Positions 1-64,000 of a stretch of 64,000 bases of DNA are shown piece by piece. Each line of letters begins with the position of its first letter. The first letter of the stretch is position 1. The notes under the pieces are model-generated. The model was not told the origin of the DNA, made no database searches, and saw only the letters and a program-made list of their open reading frames with translations. A program made the position numbers and the translations under genes. Location of the stretch: NCBI RefSeq assembly GCF_036971445.1, contig NC_091474.1, positions 28,892,001-28,956,000 of the forward strand. Direction: 5' to 3'. The stretch is from Narcine bancroftii (taxonomy: Eukaryota).

Positions 1-42
1 TGGGGGTCGGGCTCACAAGGTCCCAGGGAAGAGGGGATGGAG

Positions 43-160
43 TCCCGGACACTTACACATAGGCGTGGTAGACGAATGCCCAGCCGGGATTTGGGGTACC
101 GGAGGGCAGGGGGGGGTGGGGATCCCGGACACTCACACGTAGACTAACGCCCAGCCGGGG
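43..160 (-). other. Two duplicated copies of the KCNQ2 exon-1 3' end plus splice donor
   Basis: Minus strand 85-51 reads GGCTGGGCATTCGTCTACCACGCCTATGT|GTAAGT ([10 protein letters not shown]); 156-131 reads GGCTGGGCGTTAGTCTACGT|GTGAGT. Both are followed by GTCCGGGA, as at the true donor. Confidence 0.85.
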
Positions 161-1960
161 CGTCGGGGGTGCCGGAGGGCAGGGGGGGCGTCGGGGGTGC
201 CGGAGGGCAGGGGGGGCGTCGGGGGTGCCGGAGGGCAGGGGGGGCGTCGGGGGTGCCGGAGGGCAGGGGGGCGTCGGGGGTGCCGGAGGGCAGGGGGGGC
301 GTCGGGGGTGCCGGAGGGCAGGGGGGGCGTCGGGGGTGCCGGAGGGCAGGGGGGGCGTCGGGGGTGCCGGAGGGCAGGGGGGGCGTCGGGGGTGCCGGAG
401 GGCAGGGGGGGCGTCGGGGGTGCCGGAGGGCAGGGGGGGCGTCGGGGGTGCCGGAGGGCAGGGGGGGCGTCGGGGGTGCCGGAGGGCAGGGGGGGCGTCG
501 GGGGTGCCGGAGGGCAGGGGGGGCGTCGGGGGTGCCGGAGGGCAGGGGGGGCGTCGGGGGTGCCGGAGGGCAGGGGGGGCGTCGGGGGTGCCGGAGGGCA
601 GGGGGGGCGTCGGGGGTGCCGGAGGGCAGGGGGGGCGTCGGGGGTGCCGGAGGGCAGGGGGGGCGTCGGGGGTGCCGGAGGGCAGGGGGGGCGTCGGGGG
701 TGCCGGAGGGCAGGGGGGGCGTCGGGGGTGCCGGAGGGCAGGGGGGGCGTCGGGGGTGCCGGAGGGCAGGGGGGGCGTCGGGGGTGCCGGAGGGCAGGGG
801 GGGCGTCGGGGGTGCCGGAGGGCAGGGGGGGCGTCGGGGGTGCCGGAGGGCAGGGGGGGCGTCGGGGGTGCCGGAGGGCAGGGGGGGCGTCGGGGGTGCC
901 GGAGGGCAGGGGGGGCGTCGGGGGTGCCGGAGGGCAGGGGGGGCGTCGGGGGTGCCGGAGGGCAGGGGGGGCGTCGGGGGTGCCGGAGGGCAGGGGGGGC
1001 GTCGGGGGTGCCGGAGGGCAGGGGGGGCGTCGGGGGTGCCGGAGGGCAGGGGGGGCGTCGGGGGTGCCGGAGGGCAGGGGGGGCGTCGGGGGTGCCGGAG
1101 GGCAGGGGGGGCGTCGGGGGTGCCGGAGGGCAGGGGGGGCGTCGGGGGTGCCGGAGGGCAGGGGGGGCGTCGGGGGTGCCGGAGGGCAGGGGGGGCGTCG
1201 GGGGTGCCGGAGGGCAGGGGGGGCGTCGGGGGTGCCGGAGGGCAGGGGGGGCGTCGGGGGTGCCGGAGGGCAGGGGGGGCGTCGGGGGTGCCGGAGGGCA
1301 GGGGGGGCGTCGGGGGTGCCGGAGGGCAGGGGGGGCGTCGGGGGTGCCGGAGGGCAGGGGGGGCGTCGGGGGTGCCGGAGGGCAGGGGGGGCGTCGGGGG
1401 TGCCGGAGGGCAGGGGGGGCGTCGGGGGTGCCGGAGGGCAGGGGGGGCGTCGGGGGTGCCGGAGGGCAGGGGGGGCGTCGGGGGTGCCGGAGGGCAGGGG
1501 GGGCGTCGGGGGTGCCGGAGGGCAGGGGGGGCGTCGGGGGTGCCGGAGGGCAGGGGGGGCGTCGGGGGTGCCGGAGGGCAGGGGGGGCGTCGGGGGTCCC
1601 GGAGGGCAGGGGGGGACGGGGGTCCCGGAGGGCAGGGGGGGACGGGGGTCCCGGAGGGCAGGGGGGGACGGGGGTCCCGGAGGGCAGGGGGGGACGGGGG
1701 TCCCGGAGGGCAGGGGGGGAACGGGGGTCCCGGAGGGCAGGGGGGGAACGGGGGTCCCGGAGGGCAGGGGGGGAACGGGGGTCCCGGAGGGCAGGGGGGG
1801 ACGGGGGTCCCGGAGGGCAGGGGGGGAACGGGGGTCCCGGAGGGCAGGGGGGGGACGGGGGTCCCGGAGGGCAGGGGGGGGGACGGGGGTCCCGGAGGGC
1901 AGGGGAGGGAGGACGACGACGACGGGGTCCCGGAAGGCAGGGGGGGGACGGGGTCCCGGA
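157..1960. repeat. G-rich minisatellite in KCNQ2 intron 1 (28-bp unit GGGGGGGCGTCGGGGGTGCCGGAGGGCA, then 26-27-bp variants)
   Basis: About 50 near-perfect 28-bp units (157 to about 1600), followed by about 13 variant units GGGGGGGACGGGGGTCCCGGAGGGCA adjacent to the exon. Confidence 0.97.
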
Positions 1961-1967
1961 CACTCAC

Positions 1968-2272
1968 ACGTAGGCGTGGTAGACGAACGCCCAGCCCCGG
2001 GGTCGCTCCAGCACGTTGTACATGAAGTTCTGCAGCTTCCTGTAAAAGGCCGTCCTCTTCGGGCGTCTGCCGGCGCCGGAGCGCGGCTTGCCCGGCCCCT
2101 GGTCGCATGGCGGTCCGTCGCCGCCGGCGATCAGCAGCGCCCCGTCCCGGGTGCAGGAGGGGTCGGAGCCGCCGGGCGCCTCGGCCGCGCCGTTGATGCC
2201 CACGAAACCCACCCGCAGCCTCCTGTCGCCGGGCCCGACTCCGGCCTCGCCGCGCTGCCCTTTCTGCACCAT
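1968..2272 (-). CDS. KCNQ2: First coding exon of voltage-gated potassium channel Kv7.2 (KCNQ2)
   Basis: Translation MVQKGQRGE...RLRVGFVG...[10 protein letters not shown]...[32 protein letters not shown] matches the vertebrate KCNQ2 N-terminus (MVQK start, [10 protein letters not shown] motif, KCNQ pre-S1 helix). The exon ends TAC GT|GTGAGT, a phase-2 donor at 1967, which is the conserved KCNQ exon-1 boundary. Confidence 0.95.
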
Positions 2273-2620
2273 GCTGGGCTCTCGGCCACCTGCCCATTCC
2301 CCGGGGTCATGCCGTGCGTGCGCCCGTCGGCCGGCCGCTCCTCTCCGGGGGCTGGGGGGCTCGGCTCACCCCTCCTCTCCTCCCCTCCCCACCCCCGGGT
2401 TGCACACAATGCAAGGCAGCAGCAGCCGCGGCTGCGCGCATGAGCATCCCCGGCGGTCCGGGCAGCCGTCCCACGCACGCGCAATCCCTGTAGCCGTTTT
2501 GCGCATGTGTATCCCCAGCGAGCCGTCTATCCGTGACTACGTACTGCAGCCGGCAGCCCGGAACACCTAAACTCCTCTCTGCTCGGCCCATCCAGCCGCG
2601 GCTAGCCCTCGAGGTATTGT
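2273..2620 (-). promoter_or_regulatory. CpG-island 5'UTR/proximal promoter of KCNQ2
   Basis: GC- and CpG-rich sequence directly upstream of the ATG, with GC boxes and NRF1-like motifs (TGCGCGCATG near 2433, TGCGCATGTG near 2500). GC content drops abruptly after about 2610. Confidence 0.6.
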
Positions 2621-2645
2621 CAAGTTTATTGTCCTAGTCAATTTC

Positions 2646-2782
2646 CATACCTTGATGAAGGACTCAAACCCGAAACGTTGTTATCTTTGGTACATAAAGA
2701 ACACTGTTTGACCTGCTGAGTTTCTCCAGCATCGTGGTTTTTGCTCCAGCCACCTTGTCTGCAGACTTTTGTGTTTTTCTTC
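2646..2782 (+). mobile_element. Penelope-like pseudo-LTR with minimal hammerhead ribozyme motif
   Basis: CATACC-TTGATGA-AGGACTCAAACCC-GAAACGTT-GTTAT followed by the family tail TTTGACCTGCTGAGTTTCTCCAGCAT...TCTGCAGACTTT. The same repeat recurs about 11 times in the window. Confidence 0.7.
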
Positions 2783-2921
2783 ACAATACTCTAAATCAGT
2801 CATTTTTAATGGGGGTCCTATAGACCCCTGGGGTGTGGGGGGGGGTGGTCACAGCACATTGAAGTAAAAACCTTGTTTTCACCTCAAGGAACATAAATAT
2901 TTATAATGTAGTCAGTAAGAG

Positions 2922-3628
2922 GATTTTTCAGTTGGTTGTTTTTCCAGACTCTTTTGTGTAGTCTTCCAAAGGCGCTATTTGCCTTGGCGAGTCTATACAG
3001 AGCCGTTATCATACCCACACTCCTGTTCGGCTCCGAATCATGGGTCCTCTTCCGGCATCACCTACGGCTCCTAGAACGCTTCCACCAGCGTTGTCTCCGC
3101 TCCATCCTCAACATTCATTGGAGCGACTTCATCCCTAACATCGAAGTACTCGAGATGGCAGAGGCCGACAGCATCGAATCCACGCTGTTGAAGATCCAAC
3201 TGCGCTGGATCCACGTCTCCAGAATGGAGGACCATCGCCTTCCCAAGATCGTGTTATATGGCGAGCTCTCCACTGGCCATCGTGTCAGAGGTGCACCAAA
3301 GAAGAGGTACAAGGACTGCCTAAAGAAATCTCTTGGTGCCTGCCACATTGACCACCGCCTGTGGGCTGATATCGACTCAAACCGCGCATCTTGGCGCCTC
3401 ACAGTTCGGTGGGCAGCAACCTCCTTTGAAGAAGGCCGCAGAGCCCACCTCACTGACAAAAGACAAAGGAGGAAAAACCCAACACCCAACCCCAACCAAC
3501 AAATTTTCCCCTGCAACCGTGTCTCCCTGTCCCGCATCGGACTTGTCAGCCACAAACGAGCCTGCAGCTGACGTGGACATTTACCCCTCCATAAATCTTC
3601 GTCCGCGAAGCCAAGCCAAAGAAAGAAA
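2922..3628 (+). mobile_element. 5'-truncated RTE-clade LINE with 5' inversion
   Basis: RT C-terminal ORF (YRAVIIPTLLFGSESW...SRIGLVSHKRACS), GAAA tail, inverted segment at about 2922-2994, and TSD AGTC(A/G)GTAAGAG at 2910-2921 and 3629-3640. Confidence 0.92.
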
Positions 3629-4409
3629 AGTCGGTAAGAGAGAAGTACAGAAAAATGTGAATACTTCACAGGGAAGGGTACCCAAAACTGAACAGAGTCC
3701 TGGGGGGGGGGGGGGGGGAGGAGTCAAAATAAGGCTGAGAATACCTCACACTTTACTGAGTTAAATTCCATATGCCATTCCTTGGTCCCTCATTCCCATT
3801 TCTATCCTTTTGAAATATTATGACTCTTTATCCTGTCTGTGGCCTTCATAGTTTTAAGAAGCACTGAGACCACCCTCAAACTCATTATTCCCAACCTTCA
3901 TCCATGCTGTCAAAGAACAGAGCAGACCATGATCCTTATCACGAACATGAAGGCAGAGTGATGCAGCAGGTAATGCTGACTTTCCTATTCCCTGTGACCA
4001 CTTGGGATTCCCCTTGGTACTTCAGTTCCCTCCCACATCCCGAATATGTTAGGGTCAGTGGGTTAATTGTCTCTGTGAATCCCCCATAGTGTGCATAGGT
4101 GAGGGGTAGCAACCAGATCCACATGCTCCCAGCTGCCTGTTATCAAAGCTTCCTGAACCTGCACCTCTCCATCTCCCCCTCCTCTACAAGTGAACCTTTA
4201 AAAGCTCCCACGGTGACCAGATTTTGTCATCTGTCTATTCTCACAAGTGAAAGGAGTCAGAAAGTGGGGAACAACAGGCCAGTGAGCCTGTCATGAGATA
4301 AACATTAAAGACTTTATAGCAGTGGACTCAGAAAAATTCAAGGCAGTCTAACAATGTTATATACTTCAATATAAGAGAAAAATCCTCTCTTTGCAAAGTC
4401 ACAGTGATA

Positions 4410-4860
4410 TCAAGTTCATGTTTATATCATCCAATTGTACAAGTACAGCCAAATAAAACACGTTTTTCAGTCCTCAGTGCAAAAACATGCAAACACACGT
4501 ACAGACTTAACACATATACAAACAATACATTTGCAGTACATATATATAAATCAAATAAATTTTGTTAAATGAATAGTATTGTCTCAGAGGATTCATCAGT
4601 CATTCACTGCCCGTAAGAAGAAACTGTTCCTCAGCCTAATGGTGCTGGCTCTGATACTCCTGTATCTCATCCCCAACAGGAACAGCTGAAGGTTGCTGTG
4701 TGTGGGGTGGAAAAGGTCGTCAATGATTTTGCGCACCCTCTTCAGACGACTGTCCCGATAGATCACATTGCTGGGGGGGAGGGAGACTCCAGTGATCTTC
4801 TCTGCCACTCTTACGGTCCTGTGGATTGATCTCTGAGCGCTGCAGCAACCATACCAGAGA
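4410..4860 (-). mobile_element. Rex1/Babar-like LINE 3' fragment
   Basis: Degenerate peptide KIIDDLFHPTHSNLQL...RYRSIRASTIRLRNSFF; homologous to the copy at 59245-59730. Confidence 0.65.
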
Positions 4861-5761
4861 TGGTAACATAATTTTACCAGTGTGAGGTTTGTTCAGGAGC
4901 CTGATAACAGCAGGAAGGAAACTGTCCTTGTATCTGGTGGTATGTGATCTTACATGCATGAATCTTTTGCCTGACAAGGGTGGGGGGTAGTGAAGAGAGG
5001 GTGACTGGGGTTGAATAAGTCTTTTAATTTGTCGGCTGCATTTCCAAGGCTGTCCGAGTCGATGGATTGGGGGAAGGTGTATGTGAGAGGGTCTGGGCCA
5101 CATTCACAACTCTACAGCTTCTTGTGGTCTTGGATGGACCAGTTCCCATCCAATGCAGTGGCGCACCCTGGCAGGATGCTTTCCATGAGACGCTTGTAGA
5201 AGTTGTGAAGGGATGCAGGGGACATGCAGATTTCCTTGACTGGAAATCAAAGGTGCAACAAAGGTTATTGTAGAAAATAAAAATCCAGAGTGTAGGAGGT
5301 AACAATTTGTCATGAACAGGACATATGCTGAGTAACAGGAAACAGAATGGGTATAAATGGGTATGTTCAGGTTGGCAAGCTTTTTTACATTTTAATTTTT
5401 TTTTAAATTTTAGACATACAACACAGTAAGAAGCCTTTCCAGTCCATGGGCCTGGGCTGCCCAGTTGACTTACAACCCCAGTACGTTTTGAAGAGTGGGA
5501 GGAAACCAGAGCATCCAAAGGAACCCCACTCAGAAATGTTCCTTAGGGATTGGTGATGAGACCTCAGCTTGGGTGTAATTGGGCAGCATGGGCACGTGGA
5601 CCAAAAGGGCCAGTTACCATGTTGTATGTCTAAATATTTTTTTGATTAAAGCTTCTTACTATATCTTTAATTGACAGCACAGAAAATATTATTGATAAAT
5701 CTGCTGATTGCTCGAAGATGGTGAGCTGTGAAGAGGGTGTAAGGAGGTTAGAGAGGGATAT

Positions 5762-6290
5762 GTTCAAAGGTTCCTTTTATTGTCACTGAACAATACATTA
5801 AAATGTAACATAGATGATCATTAGGCAAACACAGAGTCGCCATGAGAATTGCCGTCACCCTAACAAAAGGTGAAAGAGAAGCAAAGGAAAGTTTCTTCAG
5901 AAGCGCTGAGTGTCCGTGGCTTTGCCTCCAGCGCTCCCACAGCCTCTGCAGCCGAACAGATTCCTGTTCAATCCATCAGCAGCCTGAGCTCCAGATCCAA
6001 ACCTCCGACATGATCAGGAAACCTGCAGCTCCTGAGGTCCTTCAGGAGCCTTTCTTGTCCTCAGCACCCACTTGAATTCCGGATCCAATACCTGGTTCCC
6101 ATGATTTGGTCTCCAGCAGCCCGTAGCCTATCCAGATCCCCCACCCGCAGGTTGCCCGCAAACTGTGTGCGACTCTCAGCCATTGAGCCCCTCACTGGTC
6201 CGTCGCCGTGTTCACCACCCTGGAGGATCGTCTTCTCTGCTCCTCCTTCTCAACATTGGGGGGGGAGGGGGCTATTCTTTCCATTTCTGT
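5762..6290. repeat. Unclassified interspersed repeat (copies also at about 23090-23640 inverted and about 55275-55470)
   Basis: Shared blocks such as CCTTTATTG...AGAGAAGCAAAG...TTTGCCTCCAG and CCTGAGCTCC.GATCCAAACCTCCGA recur at the other loci; this copy interrupts a CR1 remnant. Confidence 0.55.
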
Positions 6291-6370
6291 TGGTTATGGA
6301 TAGGTCAAGTAAGGAGATAAACATAACAAAATGGAGCATAATGTGGAAAATGTGAAATTGTACACTTTAG

Positions 6371-8281
6371 ATGAGGAGTATAAAATTAATTTATTTGCTG
6401 ATGACGTATTGGTGTATTTAATAAACCCAGCTCAGTCACTTTTGCATTTGAAGGAATGTTTAATACAATATGGATGTCTTTCTGGATATAAAGTTAATTG
6501 GGAAAAAAGTGAAATATTACCGGTAAGTGAAGGAGATTATTCAGTTTATAAGAATATTATTAATTTGAAGTGGACTGATCGAATTAAATATCTGGGTATA
6601 ATTTTGAATGTTAATTATCAATCTTTATATAAATTAAATTATGCTCCGTTAATGAAAAAAATTAAAACTGATTTGATTAAATGGAAAGATTTACCTATTA
6701 ATTTATTGGGTAGGATAAATACAATTAAGATGAATATCTTTCCGCGTATACAATATTTGTTTCAATCTATTCCGTATTTACTTGTTAAAAAATTTTTTCG
6801 AGATTTGAATAAAATGGTTAGGGAGTCTTTATGGAGGGGTAAATTTTCGAGAGTAGCTTTGAATAAATTAACTTGGAAATATGAGTTGGGGGAATACGTT
6901 TAACACATTTTCAAAATTATTATGAAGCAGCCCAACTTAAATTTATTAGTTCATTGATGGATTTGGTACAGCCTCCTAGTTGAGCTAAAATTGAGATGGC
7001 AAGTATTTCTGAATTTGAAATACATCAATTTTTGTTTAGGTGGAATATAAATTTGTTACAACAATATAATGTGCCTATACTAAAACATTTAATGAAATTA
7101 GGGATAAAGAAAAATAAAATGATAGGCTCCAGGGATAAATTATTGGCTTTGACTCCGTTGTATAATAATCAACTTATTTCTTTTTCAATACATAATCAAA
7201 GTTTATTGCATTGGAGATTTAAAGGTGTGAAAAATTTGGGAGATTATTTTAAAGAGGGTAAGTTTTTATCTTTTAATCAGATGAGAGAAGATTTTGGTAT
7301 TGATAAGAATTCTTTATTTCTTTATTATCAAATTTGATCTTTGGCAAAATGTATGTTTGGTAGAGAGATGATTTTACCTAAAATGACTAAATTTGAGACT
7401 TTTCTTATGAAGGTACCAGAGAAGGGTTATATCTATGAATCAAATATTACAGGATGGTATGGATAAAAAGGATTGGGATAGATCTAAAATTAAATGGGAA
7501 GCGGATATTGGTTTTATTTTTTCTCAAGATGATTGGTTAGATATCTGTTATGATAGTGTAACTGGATTGATGAATGCATGTTATGTAATGATTAATTACA
7601 ATTTTTTACATCAATTATATTGACACCTGAAAAATTTTTAAAAATATGGTTTTAATGAATCAGATTTGTATTTTAGATGTGGTAATACGGTTGGAACTTT
7701 TTTTCATGCTGTTTGGTCATGTATACATATACAATCTTTTTGGAAGAAAATTCAGTCATTTTTAGAATACCTGTGTAAGATTAAAATAGTTTTAGATCCA
7801 ACAGTATTTTTATTGGGTAGTTTGCAACCTCTGAAAGGTTTGGGATTAGATAAGTTCCAGCTTGCTTTTGTATATTTAGCTTTATCCATAGTGAAAAAAT
7901 GTATTGCTAGTACGTGGAAAGATACAAAAATGATTGATATTAATAGATGGCATAATGAGATTAAATATTGTTTAATAATGGGAAAAAATTACATATGTTT
8001 CACATGATCATTATAATTTTTTTATTAATAAGTGGCTGTTATACTTGGAATATTTACATTTCAATTTATATTGACTAGATTTTAATATGTATATTTAACT
8101 TTTTCTTTAATATTCTTTCTTTTTTCTTTTTTTTATGGCTCTCCTTAGGAGAATTGGCTGAAGGGGGTTTCTTTTCTTTTTTTCTTTTTTCTATATAAAA
8201 AAAGTTCATGTTTATGTTTAAGTGCTGCATATGTCATATATTATTTGTTTTTTGAATGAATAAATAAAGTTGTTTTTTTTT
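6371..8281 (+). mobile_element. 5'-truncated AT-rich L1/Tx1-type LINE (ORF2 RT to Cys-rich end), degenerate
   Basis: Peptides INLFADDVLVY, LSGYKVNWEKSE, IKYLGI, GRINTIKMNIFPR and FRCG...FFHAVWSC; AATAAA tail; 16-bp TSD AAATTGTACACTTTAG at 6355-6370 and 8282-8297. Confidence 0.92.
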
Positions 8282-8297
8282 AAATTGTACACTTTAG

Positions 8298-8985
8298 CAG
8301 GAAAAATAAAAACCAAAACATATCTAAATGTTGAGATACAGACAGACAAGTGTAGGATTTGAGTGTCTGAATCTGCAAGAGGTTAGTATGTGTGTTCAGC
8401 AAATAATTAGTAAACTTTGGAGAACAATATTATCCATTCTACTGGGGAGGAACGTAAAAGGAGGGGACGTCTGCTTCATTTATCCAGAGAGCCAAAACAA
8501 ACAGCTGGATGAGCAGTATATGAGGAGGCAAAGGGATGGTCAAGGGCTCCACCACCTTCTCAAGGGCAAAGTTAGCAGAGCTGGGACTTTTCTCTTTTGA
8601 GCATAGAAAGATGGGAGGAGACTTAATAGAGGTCCACAAGATTATGAGAGGGATAGACAGGTTGGACAGCCAGCACCAGTTTCCCAGACCAGACGACATG
8701 TGTACAAAGTGAAGAGAGTGAAGGTTAAGGGAGACATCAAGGGGAAGTTTTTTTTTACACAGAGTAGTGGGTGCCTGGAATGCCTTGCCAGGGATGGTGG
8801 TGGAGGCTGAAAGATTAGAGACATAGAAGAAAGAGACTCTTAAACAGGCACATGGATGAAGGAAAAATAGAGGGTTAAAGGGTAGGGAGAGTTTAGTACT
8901 TTTTTGTTATGGAATACATGGGTCATCACAACATCAAGGGCCGAAGGGCCTAAACAGTGCTGTAGTGTTTGATGTCTTATGTTCT
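8298..8985 (+). mobile_element. CR1 LINE 3' fragment (host of the L1 above; 5' part at about 5700-5760 and 6293-6370)
   Basis: CR1-type 3' sequence GGAGACTTAATAGAGGTCCACAAGATTATGAGAGGGATAGACAGG...TTTTTTACACAGAGTAGTGGGTGCCTGGAATGCCTTGCCA. Confidence 0.8.
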
Positions 8986-9659
8986 AATTGGGTGGCACAG
9001 GTTTAAATGGCTAGGATTGGTTTCTACACTTTTGTAAATTTTTTACAAAATTTAAAAGAGATACAGTTCAGCGGAAGCTAGATTAACACACAAGGACCAA
9101 GCATGGGGGTGGAGTGAAATATGAAGGTGATTGGGCATAAATGCTGTCAGGAATCGGTTGAGCCAAAAGTCCTGATGCTCCAAACGTTCTGTCATGATTG
9201 TTCTGAAATCATCAAGAATTGGAGAGCAGGGACGTCTCAGAGATGCATCATTGACTCTCAGAGAAAAGGTCAGTGTTGAGATTGGAAAGGACATTGTCAT
9301 GAATCAACTAATCAGGGCAGAAAAAGTCTGTGTTCTCCAGATGGCAATTCATCACAGGCTTTTTAGATATACAGATAAATAACATCTAGCCAGGTTTTAA
9401 AGTTAGGGGGAGCGAGCACATAAAAAAGGCACCTCCACACCTACCAGATGATGAGTCAATGGTTGAATGGTGGGCCATGCTGAGCTTTCAGCGTCAGCAG
9501 ATGAGAGGGTTGGCGGCGGTAGACCTGGAGTGGGGGGGGGGGGGGGTGGAGGCACCACTTTTGAAAAATGTGTTCATGGGGAGTTGCATCCCCATCCCTA
9601 GCTTTTCCACTGCTACCTCGTAACTTATGTCCACCCCCTCTTATCATCTCTTCAAATAA

Positions 9660-10380
9660 GCATTGATGTGGACCTCCTTTGCTGAAATTCACCAACACAT
9701 GTTTTGGTCTTGTTCATCCTTAGAAAACTATTGGAAAAAAATTTTTAATATCTTCTCAACTATACTCCAGGTTGAGCTACGACCCAATCCAATAACTGCT
9801 CTTTTCAGAGTTACTGTCTGAGACATAGAGAGTTTTTCTGTACCTGTTCAACGGGTTGTGGCCTTCTCTTCATTCAAATGGAAAGGCTCTCGACCTCCAA
9901 CAGTGTTTCAATGGTTTTCTCATATTATGTCCTGTCTAAGCCTAGAAAAAAAATTAGATATCACGTATTTGATTCACTGGTGAAATTTGAAGATATCTGA
10001 CGACCTTTTATGTCTTATTTTCATATGATGTAAATGTTTCTAATCTGATTAGATGTATTTACTCTTCTAGATGAGAGATAGTCTTACCTTTGTTTTTTGA
10101 TTTACGGTAGGAACCAAAAACTACAAAATATGTAACCCTCAGGATAAGCTGCTCACCTGTTTTTGTTAGTATTTTTTTATTAGAGTAGGTTAAGTGGGGA
10201 TTTTTATATAATACTTTTGTTGGTTTTTTAAATTTTCATCCATTGCCATTGGAGGCGGGGGGGAAACCGAGTTTATACTGTTTGATGATTTATCTTATTT
10301 TATATATATGTATGTGACATTGTACTTTCAGTTTTGTTCCATTTTCTTCTAAAAACCAATAAAAAAAGATTGAAAAGAGA
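9660..10380 (+). mobile_element. L1-type ORF2 3' end remnant and 3'UTR
   Basis: HMFWSCSSLENYWK-like Cys/His knuckle at about 9696, T-rich UTR, AATAAA plus A-rich tail at about 10358. Confidence 0.55.
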
Positions 10381-10519
10381 ATATTTTTGAAAGTGAGACC
10401 ATTTTCTTTCACTTTCTCTTTTATCGGGATTCCAGTTTTTTAAAATTCTCCCAGATACCTTCTTTGTCCTGCTTTGATTACAATTACTGATTCCTGTCTT
10501 CCTGTCATGGGGCCTCCGT

Positions 10520-11075
10520 GTCGATGCAATCATGAAGAAGGCTCACAAGCGGCTATACTTCATGAGGAGTTTGAGGAGATTTGTTATGTCACCAAAGATT
10601 CTTGCAGATTTCTACAGATGTACCATGGAGAGCATTCTGACTGTTTGTGTCACTGTCTAGTATGGAGATGCCAATGCACAGGACAGGAAAAAGACTACAG
10701 AGAGTTGGGAACTCATTTAGCGCCATCATGAGCTCCAGTCATCACTCCATTGAGGAGATCTATAAGAGACAATGTCTTAAGAAAGCAGCCTCTACCCTCA
10801 AGGACCCTCACCACCCAGGCCATGCCCTTTTCACACTGCTACCATCAGGAAGGATGTACAGGAGCCTGAAGACGAACACCCAATGTTACAAAAACAGCTT
10901 CTTCCCCTCCGCCATCAGATTTCTGAATGAACAATGAATCGCAGACACTACCTCACTTTCTCCTATTTTCATACGCTATTTATTTATTTTTAAAATATAA
11001 TTTATAGAAATACTTGCTCCGTGACGCTGCTCCATAATAACAAATGTGTGTCATGTTCATGAGAGGGAGTTCTGA
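10520..11075 (+). mobile_element. Rex1/Babar-like LINE 3' fragment
   Basis: Peptide CLKKAASTLKDPHHPGHALFTLLPSGRMYRSLKTNTQCYKNSFFPSAIRFLN. Confidence 0.8.
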
Positions 11076-11547
11076 TTTGAAATGCCACCTCTCAAATGTA
11101 CAGATGCAAGCCATCCAAATCTGGGCACTTACCCTCTGTGAGTTGGATAATTTTATTTAACATTTGTCATCTTCCAGTCATTTCAAACCTTGAATTCCCA
11201 CCTGAATTATTCCTTTGTTGAAGACTGAAGCAATGTAATTAATTACTTTAGATCACCGTGTCTGCTGTTTTACTATCCACCCCCTCCATACTCCATTCCC
11301 AACTTAACTTTTCTGGTTTCACCTATGTTCCTGTAAATTATTTCAGAACTTGTTCAACAATTCCTGATATTATTCCTCTTTGACTTCATTGCAGTTTACA
11401 TTAGAAGGTTACATTAGAACACTACTGCACAATACAGGCCCTTGGTTCCTCCATTTTGTGCCAACCAATATATTCCTAAAAGAAAAAAAATACTAAACCA
11501 TCTCTACCTCGTAACCCTCTATTTTTCTTCCATCCATGTACCTGTCT

Positions 11548-13094
11548 TTTTCTTTCTTTGGCTTGGCTTCGAGGACGAAGATTTATGGAGGGGTATGTCC
11601 ACGTCTGCTGCAGGCTCGTTGGTGACTGGCAAGTCTGATATGGGACAGGCAGGCACGGTTGCAGCAGTTGCAAGGGAAAATTGGTTGGTTGGAGTTGGGT
11701 TTTTCCTCCTTTGTCTTTTGTCAGTGAGGTGGGCTCTGCGGTCTTCTTCAAAGGAGGTTGCTGCCCGCCGAACTGTGAGGCGCCAAGATGCACAGTTGGA
11801 GGCGATATCAACCCACTGGCAGTGGTCAATGAGACAGGCACCAAGAGATTTCTTTAAGCAGTCCTTGTACCTCTTCTTTGGTGCACCTCTGTCTCAGTGG
11901 CCAGTGGAGAGCTTGCCATAGAACACAATCTTGGGAAGGCGATGGTCCTCCATTCTGGAGACGTGACCCACCCAGCGCAGTTGGGTCTTCAGCAGCATGG
12001 ATTCGATGCTTGCGGACTCTGCCAGCTCGAGTACTTCAATGTTGGTGATGAAGTCACTCCAATGAATGTTGAGGATGGAGCGGAGACAGCGCTGATAGAA
12101 GCGTTCTAGGAGCCGTAGGTGATGCCGGAAGAGGACCCATGATTCGGAGCCGAACAGGAGCGTGGGTATGACAACGTCTCTGTACACGCTGATCTTTGTG
12201 TGTTTCTTCAGGTGGTTGTTTTTCCAGACTCTTTTGTGTAGACTTCCAAAGGCGCTATTTGCCATGGTGAGTCTGTTGTCTATCTCTTTGTCGATCCTTG
12301 CATCAGATGAAATGGTGCAGCCGAGATAGGTAAACTGGTTGACCGTTTTGAGTTCAGTGTGCCTGATGGAGATGTGGGGGGGCTGGTGGTCATGGTGGGG
12401 AGCTGGCTGATGGAGGACCTCAGTTTTCTTCAGGCTGACTTCCAGGCCAAACATTTTGGCAGTTTCCGCAAAACAGGACGTCATGTGCTGGAGAGCTGGC
12501 TCTGAATGGGCAACTAAATCGGCATCGTCTGCAAAGAGTAGTTCACGGACAAGTTGCTCTTGTGTCTGAGCTTGCAGGCGCCTCAGATTGAAGAGACTGC
12601 CATCCGTGCGGTACCGGGTGTAAACACTGTCTTCATTGTTGAGGTCTTTATTGGCTTGTTTCAGCATCATGCTGAAGAAGATAGTAAAGAGGGTTGGTGC
12701 GAGGATGCAGCCTTGCTTCACACCGTTGTCAATGGAGAAGGGTTCGGAGAGCTCATTGCTGTATCTGACCCAACCTTGTTGGTTTTCGTGCAGTTGGATA
12801 ACCATGTTGAGGAACTTGGGGGGCATCCGAGGCGCTCTAGTATTTGCCAAAGCCCTTTCCTGCTCACGGTGTCAAAGGCTTTGGTGAGGTCAACAAAGGT
12901 GATGTAGAGTCCTTTGTTTTGTTCTTGCACTTTTCTTGGAGCTGTCTGAGGGCAAAGGCCATGTCAGTAGTTCCTCTGTTTGCGCGAAAGCCACACTGTG
13001 ATTCTGGGAGGACATTTTCGGCGACACTAGGTATTAGTCTATTAAGGAGAATCCTAGCGAAGATTTTGCCTGCAATGGAGAGCAGCATGATTCC
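11548..13094 (-). mobile_element. 5'-truncated RTE-clade LINE, frameshifted
   Basis: RT peptides GVKQGCILAPTLF, LLFADD and FTYLG; GAAA tail; 7-bp TSD CCTGTCT at 11541-11547 and 13095-13101; inserted in a CR1. Confidence 0.93.
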
Positions 13095-13820
13095 CCTGTC
13101 TAAGAGTCTCTTAAATGCCCTAATGTTCCAGCCTCCACCACTATACCTGGCAAGGCATTCCAGGCCCCTGCAACTCTCTGTGTAAAAAAAAAAAAAACAC
13201 CCCTGATGTCTCCCTAAACTTTCCTCCCTTCACTTTGTAGAGATGTCCTCTGGTGTTTGCTATTCCTGTCTGGGAAAAAGGCACTTGCTATCTATGCCTC
13301 TCATAATCTTGTCGACCTCTGTTAAGTCTCCTTTCATCCTCCTTTGTACAAAGAGAAGAATCCCAGCTCTGTTAACCTTGCCTCATAAGACTTATTTTCC
13401 AATCTAGGCAACATCCTGGTAAATCTCCTCTGCACTCTCTCCATGGCTTTCTCATCCTTCCTATAATGAGGTGACCAGAACTGAACCCAATACCCCAAGT
13501 GTGGTCTCACCAGAGATTTGTAAAGTTGCAACATTCCCTCATGACTCTTGAATTCAATCCCCCTATTAATGAAGCCCAACATCCTATAGGCCTTCTTTTA
13601 ACTATTTATCAACCTGTGTGGCAACCTCGAGAGATGCATGAATTTGGACCCCAAGGTCCCTCTGTTCCTCCACACTGTTAAGTATCTGACCATTAATCCT
13701 GTACTCACAGGCTTCTGGTTTAACCTTCCAAAATGCATCCCCTCACTTTTCTCCCCAACTTTGTATCCTGTCTATATCCTTTTGTAACTTACAACAATGT
13801 TCAGCGCTATCCACAACTCC
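13095..13820 (-). mobile_element. CR1 LINE 3' fragment (continues at about 11410-11547)
   Basis: Peptide MLGFINRGIEFKSHEGMLQLYKSLVRPHLGYWVQFWSPHYRKDEKAMERVQRRFTRMLP. Confidence 0.9.
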
Positions 13821-13825
13821 TCCAG

Positions 13826-14060
13826 GCTGGAGAAACTCAGCAGATCAAACTGTGTACTTTAGATATCAAAGATAAGGATACATTATCAATTTTCAGGCCT
13901 GAGCCCTTCATCAAGGTATGAGCAAACTGTTATATAGCAAAGATAAAGATACATAACCAACATTTCAGGCTTGCGCTGTTCATTAAAGAACACTGTTTGA
14001 CCTGCTGAGCTTTTCCAGCATTGTGTTTTTACTTCAGCCATGGTGTTTGCAAATTTCAGA
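13826..14060. mobile_element. Cluster of Penelope-like pseudo-LTRs (two minus, one plus partial) with hammerhead motifs
   Basis: Minus strand 13920-13880 reads CATACC-TTGATGA-AGGGCTCAGGCCT-GAAAATT-GATAATG; a second, degenerate copy lies at 13929-13985, followed by an inverted partial tail. Confidence 0.7.
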
Positions 14061-14504
14061 GCTTCACTTGAATCTGGTGGGCTTGTGATTTCACCCTCGT
14101 GAATCTTCATCCTGAAGAGAGAGGTTGAAGAAAGTCTGGCCGGGGTGAGATGAGTCTTAAGTCATGTTGGGTGGTTTCTGTGGCAGCGGGAAGTGTAGAC
14201 AGTGTCGATGAAGGACAAGGGGGTTGGTCTGATGGACTGAGGACACAGGTTTACTTTAATTAGTAAAAGGTATGAAGGAGAGTTGAGGACAATGAGATGT
14301 GATCTGTAGGTCTCTGGTCGAGAGCTGGGAGGTCCACTTATGACCAGCATGCACACGATAGGCTAAGGTTCTGTGGCTCCACGTAGAAAATGGGAAGGTG
14401 AAGGTCATATTCCTGGCACTCAGGAATATGGCTAAACCTGAAACAACAGACATCAGGAATTAGGTTTCACAATTGAGTGGAGAAAGGATGACCAAATCAC
14501 AGTA

Positions 14505-16790
14505 CAGAACACAATGCTGGAGAAACTCAGCAGGTCAAACAGTGTCCTTTATCTTTCTTTGGCTTGGCTTCGCGGACGAAGATTTATGGAGGGGGTAAAA
14601 AAGTCCACGTCAGCTGCAGGCTCGTTTGTGGCTGACCAGTCCGATGCGGGACAGGCAGACACGATTGCAGCGGTTGCAAGGGAAAATTGGTTGGTTGGGG
14701 TTGGGTGTTGGGTTTTTCCTCCTTTGCCTTTTGTCAGTGAGGTGGGCTCTGCGGTCTTCTTCAAAGGAGGCTGCTGCCCGCCAAACTGTGAGGAGCCAAG
14801 ATGCACGGTTTGAGGCGTTATCAGCCCACTGGCGGTGGTCAATGTGGCAGGCACCAAGAGATTTCTTTAGGCAGTCCTTGTACCTTTTCTTTGGTGCACC
14901 TCTGTCACGGTGGCCAGTGGAGAGCTCGCCATATAATACGATCTTGGGAAGGCGATGGTCCTCCATTCTGGAGACGTGACCCATCCAGCGCAGCTGGATC
15001 TTCAGCAGCGTGGACTCGATGCTGTCGACCTCTGCCATCTCGAGTACCTCGACGTTAGGGGTGTGAGCGCTCCAATGGATGTTGAGGATGGAGCGGAGAC
15101 AACGCTGGTGGAAGCGTTCTAGGAGCCGTAGGTGGTGCCGGTAGAGGACCCATGATTCGGAGCCGAACAGGAGTGTGGGTATGACAACGGCTCTGTATAC
15201 GCTTATCTTTGTGAGGTTTTTCAGTTGGTTGTTTTTCCAGACTCTTTTGTGTAGTCTTCCAAAGGAGCTATTTGCCTTGGCGAGTCTGTTGTCTATCTCA
15301 TTGTCGATCCTTGCATCTGATGAAATGGTGCAGCCGAGATAGGTAAACTGGTTGACCGTTTTGAGTTTTGTGTGCCCGATGGAGATGTGGGGGGGCTGGT
15401 AGTCATGGTGGGGAGCTGGCTGATGGAGGACCTCAGTTTTCTTCAGGCTGACTTCCAGGCCAAACATTTTGGCAGTTTCCGCAAAGCAGGACGTCAAGCG
15501 CTGAAGAGCTGGCTCTGAATGGGCAACTAAAGCGGCATCATCTGCAAAGAGTAGTTCACGGACAAGTTTCTCTTGTGTCTTGGTGTGAGCTTGCAGGCGC
15601 CTCAGATTGAAGAGACTGCCATCCGTGCGGTACCGGATGTAAACAGCGTCTTCATTGTTGGGGTCTTTCATGGCTTGGTTCAGCATCATGCTGAAGAAGA
15701 TTGAAAAGAGGGTTGGTGCGAGAACACAGCCTTGCTTCACGCCATTGTTAATGGAGAAGGGTTCAGAGAGCTCATTGCTGTATCTGACCCGACCTTGTTG
15801 GTTTTCGTGCAGTTGGATAATCATGTTGAGGAACTTTGGGGGACATCCGATGCGCTCTAGTATTTGCCAAAGCCCTTTCCTGCTCACGGTGTCGAAGGCT
15901 TTGGTGAGGTCAACAAAGGTGATGTAGAGTCCTTTGTTTTGTTCTCTGCACTTTTCTTGGAGCTGTCTGAGGGCAAAGACCATGTCAGTGGTTCCTCTGT
16001 TTGCGCGAAAGCCGCACTGTGATTCTGGGAGAATATTCTCAGCGACACTAGGTATTATTCTATTTAGTAGAATCCTAGCGAAGATTTTGCCTGCAATGGA
16101 GAGCAACGTGATTCCCCTGTAGTTTGAGCAGTCTGATTTCTCGCCTTTGTTTTTGTACAGGGTGATGATGGTGGCATCACGAAGATCCTGACAGTGTCCT
16201 TTATATAGCAAAGATAAAGATACATAACCATTGTTCCGGGCTTGGGCCCTTCATCTAGATATGGAAATATATCAGAAGGAGTCCAAACAAAAAGATAAGG
16301 GGGAAGATGAGGGGGAGAGGAACATGGTCACAAAGGCAGGAGGTATTAGATGGAGAAGGGAGGCAGGGCACAGCAGTAAGCAAGGAGAGAAGGGATGGCT
16401 GGGTGTATAGAGAGGGAAGGGGGTGGAGAGCTGAGGGAAAGAAAACAGAGGGAAAGGAAGGGAGGGTGAAAGGGAAAGCAGGTTAGCAGAAACCAGAGAA
16501 GTCGATGTTAATGCCATCCAGCTGGAGTGTGCCTTCCCTCCCTTATTCACATATTACCTCCTACCTTTGGGACCGTGCTCCTCCCCCTGCCCCTCCCTTC
16601 CTCCCCACCAGTTTGTTCGGACGTCTGCTGACATTTTTCTATATCTTGATAAAGGGATCAAGCCTGAAACATTGTTTATGTATCTTTATCTTTGCTATGT
16701 CAAGTACGCGGTTTGACCTGCTGAGTTTCTCCAGCCTTATGTTTTTACTTCAACCACGGTGTCCGCTGACTTGCGTGTTTTACTGCACTG
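14505..16790 (-). mobile_element. Penelope-like element 3' end with inverted pseudo-LTR (interrupted by RTE)
   Basis: Minus 16527-16483 encodes LQLDGINIDFSGFC*, a PLE GIY-YIG ORF C-terminus motif (L.P.G.N), followed by a pyrimidine-rich UTR and a hammerhead-bearing pLTR (16264 to 14505). An opposite-orientation UTR/pLTR occupies about 16530-16790. Confidence 0.75.
14553..16190 (-). mobile_element. 5'-truncated RTE-clade LINE with uninterrupted RT ORF (about 525 aa)
   Basis: ORF 14610-16211 contains NYRGITLLS, QCGFR, FVDLTKAFDTV, GVKQGCVLAP, FADD and terminal CNRC...H...C; 14-bp TSD ACAGTGTCCTTTAT at 14539-14552 and 16191-16204. Confidence 0.97.
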
Positions 16791-17117
16791 TACAGAGCAA
16801 CAGGAATGAACGAGGCACCGAGTAATGGAGCTCATAGAAATGGTGGAGAAACACAGCAGGTATGGAAAGAAAAGGCAGTTGATGTTTCGGGCCTGCATCC
16901 TTCGTCAGGAGTGTCGAAAATCAGGCAGGAGCTGGGATAGAAAAGTGGGGAGGGGGGAGGTGGATGGGGTGGAGAGGGAAGGTGGAAGAGCACAAGCAAA
17001 CAGCTGAGAGGTTATAGGTCGACATGTAGGAGGCTAGAAGAGAAAGAAAATTATAAGAGATCAGGAGGCACAGTGGTCTCAGAAAAAAATCACCGAGAAT
17101 ATGGTGTGAAACAGAAA

Positions 17118-17272
17118 TGGTGCAGAAACTCAGCTAGTCTTGCAGCGTCTATAGGAGGTAAAGTTAAGTTACCTTGAAGAAGGCCTCAGGCCTGAAACAT
17201 CAGTTATATATCTCCTATGGACGCTGCGAGACCAGCTTGAGTTACTCCAGCATTTACCATGTTTTTACCTAG
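17118..17272. mobile_element. Head-to-head pair of second-subfamily Penelope-like pLTRs with hammerhead motif
   Basis: TACC-TTGAAGA-AGGCC-TCA-GGCCT-GAAACATC at about 17170-17201; flanking arms TCTTGCAGCGTCTATAGGAG and CTCCTATGGACGCTGCGAGA are inverted repeats. Confidence 0.65.
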
Positions 17273-17590
17273 TACATGGTGTTGGATAAAATTAAACTGA
17301 GAAGATAGATCAGCTAGGACAGATGGAGAAGCACTACGGGGAATAGTTTCCCCAAGAACAATAACCATCTGTCGGATGGATGGAGGGTTGTGAGACAGGT
17401 TCACCAGCTCCACTCCCGGAGCGGCAGACATGTTGCAGGAGGGCAGGTGAAGTTGTCAATGTGGACAGAGGGTAGAGGTGATTGCATTGAAACATTGACG
17501 GGTTGTGGCAGGTGGTCTCATGCTAATACTTGCTTGTCCACATTGACAAAGCTAGTCCTATGTCTGTTTTCAACTCGTATCCCTCTAAAC

Positions 17591-19591
17591 CAGGGGTGTC
17601 AAACTCAAATTCACGGAGGGCCAAAATTAAAAACTTGGAGTAAGTCGAGGGCCGAACTAAATATTTATTGAAAATTTTCAACATATGTAATGTTAAACTT
17701 TTTCTTATTAAAATAAATGTTTAATAATAGTTTTGGATAAACTCTTTCCAGAAGCATTAACAAATGAGAAATAAAATATTCAATAAATTATAGAGGATTT
17801 GTTAAATGTTGCTAGTGTGCTGTCGAATAGTAAAATCTGAGGGCTATTGAGAATGTGGGAGAATAACATGATTCCTGAAACAATCAAATGGGTGACTGAT
17901 TGTGGGCATGAACTCTAGCAGGGTTATTTGCCATGCCCTTTTTCCATTAGTACAGATATCCTTTGATTTACACACTTTTCAAGTTTTATGTCTAATGAGC
18001 TTGTATCCAGGTGCAGGACCATTTTTAACCAGGAATATATTTATCACTGTGACATGAAACTATTGGAAGATCGTTTTATCCTGAGATTAAAGTTCATAAT
18101 ACTTACTCAGGCCTGTGTGTGGGAGGGCGGGGTTTGCGGGCGGGCGACAGTGCATCGGCTCTCGCTGCAGGGCGGCATCTCGGCGGATCAGCGGCCCCGT
18201 CACCATGAGTCGCGGGTCGGCCTGCAGCAGGGAGGGGGAGTGGGCAACGGTTCTGGCGAGGTCAGGCCCGAGGCCTCCGGTTCCGGGCGCTGGGAAGCGG
18301 CCTTGGTTTCCCCTGACACCGGCCAGGCCCCAAAACCAGAGTCCACGGTGAGACCCTGCAATGTAAACAGAGGAGGTGGGGGCGATTAGCAGGCTGATGC
18401 CAATGCATTCTGGGATTTGTTGTATTACTGTGCATGCGCTATACTGGCGCGGCGGCCAGCAGGCCACCTCTAATACATTTTTGAAATGATCTTGCGGGGT
18501 GGCCCGCGGGCCAGAGTTTGACATGTGTGCCCTATGCCATCGGAACTCTGTAATTAGTAAGGGATTGCTTAAGGTGGGATGTGAGTGGGAAGGAAAGGGT
18601 GAGAATCACTGCTCTAGACCCAATTGTTACTGAAATATTTTGCTTGAGAAAAATTGTCATTGGCCCATTTCCTTTAGCGTTCTGAAACCGTGCACATGAC
18701 GAGTCAATGAGGGATGATTAAAGCAGTGGTCTTCAAACTTTTTCTTCCCACCCACAGACCACCTTAAGCAATCCCTTACTAATCACAGAGCACCAATGGC
18801 ACAGGGACGCGAGTGGAAAGAAAAAGGTTGAGAACTGCTGTACTGTGGTAACTCCACATCTGATTAGGTTAATTGTTAGGCAAGTGGTCAGAGAAGGACC
18901 ACCCCCCCACCCCAAGAAAGGCTTAAATCACAGGAACAAAATAAGCTTCCGTCTCACTGCTCCCAATCTTACACACAGTCCTGATGTGGAATGTGTGGTC
19001 GCAGCTCCACATTCACCCGAGTTCAGGTGCTGTCTGTGTGGAGTTTGTACGCTCTCCCCTTGTCTTGGACCAACAGGTCGGTCGCCTGACGAAGGCACCT
19101 GAACCCCCCATTGAAACACCGGCATCCGGGGCGGTGGAGGAATTGGCTGAGAAGAGCGCGTTGCTCCCACCCCCCTCCCATGGTTGGAGAGAGATTAAAC
19201 TGCGATCTCACGGTGCCGGCTCGTCTCCAACAAAAGGAGCGGGAGGCAGGGTCCGCCACACACGGAGCGAGGGGGAAGGCATCGCCAATGAGACGTTTGG
19301 TCCGGCGTCACCACTGAAGCGCAGACCCAGCGAGGATGGTCCCCAACTCCAGCCGCGTCTGTGTGTCCGGGAGCCAGGCGGGCTGAGTGCGGCGCTCCGA
19401 TCCCCGGGATTCGGGACTCTGAGATTCCTCCACACCTCCGGCGCCTTCATTTTCACCTTCAGTGTGCATGCGCTATACTGGCGCGGCGGCCAGCGGGCCA
19501 ACTCTAATATATATTTAATATGATCTTGCGGGCCAAATATAATTATATCGCGGGCCGAATTTGGCCCGTGGGCTAGAGTTTGACATGTGTG
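17591..19591. mobile_element. Non-autonomous composite hAT (Charlie-like) DNA transposon
   Basis: Imperfect TIRs CAGGGGTGTCAAACTC and GAGTTTGACATGTGTG; perfect 8-bp TSD CTCTAAAC at 17583-17590 and 19592-19599. Confidence 0.85.
18530..18840. mobile_element. hAT-type palindromic MITE(s) inside the composite element
   Basis: CAGTGGTCTTCAAACT...AGGTTGAGAACTGCTG (18724-18840) and an inverted partial copy at 18530-18611 (TAGTAAGGGATTGCTTAAGGTGG versus CCACCTTAAGCAATCCCTTACTA). Confidence 0.7.
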
Positions 19592-19819
19592 CTCTAAACC
19601 TTTCCTATCCATGCACCTGTCCACATTTTCTAAACGCTACAAACCTCACACAACTATTGAGGACCTTTTCTATCCAGCACACAGTATCTTTGACCCACTG
19701 ATATCAGGAAGGAGGTATAGGAGCATCAAAATCAGGACTGCCAGGCTGGTAAATAGCTTCTTCCCACAGGCTGTGAAATTGACGAATGGTTTCCTGTAAT
19801 CAAGTAAATAATTTTCGCA

Positions 19820-20032
19820 CGGTAGCAGCCAATTCCAGCCATTTAAACCCACTGCCGCCCAATTAACCTACAACCTCCAGTATGTTTTGGAGGTTGGAAG
19901 GAAACCGGAGCATCCGGAGGAAACTCATGCAGACCCAGGGAGAACGTACAAACTCCTTACAGACAGCGCTGGATTTGAATCCGGGTCGCAGTGCAGTAAT
20001 AACGTCGCATTAACTTACGCTAACCGTGCTGC
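19820..20032 (-). mobile_element. tRNA-derived V-SINE (HE1-like)
   Basis: Reverse complement has a B-box-like GGATTCAAATCC followed by the V-domain GGAGTTTGTACGTTCTCCC...GTTTCCTCCGGATGCTCCGGTTTCCT. Partial copies lie at about 3990-4100, 5400-5640 and 19020-19065. Confidence 0.75.
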
Positions 20033-20324
20033 TCTTTGATCTTTCCCTCTCATTGTAAAACTATGCCCTACCCTGGAGTAAAAAAAACAAGGACTATTTA
20101 TCTTATTCGTTCCCTTCATTATTTTATAAACCTCGAGAAAGTCACTTCTCAGCCTTCCTGTTCCAAGGAGAAAAGTCCCAGCCTGTCCGTTCTCTCCTTA
20201 CTGTTCAATCCTAATGCTAGAGCAGAGGATGTTCTGAAGATAAAAAGCAAGTGTAAGGTGATGGGGAACAAGTTCCCCACAGTGTATCTCTATGTTGAGT
20301 GGCTGAAAACATCAGGAAGTGGTC

Positions 20325-20660
20325 AGGTATACAACATTATGATGGGTGTAGACAGTGTAAATGCAAGTAGGTTTTTTCCATTGAGGGTAGGTAAGATACA
20401 AACCAGGTTAAGGGTGAAACAGGAAAAGTTTAGGGGTAACATGAGGGGGAACTTCTTCACACAGAGAGTGGTGGGAGTGTGGAATGAGCTGCCAGCTGAA
20501 GTGTTGAATGCTGGCTCAATTTTAACATATAAGAAAAATGTGAACAGGATGAGAGAGGAATGGAGAAATCTGGACTGGGTGCAGATCAGTGGGACAAGGC
20601 AGAGAAACAGTTTGGCACAGGCTAGAAGGGTGAAAGGGCAGGTTTTTGTGCTGTAATGTT
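20325..20660 (+). mobile_element. CR1 LINE 3' end
   Basis: Peptide VYNIMMGVDSVNASRFFP...RGNFFTQRVVGVWNELPAEV. Confidence 0.8.
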
Positions 20661-21907
20661 TCAGATTCAGATTTGTTGTCAGAGTACGTACATTACATTA
20701 CATCACATACAATCCTGATTCTTTTTCCAGCAGGCAAGGCAGACCACATCTACTGCCCTACCCTCATCAATTTCTTTTGTAACCTCCCCAATTAGACTCA
20801 TGAGGCACAACCTTCCCCTCACAAAGCCATGCTGACAATCCTTGAGTAGATTGTATTTCTCCAAATGCTCATCGATTTAATCCTTAAGAATCCTCTCCAT
20901 TAGTTTGCACACTTCTGACATAAGACTCACCAGTCTATAATTCCCAGGATTCTCATTATCTTTTTTAAACCAGGGGACTACAGTTGTCATTCCTCAAAAA
21001 TCATAGTTACTGCTCCAGCTATCTCATCCTTCACTTCCCATAGTACCCTGGAATATATCACATCCAGCCCCAGGGACTTATCATTCTTGATATTTCTAAG
21101 AAGATCTTCCTTAATCTCCACATTGTCCAGCACACAGGCCTATTCAATTTTGATCTCACCCCGATCAAATCCTTTTCTCTTGTGAATACTGAAGCAAAGT
21201 ATTCATTTAGGACCTCTCCAGTCTACTCCGCCTCCAGGCACATGTTGCCTCCTTTATCCTTTATCATCATCCTTCTGTTCTTCACATACACATAGAACAC
21301 CCTGGAGTTCTTCTTAATCCTACAGGCCAAATCCTTCTCATGCCCTTCAAGCTCTCCTAAATCCTTTCTTAAACTCCTTCCTGGCTGCTATATATTCAAG
21401 AGCCCACCTGCAGTCACGATAAGAAACCTGGTTTATTTCGAATCACCCCCCACTTTCAAAATGAAATTAGTTTGTAATCCATGGCTCTTTTGTTGACCAT
21501 AAATCACTAATATTTCCATGACATTGACAGTTTTGTCCCAATTAGGAGATATGATTCTTTATCACGTAATGTTCCACGAAACACAATCACTGCAAGATGA
21601 GAATGTAATCTGCAGGAGGTTACTGAGAGACAAGCCAGCAGCCTTTAATTTTTCTCCTCTATGTTCTAGATGTCAGCCACAGAGACAGTGGCTTCATTTT
21701 ACACAAAGCTCCCACATGTCTCTAACGAAGGAAGTCAGCCACGATCCAAGTCCAGCAGTTAAAGGGCAGTCAGTCCTGCAGGATATCTGTGCTTGAATTG
21801 GACTGAATCGTTTATTGTCATGTGTACAGGAAGTCAGGGAAACACTGTTATGCACGCTATCCAGGCAAATCAATGCATACGTAAGTACAACAGGTTGTGC
21901 AATAAGG

Positions 21908-22565
21908 TGTTCCAGTGAGTCACAGGGTGCAGGGTGGGGTGTTACAGTGAGTCACAGAGTGCAGGTGGGGCTTTACAGTGAGTCACAGAGTGCAGGTGCG
22001 GTGTTACAGTGAGTCACAGAGAGCAGAGTGCAGTGTTACAGTGAGTCACAGAGAGCAGAGTGCAAGGTGCAGTGTTCCAGTGAGTCACAGGGTGTAGGGT
22101 GGGGTGTTACAGTGAGTCATAGAGTACAGGTGCAGTGTTTACAGTGAGGCATAATAGAGTGTAGAGTGTAGTGATTACAGTGAGTCACAGAGTGCAGGTG
22201 TTACAGTGAGTCACAGAGTGCAGGTGCGGTGTTACAGTGAGTCACAGAGTGCAGGTGCGGTGTTACAGTGAGTCACAGAGTGCAGGTGCGGTGTTACAGT
22301 GAGTCACAGAGTGCAGGTGCAGTGTTTACAGTGAGGCATAATAGAGTGTAGAGTGTAGTGATTACAGTGAGTCACAGAGTGCAGGTGTTACAGTGAGTCA
22401 CAGAGTGCAGGTGCGGTGTTACAGTGAGTCACAGAGTGCAGGTGCGGTGTTACAGTGAGTCACAGAGTGCAGGTGCGGTGTTACAGTGAGTCACAGAGTG
22501 CAGGTGCGGTGTTACAGTGAGTCACAGAGTGCAGGTGCGGTGTTACAGTGAGTCACAGAGTGTAG
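21908..22565. repeat. 31-bp minisatellite (TTACAGTGAGTCACAGAGTGCAGGTGCGGTG) with 187-bp higher-order duplication
   Basis: About 21 units; a diagnostic variant block ACAGTGAGGCATAATAG occurs at 22141 and 22328. Confidence 0.95.
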
Positions 22566-24949
22566 AATGTGAAGAAAACTACGGTTAAACAGTACAAGAG
22601 CATAATCTTTTTCCAATGTGGGGTCCATTTAAGAGTCTGATATGAGTCTTTATCACAGTCTCTGCAAAATTTGAGATGAATCTGCGGGAGGTTATATTTA
22701 CCAATGAGGGATCCACTAAGAGTCTGATTATAACAGGAACAAAACTTTCCTCGATTTGAAGGTTTGTGTTTTTGAGCAGGTGTATCTTCTGTCAAACAGA
22801 AAGCGGAAAATGTGCATATGACCAGTGAGAGATGGGTCTTTTAATCTGTTGGCCACTTTCCTGAGACAGGAAGCAGAGTAGATGGAGTTGATGGAGGGAG
22901 GAGCGGCAAACTGCTGTAATAGAAGCGCTGTCACTGGTGCAGGCCCAGGAGAGAGGAAACCAGGGATAAGCACTGCTCAGCAAGGTTCTACTGCCTGGTT
23001 CTTTTGTTGACCGCTTCGTACAGATTTTAAATGGCCTGTTAAAGGAGCCAACAATGTTTTTCTCTAAATCCACCAACTGCAGGTGCAGCCATCTTTGGTC
23101 TGTACCCGAAGATGCCCCTGTGCTGGGCAGTGTATCTCAAAGGGTTGCAGACTCCAGGGGAGCCCTAGACTGGCGCAGGCCACCAGAAATGGGGAGAACA
23201 TCCACCATTGAAAAGAAGTATAGGAGACAACCCCACAAGACAATGACCACAGCAGCAGACAGCAAGGGGCTCTGTGGTTGAAGGACCCACACAGGCTGTG
23301 GGCTGTTGGAGGCTGGCTGATGGAAGCCTGGCATCAAAACCAGGACTCAAGAGCGTGCTGAGGGTAAGAAGGGCTCCCTGAGGGCCTCGGGTGCTGAAGG
23401 CTTCCAGATTGTATCGGAGGTTTGGATCAGGAGCTCAGGTTGCCAACTGTTTGAACTGGAATCTACATGGCTGCAGAGGCAGCAGGAACACTGGGGGCGA
23501 ATCCTCAGACATTCGATGTCTCTGGGAGGACTCACTTTTGCTTCTCCTTCTCCTATTGTTAAGGCATTGGGCAATCTCGCCGTGACTCTTTATTTACCTT
23601 ACGGCAGACAGAAGTTGATTTATATCATGTATGTTATATTTCCTCTCTTGTCAGGAAGGTACAACAGCGACTACACTTCCTGAGAAGACTGAAGTGGGCA
23701 AGGCTACCAGCCACCATTCTACAGGAGCTCTATTGAGAGTGTCCTGGCCAGCTGCATCACAGTGTGGAATGGCTGCTGCAGATCAGAGGTCAATCCACAG
23801 GAATAAAGAGTGGAAGAAAGAATCACTGGAGTCTCCCCCCCCCACCACCATCAACGATCTATTGGGATCATTATCTGAAGAGACCCCTTCCACCCGCACA
23901 GAACATCAGAGCATCTTTCAGCTGCTCCCATTGGAGAAAAGATACAGGAGTATCAGAGCCAGCTTCTTCCCCCAGGCAGGAAGAATGTTGAACGACCAAA
24001 GGAACTGTTCCTCCTAAACTCTCATACTCACAAAATCATATTTATTTGTTTATATAGATTAAATATTTGTCCTGCATATGTATTGTTCATTTGAATGTGA
24101 GGTATGTGGTTGTGTGTCTGCGGCTTTTGCACCAAGGACCAGAGAAGGCTGTTTCGTGGTGTTGCACTTGTGCAATCAGATGTCAATAAATTTGACTACA
24201 TGACAACAAAAAGAACCTTGAACTTTTGGGTATGTGATGACCTGAACCACATTCACAACACTATGCAGCTTCTTGCAGTCCTGAGCGGAGCAGATCCTAT
24301 AACCACACTGTGGATGCATTTGGAACGGTGAAGGCAAGTGGAAAAACAGGGGCAAAGAACAATTAGCAGAATTATGTGGACCATAGCAAAACTCCAAACG
24401 AAGTTTTGCAGGAATCATTAATAGTACATCAGAGGGTTATCCATAAAAGGCTAGCCACTGGGTATGGTGGTCCCAGAGTAGTTTCTGGTTAGGATTGGGG
24501 TAGTTCAAAAGCCTGATAGCTGTTGAAAGCTGGGTCAAGGAGATACTGTATGTTTCATGGAGATTCTTAATCGAGCTGTTAATTCCAATAAATCTCTCCC
24601 ACCCCCTCAATATCCTGACATATTTCCAAAAGATACAAACAACAAATCACAGTGCAATAAAAGTGATCATTGATTACCTTTCTACTCTCTTTATAAATGC
24701 AAGAAACCTGAAGTGTGAATCCATTGCAAACCCTCTAATCTCCAGCTCCACACTAACATGCTGGCACATGTACCACGCTTCAGCAGATGCCAGGCACAAA
24801 CATGATGGCCCTGTCAGTGATGCACTGCCCCATTGAATTTGCCAACAGTTGCCTAGTACAAACATGGCAGCCATTGCTATGGTGCACACTCTCTCACCCC
24901 TCGATTTCCGGTTGCTGTCAGCAAACCCGATGCCTTGGCAGCTGAGTGA

Positions 24950-25465
24950 CGGCGGGGTCAGTGAGGGAGCACGGTGCGATTGGTGAAGGAGCACAGTGGG
25001 GTTGGTGAGGGAGTGCGGTGGGAATGGTGAGGGAGCGCGGTGAATGTGGTGAGGGAGTGTAGCGAGGATGGTGAGGGAGTGTGGTAGGGACAGTGAGGGA
25101 GTGCACGGGGACAGTGAGGAAGCATGGTGGGGATGGTGAGGGAGTGCGGCAGGGTCAGTGAGGGAGTGTGGGAGGGTTGATGAGGGAGCACAGTACGGAC
25201 AGTGAGGAAGTGCAGTGGGGTTGGTGAGGGAGCGCGGCGGGGACAGTGACGGGGTTGGTGAGGGAGTGCGGTGGGAATGGTGAGGGAGTGTGGCGGGGAC
25301 AGTGACGGAGCATGGCGGGGTTGGTGAGGGAGTGCGGTGGGGACAGTGAGAGAGTGCGGTGTTGGTGAGGGAATGTGGCAAGTGTGGTGAGGGAGCGTGG
25401 AAGGGACGGTGAGGGAGCGTGGTAGGGACAGTGAGGGAGCACGGCGAGTGTGGTGAGGGAGTGCC
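24950..25465. repeat. Degenerate ~20-bp minisatellite (GGTGAGGGAGTGCGGTGGG core)
   Basis: More than 20 recurrences of GTGAGGGAG at about 20-bp spacing. Confidence 0.85.
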
Positions 25466-27279
25466 ACAAAGGAGTTTTGGGGCTGGGGAGTGTTGTGGTG
25501 CAATGTTGAGGAAGTGCCTCTCGGGGTGGGAGGGTGGAGGGTTTGGTGGCCATGGTGCTGAGGGAGCGCTGCAAAGAAAATCACTGTTGAAATGAATGAC
25601 AGAGTCACTCCCTCCAGGTGGAAGGAACAGTAACTCTCCCCTGCAAACACTGCCTACTGACAGGCTGTGGGAGTTTTCATTTCTTCTGAGGTAGAAGACC
25701 ATTCAGCTCATCTCGTCTCTGCCATCTCTCAGAGCAATCCCATTCTCCCATATTTCCCTGCAACCTTGCTGTCAGGCAGCTGGGAATGCTCTGTGAGGAC
25801 GTATTCTGGTGGGGTGGCTGGGCCGGCTTGCCTACTGTCTGATGTACGTGGAACATCTCCCTGGTTCTTCGCGTTCTTGGCTGAATTCCTGCTGGAAGAA
25901 AGCTCTGAAGTAATTTGATTGAATACTAATAAAGGGAAGGAAATAACTGCTCTGCTCTCACATTGTAAGAATTGCTGAATTAACTCAGGAATTTAATGTA
26001 ATGCATCATGCTTAATTCAGATAAATTAAATTCACGATAAACAATCTTTGAGATTAGAATCAGCAAATAAGGTATTAATCAAAAAGAAATCAGCCTTAAC
26101 AAGGGATGCATTAACCAATTCTAAAGTAGGCAGTGGGCAGATGCTGGATCAGAGGGCTCTGACTGGGAGATCAGGGAACAAACAAAATAGGAGAATTCAA
26201 CTTCGATGGAGACAAGAGTTTTGGTGGCACATTCACCTGAGGACTGCTGTGGATGTGGGGTAGGATAGAAGAAAGGTTAACCATCTGCTTCCGCCCTGCA
26301 AGGGAGGATGGCTGTGAAATTTGAAATGCTGGAGGAACTCAGCCGGTCTCCTCAGCTTCCATAGGAGGTAAAGATATATAACCAACGTTTCGGGCATGAG
26401 AAGCAACTGGTGAAACTTTCATTCCCCTACATTAAATGTAATAGATTTGCTGTAATTGTTTATTTCCATATTCCCTCCCCGACCCTTCCAACCATGGGTC
26501 TGATAACTTTTACATGAGAAAGTGGGCAAAGATTAAAAGAGACAAGAAATACATTTTAAATAAATATTCACAGGTATGTTATGTAGGACTAGATGTTAAT
26601 ATCCCTTATTGCATTCCTGAGACGCCACCTGGACTCTGGCAACTAAGTGGTGGCTTCTTGTGGGTTATCAAGTGGGCCCCCTCCTTCCTTAGTGTTTTGC
26701 TGACAGACCCATGACACTTTTTAGTGCATAAAAAGTGACCTCCAATAGCGCAGGCAATCCCTTTGTGGTGTGGGAGCAGTCCCTGATCAGTGTAGCAATG
26801 GGAGAGTCAAGAGTCTGATTGTTGTTGAAAGAAACTGTTCTTGAACCGAGAGGTGCCAGTCTTCAGGCTTCTGTACCTTCCACCCGAAGGGAGAGTGAGA
26901 AGAGGTACTTGTGACCAGGGTGATGGGGGTCCTTTGTGATGATGTTTAATTAGGCATTTCATTATCACTGATCTTCTTTAGTCTGACGGTCTTTTTGTTG
27001 CCCAGAATGTGAAGGCTGTGTGCCGGATGAAGGTGGGGCAATGAGCAAGTGTTAATCATTCAGGATGCATGGAAAATCCCATGGCCTCTTGGAAGTGTTT
27101 GAAGTCAAATGGAAAAGATAATTGTGCGGAGTGCAAGAAGGCTGTCGGTTTGCCATCCTATACTGTATACTCCCACCTGACAAGGATTCCACATTGAACA
27201 CGTCCTCCCCAGCGACTTCACACTTTCGATCTTTGACACTTCAGTCAGGTCGAAAATATTTTTGCCTGAGGTGAAGTGG

Positions 27280-27943
27280 ATGGTGATGCTGGCAGTGGCG
27301 GGAGCACGTTGGGTGGAGACAGTTTGGGGTCCTGAGGCCAAGGGAGCTGAGTCGAGGCAGAGTGGACGGCGCCACTGGTGGCAGCAGAGAGAAGGACCTG
27401 TGGGCTGGAAGAAAAGGTAAAGGAGAAAATAAAGACCTATCTGGTGAGGCCGCTCAAACTTGTGGGCACAAAAAAAGGTCGGGTCTGAGGTGTCGGGTCT
27501 GGAGAACTCTAGGACCAGCACAGCCAGAGAGAATTCACGGGAAAGTAACATGGTAGGGCAGCCTGGAGTCAGAAAGTGAGGTGGAGGAGGAGGAAGAAGA
27601 AAAAGAGGAAGAACTAGGAAGTGTTACAGAGTTCTGTGTTGTGTATTGGCCTATGTATTGTGTGGTTTTATGTTAAAAAATGACAGTTTGCCTCAGAGAT
27701 CCAAAGTGAAGGTGGACTGCTGAGAGAGTGAGAGATGGACTGAGCATGTGCAGAAAATTATCTAAAAATTTCTGAACTTGGACGATAAACTACCACTGGG
27801 TGGTGCTGTGGAGTGGAAGAAGGCCCAGAGCATGAGTCATGGTCTAGAAGACAGTTTAGAATGTTGGGATTTCAAAAAGGATGAATATTCCAAAGGCAGC
27901 CAGAAGGATCCAGACCAAGCAACACAAGACAACTTCAAATTTT

Positions 27944-27984
<41 letters not shown>

Positions 27985-30900
27985 AATCTTTTGGCTTCAG
28001 TTTACCAAACAAACTGAATTTTGTTTATGACCTTTGCTTCGGTTGAGATCGAAGTTTTGTGAATCTTGTGTGTTTTGTGTTTGTTTTGTGTCTAAGTTTT
28101 TCTGTGGGCTGGTTGGAAATATAACTTAGACTTTAATTACATATGTTATATTTAGGCTGGGGTATTTATTAGTTTTACTCTGTTATAGAAATTTGCATAG
28201 TAACCAGTGGGCATTGTTATAAAAGGGGGGGATTTTGAATTAAAGTTTGAAGGGTGAATTTTTTTGTTAATAAAGTAATTGTTCATCTTTACCCCTGTGT
28301 GATAGGCCTTCTTTGTGGTTGCTGGTTTGATCTTGTAACAGAAGTAAAAGAAGGAGATAACAGGGAGGTGAAGGACAGATAAAGGGGGCAGAGAGCCTGA
28401 TGCCTTTTGCCAGACTGTCCAGATGAAAAAATCTTTGAAAACACTGGTGGCAGGGCAAGGGACAATCAAAGAAAGGTTGAATAATTTGACAGAAAGAGTA
28501 TCAGAAACAGAGGAGAGAAATGAAAGGGTGGAAGAACGATTGGATAGGAGGGAGAAAAAAATGGTTGTGTGGGAAAGGGATAGGTTAAGGATGTGGGAGA
28601 AGATAGATAACTTAAAAAACATCAGCAGGAGGAATACGGTTAAAATTGTGGGGGTGAAGGAGGGTACGGAGGGGAGAGACACAGTGGAGTTCCTGAAAAA
28701 GTGGATACCAGATATACTGGGGAGGGAACAAGTTGGAAATAACCTGGAAATAGAATGGTACCACTGGTCTCTCGCACCCTCCTGCCCAGGGCCAAACCAA
28801 TGGCCATGGGCCATTCTGATAAGGCTCTTTTGCTACCAGGATAGAGTGAGGATTTTACAGGTCACAACGGTGGGTGTGAAGGCAAAGGGGATGGGGTCTG
28901 GTGAAATATGAGGGAGGGAAGATTTTATTCTACCTGGACATAAGCATTGTGCTATTGAAGCACAGGATTGAATTTGACCTGGTTAAAAAGAGCCTAAAAC
29001 AAAAAGGAATCGAATTTACCCTCCTTCATCCAGCAACGCTGAAGATAGTTAGGCAAGAGGGGAAAGAAAGTTTTTTAAGGATCCAAGGGAAGCAATGGAT
29101 TTTGTAAGAACCCTGCCACTGTTTTGCGATTAAATGTAAATGTAAATAAGAGGGAAAGAGGGAATCGGGGAAAGATGGACTGTAAATATTATAATTGTGA
29201 GGAATACAAGGGGGGGGTTTTCTTTCATCGTGTTAATGTTTAAAGATGAATGTATATTATAAGTAAGAATGAATATGGGGAGTTCAATGAAAGGGAGGGA
29301 GATACAAGTGGTAGATGGGTGCATTGGGCATGTCTCAAAATGTGGGAGTTAATGGTGCTGAGGGGGAGAATCGTGATGATGCATTGTCAAATATGCTCAG
29401 AACTCTGAACACTTATGAATATTTACACCCCAAACTTTGATGACAAAAAATGTATATAGCATCTGAAGAGTGGGAGAATGCTTTGATTGGAGGGGATTTT
29501 AATTCTTGTCTGGATCAAAGAAGGTTACAAGGCCAAAGTGGTTACGTCTGCCCTAGCCTTTATGAACAAATTAAATCTCATCAATATCTGAAGAAGGCTG
29601 AATCAGACAACGTGATTTCTACATCAGAATTGATTGATTTTTATTTCATCAACCCAATTGGAGAGTAGGATAGTGGAAACTGAATATATGGCTCAACTAC
29701 TTTCTGACTATTCACCCTTGATTCTGACCATTACAATGCCAGATAAGCAGATAGATGGTGCCTGAATATGTTGCTGTTGAGAAGACTGGAATTTTGTACC
29801 TATCTTAGAGCTCAGAGAGAATTGTTCTGTAAGATGAAGTACCTCTTTACTGAGGATAACTTCCTAATATGGGACACATTGAAGGCTTATTTAAGGGATC
29901 AGATAAGAGCATCAAAAAGCAGCACATGAAGGAGATTAATGCTTTAGAACAGGAGATCATTCAACTGGAAAAAGATTGTCAAACAACAAGCACAGAAGAA
30001 AAATACAGGAATTTTATGAATAAAATGCTCAAATATAATATGTTGCAAACATATAAGATAGAAAATTTGATTTTAAGATATAGTCAGCAGTACTGTGAGT
30101 TGGGGGAGAGGGCCCACAAAGTCTTGTCCTGGTAAGAAGGGAGGAAGAGGTCTCAAGAACAATCAATGCAATTCAAACAGGGAAAGGCAAGATCTCCGAT
30201 AAGCCAAAATAAATAAATGAAACATTTAGAAGGTTTCATAAGGAATTGTATAAATCTGAGTCGGAGGTGATCCTACCAAAATAGATGATTTCTTACTTTC
30301 GTCGGAACTACCAAATTTGGATCAGTAAGAGTGAGAGGGGAAGTGTGCCCTTTTCTCTAAAGAGGAGATTGCATGGACCCTGAGCTCTTTGCAGGCTGGT
30401 AAACACCTGGGGAGGACAGTTTCCTTGTCAAATTTTATAGAGTTCAAAGGCCTTTTAATGCTCCTTCTTATGAAGGTGGTGGATCAGGCGGTGGAGGCAG
30501 ATACCATCCTGGAGTCTTTCTGCACAACACTCATCACAGTGATCCCAAAAAAAGAGGGGGACCCATTGAATCCCTCCTCATATAATCCCATCTCATTATT
30601 AAACACAGATTATAAAATAATTGCAAAAGCATTGACTAATAGATTGGCAGAATATTTGCTGAAACTAATGAATCCAGACCAGTCTGGATTTGTAGAAAGG
30701 AGACAATCAGCAAGCAACATAGCTAAATTGCTTAATATAGTTCATCTGGTCTAGTTGGGGGAGGATCCAGGAGTGGCCATAGATTTGGATATGGAAAAGG
30801 CCTTTGACAGATTGGAGTGGGACTTTCTGTTCAAGGTACTGGAGAAATTTGGATTGGGTCAAACATTTATTAATTGGGTGAGAACACTTTAAACCCCAAA

Positions 30901-32500
30901 CAAATATTATTACAAATGGGCAGTGTTTCCAGTGTTCCCATTGAACAGGTCCAGTGGGCAGGGCTTCCATTGTCCCCATTGCTGTTCATTCTGTCAATTG
31001 AGCCATTGGCGGAAGCCATTTGGTGAGATTCAAACATAAAGGGGTTCAGGGTGGGCCAGAAGGAACATAAATCAACTTTTTCGCTGATGATGTGTTAGTA
31101 TATTTGACAGATTCCAGGGGGGCGGGGAGTCTTTACCCAGTCTAAGGACTACACTGAAGGATTATGGGAAGGTCTCTGAATATAAGATAAATCTGGATAA
31201 AAGTTAGATTATGCCTTTGATGAATGGGGACTGTAGACAATGTCAACTGAGAAGTCAATTTAAATATCTGGAGATAAAAGTGGACAAAGATTTGTACAAC
31301 TACCTCCCTTTGCTCTGGAAGATTGAGGAGGACTTTGGCAGATGGAGGATTCTGCCCATAACACTGGGCACAGTGGGCAGAGTTAACCTTGTCAGAATGA
31401 AGGTGATGCCAAGGCTCTAGTATCTATGCTCTCCAGAATGAAAGTGAAAAACCAGGTTTACAGAAATTGAGAGAGAGAAGGGAGTCAGATCTAGGTGTTG
31501 CAATAATGTAAAGAAGTTGGTCTGATTGGTGTTCGGATAGCATGACATCAATTATAAATGTAAGATATGATTAGTGCAATATAATTATATCTAACACCAC
31601 AGAATTTGCATAAATCAAAATCTGAAATATTGGAAATGTGCTTTAGGTGTGGGACAGAAATAGGAATATTTTTACATACTACATGGTCGTGTGTGAAGGT
31701 AAGACCTTTCTGGCAGGATATTATTGAAACATTAACAAGGATAACAGGGGTGGCCTTTGCGGATGACCCGGAGTTTTATCTTTTGGGTAATTTTATTAAA
31801 ATAAGCAATAAATTAACTAAATTCCAAATTTAGCCTTAGAAAAAGAAATTTAATACAATTACTTTGAAATCCAACTCCCCTCTACAGACAGCACGATGGA
31901 CTGCTGAGATGAATAGTTGTATACTTATGGAAAAAATAACATTCAACTTAAAGAACAAATATGACATATTTATTAAGACATTGCAGCCATATTTGAATCA
32001 TATAGGGGCCAAACTATAACTACAATAATAAAAAGGACAATAACAAATGCTGCTGTAATATAAACAGAAGTGACTTCCCCATGTAGAATTTTTGAAGTTC
32101 AATGAAAATGTGAGCCCTGATGGTGTGTGGATTTATACTGAAAAGGGAGTGGGGAAAGGTTGTTTTGTTTAATTTGTTTTTTATAGATATATTTAATATT
32201 GAAGAGTTTTTCTATGTATATTTATGGAAAGAAAAAACAAAAATAATTTTTTTTTCAAAAGTAGGACATGGCTCAGGCGACGTGTTTTTTCAGTTTTGTT
32301 TTGAGTTTTTTTACCTTTTTAATTTAATTTAATTGTTTTAATGTAATTTAATTGACTACTTTCAATTATATGAACATGGGGGGCTGTGTGGAGGTAGGTG
32401 GGATAAATACAGACTCTGTGTTACATGAAGGTTAAAAAAATTATATGGTTTGAATTTTACAAGTCTATGAAAATTAAAATAAAATAATTTTTAAAAGTAT
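27280..32500 (+). mobile_element. Near full-length degenerate L1-clade LINE (ORF1 + ORF2)
   Basis: ORF1 peptide IDNLKNISRRNTVKIVGVKEGTEG...LEIE at 28423-29107; EN motif IGGDFN at about 29484; RT peptides YNPISLLNTDYKIIAKALTNRL, DQSGFV and FADD; CFRCG...HTTWSC at 31606-31833; many stops. Boundaries approximate. Confidence 0.85.
27622..28340 (+). mobile_element. Solo LTR (about 719 bp) inserted in L1 ORF1
   Basis: Termini TGTTACA...TGTAACA, 4-bp TSD GAAG (27618-27621, 28341-28344), AATAAA near 28269; a homologous copy starts at 63622 in reverse orientation. Confidence 0.88.
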
Positions 32501-32921
32501 TTTTGAAAGGTTGCACATTTACAACGTTCACCACACAGATGATATATATCCCCACATGCCAGGTCTCAAACAGTTGGGCATCATCAAGTACAAAATCATT
32601 GCCAATTGAACTATGCTAATATATGCAGATTGTCTTTCTTATTTAATTGTTCGGCATACTCCTTAAAATATTTGAAAATCAACAAATCTGCAGACATCTT
32701 AAACAAAACAAAATGATGGAAGCATTCAGCAGATCAGTTAACTGAGCAAATCTCTGTAAGCTCAGAATCAATAGGAATGAGTGGATGTCTTCTGCCTCGA
32801 TTTCCAGAAGGTGTTTGGTATGTTGCTGCATCAAAGGCTATTGTGGAAAATAAAACCTCATGGTGCTGTAGGTAAAGTTGGTATGCAAGGAAGATTGGCC
32901 GACTAATAAAATGGTCTGAAT

Positions 32922-33291
32922 TCTTTCTTTCTTCTTTCTTCTTCTTTGGCTTGGCTTCGCGGACGAAGATTTATGGAGGGGTAAAAGTCCACGTCAGCTG
33001 CAGGCTCGTTTGTGGCTGACAAGTCCGATGCGGGACAGGCAGGCACGGTTGCAAGGGAAAATTGGTGGGTTGGGATTTGGTGTTGGGTTTTTCCTCCTTT
33101 GCCTTTTGTCAGTGAGGTGGGCTCTGCGGTCTTCTTCAAAGGAGGTTGCTGCCCACCGAACTGTGAGGCGCCAAGATGCACGGTTGGAGGCAAGATCAGC
33201 CCACTGGCGGTGGTCAATGTGGCAGGCACCAAGAGATTTCTTTAAGCAGTCCTTGTACCTCTTTGGTGCACCTCTGTCTCGGTGGCCAGTG
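32922..33291 (-). mobile_element. Short 5'-truncated RTE LINE
   Basis: Peptide TGHRDRGAPKRYKDCLKKSLG...SRIGLVSHKRACS and (GAA/GAAA)n tail. Confidence 0.92.
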
Positions 33292-33439
33292 GTTGGGTAT
33301 ATATAACAAGTGGGGCATCGCCTCAACTTTGTCCATTTTGTGTAAATGAAGGCGCTGAAGGTGAAGAGGTTTAACTTTACTGATGATACGAAGGGAGACA
33401 GGAAAGTAAAGGGGGCTGCAAGGGGCAAATGGGGAAAAT

Positions 33440-34500
33440 CAAAAGCATATTGTTTGAATGCCCATTTGATCTAGAGCCCAAGAAGGGAACATTTTAGTGA
33501 GAGTGACTACAAATCCCTGAGCTTTAGAATAGCTACAGATAAGGATAAAAGCAGACAAAATGGGGAAGTGTTTAATTGAGGAAGAGCTAATTATGATGGG
33601 ATGAGGCGGGAACTAGCAAGAGTAAATTGGAAAATAATGTTCACGGGTGAAGGGACAGAACTAATGTAGAGGAAGTTTAGGGACCAATTGTGCAGGGTTC
33701 AAGATAGGTTTGTCTCACTGGGACAGGGAAAAGATGGTAGGAAAAGGGATCTGTGATTGACCAAACAGCTGAGATATCTAGTCAAGAGGAAGAAGGAAGC
33801 AGGAAATATGAAGTATATGGTAGCCAGGAAGGAGCTGAAGAAAGGACTTAGAAGGGCTTGAAAGGGGCATGAGAAGGCCTAGGCATGTAGGATTAAGAAG
33901 AACCCTAGGGCACAGGAGTATAATGTGCGGCTTTACAGTCGCGTATTGTGGCCATCTGAAAGTGGCTTATGTGTATGTGAAGAACAGGATGACAAGAATG
34001 AAGGTGAAGCCGATAAAGGAGGCAACTGGCCTGGAGGCTGAAGAGGTTGGGGAGGTCCAAAATCAATACTTCAGTATTCACAAGAGAAAAGGACCTTGAT
34101 CAAGGAGAGGTGGGAACAGAATAGGCCTGTGTGCTGGACAATGTGGAGATTAAGGAAAAGAAAGTGTTGGATCTTCTTAAAAACGTCAAGATTGATAAGT
34201 CCCTGGGACCGGACCTGATAAACACAAGGTTGCTGTGGGAAGTGAGAGAAGAGATAGCTGGAGCATTAACTATGATCTTTCAATCCTCTCTGACCACAGG
34301 AGAGGTGCCGGAGGATTGGAGAATGGAAAATGTAACATCCATAGTTTTTATAAAAATGTAATAGGGAGAATCCTGGGAATTACAGACCTGTGAGTCTTGC
34401 GTCAGTTGTGTGCAAACTACTTAAGAGTGTGGATGAACAAAGGGACCTTGGGAAAGCCTATGGGATGCTTGGCTTCATAATAGTTCAAGAGTCGAGAGGT
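33440..34500 (+). mobile_element. CR1 LINE ORF2 fragment (EN-RT linker), degenerate
   Basis: Peptide VLDLLKNVKIDKSLGPDLINTRLLWEVREEIAGALTMIFQSSLTTGEVPEDWRMENV; homologous to 55470-55790 and 62450-63245. Confidence 0.85.
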
Positions 34501-35668
34501 CATGTTGCAAATCTCATGCACTGGACTGGAACAGGCTACAGAGAGTTGTCAACTCGGCCAGTGCCACCATGGGCACTCAAGAAAGCAGCCTCTGTCCTTC
34601 AGGACCCTCACCACCCAGGCCATGCCCTTTCTCACAGGACCCTGAAGAGAAATGGTACAGAAACAGCTTCTTCCCCTCCACCATCAGATTTCTGAACTGA
34701 CAATGAACCACAGATGCTACTTCACTTTTTATCTCTTTTGCTCTGATTTTTTAAATTCCTGTAGTTTATTTACAGAGATGTCGTTTATAGCGATTTTTTG
34801 CACCTGTAAAGCACAATACTGCTGCCACAAAATAACGAACTTTGTGACACATGTTCATTATGCTAAATTCTGATTGTGAATTCTGTGAGACGGAATAGTT
34901 GATTTACATCCTCTACTTCACTTTGGATGACTGCCGTGAAAACATGTGGTCTAGCTCCACGGTGGCATTTCCACCTGTTTTCTAAGAGTTTGGAAATGCA
35001 GTTCTTGTGCTCGGATATGACTAATGACATTGTGTGTGTGCACCAACATATTTTGTACATGGTGTCAGAACATTGCCAGCTCAACTGAACCACAGTCCTC
35101 TTATCTACTGCTGCCATTGGTTTCCATAGAAAGATATCGAGTGCAGGGGCGTTTCCATTTGAACTGAGCGCTTATGATAAAACGAAACAAGGAGTTTTTA
35201 CCATGATTTATTCTTGTCGAATGAATCAACCTCCAAGGAGGCCATATAATCTGTGAGGCCCATGCTGCAGCCGAAAGGAGCTTTCCAAGTACCCTGTTTT
35301 CCCCTCACCCTTTCCTACAGTCTGCACCTTTTTCTTTTTTGGAGAATTTAAACAGTTTCAGCTTGAATTTGCTTCCAGGTAAAGTACAAAGTAATATATA
35401 TTTAAGAGGTGACATTGGGAGATGGAAGAGGCGCGGTGACTTTGCAGAGTGGCAGGACTGTAGGCTGGGAAAGGCTGAACCATGGGAGGGAAAGCAGGGT
35501 TAACATTTGTTGGGCCATGCATCCCACAAGCAATGGCGATCAGGGCCTGTGCTGGTCAGGATGTTGTCCACTGACTCAGGTGAAGGATTCCACACCCATC
35601 CGAGGGGGTGTGTCGCTGTTGCCTGCTGTTGATCTTCACTGAACCTCTTTTTCCCCTTCTTGTTACAG

Positions 35669-35743
35669 GAGGATAAGCTCAATGCTCCGGTGAAGGTAGC
35701 AGGAGTTACCATGGAACCCTTCTGGCCGGGATTGTTTGCCAAG
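35669..35743 (+). CDS. RPLP1: RPLP1-like exon 2 (75 nt)
   Basis: ttcttgttacag|GAGGATAAG...TTTGCCAAG|gtactg; compare human [25 protein letters not shown]. Confidence 0.85.
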
Positions 35744-36476
35744 GTACTGCACGCGATCATCAACCATTTGTCAGGGTGTAGAAATTTACAGCACAGTAAT
35801 GTAAACTTAGCCCAGGCTTTGCTTCCTCGTAGGACAGGGAGATGTTCCACATCAGCCTGGATCACTGGAAATTTGGAAGTGGGGTGGAGAGTCCATCAGT
35901 TAATTAGGGACAATAGTTTGCAACAGCTAGCAGGCACTTGAACATCCCCATACAAGCCAGTAACGACTCCAGGACAACCAAAAGATCTGTCTGGAACATC
36001 AGAGTTTGCACTCATTGCAACTGTGAATATATATTTATCCCTGCTTTTATATTTATTATCTTGCTTTCTGTCCTGGTATATTTTAATTCACTGTTCTGGT
36101 TGGTGTGGTTGCAGCAGGCAAGAATTTCAGCAACATTTACATTGTACTTATTTGTATGACAATAAAATCTCATTTAAAATTTTTCCTCTGATCCTTGATC
36201 AACTAACACATGGAAAAACTCATTGAATTTTGGGAGATCATGCTGCTAACGTTTGAAGTAAATACCCAAGGAACTTGTGAGGGTTATGAGTTGGAGTTTG
36301 AGTACTGAGCTGGCGGGGTCGGAATAAACGGGGAAGAAGGGCCAAATTACCAGAGGCTGCTTGGCCACTGAGTGGTGGCTGGGAAGGGAGTTGTGGATCC
36401 TTTGATTAACCCTGGCAGCGATCTCACCTGATCTGAGTGGATCTAATTGGGCTTCATGCTTGTGTTTCACCCACAG

Positions 36477-36591
36477 GCTCTGAGCAAAGTGAACATTGTC
36501 AGCCTGATCTGTTACATCGGGGCTGGTGGTCCTGAGCCCCTCTGTGCTTCCTCACATGGTTCTGCAGCTGGGGCCTATATAGCTGCTGATG
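36477..36591 (+). CDS. RPLP1: RPLP1-like exon 3 (115 nt)
   Basis: cacccacag|GCTCTGAGC...GCTGATG|gtaagt; ALSKVNIVSLICYIGAGGP versus human ALANVNIGSLICNVGAGGP. Confidence 0.82.
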
Positions 36592-36719
36592 GTAAGTCTG
36601 TGCCTTTAACCCTGCTTCAGGGAACCGGTTAGACTGTCCTATTGCACAGAAGCTTTAGTAATGGATGTTAGTGACCAACCCACTGGCCTGACGTACAATG
36701 GGACACCATGTCCTGTCAG

Positions 36720-37405
36720 CAATAGCAGCATGTGGTCAGAGAGTGAACAGCACAAAACAAGCCTTTCAACACCATTCCATGCTGAACATTCTGGACTAGT
36801 CTCATTTGCCTCAAGATCCTTCCAATCCCCTCCTATCCATCAATCTGCCCAAATGTCTGAATGTCAAAATTAAGTTTCCTCCAGATGTGAACCATCTGAG
36901 TGGAAAAAAATTGTTTCTCAGATTCCTCTTAAATCCCTCTCCTCTCATCTTAAACCTCTGCCCTTGTTCTAGAATCATCTGCCCTGGGATAAAGATTGTG
37001 AGCATCCCCTTTATCCACACCTCTCATGATTTTATAAACCTCTGTAAGGTCTGTCGCTCTGCCTCCTGCACTCCAGGGAATAAAGACTCAGCCTTTTCCT
37101 ATAACTCAAGCTCTCCAGTCTCAGCCACATCCTGGTGATGCTCCACCATATCTCTTCCAATTCATTGGTGCCCTTCCTATAGTTGGGCCACCAGAACTGC
37201 ACACAGTACTCCCAGTGTGGTCTCACCAATGCCTTGAACATCTGAATTAGAAGATTCCCACATTGGTATTCTATATCCTGCCCAGTGAAGACACACATGC
37301 CCACCTCCTTCCCTGGCTTGCTCTCCTGAGTTCCCACTTTCAAGGAACGATGCTCCTGTACCCCTAGGTCTCTCTGTTTTAAACTGCTCCAGAGCTTCCT
37401 TCACT
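36720..37405 (-). mobile_element. CR1 LINE 3' fragment in RPLP1-like intron 3
   Basis: Peptide FKALVRPHWEYCVQFWWPNYRK. Confidence 0.8.
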
Positions 37406-37721
37406 CAAGAGGCTTGACATTCAAACCTTTTGAGTAAGTTATTGTCAATGGGAGCACTGTGTATCAACTTCGCCCTTAAGAAGCTGTAAAGGGTCCCTGA
37501 CTGGGGCAATAATCACATCAGTGGCTTTCAGTTGGTCTTGGTCCAAGGTGAATCTGTTCACGGCCGGAGACTGGCAGGAGATGCAGTGCCCGCTGGAGCG
37601 GTCAAAAATGTCTGGGCCCAGTGCTGCACAGTACAGCGTGAGTGGGCTCCAGCTGAGTTTTCCCTGAGTTTTTTCCACTTATGGATTGTTGGTGCTAATG
37701 AGATCTGTTTCTTCCCCTCAG

Positions 37722-37849
37722 CTGAAGAGAAACCTGAGGTTGAGGAGGAACCTGAGGAGTCATGGGCTTTGAGCTCTTCAACACTCAAGCCAATCCAAGA
37801 CCACCACATGGATAGGAAAAGAAAGCTGGTTGCATGGTTGGCGCATTGA
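37722..37849 (+). CDS. RPLP1: RPLP1-like exon 4, frameshifted after EEPEES
   Basis: Branch-point-like CTAAT and ttcttcccctcag|CTGAAGAGAAA...GAGGAGTC; ATGGGCTTTGAGCTCTTCAAC (MGFELFN, 37762-37782) lies in another frame; in-frame stop at 37847-37849. Confidence 0.7.
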
Positions 37850-40800
37850 TCTCCATTCAGATCCTGTGCACGATGACCTCTGACAGGTAGCCTATGTGCC
37901 CAGGTGAGAGCCACGTGGCTCTTGACGCTGTATTGAATATATTACCAGTGGTGATGATTGTACGCAAGCCAACCTTGGTTTTGGCTGCGAATTTGGGAGT
38001 TGTATCTTCCCGTTCCTGCACACAACCCTTGCACTTTGATCTCCTTTGAACATGCGCCCTCTGATAGCACGTTGCATAGAGCACATTAGTTACCTGTCCC
38101 CTGGTGAATGTTAACCCTGGAGGCTTTAGATTAAGGAAGGAGGATGGGGAGAATGATAATCTTGCCATGCCTCCTCCCTCTAATGCACTCTTCAGAAAAT
38201 TTAATATTACATAATTTTATTATAAATTACATTTTAAAATTTAAATAGTTTTATGTTTCTTAATACCTGAAGATAATTTAGTGTAGCAATAGAAACTGCA
38301 CTGTGACTGTTACTAGGAATGAGGGTGTCCCTTTCGGCACTGTATCGAATCACAAAACAGCAGCTATGGAGTGTAGAACTGTGGATTTGACAACCTGGAG
38401 GTAAACACTTAATCGCAGTTTGCACTTTTAATGTTTCCTGTGGTCCAATTTCGCATCTTAAAAGGGTATTGTTGTTTATGTAACTGCAGAATAAATCATT
38501 TCTTGGCATCACCTCATCTGAACCTCGTGGCTTTTTCCACCTAGGAGTGGCTGTTCCCAGAGGTTAAGCAGTTCTGCTGTCCATCGTGGATCCTCTCCTG
38601 TGAACACTACTATCCAATGGCCACATTACATCGGGAAGGTTGCAGTACGAGCGAAGAAATGATCAAGAACTGCAGTAACTAAACACTGAGCACATTAAAT
38701 AAATCCCTGCAATATTTATGGTCATCTCATTATCATCTGGCTTTGTGAAGGATGAAGGTTGACACAAAAGGAATCTTTGTCCCGCACATTTCCCCTAAAC
38801 CTCCTCCCCTCACCTTAAATGTCCTCTTGTGTGTGACATTTCTATCCATGGGATCTGGTGATTATAATCTCCATGGACTGTAATCATCAATACTCTGGAT
38901 ACTGGTGTTCATGTTTGGCTCAAGCCTCATTTCTTCTTATCTGAACCCTTGACCAACCCCATTCCCTACTCTGTCATCTATATGTCCAGCAAACACATCA
39001 TGCACATTCTGCAAAGAGTGGTCCATACCCCCACTGCTCTCAGAGTAAAGAGGTTTCTCCTGAATTCTCTGTTGGATTTCTTGCCAACTCTCTTGTATTG
39101 ATGGCTTCTGGTTCTGCTCCCTCCCACCCAGTGGAAACCTTGTATTATTTGACGGACATACATTTGGTCCTCCATGCCCCTCAAAAGAAGGCAGATCCAC
39201 TTCCTGTCTTGATACATCCACTGTTGCATTCCTGGTCATATCCTTGTCAACCTTCCCTGCAGCCTCCTACTGCCTCTTTTTTATCAAATCCTGACTGAAA
39301 CCAGGTGTCATACCAGGTGTATCTGCTAGGTTTGATGCAAGTCCTCAGTTCTCCCAGGTTTGCCTTTAGTGGTCTTGCCAATTTGTTTGACATTTTGAAG
39401 TTGGGATTTTGACTCCCCTGGTGACTTTGTTGCTCTCCCCACTCGACCTTGCTCTTTCAAAGTGATACTCTATCTACTAAAATGGGCGGCCATTTAAAAC
39501 AGAGATGCAGAGAAATTTCTTTAGCTAGAGAGTGGTGAACCTCTACAATTTGCTGCCATGGACAGCTGTGGAGGCCAGGTCATTGAGTGTATTTAAGGCA
39601 GAGATTAAGAGGTATTGGAATAGTTGGGGTATCAAAGGTTATGAGGAGAAGGCAGGGGAGTGGGAGAATGAATCAACTCATGACGGAGTGGCAGGAGTGT
39701 CTCGAAGTGTTGAATGGCCAATTTCTTATGGTCTGGTGTCCAACCTACGTTTCTCAGAGAAACTGAGAAGCTGCAAAATGCTGGAATTTTGAGTAGACAA
39801 AGAATTGCTAGAGGAACTCAACAGGTCAGACAGCATCCGCTGGTGGAAATGAAGTCCACGCTTCGTGGTGGAACCTTCACCAAGACAAAAATTAAAAAGT
39901 AAAATAACATGTAGAAAGGGGGAAGGAAGCTGGGGGAAGGGGGTCCAGAGGTGAGGGGACAAAAGGTTTTGTTTTCTTCCTAAGTCTGAAAGATGTGCGG
40001 GTCAGTGGTCAATTGTCGGCTGTACATTCACCCTGGTGTGTAGGGGTGGGTTATTTTGGTGGGAATAGCACAGGTACTAGGGACATGATGCTCAGAGGGG
40101 CCATGTTTCTGTCCTCAGTGACTTGTTGGTGGACTGGAATGAACTGCCAGGGAGGACATTGAAGACAAACACTCATAGCATTCAGATGGGAGCTGGACAA
40201 GTATCTGAAAGAAAGGAATCGCCAGGGAGAATGTTGGATTGTTGTTGCACAGAGCTGGTGCACACTCGACAGGCTGAATGGCCCTCAATGCTGTAGCTGT
40301 TCTATGAAGCAAGAAAGGAAGTTAGGAATAGAAAAGAGAAACTGGGAAGCTAATGGGAAGTTGACTAGTATACATAAACCCTTACAGTTAAACACTCTAC
40401 TAAAGATAGACTGCTTTCGTTGTTAGGTTGTTAGGATTACTTTCTCTTAATGATTGATTACTAATTTGTCAAACATGATGTAACTGACCACACAGTGAAT
40501 GTAATTGCCATTTGTTCTCTCTGTTACCTGATGTGACAGATTTGGAAATGTCACCACCCAATTTTCTATCCCCAGTAATTCTGTTGAACAGAAGAGACAA
40601 GAGCTGAAAACATGAACCTCCAGGTTCAGGGACCGTTCCTTTCCCGTTGTTATCAGACTCAAAATGGACCTCTCATTGGTAAATCCTGTCAATCTTCTAC
40701 AGGACAAATTCCTAGGTGTCAACATCACTGAGGAACAGTACTTTGGCCTCCATATCAATGCAATCACGAAGAAAGCTCGCCAAGGACCGGAGAACGGTTT

Positions 40801-41437
40801 CATCAGGTTGCACTGCACAATTGGATGATAATGAACTTGAATTTGAACTTAAAAGATTATGCCCTTGCTCTTTTGAAGGTACTTATTTCTTTACCCTGCA
40901 CTTTTTTGGAGTGTAAAATTATACCCAGAACATACCCTGTATGAGTTGACCTGCCTGGATAGTGTTCAGAACAAAACTTTGGACTGTATATTGGTACATG
41001 ACAACAATTCAGTTCAACGACTACCCGTGAGAGGTTGATGGGTGTGTCGTCACTGCTGCACACCTGGAAGGAGCAGTGAGGAGACCCTTCAGCCACTGGA
41101 ACCTGCTTTCCCTACTGACCAAGATCATGGCTGATGTGGACTTGGCTTCAACCCATATTCCTGCTTGTTCTCCAGCACCTTCAACATCAGTCTAGTCTAA
41201 ACATCTCCCAGTCAAACATGTTTAGTGACTCCATCTCTGCCATCCTCTCAGTAGAGAACCTTCCATGAGAAGAAATTCCTCCTCATTTCCATCTTAAATG
41301 GTGACCTCCGCAGTTTAAACTCACTCCACCAGTGAAAACGTCAGGTCCAAGTAAAACAGAAAATCTGCAAACACTGTGGTTGAAGTAAAGACATTTTTCC
41401 ATACTTTGATGAAGGGTTCAAGCCCAAAACGTCAGTG

Positions 41438-44314
41438 TGTAGCATTCTTCTCATCAGACTTCTGGTCCCGAGCGAGCTGGTCGAAGTCAAGGCCGGGCGT
41501 CAGCGTGCAGATGGCCGGTCGCTAGAGTGCATTTGCAACCACATTGTCCTTCCCCGCCTTGTGCCGAATGTCGGTGGTAAACTCCAACACGAAGGAGAGG
41601 TGACGCTGCTGGCAGGACGACCAGGGATGTTTTGCCATCGCGAGCGCCTGGGTGAGGGGTTTGTGGTCAGTGAAGATGGTAAAAGTCCTCCCCACCAAAA
41701 AATAGCGGAAATGTCTAACTGCCAGGTACATGCCCAGTAAATCAAAGGCACTATACTTGCGTTCTGGCGGGTGGAACAGGCAGCTGAAGAATGGCAGCAG
41801 CTTCCAATGTCCATTCACCTGCTACTCCAGGATGGCACCGATGGTCATGGCAGAGAAATCGACAGAGAGTGCCATATGCAGGTCGCTGTGCGAGTGGGCG
41901 AGCATGGTGGCCTTCATGAGGGCGTCCTTGGTGGCCTTGAATGCGGTCCAGGCTTCTGGGTTCCAAGTGAGCATTTTGTGCTTGGCTGTGATGAGGGTGA
42001 CCAGCAGCTGCATGATACATGCAGCTCCCGGGATGAAGCGGTTGTAAAAGTTGACCATACCCGCGAACTCCTGCAGCCCCTTGAGGCTGTCCAGGCGTGG
42101 GAACTCCCTGATAGCGGCGACCTTCGCAGTGGCAGGCATGGCTCCTTCAGCCGTGATGGTATGGCCCAGGAACTGCATGGACTCTTTCCTGAACTGGCAC
42201 TTGTCCGGATTGATGGTAAGGCTGAAATTGGCCAGCCGGGAGAAAAGGGCGCGTAGGTGTGCCTTGTGTTGCACCTGGTCCATGCTCGCGATGAGGATGT
42301 CATCCAAATAAATAAAGATGAAATCCAAGTCCCTGCCCACAGAGTCCATGAGACGCTGGAAGGTCTGAGCGGCATTCTTGGGCCCGAATGGCATGCGTAG
42401 GAATTCGAACAAGCCAAAGGGGGTGATGATGGCCGTCTTGGGTATGTCCTCAGGGTGCACTGAGATCTGGTGATATCCGTGCACCAGGTCAACCTTGGAG
42501 AAAACCCTCGCAACATGCAGGTTGGCCATAAAGTCTTGGATATGAGGGATGGGGTAATGGTCAGGAACTGTTGTCTCATTGAGCTGTCGATAGTCTCCAC
42601 AGGGATGCAAGCCACCGGAGCCTTTCAGGACCAGGTTGAGGAACGAGGCCCATGGGCTGTCGGACTGCCAAATGATCCCCAGTTCCAACAGGTGAGAAAA
42701 CTCCTCTTCAACACCAGGAGCTTGTCAAGCGGGATCTGGCATGCCTTGGCGTGAACCGGTGGGCCCTGGGTGGGGATGTGGTGAAACATCCCATGGTGCG
42801 GCGAGGCAGCGGAGAACTGTGGCTTGAGGAGTGTCGGGAACTCATCCAGGATTCGCTGGAACTCGTCTCTGGGCATGCTGATCATGGCCATCTGCAGTTG
42901 CTCTGAGCGGGAGGGGTCAAGGCAAATGTCCTGGAAGGTACAGGCATCCATCAGGTGCCTACCTCGAATGTCCACCAGAAGCCCGTGTACGAGGAGTAAG
43001 TCTGCACCCAGGATGGCATTCGGGAGGGATGAGACGGTGAACTTCCATGCAAACTTTCGTTGGCCAATCTGGAAGTGGACTGTCTTGTCTCCGTACATCT
43101 AGATTACAGTTGCGTTGCCCACACAGAGGGGAGGTCCACGAGGTAGGTTCCTGGACTCAACGGCTGTGGCCGGGATGACACTGATCTGGGCTCCAGTGTC
43201 AACAAGGAACTGCCGGCCGCTGACTGAGTCCTGCAGGTAGAGGAGGCTGTGTCCTTGGCCAGCCGCCACAGCCATTAACAGCGGCCAGCCTGGTCGTTTT
43301 CCTGGAATGAGCAGGGCTGATGACACTTCCAAGCCTTGGCTCCCCAGCACTGGTGGTAGAAGCAAAGGCCTGGAGCGGATGCTGTGGCCTTGGTTATGCT
43401 CTTGGGGGCCCCTGCAGGGGCCCAATGCTCTACCGCAGCACTAGGGGCGGGCTTGGCATGGTCGCGCTCATGCCTCGTGACCTGCTGGACCACTGAGCCT
43501 TCTGAGAATCGTGCGAGCCATAGCTCTTGGACCTTCTGGATGACCTTCCTCGGGTCGGTGAAACTCTCCTGGACCAGCAGCGGCCGGATGTCCCCAGGCA
43601 TATGGTCGAGGAAAATACGCTTGAAGAGTGGGCAGTTGGTGTGCTCACCCATGAGCATGAGCATCTCATCCATCAGCTCCATCAGGGACCTGTTCCCCAG
43701 GGCATCGAGGTGCAGCATCCGAGCGGCACGCTGGTCTTTGGATAGTCCGAGGGATCCAGTAAGCACTCGCTTGATGGTCTCATATTTGTCTTCGGCGGGT
43801 GGGTGCTGAATGAGGTGCAGCACATGTCTGGTGGTGGCCTGGTCCAGGGCAGCGACCACATGGTAGAATGTGGTCGTGTCGGACGAAATCTGGCGGAGGT
43901 GAAACTGAGCCTTTACGTGGCTGAACCAGGTCTCCGGCAGTTTCACAGCTATACTGCTGATCCCAGACTCGCTCATGATGGGTTCAAAGACATTTGAACC
44001 AGTCGGGGTCACCAATTGTAGCGGCAGCTACACTGCTCCTGACAGAACACACAGAACCAGATGGGTTGAGCTTAGTGAGGAGACTAGTTTATTGCAGGCT
44101 GCTGGGCTGTACTTATACTCCCAGCCCGGACCTGGTTGAGAACCGCACTGGAGGGCGCTGACATCACCCAGGAGTCATGTGGTCCCCCACCGCGGGCTTA
44201 TGAGCCCCGTGCTGGGAGGAAGGGATCACCCCCGATGGCGCCATTTTGGCCAGCTGCCCCGCCATGTGGCTTACAAGCAGGGCCGGTTTGCCTGCCTAGT
44301 GGTGAGCCAGCACA
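41438..44314 (-). mobile_element. CsRn1-clade Gypsy LTR retrotransposon, internally deleted (no integrase, 3' LTR reduced to about 6 nt)
   Basis: 5' LTR at 44017-44314 (TG...CA); tRNA-Trp-type PBS TGGTGACCCCGAC; gag with CHCC knuckle (CFYH...C...C); protease FLVDTGA; RT (GDYRQLN, YLDD); RNase H (TDHKPL); 4-bp TSD AGTG at 41434-41437 and 44315-44318. Confidence 0.9.
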
Positions 44315-46699
44315 AGTGTGTATTTTTATCTTTGCTTTATAATATTGACCTGCTATGTTTCTCCAACATTTTGTTTCTCCTTCAAACATCAGCTCCATCT
44401 GATCCTCAAGTTCTCAGATGTTTCAGGAGTATCAGGACGATCACTTCAAATGAGTACTGACCCAACCAGTTCAATTAGTCCTAATTAGACAACCCCAATG
44501 GTCCAGGAATCAACCTCTCTCTGATGACCTTCCTACAGCAGGAACAGTTGTGATCCATAAGTTCTCCTGTTGCCATCTTACTAGTGGCTGGTACAATTTA
44601 TAATGCTATTATGTACACCATACTCTCCCTTCTCTAACAACCACATAACTTCTTGGGCACACCCTTAGAATCAAGAACAACTTGGCCCCTCTCACCTTTT
44701 GTGTGTGCTGCAGCTCCATCTGCCGCATGCACAGAGCTTCTGTGAGCCCCCAGTCCGTGGTCTGGGAGGTCAATACCATCCCAATAGATGTTTCTCCACC
44801 TTGAATGTTCATGGAAGGGACCACTGAGAGTTGGCACATATACATGCTGAGAGGGCAAATCCAATCTGGGTAATCCCCACCCAGTCAGCCTGCTAACGTT
44901 CATCAGCAAATGATGGAAGGTAGCACTGATGATGCTAGCGAGTGGCCGTCACTCCTCAGCTTGGGCTTCACAAACCTAGACCAAGGAGCTGAAGTCCCCA
45001 GGTGAGGAGAGGTTGATTGCCCTTGATGTCGGGGCACTGTTTCTATCTGATCATAAGACATTTGAGCAGAAACAGGCCATTCATCCCATCGAGATTGCCC
45101 GCCATTTCCTCGTGAGCTGGTCCATTTTCCACTCAGCCCCACTGCCCGCCCTTTTCCCCATAATTTTTGATGGCCCCGCTATTCAAGAACCTATCAATCT
45201 CTGCCTAAAATACACCCAATGACTTGCCCTACACAACCACCTGTGGCAAACAAAAATCCTCTTCTAAGCAGATGCCCTTTGATCCTGAAGTTGTGCCCTC
45301 TTGTTCCAAACTCTCCCACCATGGGAAACATCCTTTCTTCATCTATTCTGTCCATGCCTTTCAACATTGAAACAATGATTACAAGCCAAGAGCCATCAAA
45401 CATTTCTCATATGATAACCCATTCATTCCCTGGGAAATCTTCCCTATTGGCTCTGATGTAACGACCCAATGGGCATCAAAGGAAACCTTCCAATGGTTAG
45501 AGCTGGACCTCCCCCAGAGGAAGAGCTGTCCAGTGGTCCATGGTTATTCTTGACTGGGTGTGATGGGGCTGTGGAGGGAAGATAGTTTTGGCTGTGATTC
45601 CAGGAGTTCCTCCATCCTACCATATTCTGCTGCTTCAAAGTTCCTTTGTCAGAAAAGGGGAAGTTCACTGATAGTTGCACAGACTTCAATTATATTCATA
45701 ACTCCTTTGTAAATGGAGCAGCCCACAGCTGCACCCAGACACTATGCAAGTACAGGGCATGAGGCAATTAGTGACCATCTCCAATTCAAGCAAGTCTCAC
45801 CACTAACCTTGGCTGTACAGTGGCTTTACCATCTCCAAAGTACCAACCGTGCTGAGAGTCACCATTCACTAGAATGCAACTGAATTGGCCACATAAATAC
45901 TGTGGCAGCAAGAGCCCAGAAGAGGCTGTGTGTCCTATGGCACAAGGTAGGAGTGAGGTGGAACACTCTCCACTTCTCTGGATGAGAACGGCTGTAGCAA
46001 CTCAACCCCATCCAGGACAGGATGGGGCTTTCCATTTTCTCACTGTGCCCAATGGCATGGAGTGACTGTGCCGGATTCCTACCCCTCTTCTCCACTGTGC
46101 CTGACAGCACACGGCGACAGTGTCGGATTCCCACCCCTCTCAATCCCAAGACGGAGCAGCTCCAAGATTAGCAGGAAGCCACCAGGAATGTGATTGGCCT
46201 GTTATATTGCAACAGACCAATCATCGACCCTCACCTTTGCCTGTGAGATTACACACCATGGATTTAAGGACAGTTTCTTTCCCACTGACTTCGGATTCTT
46301 GAACAAATCTCCCACTGATAAAATAGTGTTGCCTTTGTAACTGATGTCTCCGTAACTCTGTGCATCTACAATGTGTCTTACCTGCTGTCCTACATATAGG
46401 ATATCTAATTGGCCAGCTCATAAAACAACTTCTTTCACTGCATCTTGGCACATTCCACAATAGACCTGAACTAAATCTAACATTAGCAATCTTATATTAA
46501 TTTTAAATTTATAAATATTTATTAACCATTTTTAATTTAATGTATAGTATATGATTGTAGTTTTTCACAAAATCTCTGTTTGGCTGCAGCAAGTGGGAAT
46601 ATTAGTGCAATTGTACATTGTACTTGTGAATATGACAATAAACTAGTTATCGTTTGGAGTCACTGACAATAAATTTGATTTTCCTGTTAAGATGCTGGA

Positions 46700-47595
46700 A
46701 AAAATTGCTGATGACACCACGGTGGTGGGTTATATAAAAAGGGGTGATGAGTGAACATACAGGAGGGAGTTGGAAAACTTGGTGCACCAAGAACAACCTT
46801 GCACTTAAAGCCACCAAAACCAAGGAGCTGATTGTGGACTTCAGGAAGGGAAAGCTAGAGGTGAACGATCCAGTGATCACTGAGGGATCAGAGGTGGAGG
46901 GGGTGAGCATATTTAAATTCCTGGGAGTTGCAATTTCAGAGGACTTTTTCTGGAACCAACACATGAAAGTCATCATGAAGAAAGCACATCAGCGTTTCTA
47001 CTTCCTCAGTTTTCAGAGGTTCTTTAAGACACTGGGAAACTTGGCAAACTTCTACAGGTGTGTGGTGGAAAGTGCGCTGACCAGCTGCATCACGGTCTGG
47101 TGTGGGGGCACAAATACCTCTGAGTGGAAAACCCTACAAACCGTAGTTAACACAGCCCAGGACATCACAAGCAAAACCCTCCCCACCATCAAGAACATCT
47201 ACAGGGAACGCTGCTGTTGGAGAGCAGCATCAATCATCAAGGATCCACATCTCCCAGCACATGCTCTGTTCTCGTTGCTACCATCAGGAAAGTGGTCTAG
47301 GTGACACAAGACTCGTACCACCAGGTTCAAGAATAGCTGCTCCACCTCTACCATCAGACTCCTCAACAACAAACTCAATCAGGGACTCATTTAAGGACTC
47401 TTGTGCACTTTATTGATTCCTGAATATTTATTTTCAGTATTGCACCAGCCAGTTTGCACTTCCTTCTTGTTACAACATTTCTCTATTTTGTATAATTTCG
47501 AGTACAGTTTTTTGCTCTCTGGTAAGTAGAAATTCTGCCTGACCTGGAGGTTTTCTGTGATGTCATGTATGTTCTCTGACAGTTCAACTTTGAAC
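46700..47595 (+). mobile_element. Rex1/Babar-like LINE 3' fragment
   Basis: Peptide WCTKNNLALKATKTKELIVDFRK...FKFLGV...LANFYRCVVESALTSCITVW...IIKDPHLPAHALFSLLPSG. Confidence 0.85.
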
Positions 47596-47726
47596 TGTAG
47601 AAACCCAGTATTTTGTTGAGAAAGTGTCAGGTTTGGTGGGTTCAAAGAGAAGTGAATATGGAGACAAGGGTTTGCAATCAAACATAACTTTATTAACACA
47701 ACAATTATTAAGAGAGACAATTTATA

Positions 47727-47960
47727 ATGGAGCATGGGAACCTACACACACAATTTAAAAGGGAGCGTGGGAACATACACACACAATTTAAAAGGGAACA
47801 TGGGAACATACACACACAATTTATAAGGGAGCATGGGAACATACACATACAATTTATATGGGACCGTGGGGACATACACACGCAATTTAAAAGGGAGCAT
47901 GGGAACATACACACACAATTTAAAAGGGAGCGTGGGAACAAACACACACAATTTATAAGA
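47727..47960. repeat. 33-bp tandem repeat (GGGAGCATGGGAACATACACACACAATTTAAAA), about 7 copies
   Basis: Seen directly; gives an 11-aa periodicity in overlapping ORFs. Confidence 0.93.
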
Positions 47961-48684
47961 GTGTGGGAAGAGATCTTAACAAGAAACAAACAGGGGAGAA
48001 CGTTAGACTGTACACAATCATTAATTCATACAGGCAATGCAGACATTCGCACACTATAAGTAGGGGATGTACACACCCTCCCGGACCCCTGAATAAGAGG
48101 AGGTGGATCTGGTACCACTGTATCCACAGGGGTAAATGCATGCTCTTGGACTCATGATTCATCTATAGCAATTTGAGCTATAACAATAACATACCTCAAC
48201 CATGACCCAAGCGATGTCTGCAAAAGCGACCTGGCATGGAGCAGTGTCCAGGGTTATCACTATAAGGCAGAGAGGGCGAATGTCCTCTGTGCAGCTGCTA
48301 AATAGAGGGCTCTAGCCAATAAGGACGCTAGGTGATTTGAACCAGCCAATGGCAAGGTGTGCAGGGAGCAGTGGTCTGAGCCCAATTTTAACTGATATTC
48401 CACCTGCAATTAGTAACTTTGTCCATAACTTTGAGTGACAAAAAGTGCACCACGTACTGACTGGTGATGTGATTTCTGAGTGAGTTTCAGACAGGAAGCC
48501 ACTCCTCCTCCACACACACCGCCAGTTTGACCCTTGTCTTTATTATTCCTGTCCCTCTGCTGATGTGGTGTAGTTTTCCGTGAATTTTCAAATCCAGAAT
48601 GGTGTGAACTGAGAGAACCTTTTGGCAACGCCTGGATAGGCCTCAAAACAAAGTTTTTCACTTCCGTACATGGAACAATAAAGC

Positions 48685-51600
48685 TCTAGCGTAAATAAAA
48701 ACTCTCATGACTAGAAGGAGAACAAATGCTTTTACTAGCTTATAACTATGGGTAAGGTTTCACAGAAGTCTTCAAAAAGGTTTTGGGTTTAGGCAGGAAA
48801 TCAGGGTTATAAGTGAGCAGATGGGGGTGGAGCTGGGAGGCAGGGCCAGCCATCAGCACAACACCCTTCCGGTGAATCCCAGTTCACTGCATTCACCCCT
48901 TCCTGTAGAATTTAGGGTCTGTGAATGAAGACAGAGAACATGGGTTCAGAAAATAATGGTTGAAAAGTATCTAGTTATTTACAAATACAGATTTAAGCAG
49001 TCCCGGGGTCTGGATATCCTGGTGGAGCGCCTTAGCACCAGGGGGTCCTTGGTCTCCTTGGGTCTCCTGGTCCCCTTGTGAGGGAGGAAAGGCGGCCTGG
49101 ATCTCCAGCTCAATGGTGGAGGGGGATGCACTTTCCTCCTGAACCGGATCCCCTGAGGACCTGACTGGGGGTGGCAAGAATGAGCTCTGTGGCTTGCAGG
49201 GCACCTGAGGCAACAGACCCTCTGTTCCGGTGGGTGCCAGGTCCCTGTTGGAGATGGTGTCCTCCCTGTCATCTGGGTTCTCCACATAGGCATTTGTGGG
49301 ATTGGCGTGGAGCAGTTTCATCCTTTCCACCAGGGGGTTGGTCTTGCATCCTGAGAAGGACTGGACCAGGAGTGATGAGCCAGACTGGGAGTGTAGTTCC
49401 TGATCCCGACCTTCTTTCGAAAGTGAATAGGTGCTCATGAGGAGTAGCATTGGTTGCAGTACATAGTAGCGACTGGATAGAATGGAGTGCCATAGGGAGG
49501 ACATCCTGCTAGCATGAGTTTGGAAGGCCTTTTGACTTCAGGGCCAGTTTTACAGCCTTCTAGACAATGGTGTTCTCCTTTTCAACCTGCCCATTCCCCT
49601 GGGGGTTGTAGCTAGTAGTCCTGCTGGACGCGATGCCCTTCACCGGCAGGTACTGACGTAGCTCATCACTCATAAAGGCTGAGCCCCAATCACTATGAAT
49701 ATATCTGAATATATTCTGGGATATCTGAACATGGCGAAAATTGTGTCTAGGCCCTTTATGACTGATGAAGTGGACGTGTCTGGACATGGAATGGCAAATG
49801 TGAAGCGGGATTACTCGTCAGTGGTGGAGAGGAAGAAGATGTTCCCATTCGTGGAGGGGAGGGGTCCCTTAAAATCGACACTGAGCCATTCGAAGGGCCT
49901 GGATGACTTGATCAGGTGCACCTTAGCGGGGCGGTAGAAGTGCGGCTTGCATTCTGTGCCGACCTGGAAAGACCTGGCGTCTTCCGTGGAGTAGGGCAGA
50001 TTGTGTGCCTTGACAAAATGAGCCATGCGGGTGACCCCTGGATGGCAAAGCTCATTATGCATAGACCGCAGCTGGCTGGTGTGTGCAGAAGCACAGCTTC
50101 CTCTGGATAAGGCATCTGGAGGGTCATTAAGGGCACCTGGCCAATAGGCAAAGTCATAATTGTAGGTGGAGAGCTCAATCCTCCACCTAGCAATCTTGTT
50201 ATTCTTGATTTTGCCCCTCTTGACATTATTGAACATGAATACGACCAGCCAGGTAGCGTCTCCAGTGCCTTACGGCTTCTACAATGGTTTGAGCCTCCTT
50301 TTCCACTGATGTGTTCTGGAACTCATGGCCTTGTAATGTCCGCGAAAAAAATGCAACCGGCCTGCCCGCCTGGTTGAGAATAGCGGCCAGGGCTACGTCC
50401 AAAGCATTGCTTTCCACTTGGAAAGGCACATTCTCATCCACTGTGTGGATGGTAGCTTTCGCAATGTGGTTCCGGAGGTAGTTAAAAGCTGTTTGGGCTT
50501 TAGCCAAGAGGGGGAAATTAGTGGCCTTTAAGAGGGGGCAAACCTTATCAGTATATTGAGAGATCCACTGGGCATAATGAGGAAAAACCCCAGGCATCTC
50601 CTCAAAGCCTTTGTGGTCCTGGGGATGGGGAGCTCTAACAGGGGGTGCATTCTATCAGGATCGGGTCCAATGATGCCATTCTCCACTACGTAGCCAGGGA
50701 TAGCCAACTGGTTAGACCTGAACACACACTTGTCAGAGTTATAAATGAGTTTCAGGGCTTTCACTGCATAGAGAAAACTCTGGAGGTTGGCGTCATGGTC
50801 TTCCAAGGTGTGGCCACAGACATTATTGAGGTAGGGGAAGGTAGCCTTCAACCCATACTTGTCCACTATTCTGTCCATCTGCCTCTGGAAGATAGAAACC
50901 CCATTAGTAATACCAAAAGGGACCCTCAGGTATTGATAGAAATGACCGTTAGCCTCAAATGCCATATATGGATGGTCCTCTGAACAGATTGGCAGCTAGT
51001 GATGGGCAACTTTCAGATGGTCGAATAGACCCGATAATGTGCGATATCATTCACCATGTCCGAAATTCAAGGGAGGGGGGTATGTGTCCAGGAGTGTGTA
51101 CCAATTAATAGTTTGGCTATAGTCAATTACTAGCTTGAACTTGTTTTCCCCTTTTATCACTTCCACTTACACTCTCCACGGGTTGGTGCTAGGTTCAATG
51201 ATACCTTCATCCAGCAGATGTTGTGTCTCAGACTTTATAAAATCTTGTTCTGCAGTACTGTACCTCCTGCTCTTGGTAGCAATAGGTTTTCAGTCTGAGG
51301 ACAGATTCGGGAAGAGAGGAGGGGGGTGGGTCGATATTCAGTGTGGAGGGGTTGCATGTAGATTCTGATTTTAGGGGCCATCCGTTCCAAACAGTTATGG
51401 GGGGAGGGGACCAGAATACTCCAAGGTCACACTTTTAAGGTGTGATAGTACAGAGTGTACACACCTACTGGCAGGTCTTAAAGGATTGCTCCTAGCCAGA
51501 CCAAGTCATTCTAGACTGGTCAACCTACTTGTGATATGCTCCAGTCTTTTAGTTTATAAAAGCCTTGGTTTGGATCAACAAGTCTGTGGTTCTTTCGACG

Positions 51601-53112
51601 TGCACTACATAAGGTGACACAGGAAGTCCAGACCAACAACACAATTCATCAAGTATATACAAGCAAAATTTACAGAACTCCCACCCACCCCCCTCCCCCG
51701 ACAGGTATACTAAGCAATGTTGTTGAACACTCATAGAGTGTGAATGAGATGCGAGAAATATGCAATAATTAGAAGGATACATCTTTAGGTTGAATTTTTG
51801 TACAGTCCATGAGTCTATGAAGCTTTCAGTACAGCCTGCATTGATTAGGCATTTAGTGGAATGTCCATTTCCCTTCACAGTCACTATGGAGTTGCTGAGC
51901 TGGTGAGGTCTATCCTGTCTAGGACCATCGAGGCTAGGTCCCCAGAGACTCCATAATCCTTACTCACTCGTGTGGCCCCCACCATCCTGAGTTGCCCTGC
52001 ATGGGTATGATGGTGTCAACCATGTGGCACGGCAAGATGGCTGCCCTCCTTCCTCCTCTGACGATGATGGCGCAAAGTTTGAATTTGGGTCACTTCATGC
52101 CATTTCCTCATTGCCACCCTCCATCGGCATGTTGGGCAGCAAGTAGGTTCGGGTGAATTTGGGGCAGATGGCTTGGAGCTGGAATCAGATCCAGAAGTGT
52201 TGCAGGCTGCGGACTTCCCCAGGCTTCCCCTTGCATGACAAACCCTGACTCAATGTCCTTTTTTGCTACAGCTGGAACACACTGAGTCTTTTGCCAGGCA
52301 ACGAGATTGGAGATTCTGCCTCTTGCCGCAGAAAAAGCACTCCCTGGCATGGAAGCAGCAGGGATAGCGAGAACAGCCGGTCCTTGGAAGGGGTCACCTG
52401 GGTGAGCAAGGTCGCTGGCTTCAAGGTCATCATTCTCGAGCTTGGCTAGTTCCAGTGATTTGACCAGCTTGATGTGGCTAGCCAGTCCTTCTTTCCCGAC
52501 TCGAGCAGTCGCTGCCTCATGTACCTCGAGCGGACCCCCACGACTAGAGTGTCCCAGATCTGTTCTTCCTCACGAATGTGGCCCGTAACCACTTCATATC
52601 TGCACTTCTTAGGAAGCATCCACAGATCCAACAGATAATCATCGATGGTCTCTCCTGGCCGCTGGTGATGTAGAGCAAGTCAGGGTGGCAGCGTCATATG
52701 TAGAGCAGTCCCTGATGACTGCACACCCTTTTGTTCCTTCCCTCGAAGCGAGTGCAGACCTCCTGAGTTCATTGGTATGGAAGAAGTCTCTGCTCACGTT
52801 CAGGTAGACCTGGAAGCAGTCTAGCCAATATGTGAACTCCTCAGCTGCATCGGGGGGGGGGACAGAGCATACCTGGCTTGAGTAGCACTTCCATCATGAG
52901 GGAATAAGCTAATAAAATTGTAGTGTGAGTAAAAGCTCTCATGACTGGAGGGAGAACAAATGCTTTTATTAGCATATAACTAAGGGTAGGGTCTCACAGT
53001 AGTCTTCAGAAGGGTTCTGGGTTTTGGTGGGAAACCAGGTTTATAAGTGAGCAGATGGGGGTGGGGCCGGCCATCAGCACAAAGCCCTACCAGTGAATCC
53101 CAGTTCATTGCA
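48685..53112 (-). mobile_element. Full-length degenerate Gypsy LTR retrotransposon with non-tRNA PBS
   Basis: LTRs at 48685-48891 and 52919-53112; 5-bp TSD AAAGC (48680-48684, 53113-53117); PPT AGGAAGGGGTGAA next to the 3' LTR; RT (YLRVPFGITNG), RNase H (RPVAFFSRTL, VEKEA) and integrase (H...CHPG, SVDFKGPLPS, HSDWG, YNPQGNGQVEK). Confidence 0.92.
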
Positions 53113-54164
53113 AAAGCCTAAACTGGAAATAATGCCTTTCTGCAAGTCGTTAACCATAGAAAACTGCAGCACAGAAACAGGCCCTTTGGCCCATCTAGTC
53201 TATGTCAAACTATGAATCCACCTCAGCCCATGACTTGCACCCAGACCATAGTTTTCAGTACCCCTACCATCCAGTCCTCCCTTAAATGTCACAACCATCA
53301 CCTCCACCTGGCAGTTCGTTGTCGCTGCTGAGGTCCAGCACTGAATCCTGAGCCATCCCGATCGTTCTGTGTGCCAATCATTGCCAGATTTAATTGTGAG
53401 GTGTCTGGGGGTAAATCACCAGGATTTCTGTCTTTCAGCAGAGAGAGCGACATTGAAAATACTTAGTCGATGGATTAGAGGAGAAATGTTTACTTGGATG
53501 GGTTTGCAGGCGCTAGAACCGGGGGAGCAGACGAAGGAGTTTCTTGTCAAGCATGGACGCTATGGGTTGAACGGCCGCAAATCTCCGCGGCTTTCTTCGC
53601 TTTTGGGTAAGCATTCAGCCGGTCAGGGTGCAGGACGGGTGAGGGGGGGTCTCTGTCAGAACGGGGAGCAGCCCGACTCGCGGAGAAGGAGGTGCAGCAG
53701 CCGGGCGGGGGAGGCGGACAGACTCGAGTAGCGAGGGGAAGGGGAAGCCGGGGCGGGGCTGGCTCGTTGCTTTGCCACAGGGCTGAACTTCGCCGTTGTG
53801 TGCGGGAGCGGAGAGGGATCCTCAGCCCCACATTCCAGTGATGAACCATGACGCCCACCTGTCCTCAACAGGTCAGTCCCGGGAAGGAGGGATGCGCCGA
53901 GCTCCTTGCCCCGTCCCGCACACGTGCGGTGTTCACGGCAGGGGCCACCGGTGCTGTTCAAAACAGGGTGGTTGGGGAAATGCAGAGGGCGAGGGTGGCC
54001 CTGGCCGGGTCCAGGGTAGGAAAAAGAAATGTTGAGGGTGGTTTAAGGAGAGAGGGATTCTTCAGAAAAAAAATCATCTGTTGGGTTGAGATTTAGGTGA
54101 CGCCAAAAGAAGATTCTACAGGAAAGTGGTTAAATGAGTGAAGTAGAAAATATTCAGGGGAGTG

Positions 54165-54340
54165 AGGAGAGTGGGGGGTGGAGGGGAGAGTGGAGGGGAG
54201 AGTGGGGGGGTGGAGGGGAGAGTGGGGGGGTGGAGGGGAGAGTGGGGGGTGGAGGGGAGAGTGGGGAGGAGGATGAGGGAGAGAGGGCAGGCAGTTTGGG
54301 GGGAGAGGGAGAGAGCAGGCGGTTTGGGGGGGAGAGAGGG
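54165..54340. repeat. Purine-rich (GGAGGGGAGAGTGGGGGGT-like) simple repeat
   Basis: Seen directly. Confidence 0.85.
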
Positions 54341-55018
54341 AGTGAGCAAGAGCAGGGGGTTGGGGAGAGATATTAGGTCAATTGGGTGTATTCAGACACC
54401 ACAGGCCAAAAGGGCCTGTTACCGTGCTGCATGTCTAAATTTAAAATTTAATTTAGAGAAGAGGGTAAGGAATGAGAGCAAGGGGTAGGGAAAGAGAACA
54501 GTGGGGTAGAGTGAGTGAGTGTGGAGTTTGGTCAGGTTGAAAACAGGATGTGGGGATGAGTTAGGGTGAACTGGCCAGTCAGTCACCCTTGCAGCATGTT
54601 AGAGGCCTGTAAGCAAAGACCTGATCGTCCTTAGTTGCACCAGCAGACTTGGCTCGGTGTTGCTGGTGTTGCCAGAGCAGAGTGGGAATATTGGGTCGTG
54701 CTGCCTCCTTAACCCAGTGTAGAGGGGGATTTCCGAGAGATTGCAGATCAACTAACAAATACAGGAAGCTGAACAGACATCATGATTGTGCATGCCATGA
54801 AAGCTATTTCAATTCGTTAGAAAGCATAATTAATACTATTATGCTCTTAAATAATATTCCAAAACATTTCAGATGGTCTGCTATAAGATGAGAACTGTGT
54901 TTGTGTTAACTGTTTAAAGGTTTGTGTTATATTGCCAGAATGTTTCACTGACCCAACAACAGTTCAGTTTCACACTTGTTGCTCTAAAGTAAACACAGTG
55001 CAGGAGAAGGTTGTGAGT

Positions 55019-55165
55019 TTGATGAAGGGCTCCTCCATCAATGTCTGAAACATTGGTTATGTATCTATCTTTGCCTTATAAAGGACACTGTTTGACCTGC
55101 TGACTTTTGCCAGCATTGTGTTTTTACTTCAAACGTGGTGTCTGCAGACATTTGTGTTTTACTTT
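55019..55165 (+). mobile_element. Penelope-like pseudo-LTR with hammerhead motif (expanded stem II region)
   Basis: TTGATGA-AGGGCTCCTCCATCAATGTCT-GAAACATT-GGTTATG followed by the family tail. Confidence 0.7.
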
Positions 55166-56119
55166 TGAAAAGAGGGAGCAGCAATAATGGGGGAAGTACT
55201 GGAATCTTTAATAAAAGATGCAATAACAGAACACTTGGAACTAAATCATGGGACTGAGCAGTCAACACAGACTTGTTCAAGATTCCTTTATTGCCATGTA
55301 ATAGTACAGAACGTATAATATTACATTACATTCCCTTTTGCCTGCCGTAAGGCAGACAAAGAGATATATCAGTGTCATTCAGCGCCGCTTGCAGTAAGAG
55401 AGAAAGAGAACCAAGGGAGTCCCTTCAGAGATGCTGAGAGTCTGTGGATTTGCCTCCAGTGCTCCCCCAAGTGTTGGATCTTCTTGAAAACATTAAGAAC
55501 GTTCACCGGGGCCGAATATGATATACCCCAGGTTTCTGAGGGAAGTGAGAGAAGCGATAGCTGGAGCAGTAGCTATGATCTGTGGGTCCTCTTTGGCCAC
55601 AGGGGAGATCCCAGAGGAATGGAGAATGGCCAATGTGGTCCCCTTGTTTAAAAAAGGTAATAGGGAGAATCCTGGGAATTATAGACTAGTGAGGCTTCTA
55701 TCAGTAGTGTGCAAACTTGTGGAGAGAATTCTTAACAATAGGATCTATAAGCATTTGGAGCAGTACAGTCTACACAAGGATAGTCAAGGCTAAAAGGCCC
55801 GTGCTGTGCTGCAGATTTCAGATTTATTGTCAAAGTACATATATGACATCATATACAACTCTGAGATTAGTTTTTCCTGCGGGCACGACAGAATTACCTC
55901 TAATTGGTAGTGAAAAAAAAACTGTACACAGCGTAAACATGTGACCAATCAAAAGAATTATGAACAGATAATGAATGTAAACAACTGACTGTGCAATACT
56001 GAGAGAGCAAAGAGCAAATAAAAATCAATAAGGTGCACAAGTAAGAGTCCTTAAATGAGTGTCTGTAGATTACAGGTGCAAAATTGCAATAAATTACATT
56101 TCCGTAGATGCAAAATTTT

Positions 56120-56515
56120 AAAATAAACAGTGCATAAGAAAGGAGAACGAGTGAGATAGTGTCTATGGGTTCATTGTCTGTTCAGAAATCTGATGGCGGA
56201 AGGAAAGTTGCTGTTTTTTGTACCATTGGGTGTTCATCTTCAGGCTTCTGTACCTCCTTCTTGATGGTAACAGAGTAAAGAAGACACGGCTTGGGTGGTG
56301 AAGGTCTCTTGTAGATGTCCTCGATGGATGAAGGCTGATGCCCATGATGGTGCTGGCCAAGTTCACAATCTCTGAAGCCTTTTCCTGTCCTGTGCATTGG
56401 CATCTCCATACTAGACAATGATACAACCAATCAGAATGCTGTCCTGTAGAAATTTGCAAGTGTCTTTGGTGATGTACCAAATCTCCTTAAACCGCTGGTG
56501 AGCCTTCTTCATTGT
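56120..56515 (-). mobile_element. Rex1/Babar-like LINE 3' fragment
   Basis: Homologous to 10520-11075 (HHPSRVFFTLLPSRRRYRSLKMNTQWYK). Confidence 0.75.
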
Positions 56516-57030
56516 GGTCCATGAACAATGTTTCAATAGGAATATTGTTGGGGAGGAAATTGGTAAGCATTGTGTGCACATCATGCTCCCAGAAGCCGCA
56601 ATTTGGCAACCCAGAGGATGGGGGTGGGGGTAAATGTGGGATCCAGGAGGGTACAAAGATGGCAACTGGAATTCAGTGCAGGGACAAGAGGCGAGGAGCA
56701 AATAGGGCAAGGTAAATGGGAGGAGTGGTGTTGGCGTGGTGGTCCACCGATCCCTGAACACTACCCGTAGCTGAGAATGGACTTTTCTCAGATAACTAAA
56801 GAGCAGGGAGTTGGGGCTCAAACTGAGCAAATTGAGGGGCAGAAGGGGCTGTGCTAAGAAAGATCAAATAGCCTGTGGCTATTACATCTGGAACAAAAGG
56901 TTTAATGGGAAATTGGAAAAAGGGAGGTAACCATACTTCTGGCAATTTCTGCTGATGGTGAATTCATGTAATATTACACTGTTTTTATTACATGACAGTA
57001 AAGATATCTTGAATCTTAAACCACACGGTC

Positions 57031-58504
57031 CTCCCAGAATTACAGTGTGGCTTTGCGCAAACAGAGGAACTACTGACATGGTCTTTGCCCTCAGACAGCT
57101 CCAAGAAAAGTGCAGCAAACAAAACAAAGGACTCTACATCACCTTTGTTGACCTCACCAAAGCCTTCGACACCGTGAGCAGGAAAGGGCTTTGGCAAATA
57201 CTAGAGTGCCCCAGATGCCCCCCCAAGTTCCTCAACATGGTTATCCAACTGCACGAAAACCAATAAGGTCGGGTCAGATACAACAATGAGCTCTCCGAAC
57301 CCTTCTCCATTGACAACGGCGTGAAGCAAGGCTGCGTCCTCGCACCAACCCTCTTTATTATCTTCTTCAGCATGATGCTGAAACAAGCCATGAAAGACCT
57401 CAATAACGAAGATGCTGTTTACATCCGGTACCGCACGGATGGCAGTCTCTTCAATCTGAGGCGCCTGCAAGCTCACACCAAGACACAAGAGCAACTTGTC
57501 CGTGAACTACTCTTTGCAGATGATGCCACTTTAGTTCCCCATTCAGAGCCAGCTCTCCAGCGCATAACGTCCTGTTTTGCGGAAACTGCAAAATGTTTTG
57601 TTTTGGAAGTCAGCCTGAAGAAAACTGAGGTCCTCCATCAGTCAGCTCCCCACCATGACCACCAGCCCCCCCCACATCTCCATCGGGCACACTGAACTCA
57701 AAATGGTCAACCAGTTTACCTACCTCGGCTGCACCATTTCATCTGATGCAAAGATCGACAACGAGTTAGACAACAGACTCGCCAAGGTAAATAGCGCCTT
57801 TGGAAGACTACACAAAAGAGTCTGGAAAAACAACCACCTGAAGAAACACACAAAGATCAACGAGTACAGAGCCGTTGTCATATCCACGCTCCTGTTCGGC
57901 TCCGAATCATGGGTCCTCTACCGGCATCACCTACGGCTCCTAGAATGCTTCCATCAGCGCTGTCTCCGCACCATCCTCAACATTGAATGACTTCATCACC
58001 AACATCAAAGTACTCGAGCTGGCAGAGTCCGCAAGCATTGAATCCACGCTGCTGAAGACCCAACTGCGCTGGGTGGGTCACGTTTCTAGAATGGAGGACC
58101 ATCGCCTTCCCAAGATCGTGTTATATGGCGAGCTCTCCACTGGGCTCCGAGACAGAGGTGCACCAAAGAAGAGGTACAAGGACAGTTTAAAGAAATCTCT
58201 TGGTGTCTGCCACATTGACCACCGCCAGTGGGCTGATCTCGCCTCCAACCGTGCATCTTGGCGCCTCACAGTTCGGCAGGCAGCAACCTCCTTTGAAGAA
58301 GACCGCAGAGCCCACCTCACTGACAAAAGACAAAGGAGGAAAAACCCAACACCCAACCCCAACCAATTTTCCCTTGCAACCGTACCTGCCTGTCCCGCAT
58401 TGGACTTGTCAGTCACCAACGAGCCTGCAGCAGACGTGAACATACCCCTCCATAAATCTTCGTCTGCGAAGCCAAGCCAAAGAGAAAGAGAGAAGAGAAG
58501 AAAG
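57031..58504 (+). mobile_element. 5'-truncated RTE LINE with 55-bp target-site duplication
   Basis: Frameshifted RT peptides (FVDLTKAFDTV, KQGCVLAP, FADD); GA-rich tail; identical 55-bp flanks at 56976-57030 and 58505-58559. Confidence 0.95.
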
Positions 58505-58754
58505 ACACTGTTTTTATTACATGACAGTAAAGATATCTTGAATCTTAAACCACACGGTCTAGATTTATAACAGATAAAAGAGGAGTTCATTCTTTGTTGG
58601 AAGGAGCAGAAGAGAGACAAACTCTCCCCCAGTCAAACGGAATTTGGTTGGATCATAACCTGTAGGGTTACTGACTGGGATCTCTGGAGAAACCCCAGGC
58701 ATGCTGGAAACACACAGCATATCAGACATATGGAGAAGGTGACGGAGTTAACGT

Positions 58755-58890
58755 GGTGAAACACGAAAGTCTGCAGACTCCATGATTGCAGTAAAAACAC
58801 AAATGCTGGAGGAGCTCAGCAGGTCTCACGGCATCCATTGGAGGTAAAGATACGATGTTTCAGGCCTGAGCCCTTTTCCAGGGTATGAGT
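58755..58890 (-). mobile_element. Penelope-like pseudo-LTR, degenerate hammerhead motif
   Basis: Reverse complement reads CATACC-CTGGAAA-AGGGCTCAGGCCT-GAAACATC, then ...GACCTGCTGAGCTCCTCCAGCA...TCTGCAGACTTTCGTGTTT. Confidence 0.65.
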
Positions 58891-59244
58891 AAAAGGCAGG
58901 CTGGCATCTGTCTGAATTAAAAGGCTAGAGAGAAGGGATGGGAGGAAGAGTACAGTCCAACAGGCAAAAACTGTTGATTGGATATGGACAAGAGAGGAAA
59001 AGGTGAGACTTGATAGGGCCTAAATATGTATCTTTGAAAATGAGAGGTTATTGTCATATACAGAGGTACAGTGTACAGATTCTTACCTGCTCCAGACACA
59101 GGTACATCAACTACAATAGTATCATTTCAAAATGTCACATATTGCATGAGAAAGCGATATTAAATATAAAAGGATGGATAAACAAATATTCACAATTGCA
59201 GTTTGTGTAAGAGAAAGTAGGTGATGCTTCATGTAGACAGATCT

Positions 59245-59730
59245 TCAAGTCAAGTTTATTGTCATCTGATTGCACAATTACAGCCTGACGAAACTACGTT
59301 CTCCGATCCTCAATGCAAAACACACAGCACACAACCCAACATAACATACATACAGACAAATAACATATGCAGGAATATGAGAGTCTCGGATGGTTAGTGT
59401 GAGCAGTTCCTTTGGTCGTTCAGCATCCTCACTGTCTGAGGGAAGAAGCTGTTCCTCAGCCTGGTGGTGCTGGCTCTGATACTCCTGTATCTCTTCCCTG
59501 AAGGAGCAGTTGAAAGATACTGTGTGCGGGGTGGAAGGGGTCCTCAATGATTTTGCACACCATCTTCAGACAACGATCCCAGTAGATCACATCGATTGTA
59601 GAGGAGGGAGACTCTAGTGATCTTCTCTGCCACTCTTATGGTCTTCGACCCATTTCTCTGCAGCAACTGTACCACACTGTTACGCAGCTGGCCAGGATGC
59701 TCTCGATAGAGCTCCTGTAGAAGATTTTGG
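59245..59730 (-). mobile_element. Rex1/Babar-like LINE 3' fragment
   Basis: Peptide FYRSSIESILASCVTVWY; homologous to 4410-4860 and 23660-24200. Confidence 0.75.
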
Positions 59731-60230
59731 TGGTGCCAGTGTAGTTTATGATCAGGGTAGGACAGAAAGGTTCAAGAGCCTGAAAGCTGTTGGAACAAAA
59801 GTGTTCTTGAACCCAGAGGAGTTGGACTTCAGGCTTCTGGACCAGAAGGGTGCATCTAATGTTTCTATCCTCCGTCATTGACTTGCCTTTCATCACTGGG
59901 AGGCGGGAAGTGGGATTAACCAAAGCATTAGTTCCACTGGGGAGTGATGGAGATGGGATCAATTACCTTAACAAAGCTTCAAGATGAACTCAGTTAGAGA
60001 GGTTGAGAGTGTATGTACCTCAAAGCAGGCCAGTAGAGGATGACCACAGGTAGACATCTTGGTTGGCAAGGGCAAATTGGACTGAAGGGTCTTGTCTCTA
60101 TGCGATACAGCTCCATTTTTCAGTGACAGTTACTTAGAGAACTAAGCACACTCGTCTGTGCCAGAAAATCTGAGCCGAGGTCACACCGGAAACGTTAGAA
60201 GCCATCAGCGTGTAGTCTAAGAATGCGGAC

Positions 60231-60440
60231 CAACCAGATGGCATTAATATTGACCTAATGTTTCTGTGTTAGACCCACCACCACCCACCCTCCGGCCTGG
60301 GTTTTACCTTCCATGTCTCCTTTCCTCTAGCTCTGTCTCTCTTCCCTTTCCCCTCTGACTCCTTTCACAGAGCCTTTCATCTTAGCATATCTGATTCACA
60401 CTTGTCTGGTGGACTGTACTCCTTCCCCTCTCTTTCTTAC
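60231..60440 (+). mobile_element. Penelope-like ORF C-terminus remnant
   Basis: QPDGINIDLMFLC* at 60231-60272 followed by a pyrimidine-rich UTR, homologous to 16527-16483. Confidence 0.55.
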
Positions 60441-60507
60441 CTGCAGTATACCCACACATCCTGAAGACATGCGAGTTACTGAGTTAATGGCTACCATAAG
60501 TTATCCC

Positions 60508-60510
<3 letters not shown>

Positions 60511-60558
<48 letters not shown>
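60511..60558. repeat. (TG)n microsatellite
   Basis: About 24 TG units. Confidence 0.98.
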
Positions 60559-60560
<2 letters not shown>

Positions 60561-60644
60561 GGGGGGGTGGGGCAGGGAAGGAACCTGGGAGAATTGATGG
60601 GAATGTGGAGATAATGAAGGATCTATGTGTGGTTGGTTGATGCT

Positions 60645-61966
60645 GTTCTCCCCCACTCTCCCTCCTACTCCCCTCCAACCTTCCCCTGCTTCTTTCCGCC
60701 CTTCCTCAATCCTCCTAATCTCCTTCCCAACCCCTCCCTCCCTCACATCCCCTCCCACCCCACCTCTCACTCCCATGCACACCTCCCTCCTCTTACCTCT
60801 CCCTCTCCACACTCCTCCCCTCATTCCCATTGTCCCACCCTCCCTCTCCCACTAACTCTACATGTCTCTTCTCCCCTTCCCCTCCTCACCCACTCCCTCC
60901 TCTCTCCTCCCACCCCCTTCCCACCTAACCCCTCTTCCTTCCCTCCCCCTCCCTCTCCCCTCTCCCCATCCCCTCCCTCCTCTCCTCCCCTCACCCCCTC
61001 TTTCTCCCTCAACCCCTCTTCCCTCCCCTCCCCTCCTCCTCCTCCCTCCCCTTCTCCCTCCACTTCCCCTTCCCCTTCTCCCTCCCCTTCCCCTTCTCCC
61101 TCCCCTTCCCCTTCTCCCTCCCCTTCCCCTTCTCCCTCCCCTTCCCCTTCTCCCTCCCCTTCCCCTTCTCCCTCCCCTTCCCCTTCTCCCTCCCCTTCCC
61201 CTTCTCCCTCCCCTTCCCCTTCTCCCTCCCCTTCCCCTTCTCCCTCCCCTTCCCCTTCTCCCTCCCCTTCTCCCTCCCCTTCCCCTTCTCCCTCCCCTTC
61301 CCCTTCTCCCTCCCCTTCCCCTTCTCCCTCCCCTTCCCCTTCTCCCTCCCCTTCCCCTTCTCCCTCCCCTTCCCCTTCTCCCTCCCCTTCCCCTTCTCCC
61401 TCCCCTTCCCCTTCTCCCTCCCCTTCCCCTTCTCCCTCCCCTTCCCCTTCTCCCTCCCCTTCCCCTTCTCCCTCCCCTTCCCCTTCTCCCTCCCCTTCCC
61501 CTTCTCCCTCCCCTTCCCCTTCTCCCTCCCCTTCCCCTTCTCCCTCCCCTTCCCCTTCTCCCTCCCCTTCCCCTTCTCCCCCCCTTCCCCTTCTCCCCCC
61601 TTCCCCTTCTCCCTCCCCTTCCCCTTCTCCCTCCCCTTCCCCTTCTCCCTCCCCTTCCCCTTCTCCCTCCCCTTCCCCTTCTCCCTCCCCTTCCCCTTCT
61701 CCCTCCCCTTCCCCTTCTCCCTCCCCTTCCCCTTCTCCCTCCCCTTCCCCTTCTCCCTCCCCTTCCCCTTCTCCCTCCCCTTCCCCTTCTCCCTCCCCTT
61801 CCCCTTCTCCCTCCCCTTCCCCTTCTCCCTCCCCTTCCCCTTCTCCCTCCCCTCCCTCTTCTCCCTCCCCTCCCTCTTCCCCTCCCTCTTCCCCTTCCCT
61901 CCCCATCCTCTTCTCCTTCTTCTTCCTCTTCTCCTTCTTCTCCCTCTCCCATTTCCCTCTCTCCCC
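60645..61966. repeat. 1.3-kb polypyrimidine tract with 18-bp tandem core (CCCCTTCCCCTTCTCCCT)
   Basis: Near-pure C/T strand; about 43 regular units between about 61065 and 61850. Confidence 0.97.
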
Positions 61967-62449
61967 TAGCTTGCACTGTAAAATGTAAAGCCTTGTGCTG
62001 GCCAGCAGCTTGTGTTTCACAGTGCCCGCCTCTCGGGTAACAACTGAGCTGGAACATTGGGATCAGTGTCAGTTCCGTATGCCATGGGCTTCCTTGGATG
62101 TGAAATGTGGGGGAAGGCTCCAGGGGTCCAGGGAAGAGGCTGGTGGAACAGCTGAACAATCACACAGGAAGGATGCAAAGACAGGAATGGAACGGTACGG
62201 GTCAGTGAGGCAGCAGGGAGACAGGCGACCGAGGAATTTGAAGGCAAGTACAACAAGGGTGGAGTGGGGGCCTAGGGCAGTGTGGGTCAGGAAACATTGT
62301 GGGTTGGGGGCAATGTGAGTCAGGGGAGGCAGTTCGGGACGGGGAAGTGACACAGGGACATTGAGGGTCGGGGGCAGTGTGATTTGGGGCAGTGGGTCAG
62401 GGGGCAGTGTGGGTCAGAGGCACAGAGGGTCTGGGGACAGTGAGGGTCA

Positions 62450-63245
62450 ATTCCCTGAGCTTTAGCATAGCTATGAATAAGCATAAAAGGAGACAAAATG
62501 GGAAAGTGTTTAATTGGGGAAGGGCTAATTACATTGGGATGAGGCAGGAACTAGTGAGAGTAAATTGGGAACAGGTGTTCAAGGGTGAAAGCACAGAACT
62601 AATGTGGAGGAAGTTCAGGGACCATTTGTGTTGGGTTCTGGATAGGTTTATTCCAATTGGACAGGGGAACGATGGTCAGAAAAGGGATCAGTGGTTGACC
62701 AAACATGTGAGGCAGCTAGTGAAAAGGAAGAAGGAAGCGGGAAACAGGAAGGGGTCATGAGAAGTATATGGTAGCAGGAGGGAGGTTAAGAAAGTACTTA
62801 GGAGAGCTCGAAGGGTAGGATGACGAGAATGAAGGTGGAGCTGCTAAAGGATATAGGAGGCAACATGTGTCTGGAGATGGAGGAGGTTGGAGAGGTCCTA
62901 AATGAATACTTTGCTTCAGAATTCACAAGACAAAAGGACCTTGATCAGGGTGAGGTCAGAATAGATCAGGCCTGCCTGCTGGACAATCTGGAGATTAAGG
63001 AAGAGAAAGTGTTGGATCTTCTTAGAAATATCAAGTCCCCAGGTCAAACGCGATGTACCCAAAGTTGCTGTGGAAATTGATGGAAGAGATATCTGGGGCA
63101 ATAGCTATGATCTTTGAGTCCTCTTTGACCGCCAAATTGGTGCTAGAGGATTGGAGAATGCCAAATGTGGTCCCTTTGTTTAAAAAAGATAATCCTGGGA
63201 TTTATAGACCAGTGAGACTTACATCAGTAGTGTGCAAACTATTGG
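62450..63245 (+). mobile_element. CR1 LINE ORF2 fragment
   Basis: Peptides FNWGRANY, EVLNEYFASEFT, EDWRMPNVVPLFKK and YRPVRLTSVVCKL; resumes at about 63511-63620. Confidence 0.85.
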
Positions 63246-63249
63246 TACT

Positions 63250-63509
63250 CAGGCGTTGGGAGCTCTGGTGTAAGCTGAGGGGAGGATTCAGAGTCGGGTG
63301 TTAGGAGCTCCTGGCACCCAACTCTGAAGGCCAAACCCTCCCATCAGCAGTCGGCCTACAGTTGCATACTGTAGGTCTCAACACCAATTCTGAACCCTCC
63401 CCTCAGCTTACCTGAATTGTGGGGCATAATTTGCTCTCCTCAACAGCACCCCTCTGAGGTCTGCTCCCTAGCTGTCTGCCAAGTTGGCCTAATGGTAGTG
63501 CCGGTCCTG
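63250..63509. mobile_element. Hairpin-rich putative hAT-type MITE fragment
   Basis: Ends ...GGCCTAATGGTAGTGCCGGTCCTG, contains nested inverted repeats and interrupts a CR1. Confidence 0.45.
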
Positions 63510-63621
63510 AATCTATGAGCATTTGGAGAAGTACAGTCTACTCAGGGATAGTCAGCATGATATTGTGGAGGGAATGTCATGCCTCAGGAGGAAACAAAAG
63601 AAGATGATGGTAAATGTGGTC

Positions 63622-64000
63622 TGTTACAAGATCAAAACAGCAACCACAAAGAAGGCATATCACACAGGGGTAAAGATGAACAATTACTTTAGCAACAAAA
63701 ATTCACCTTCAAACTTTAATTCAAAAATCCCCCCTTTTTATAACAATGCCCACTGGTTACTATGAAAATCTCTATAACAGTGTAAAACTAATAAATTCCC
63801 CAGCCTAAATATAAATATACGTATTCAAAGTTTGAGCTACACTTCCAACCAGCCCACAGAAAAACTTACACAAAACAAAATTCAGTTTGTTTGGTAAACT
63901 GAAGCCAAAAGATCTTTGAGAGAGAGAGAACATAAAATTCGAAGTTGTCTTGTGTTGCTTGGTCTGGATCCTTCTGGCTACTTTCGGAATGTTCATCCTT
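63622..64000 (-). mobile_element. LTR, same family as 27622-28340 (runs off the window)
   Basis: TGTTACAAGATCAAAACAGCAACCACAAAGAAGG...CACACAGGGGTAAAGATGAACAATTAC is the reverse complement of the 3' end of the solo LTR. Confidence 0.88.

Follow-up and report, generated by a model that had tools for sequence, protein, structure and literature searches.

The repeats dispersed through the window (the whole stretch of 64,000 nt analysed) are very probably decayed remnants, truncated at the 5' side, of the 3' end of an autonomous RT/CX4CxxC/GIY-YIG Penelope-like element (PLE), likely a Neptune and likely extinct, whose pLTR carries a known minimal type-I hammerhead. The position of the hammerhead behind an RT/linker/GIY-YIG open reading frame (ORF), the 5' truncation, the inverted partners and the optional 3' tail all point to stumps of an autonomous PLE and not to a separate retrozyme. 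The hammerhead is already known from PLEs and its core letter has a published precedent; what is gained here is a further large fossil family for a class that was described in 2014, which as found matters little.

Copies in the window

The initial annotation listed about 11 copies of one family, and all 11 places carry that family (Table 1), 10 of them covering the hammerhead; near 26400 (minus strand) there is just the 3' part, and the copy near 13985 (minus strand) is cut inside the core. A profile built from nine window copies gave 16 matches in the window and none in the reversed window, used as a control; a second profile was built from 10 window copies aligned across the hammerhead region. 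The consensus previously drawn by eye is the majority sequence of subfamily A, and the copy near 16910, described as having a canonical C3 core, is a member of the C3 subfamily G1. Comparison with Rfam, proposed as a check, returned no hammerhead match at E<=5 in the window, which means only that the Rfam models miss the minimal form.

None of the four window copies submitted to a scripted test has a fully intact motif, and the alignment read by eye shows the remaining six to be broken, the lesions being G8A, G12A, A13G, a change of ACGT to ACAT, mispairing in stem II and a deletion of 11 nt. Judged from their sequence, the window copies look like decayed 5'-truncated 3' ends, none of which appears able to cut. 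A simple search for target-site duplications in seven window units gave no convincing case, the single 10-mer match being internal repeat sequence.

Table 1. Members and fragments of the family along the window.
Position	Strand	Feature	Remarks
2642..2780	+	5'-truncated pLTR stump, subfamily A	U3 core at 2652; tail present
13824..13928	-	pLTR stump	U3 core at 13914; palindrome no longer intact
13929..13983	-	second hammerhead fragment, partial tandem	cut within core
13984..14053	+	inverted pLTR 3' end	head-to-head with 13824-13983 unit
14502..14554	-	remainder of 3' end of 16257 copy	split off by LINE insertion, 14-bp duplication
16189..16533	-	PLE 3' fragment	last ~14 ORF codons (~16488-16533), 3' UTR, hammerhead at 16257, core broken
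16528..16790	+	inverted partner	part of 3' UTR, hammerhead at 16646 (G8A, ACAT), tail
16829..16939	-	C3 subfamily G1 copy	core at 16908; palindrome and stem II decayed
17091..17283	+	subfamily E-like stump	U3 core at 17174; preceded by an inverted 3' end (17091-17168)
26323..26400	-	3' part only	runs from 3' strand of stem II onward
39802..39885	-	old, strongly diverged copy	absent from the initial annotation
41390..41446	+	stump	U3 core at 41406, G12A, 3' part gone
44315..44388	+	3' end fragment without hammerhead	
55018..55170	+	stump beginning at U3 (55019)	loop 2 has 8-nt insertion; tail
58755..58913	-	copy with tail	broken core at 58883

The parent element

Outside the window, 27 of 30 loci selected by RT have a hammerhead downstream of the RT match, and PLE protein homology occurs at most 700 bp upstream of 70 of 194 other copies, in all eight clusters. 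Every subfamily thus includes copies with the end of an RT/GIY-YIG ORF directly upstream, and what lies scattered through the genome are stumps truncated at the 5' side; the idea of a mostly non-autonomous, retrozyme-like system is not supported. The Penelope-type pLTR with a type-I minimal hammerhead is borne out. A majority sequence built from 29 loci can be read in a single frame containing RT motifs, CX4CxxC and GIY-YIG with CCHH. A DKG motif is found upstream of the RT core (also in loci L076 and L077), and the element has a long Pro-rich N-terminal stretch. Homologs, the best of which come from Hypanus and Rhincodon, bear PF00078, PF01541 and PF26215; Pfam matches to individual decayed fragments scanned directly are weak (RVT_1, E=0.003, in one of eight fragments). 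Between RT and EN lies a CX2-5CxxC linker, a feature common to Neptune and Nematis according to Craig et al. (2021; PMC8557442), and the domain order is that of an EN+ PLE, likely of the Neptune clade.

All of 20 long loci are apparently truncated and have neither a 5' pLTR nor a full-length copy, so a tandem transcript is something that we infer. A 4.1-kb same-strand pair considered as a full-length element with two pLTRs turned out to be two insertions. No open frame longer than 550 aa was found among the best 150 of 33,948 RT candidates, a survey that young copies could escape.

Ends of the copies

The 3' ends are bimodal, with 11 of 39 at +101 to +108 and 25 of 39 at +138 to +160; 36 of 39 thus fall into two clusters about 36 nt apart, which amounts to an optional tail of 36 nt. 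This fits the 30-40-bp tail described for PLEs (PMC8557442; Frangieh et al., 2024, PMC11167929) and supports the PLE reading. An inverted partner adjoins 19 of 45 copies. The 5' ends pile up at the 5' edge of the hammerhead: among 45 unselected A/B-type copies, 16 start no more than 20 nt before U3, which is 16 of the 36 copies at risk, compared with 0.063 per bin in other places (p=1e-10, with some rows being two arms of one insertion). These clustered ends are not sharp and spread over about 30 nt. Cleavage yielding copies that begin at the cut site was considered and rejected, there being no excess in the cut-site bin (3 of 44 at risk).

Such a pile-up would also be expected if a share of the short copies came from a short master of their own, non-coding and resembling a SINE or a retrozyme, that started just before stem I and was moved by the PLE protein. 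Retrozymes do derive from pLTRs (Li et al., bioRxiv 10.64898/2026.07.22.740005), and at an unrelated locus there is one tandem array of 14 units of 47-nt C3 hammerheads. Nevertheless, we regard this reading as quite unlikely: the ends are too spread, short and ORF-bearing copies share the same subfamilies, and among the first 100 U3 matches listed there is one same-strand pair within 5 kb, which consists of two separate insertions.

The hammerhead and its core

U at position 3 is the true state of the family, as had been proposed, with 1449 exact genome matches to the 26-nt U3 motif and none for the reversed control; C3 accounts for the other 100 of the 1549 exact matches. In place of the C3-G8 pair of the PLE consensus, the masters of five subfamilies have U3·G8, and subfamily G1 has C3; the remaining core columns agree with that consensus. 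Decay of a CpG as the source of U3 was discarded, since position 3 is outside any CpG and C3 makes up just 100 of the exact matches. The 30 C3 loci inspected comprise copies of C3 subfamilies together with members of U3 subfamilies in which a sporadic change or the loss of 1 nt has occurred. One subfamily, with a single 3' tail, includes a form with C3 alongside another with U3 that is longer by one base (13 C and 13 T of 30), and for this reason U3 may stem from a 1-nt insertion with re-pairing.

Among the six masters, none of the 15 core columns (G5, G8 and G12 included) and none of the six stem II columns vary, against 57 of 93 flank columns, which we take as a sign of selection on the masters, although the invariance of the core is partly circular because the search profile includes it; H17 is C or U. 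Four masters retain six Watson-Crick pairs in stem I, so that changes between subfamilies keep pairing there. The covariation anticipated in the initial annotation is therefore found between subfamilies for stem I and is not found for stem II, whose supposed paired variation at 17181 is one-sided decay (C11.1 to T at a CpG plus one G to C), like other changes in the window. All masters have an extra nucleotide after A9, the G10.1-C11.1 pair, a palindromic 15.2-16.2 and a stem I that closes. Helix III is, as previously stated, unable to close within one molecule, where ACGU would leave a 2-nt loop. Nearest-neighbour energies give -18.7 kcal/mol for the active dimer against 2 x -9.6 kcal/mol for the monomers, that is, no gain, and the lowest-energy dimer has a different fold; these calculated values neither show nor exclude dimer cleavage by the U3·G8 variant. 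A literature search on C3U or U3-G8 rates found no kinetic value.

After the change from C3 to U the motif may instead have lost cutting and been kept as an RNA-RNA pairing site or as a boundary of the RT template. This possibility, which we consider doubtful, would account for the fixation of U3 across five subfamilies whose stem I covaries, and for copy ends that gather at the 5' edge of the motif when so few begin in the cut-site bin; the Anolis element, moreover, inserts in vitro without needing hammerhead cleavage (PMC11167929). The 15 core columns other than position 3, all unchanged across masters, are, however, a better fit to continued catalysis than to pairing alone, and uncut RNA should give rise to copies whether or not the motif cuts. 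A more specific version, rather improbable in our view, is that the U3·G8 hammerhead founded five large subfamilies with a compensated stem I and was selected for pairing two element RNAs and marking the cDNA end or template switch, its cutting having been slowed or lost. If this were true, the head-to-head insertions that join at the hammerhead would preserve in the genome the trace of that RNA dimer.

Under the reading that we favour, stumps of an autonomous PLE, the element protein would have nicked AT-rich DNA and reverse transcription would have started from either of two sites located about 105 and 141 nt 3' of U3. cDNA synthesis would have passed through the uncut hammerhead and often halted or switched template at its 5' edge, leaving stumps of 120-170 nt, many with an inverted partner. 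The hammerhead of active masters would have been a slow cutter that required a pair of copies and probably the aid of protein, and selection would have preserved its fold although position 3 had become U (the U3·G8 wobble). The genomic copies now decay in the manner of dead repeats.

Comparison with known elements

Minimal hammerheads with an extra A, a palindromic stem III and a dimer model were published for metazoan PLE pLTRs by Cervera and De la Pena (2014; PMC4209133), and that paper describes the same type-I architecture, with an extra nucleotide after A9, G10.1-C11.1 and a palindromic 15.2-16.2 (C,G), and the same mostly solo dispersed copies, with opposite-strand pairs 100-700 bp apart. 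The core is not novel: the supplementary alignment includes a PLE-associated entry, Saccoglossus kowalevskii(1), with U3 and G8, and Schistosoma cores with U3-A8. Cartilaginous fish are absent from the portion of the alignment compared; relative to its entries, stem II is shorter here than in most (4 bp) and stem I has 6 bp and one bulge, and U3·G8 here dominates some 1e5 copies over five subfamilies.

The element resembles the Neptune EN+ PLEs described in PMC8557442 in having RT followed by a C-terminal GIY-YIG with CCHH, the CX2-5CxxC linker and DKG, and in its 5' truncation, inverted 5' partner, 30-40-bp tail and hammerhead near the 3' end. It differs in that no intact or full-length copy was seen here and in the long Pro-rich N-terminal stretch; its likely placement in Neptune is by domains. 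In the Poseidon element PAc of Anolis (PMC11167929), as proposed here, two RT start sites give the tail and uncut RNA serves as insertion template, and the hammerhead is protein-assisted and C3-G8 dependent; PAc, however, is active, its C3 is the canonical one, and its clade lacks the linker. The non-LTR retrozymes, reported in one chondrichthyan (bioRxiv 10.64898/2026.07.22.740005), likewise have a type-I hammerhead of pLTR origin, but they are non-coding tandem repeats with a hammerhead per unit, whereas the copies here are dispersed, ORF-linked truncations of a coding element. The function of the PLE hammerhead is called unclear in PMC8557442; a U3·G8 core kept through several amplification waves, with insertions ending at the 5' edge of the motif, is a natural variant that bears on which of the two, cutting or folding, has been under selection.

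Abundance, decay and the copy near KCNQ2

The genome holds roughly 1e5 copies with a median divergence of about 20%. Essential CpG sites of the core are changed in 157 of 377 cases (42%), as in fossils; the palindrome is kept in 33 of 142 copies, and the whole motif is intact in 10 of 142. Non-CpG core and stem II sites are changed less than downstream sites (142/1667 versus 614/4978, p=1.5e-5), which we read as detection bias plus subfamily mixing, because loop 2 is equally low (25/375), though weak selection may contribute. The family is likely extinct and present activity is unlikely.

The density of about one copy per 6 kb given in the initial annotation is correct locally and does not extend to the genome, a random sample having yielded 12 copies in 370 kb. 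A plus-strand copy (2642..2780) does lie upstream, 370 bp from an ATG at 2272, on the minus strand, of a KCNQ2-like gene, so named from the likeness of its N-terminal sequence. That this copy, or some others, were co-opted as host regulators is hardly credible. What favours it is this proximity and the roughly 5-fold richness of the window in copies over the random sample (p=6e-5), but stem II of this copy is mismatched at two positions, 11 nt are deleted from the 3' strand of its stem I, and it is on the strand opposite to the gene. No significance of its nearness is supported; with about 1e5 copies such proximity is expected, and the blocks flanking the window are rich too (7 in 100 kb).

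The repeat family and its parent element

All 11 coordinates assigned by the initial annotation to a single dispersed family do contain its sequence, and a profile built from nine window copies gave 16 matches in the window and none in the reversed window. The hammerhead region is covered in 10 window copies; none of the four submitted to a scripted test was intact, and the remaining six were judged broken by eye. An Rfam scan of the window did not detect a hammerhead, and tblastn of the window for the PLE ORF gave no match. The family is a fossil in its host genome. Window features and two sets of genomic loci are listed in the table.

Features of the window and of related loci
Position	Feature	Details
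~16488-16533	PLE ORF	last codons only
14555-16188	RT-encoding LINE, presumably RTE-like	546-aa frame, RVT_1 E=5e-36; within pLTR 3' part; 14-bp duplication
68-1905	28-bp GC-rich unit x63	99% identity; start of KCNQ2-like intron 1
near 68 and 141	two partial repeats	KCNQ2-like exon-1 end
41751-44027 and 49811-51959, minus strand	LTR-retrotransposon-like coding fragments, presumably Gypsy-type	broken
L353:1877-2546 (G000:C27:71745377-71746046)	~14 tandem 47-nt units	every unit is a minimal hammerhead with a C3 core and a weak stem I
G000:C8:241245812, 241343659, 241441512	three equal-scoring matches	~97.85 kb apart

Similar LINE sequence also interrupts the genomic loci L106 and L116, at most ~10 nt from the same pLTR spot, which may mean that these LINEs prefer an A-rich target.

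The family belongs to a Penelope-like element and its hammerhead is linked to the PLE ORF. In genomic relatives the motif is preceded by a pyrimidine-rich UTR and the ORF end. An RT-fragment search of the genome gave 33,948 first-look candidates, the longest open frame among the 150 matches listed being 550 aa, and 27 of the 30 RT-selected loci have the hammerhead downstream of RT in the same direction. The majority sequence of 29 of these loci (L089 left out) is a single frame encoding RT, a CX4CxxC linker and GIY-YIG with CCHH; the element also has a DKG motif, and its closest proteins are from Hypanus and Rhincodon, which makes a cartilaginous fish the likely host. This type of linker is a mark of Neptune or Nematis (PMC8557442, in part), and would place the element in one of these clades. 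PLE protein homology was present within 700 bp upstream in 70 of 194 copies that were not RT-selected, and in every one of 8 clusters. None of 20 long loci yielded a 5' pLTR. The initial proposal of a retrozyme-like system is not supported: retrozymes are tandem and non-coding (bioRxiv 10.64898/2026.07.22.740005, in part), and this family does not match.

The hammerhead core and its fold

U at core position 3, as first noticed, is the master state of the family (1449 exact genomic matches with U3 versus 100 with C3), and by eye C3 occurs in 0 of 26 readable hammerheads of RT-selected loci. When 237 copies were clustered using only columns outside the hammerhead, U3 characterized subfamilies A, B, C, E and G2-U3, and C3 the G1/G2 group (18/24). 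At position 17, subfamilies C and E have C and G2 has U; A is mixed, with some of its U due to CpG decay.

The covariation initially proposed for stem II was not supported; it is stem I that compensates. Each of four master variants of stem I (CATACC/GGTTATG, CACACC/GGTGATG, TATACC/GGTAATA and TATTCC/GGCAATA) forms six Watson-Crick pairs with one bulge, with a joint chance of 9e-5 in a naive model (9e-3 counting G·U) that rests on an assumed path between masters; the G1 and G2-U3 masters formed only four stem I pairs in the pairing test. Across the six masters 0/15 core, 0/6 stem II and 57/93 flank columns vary, in a partly circular comparison. From the pairing kept in stem I, together with the invariance of core and stem II, we conclude that selection maintained the fold while the masters were active, U3 notwithstanding. 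Stem III is the palindrome ACGU, which cannot close a hairpin, and helix III therefore needs a partner copy, as initially proposed. Folding energies give the active dimer no advantage; in A and B, core and palindrome pair with each other in the monomer's lowest-energy fold. The hammerhead would depend on both dimer and protein.

The architecture matches in every point that of the PLE minimal hammerheads in Cervera and De la Pena 2014 (PMC4209133, in part), which have the extra nucleotide and the palindrome, occur as solo copies and in opposite-strand pairs, and show low activity as dimers. A PLE-associated Saccoglossus motif in that paper's supplementary alignment (extracted PDF text) shares the U3 and G8 core, as does a saltern phage variant cited in PMC7151607 (in part), and a U3-A8 core occurs naturally (PMC3088659, in part).

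In loci L271-L300 one subfamily tail occurs both with a C3 core and with a U3 core that is longer by one base, possibly a record of U3 origin. The L353 array, flanked by one inverted and one direct pLTR end, looks like a miniature retrozyme array or the product of repeated template jumps at the hammerhead; its units have decayed independently of one another.

Copy ends, abundance and decay

The 3' ends of the copies are bimodal, at +101..108 (11/39) and +138..160 (25/39) from U3, which is the PLE tail, and the 5' ends show inversions (inverted partner in 19/45). The 5' start falls in the 20 nt preceding U3 in 16 of 45 A/B-type copies, a cluster that may mark the 5' end of an RNA, the start of a short master or a place where the template was switched at a folded dimer. 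Only 3 of 44 at-risk copies start in the cut-site bin, from which we infer a mechanism where inserted cDNA derives from uncut RNA; the Anolis element likewise inserts from uncut hammerhead RNA, as seen in vitro (PMC11167929, in part). About 30 nt upstream of U3, most subfamilies (e.g. loci L134-L140) have a T-rich run ending in CAG/CGG, similar to a 3' splice site; the Drosophila Penelope intron terminates at helix I (PMC4209133, in part).

A sample of 37 spaced 10-kb stretches (370 kb) held 12 copies that cover the hammerhead, from which we estimate ~108,000 (56,000-189,000) for the 3.33-Gb host genome; the window is ~5-fold denser in copies than this sample. The copies are decayed: RT-selected ones diverge by a median of 20% from their own majority sequence, core CpG sites (C11.1, G12, C15.2, G16.2) are altered in 157/377 cells, G12 is A in 48/142 copies, and 10/142 passed the intactness test. 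The element is probably extinct. Outside CpG, the core and stem II are less changed than the sequence downstream (8.5% of sites versus 12.3%, p=1.5e-5), which speaks against purely neutral decay, but loop 2 is as little changed (6.7%), and for this reason we tentatively attribute the difference to a bias in detection and the mixing of subfamilies. The three matches on G000:C8 suggest a large tandem segmental repeat.
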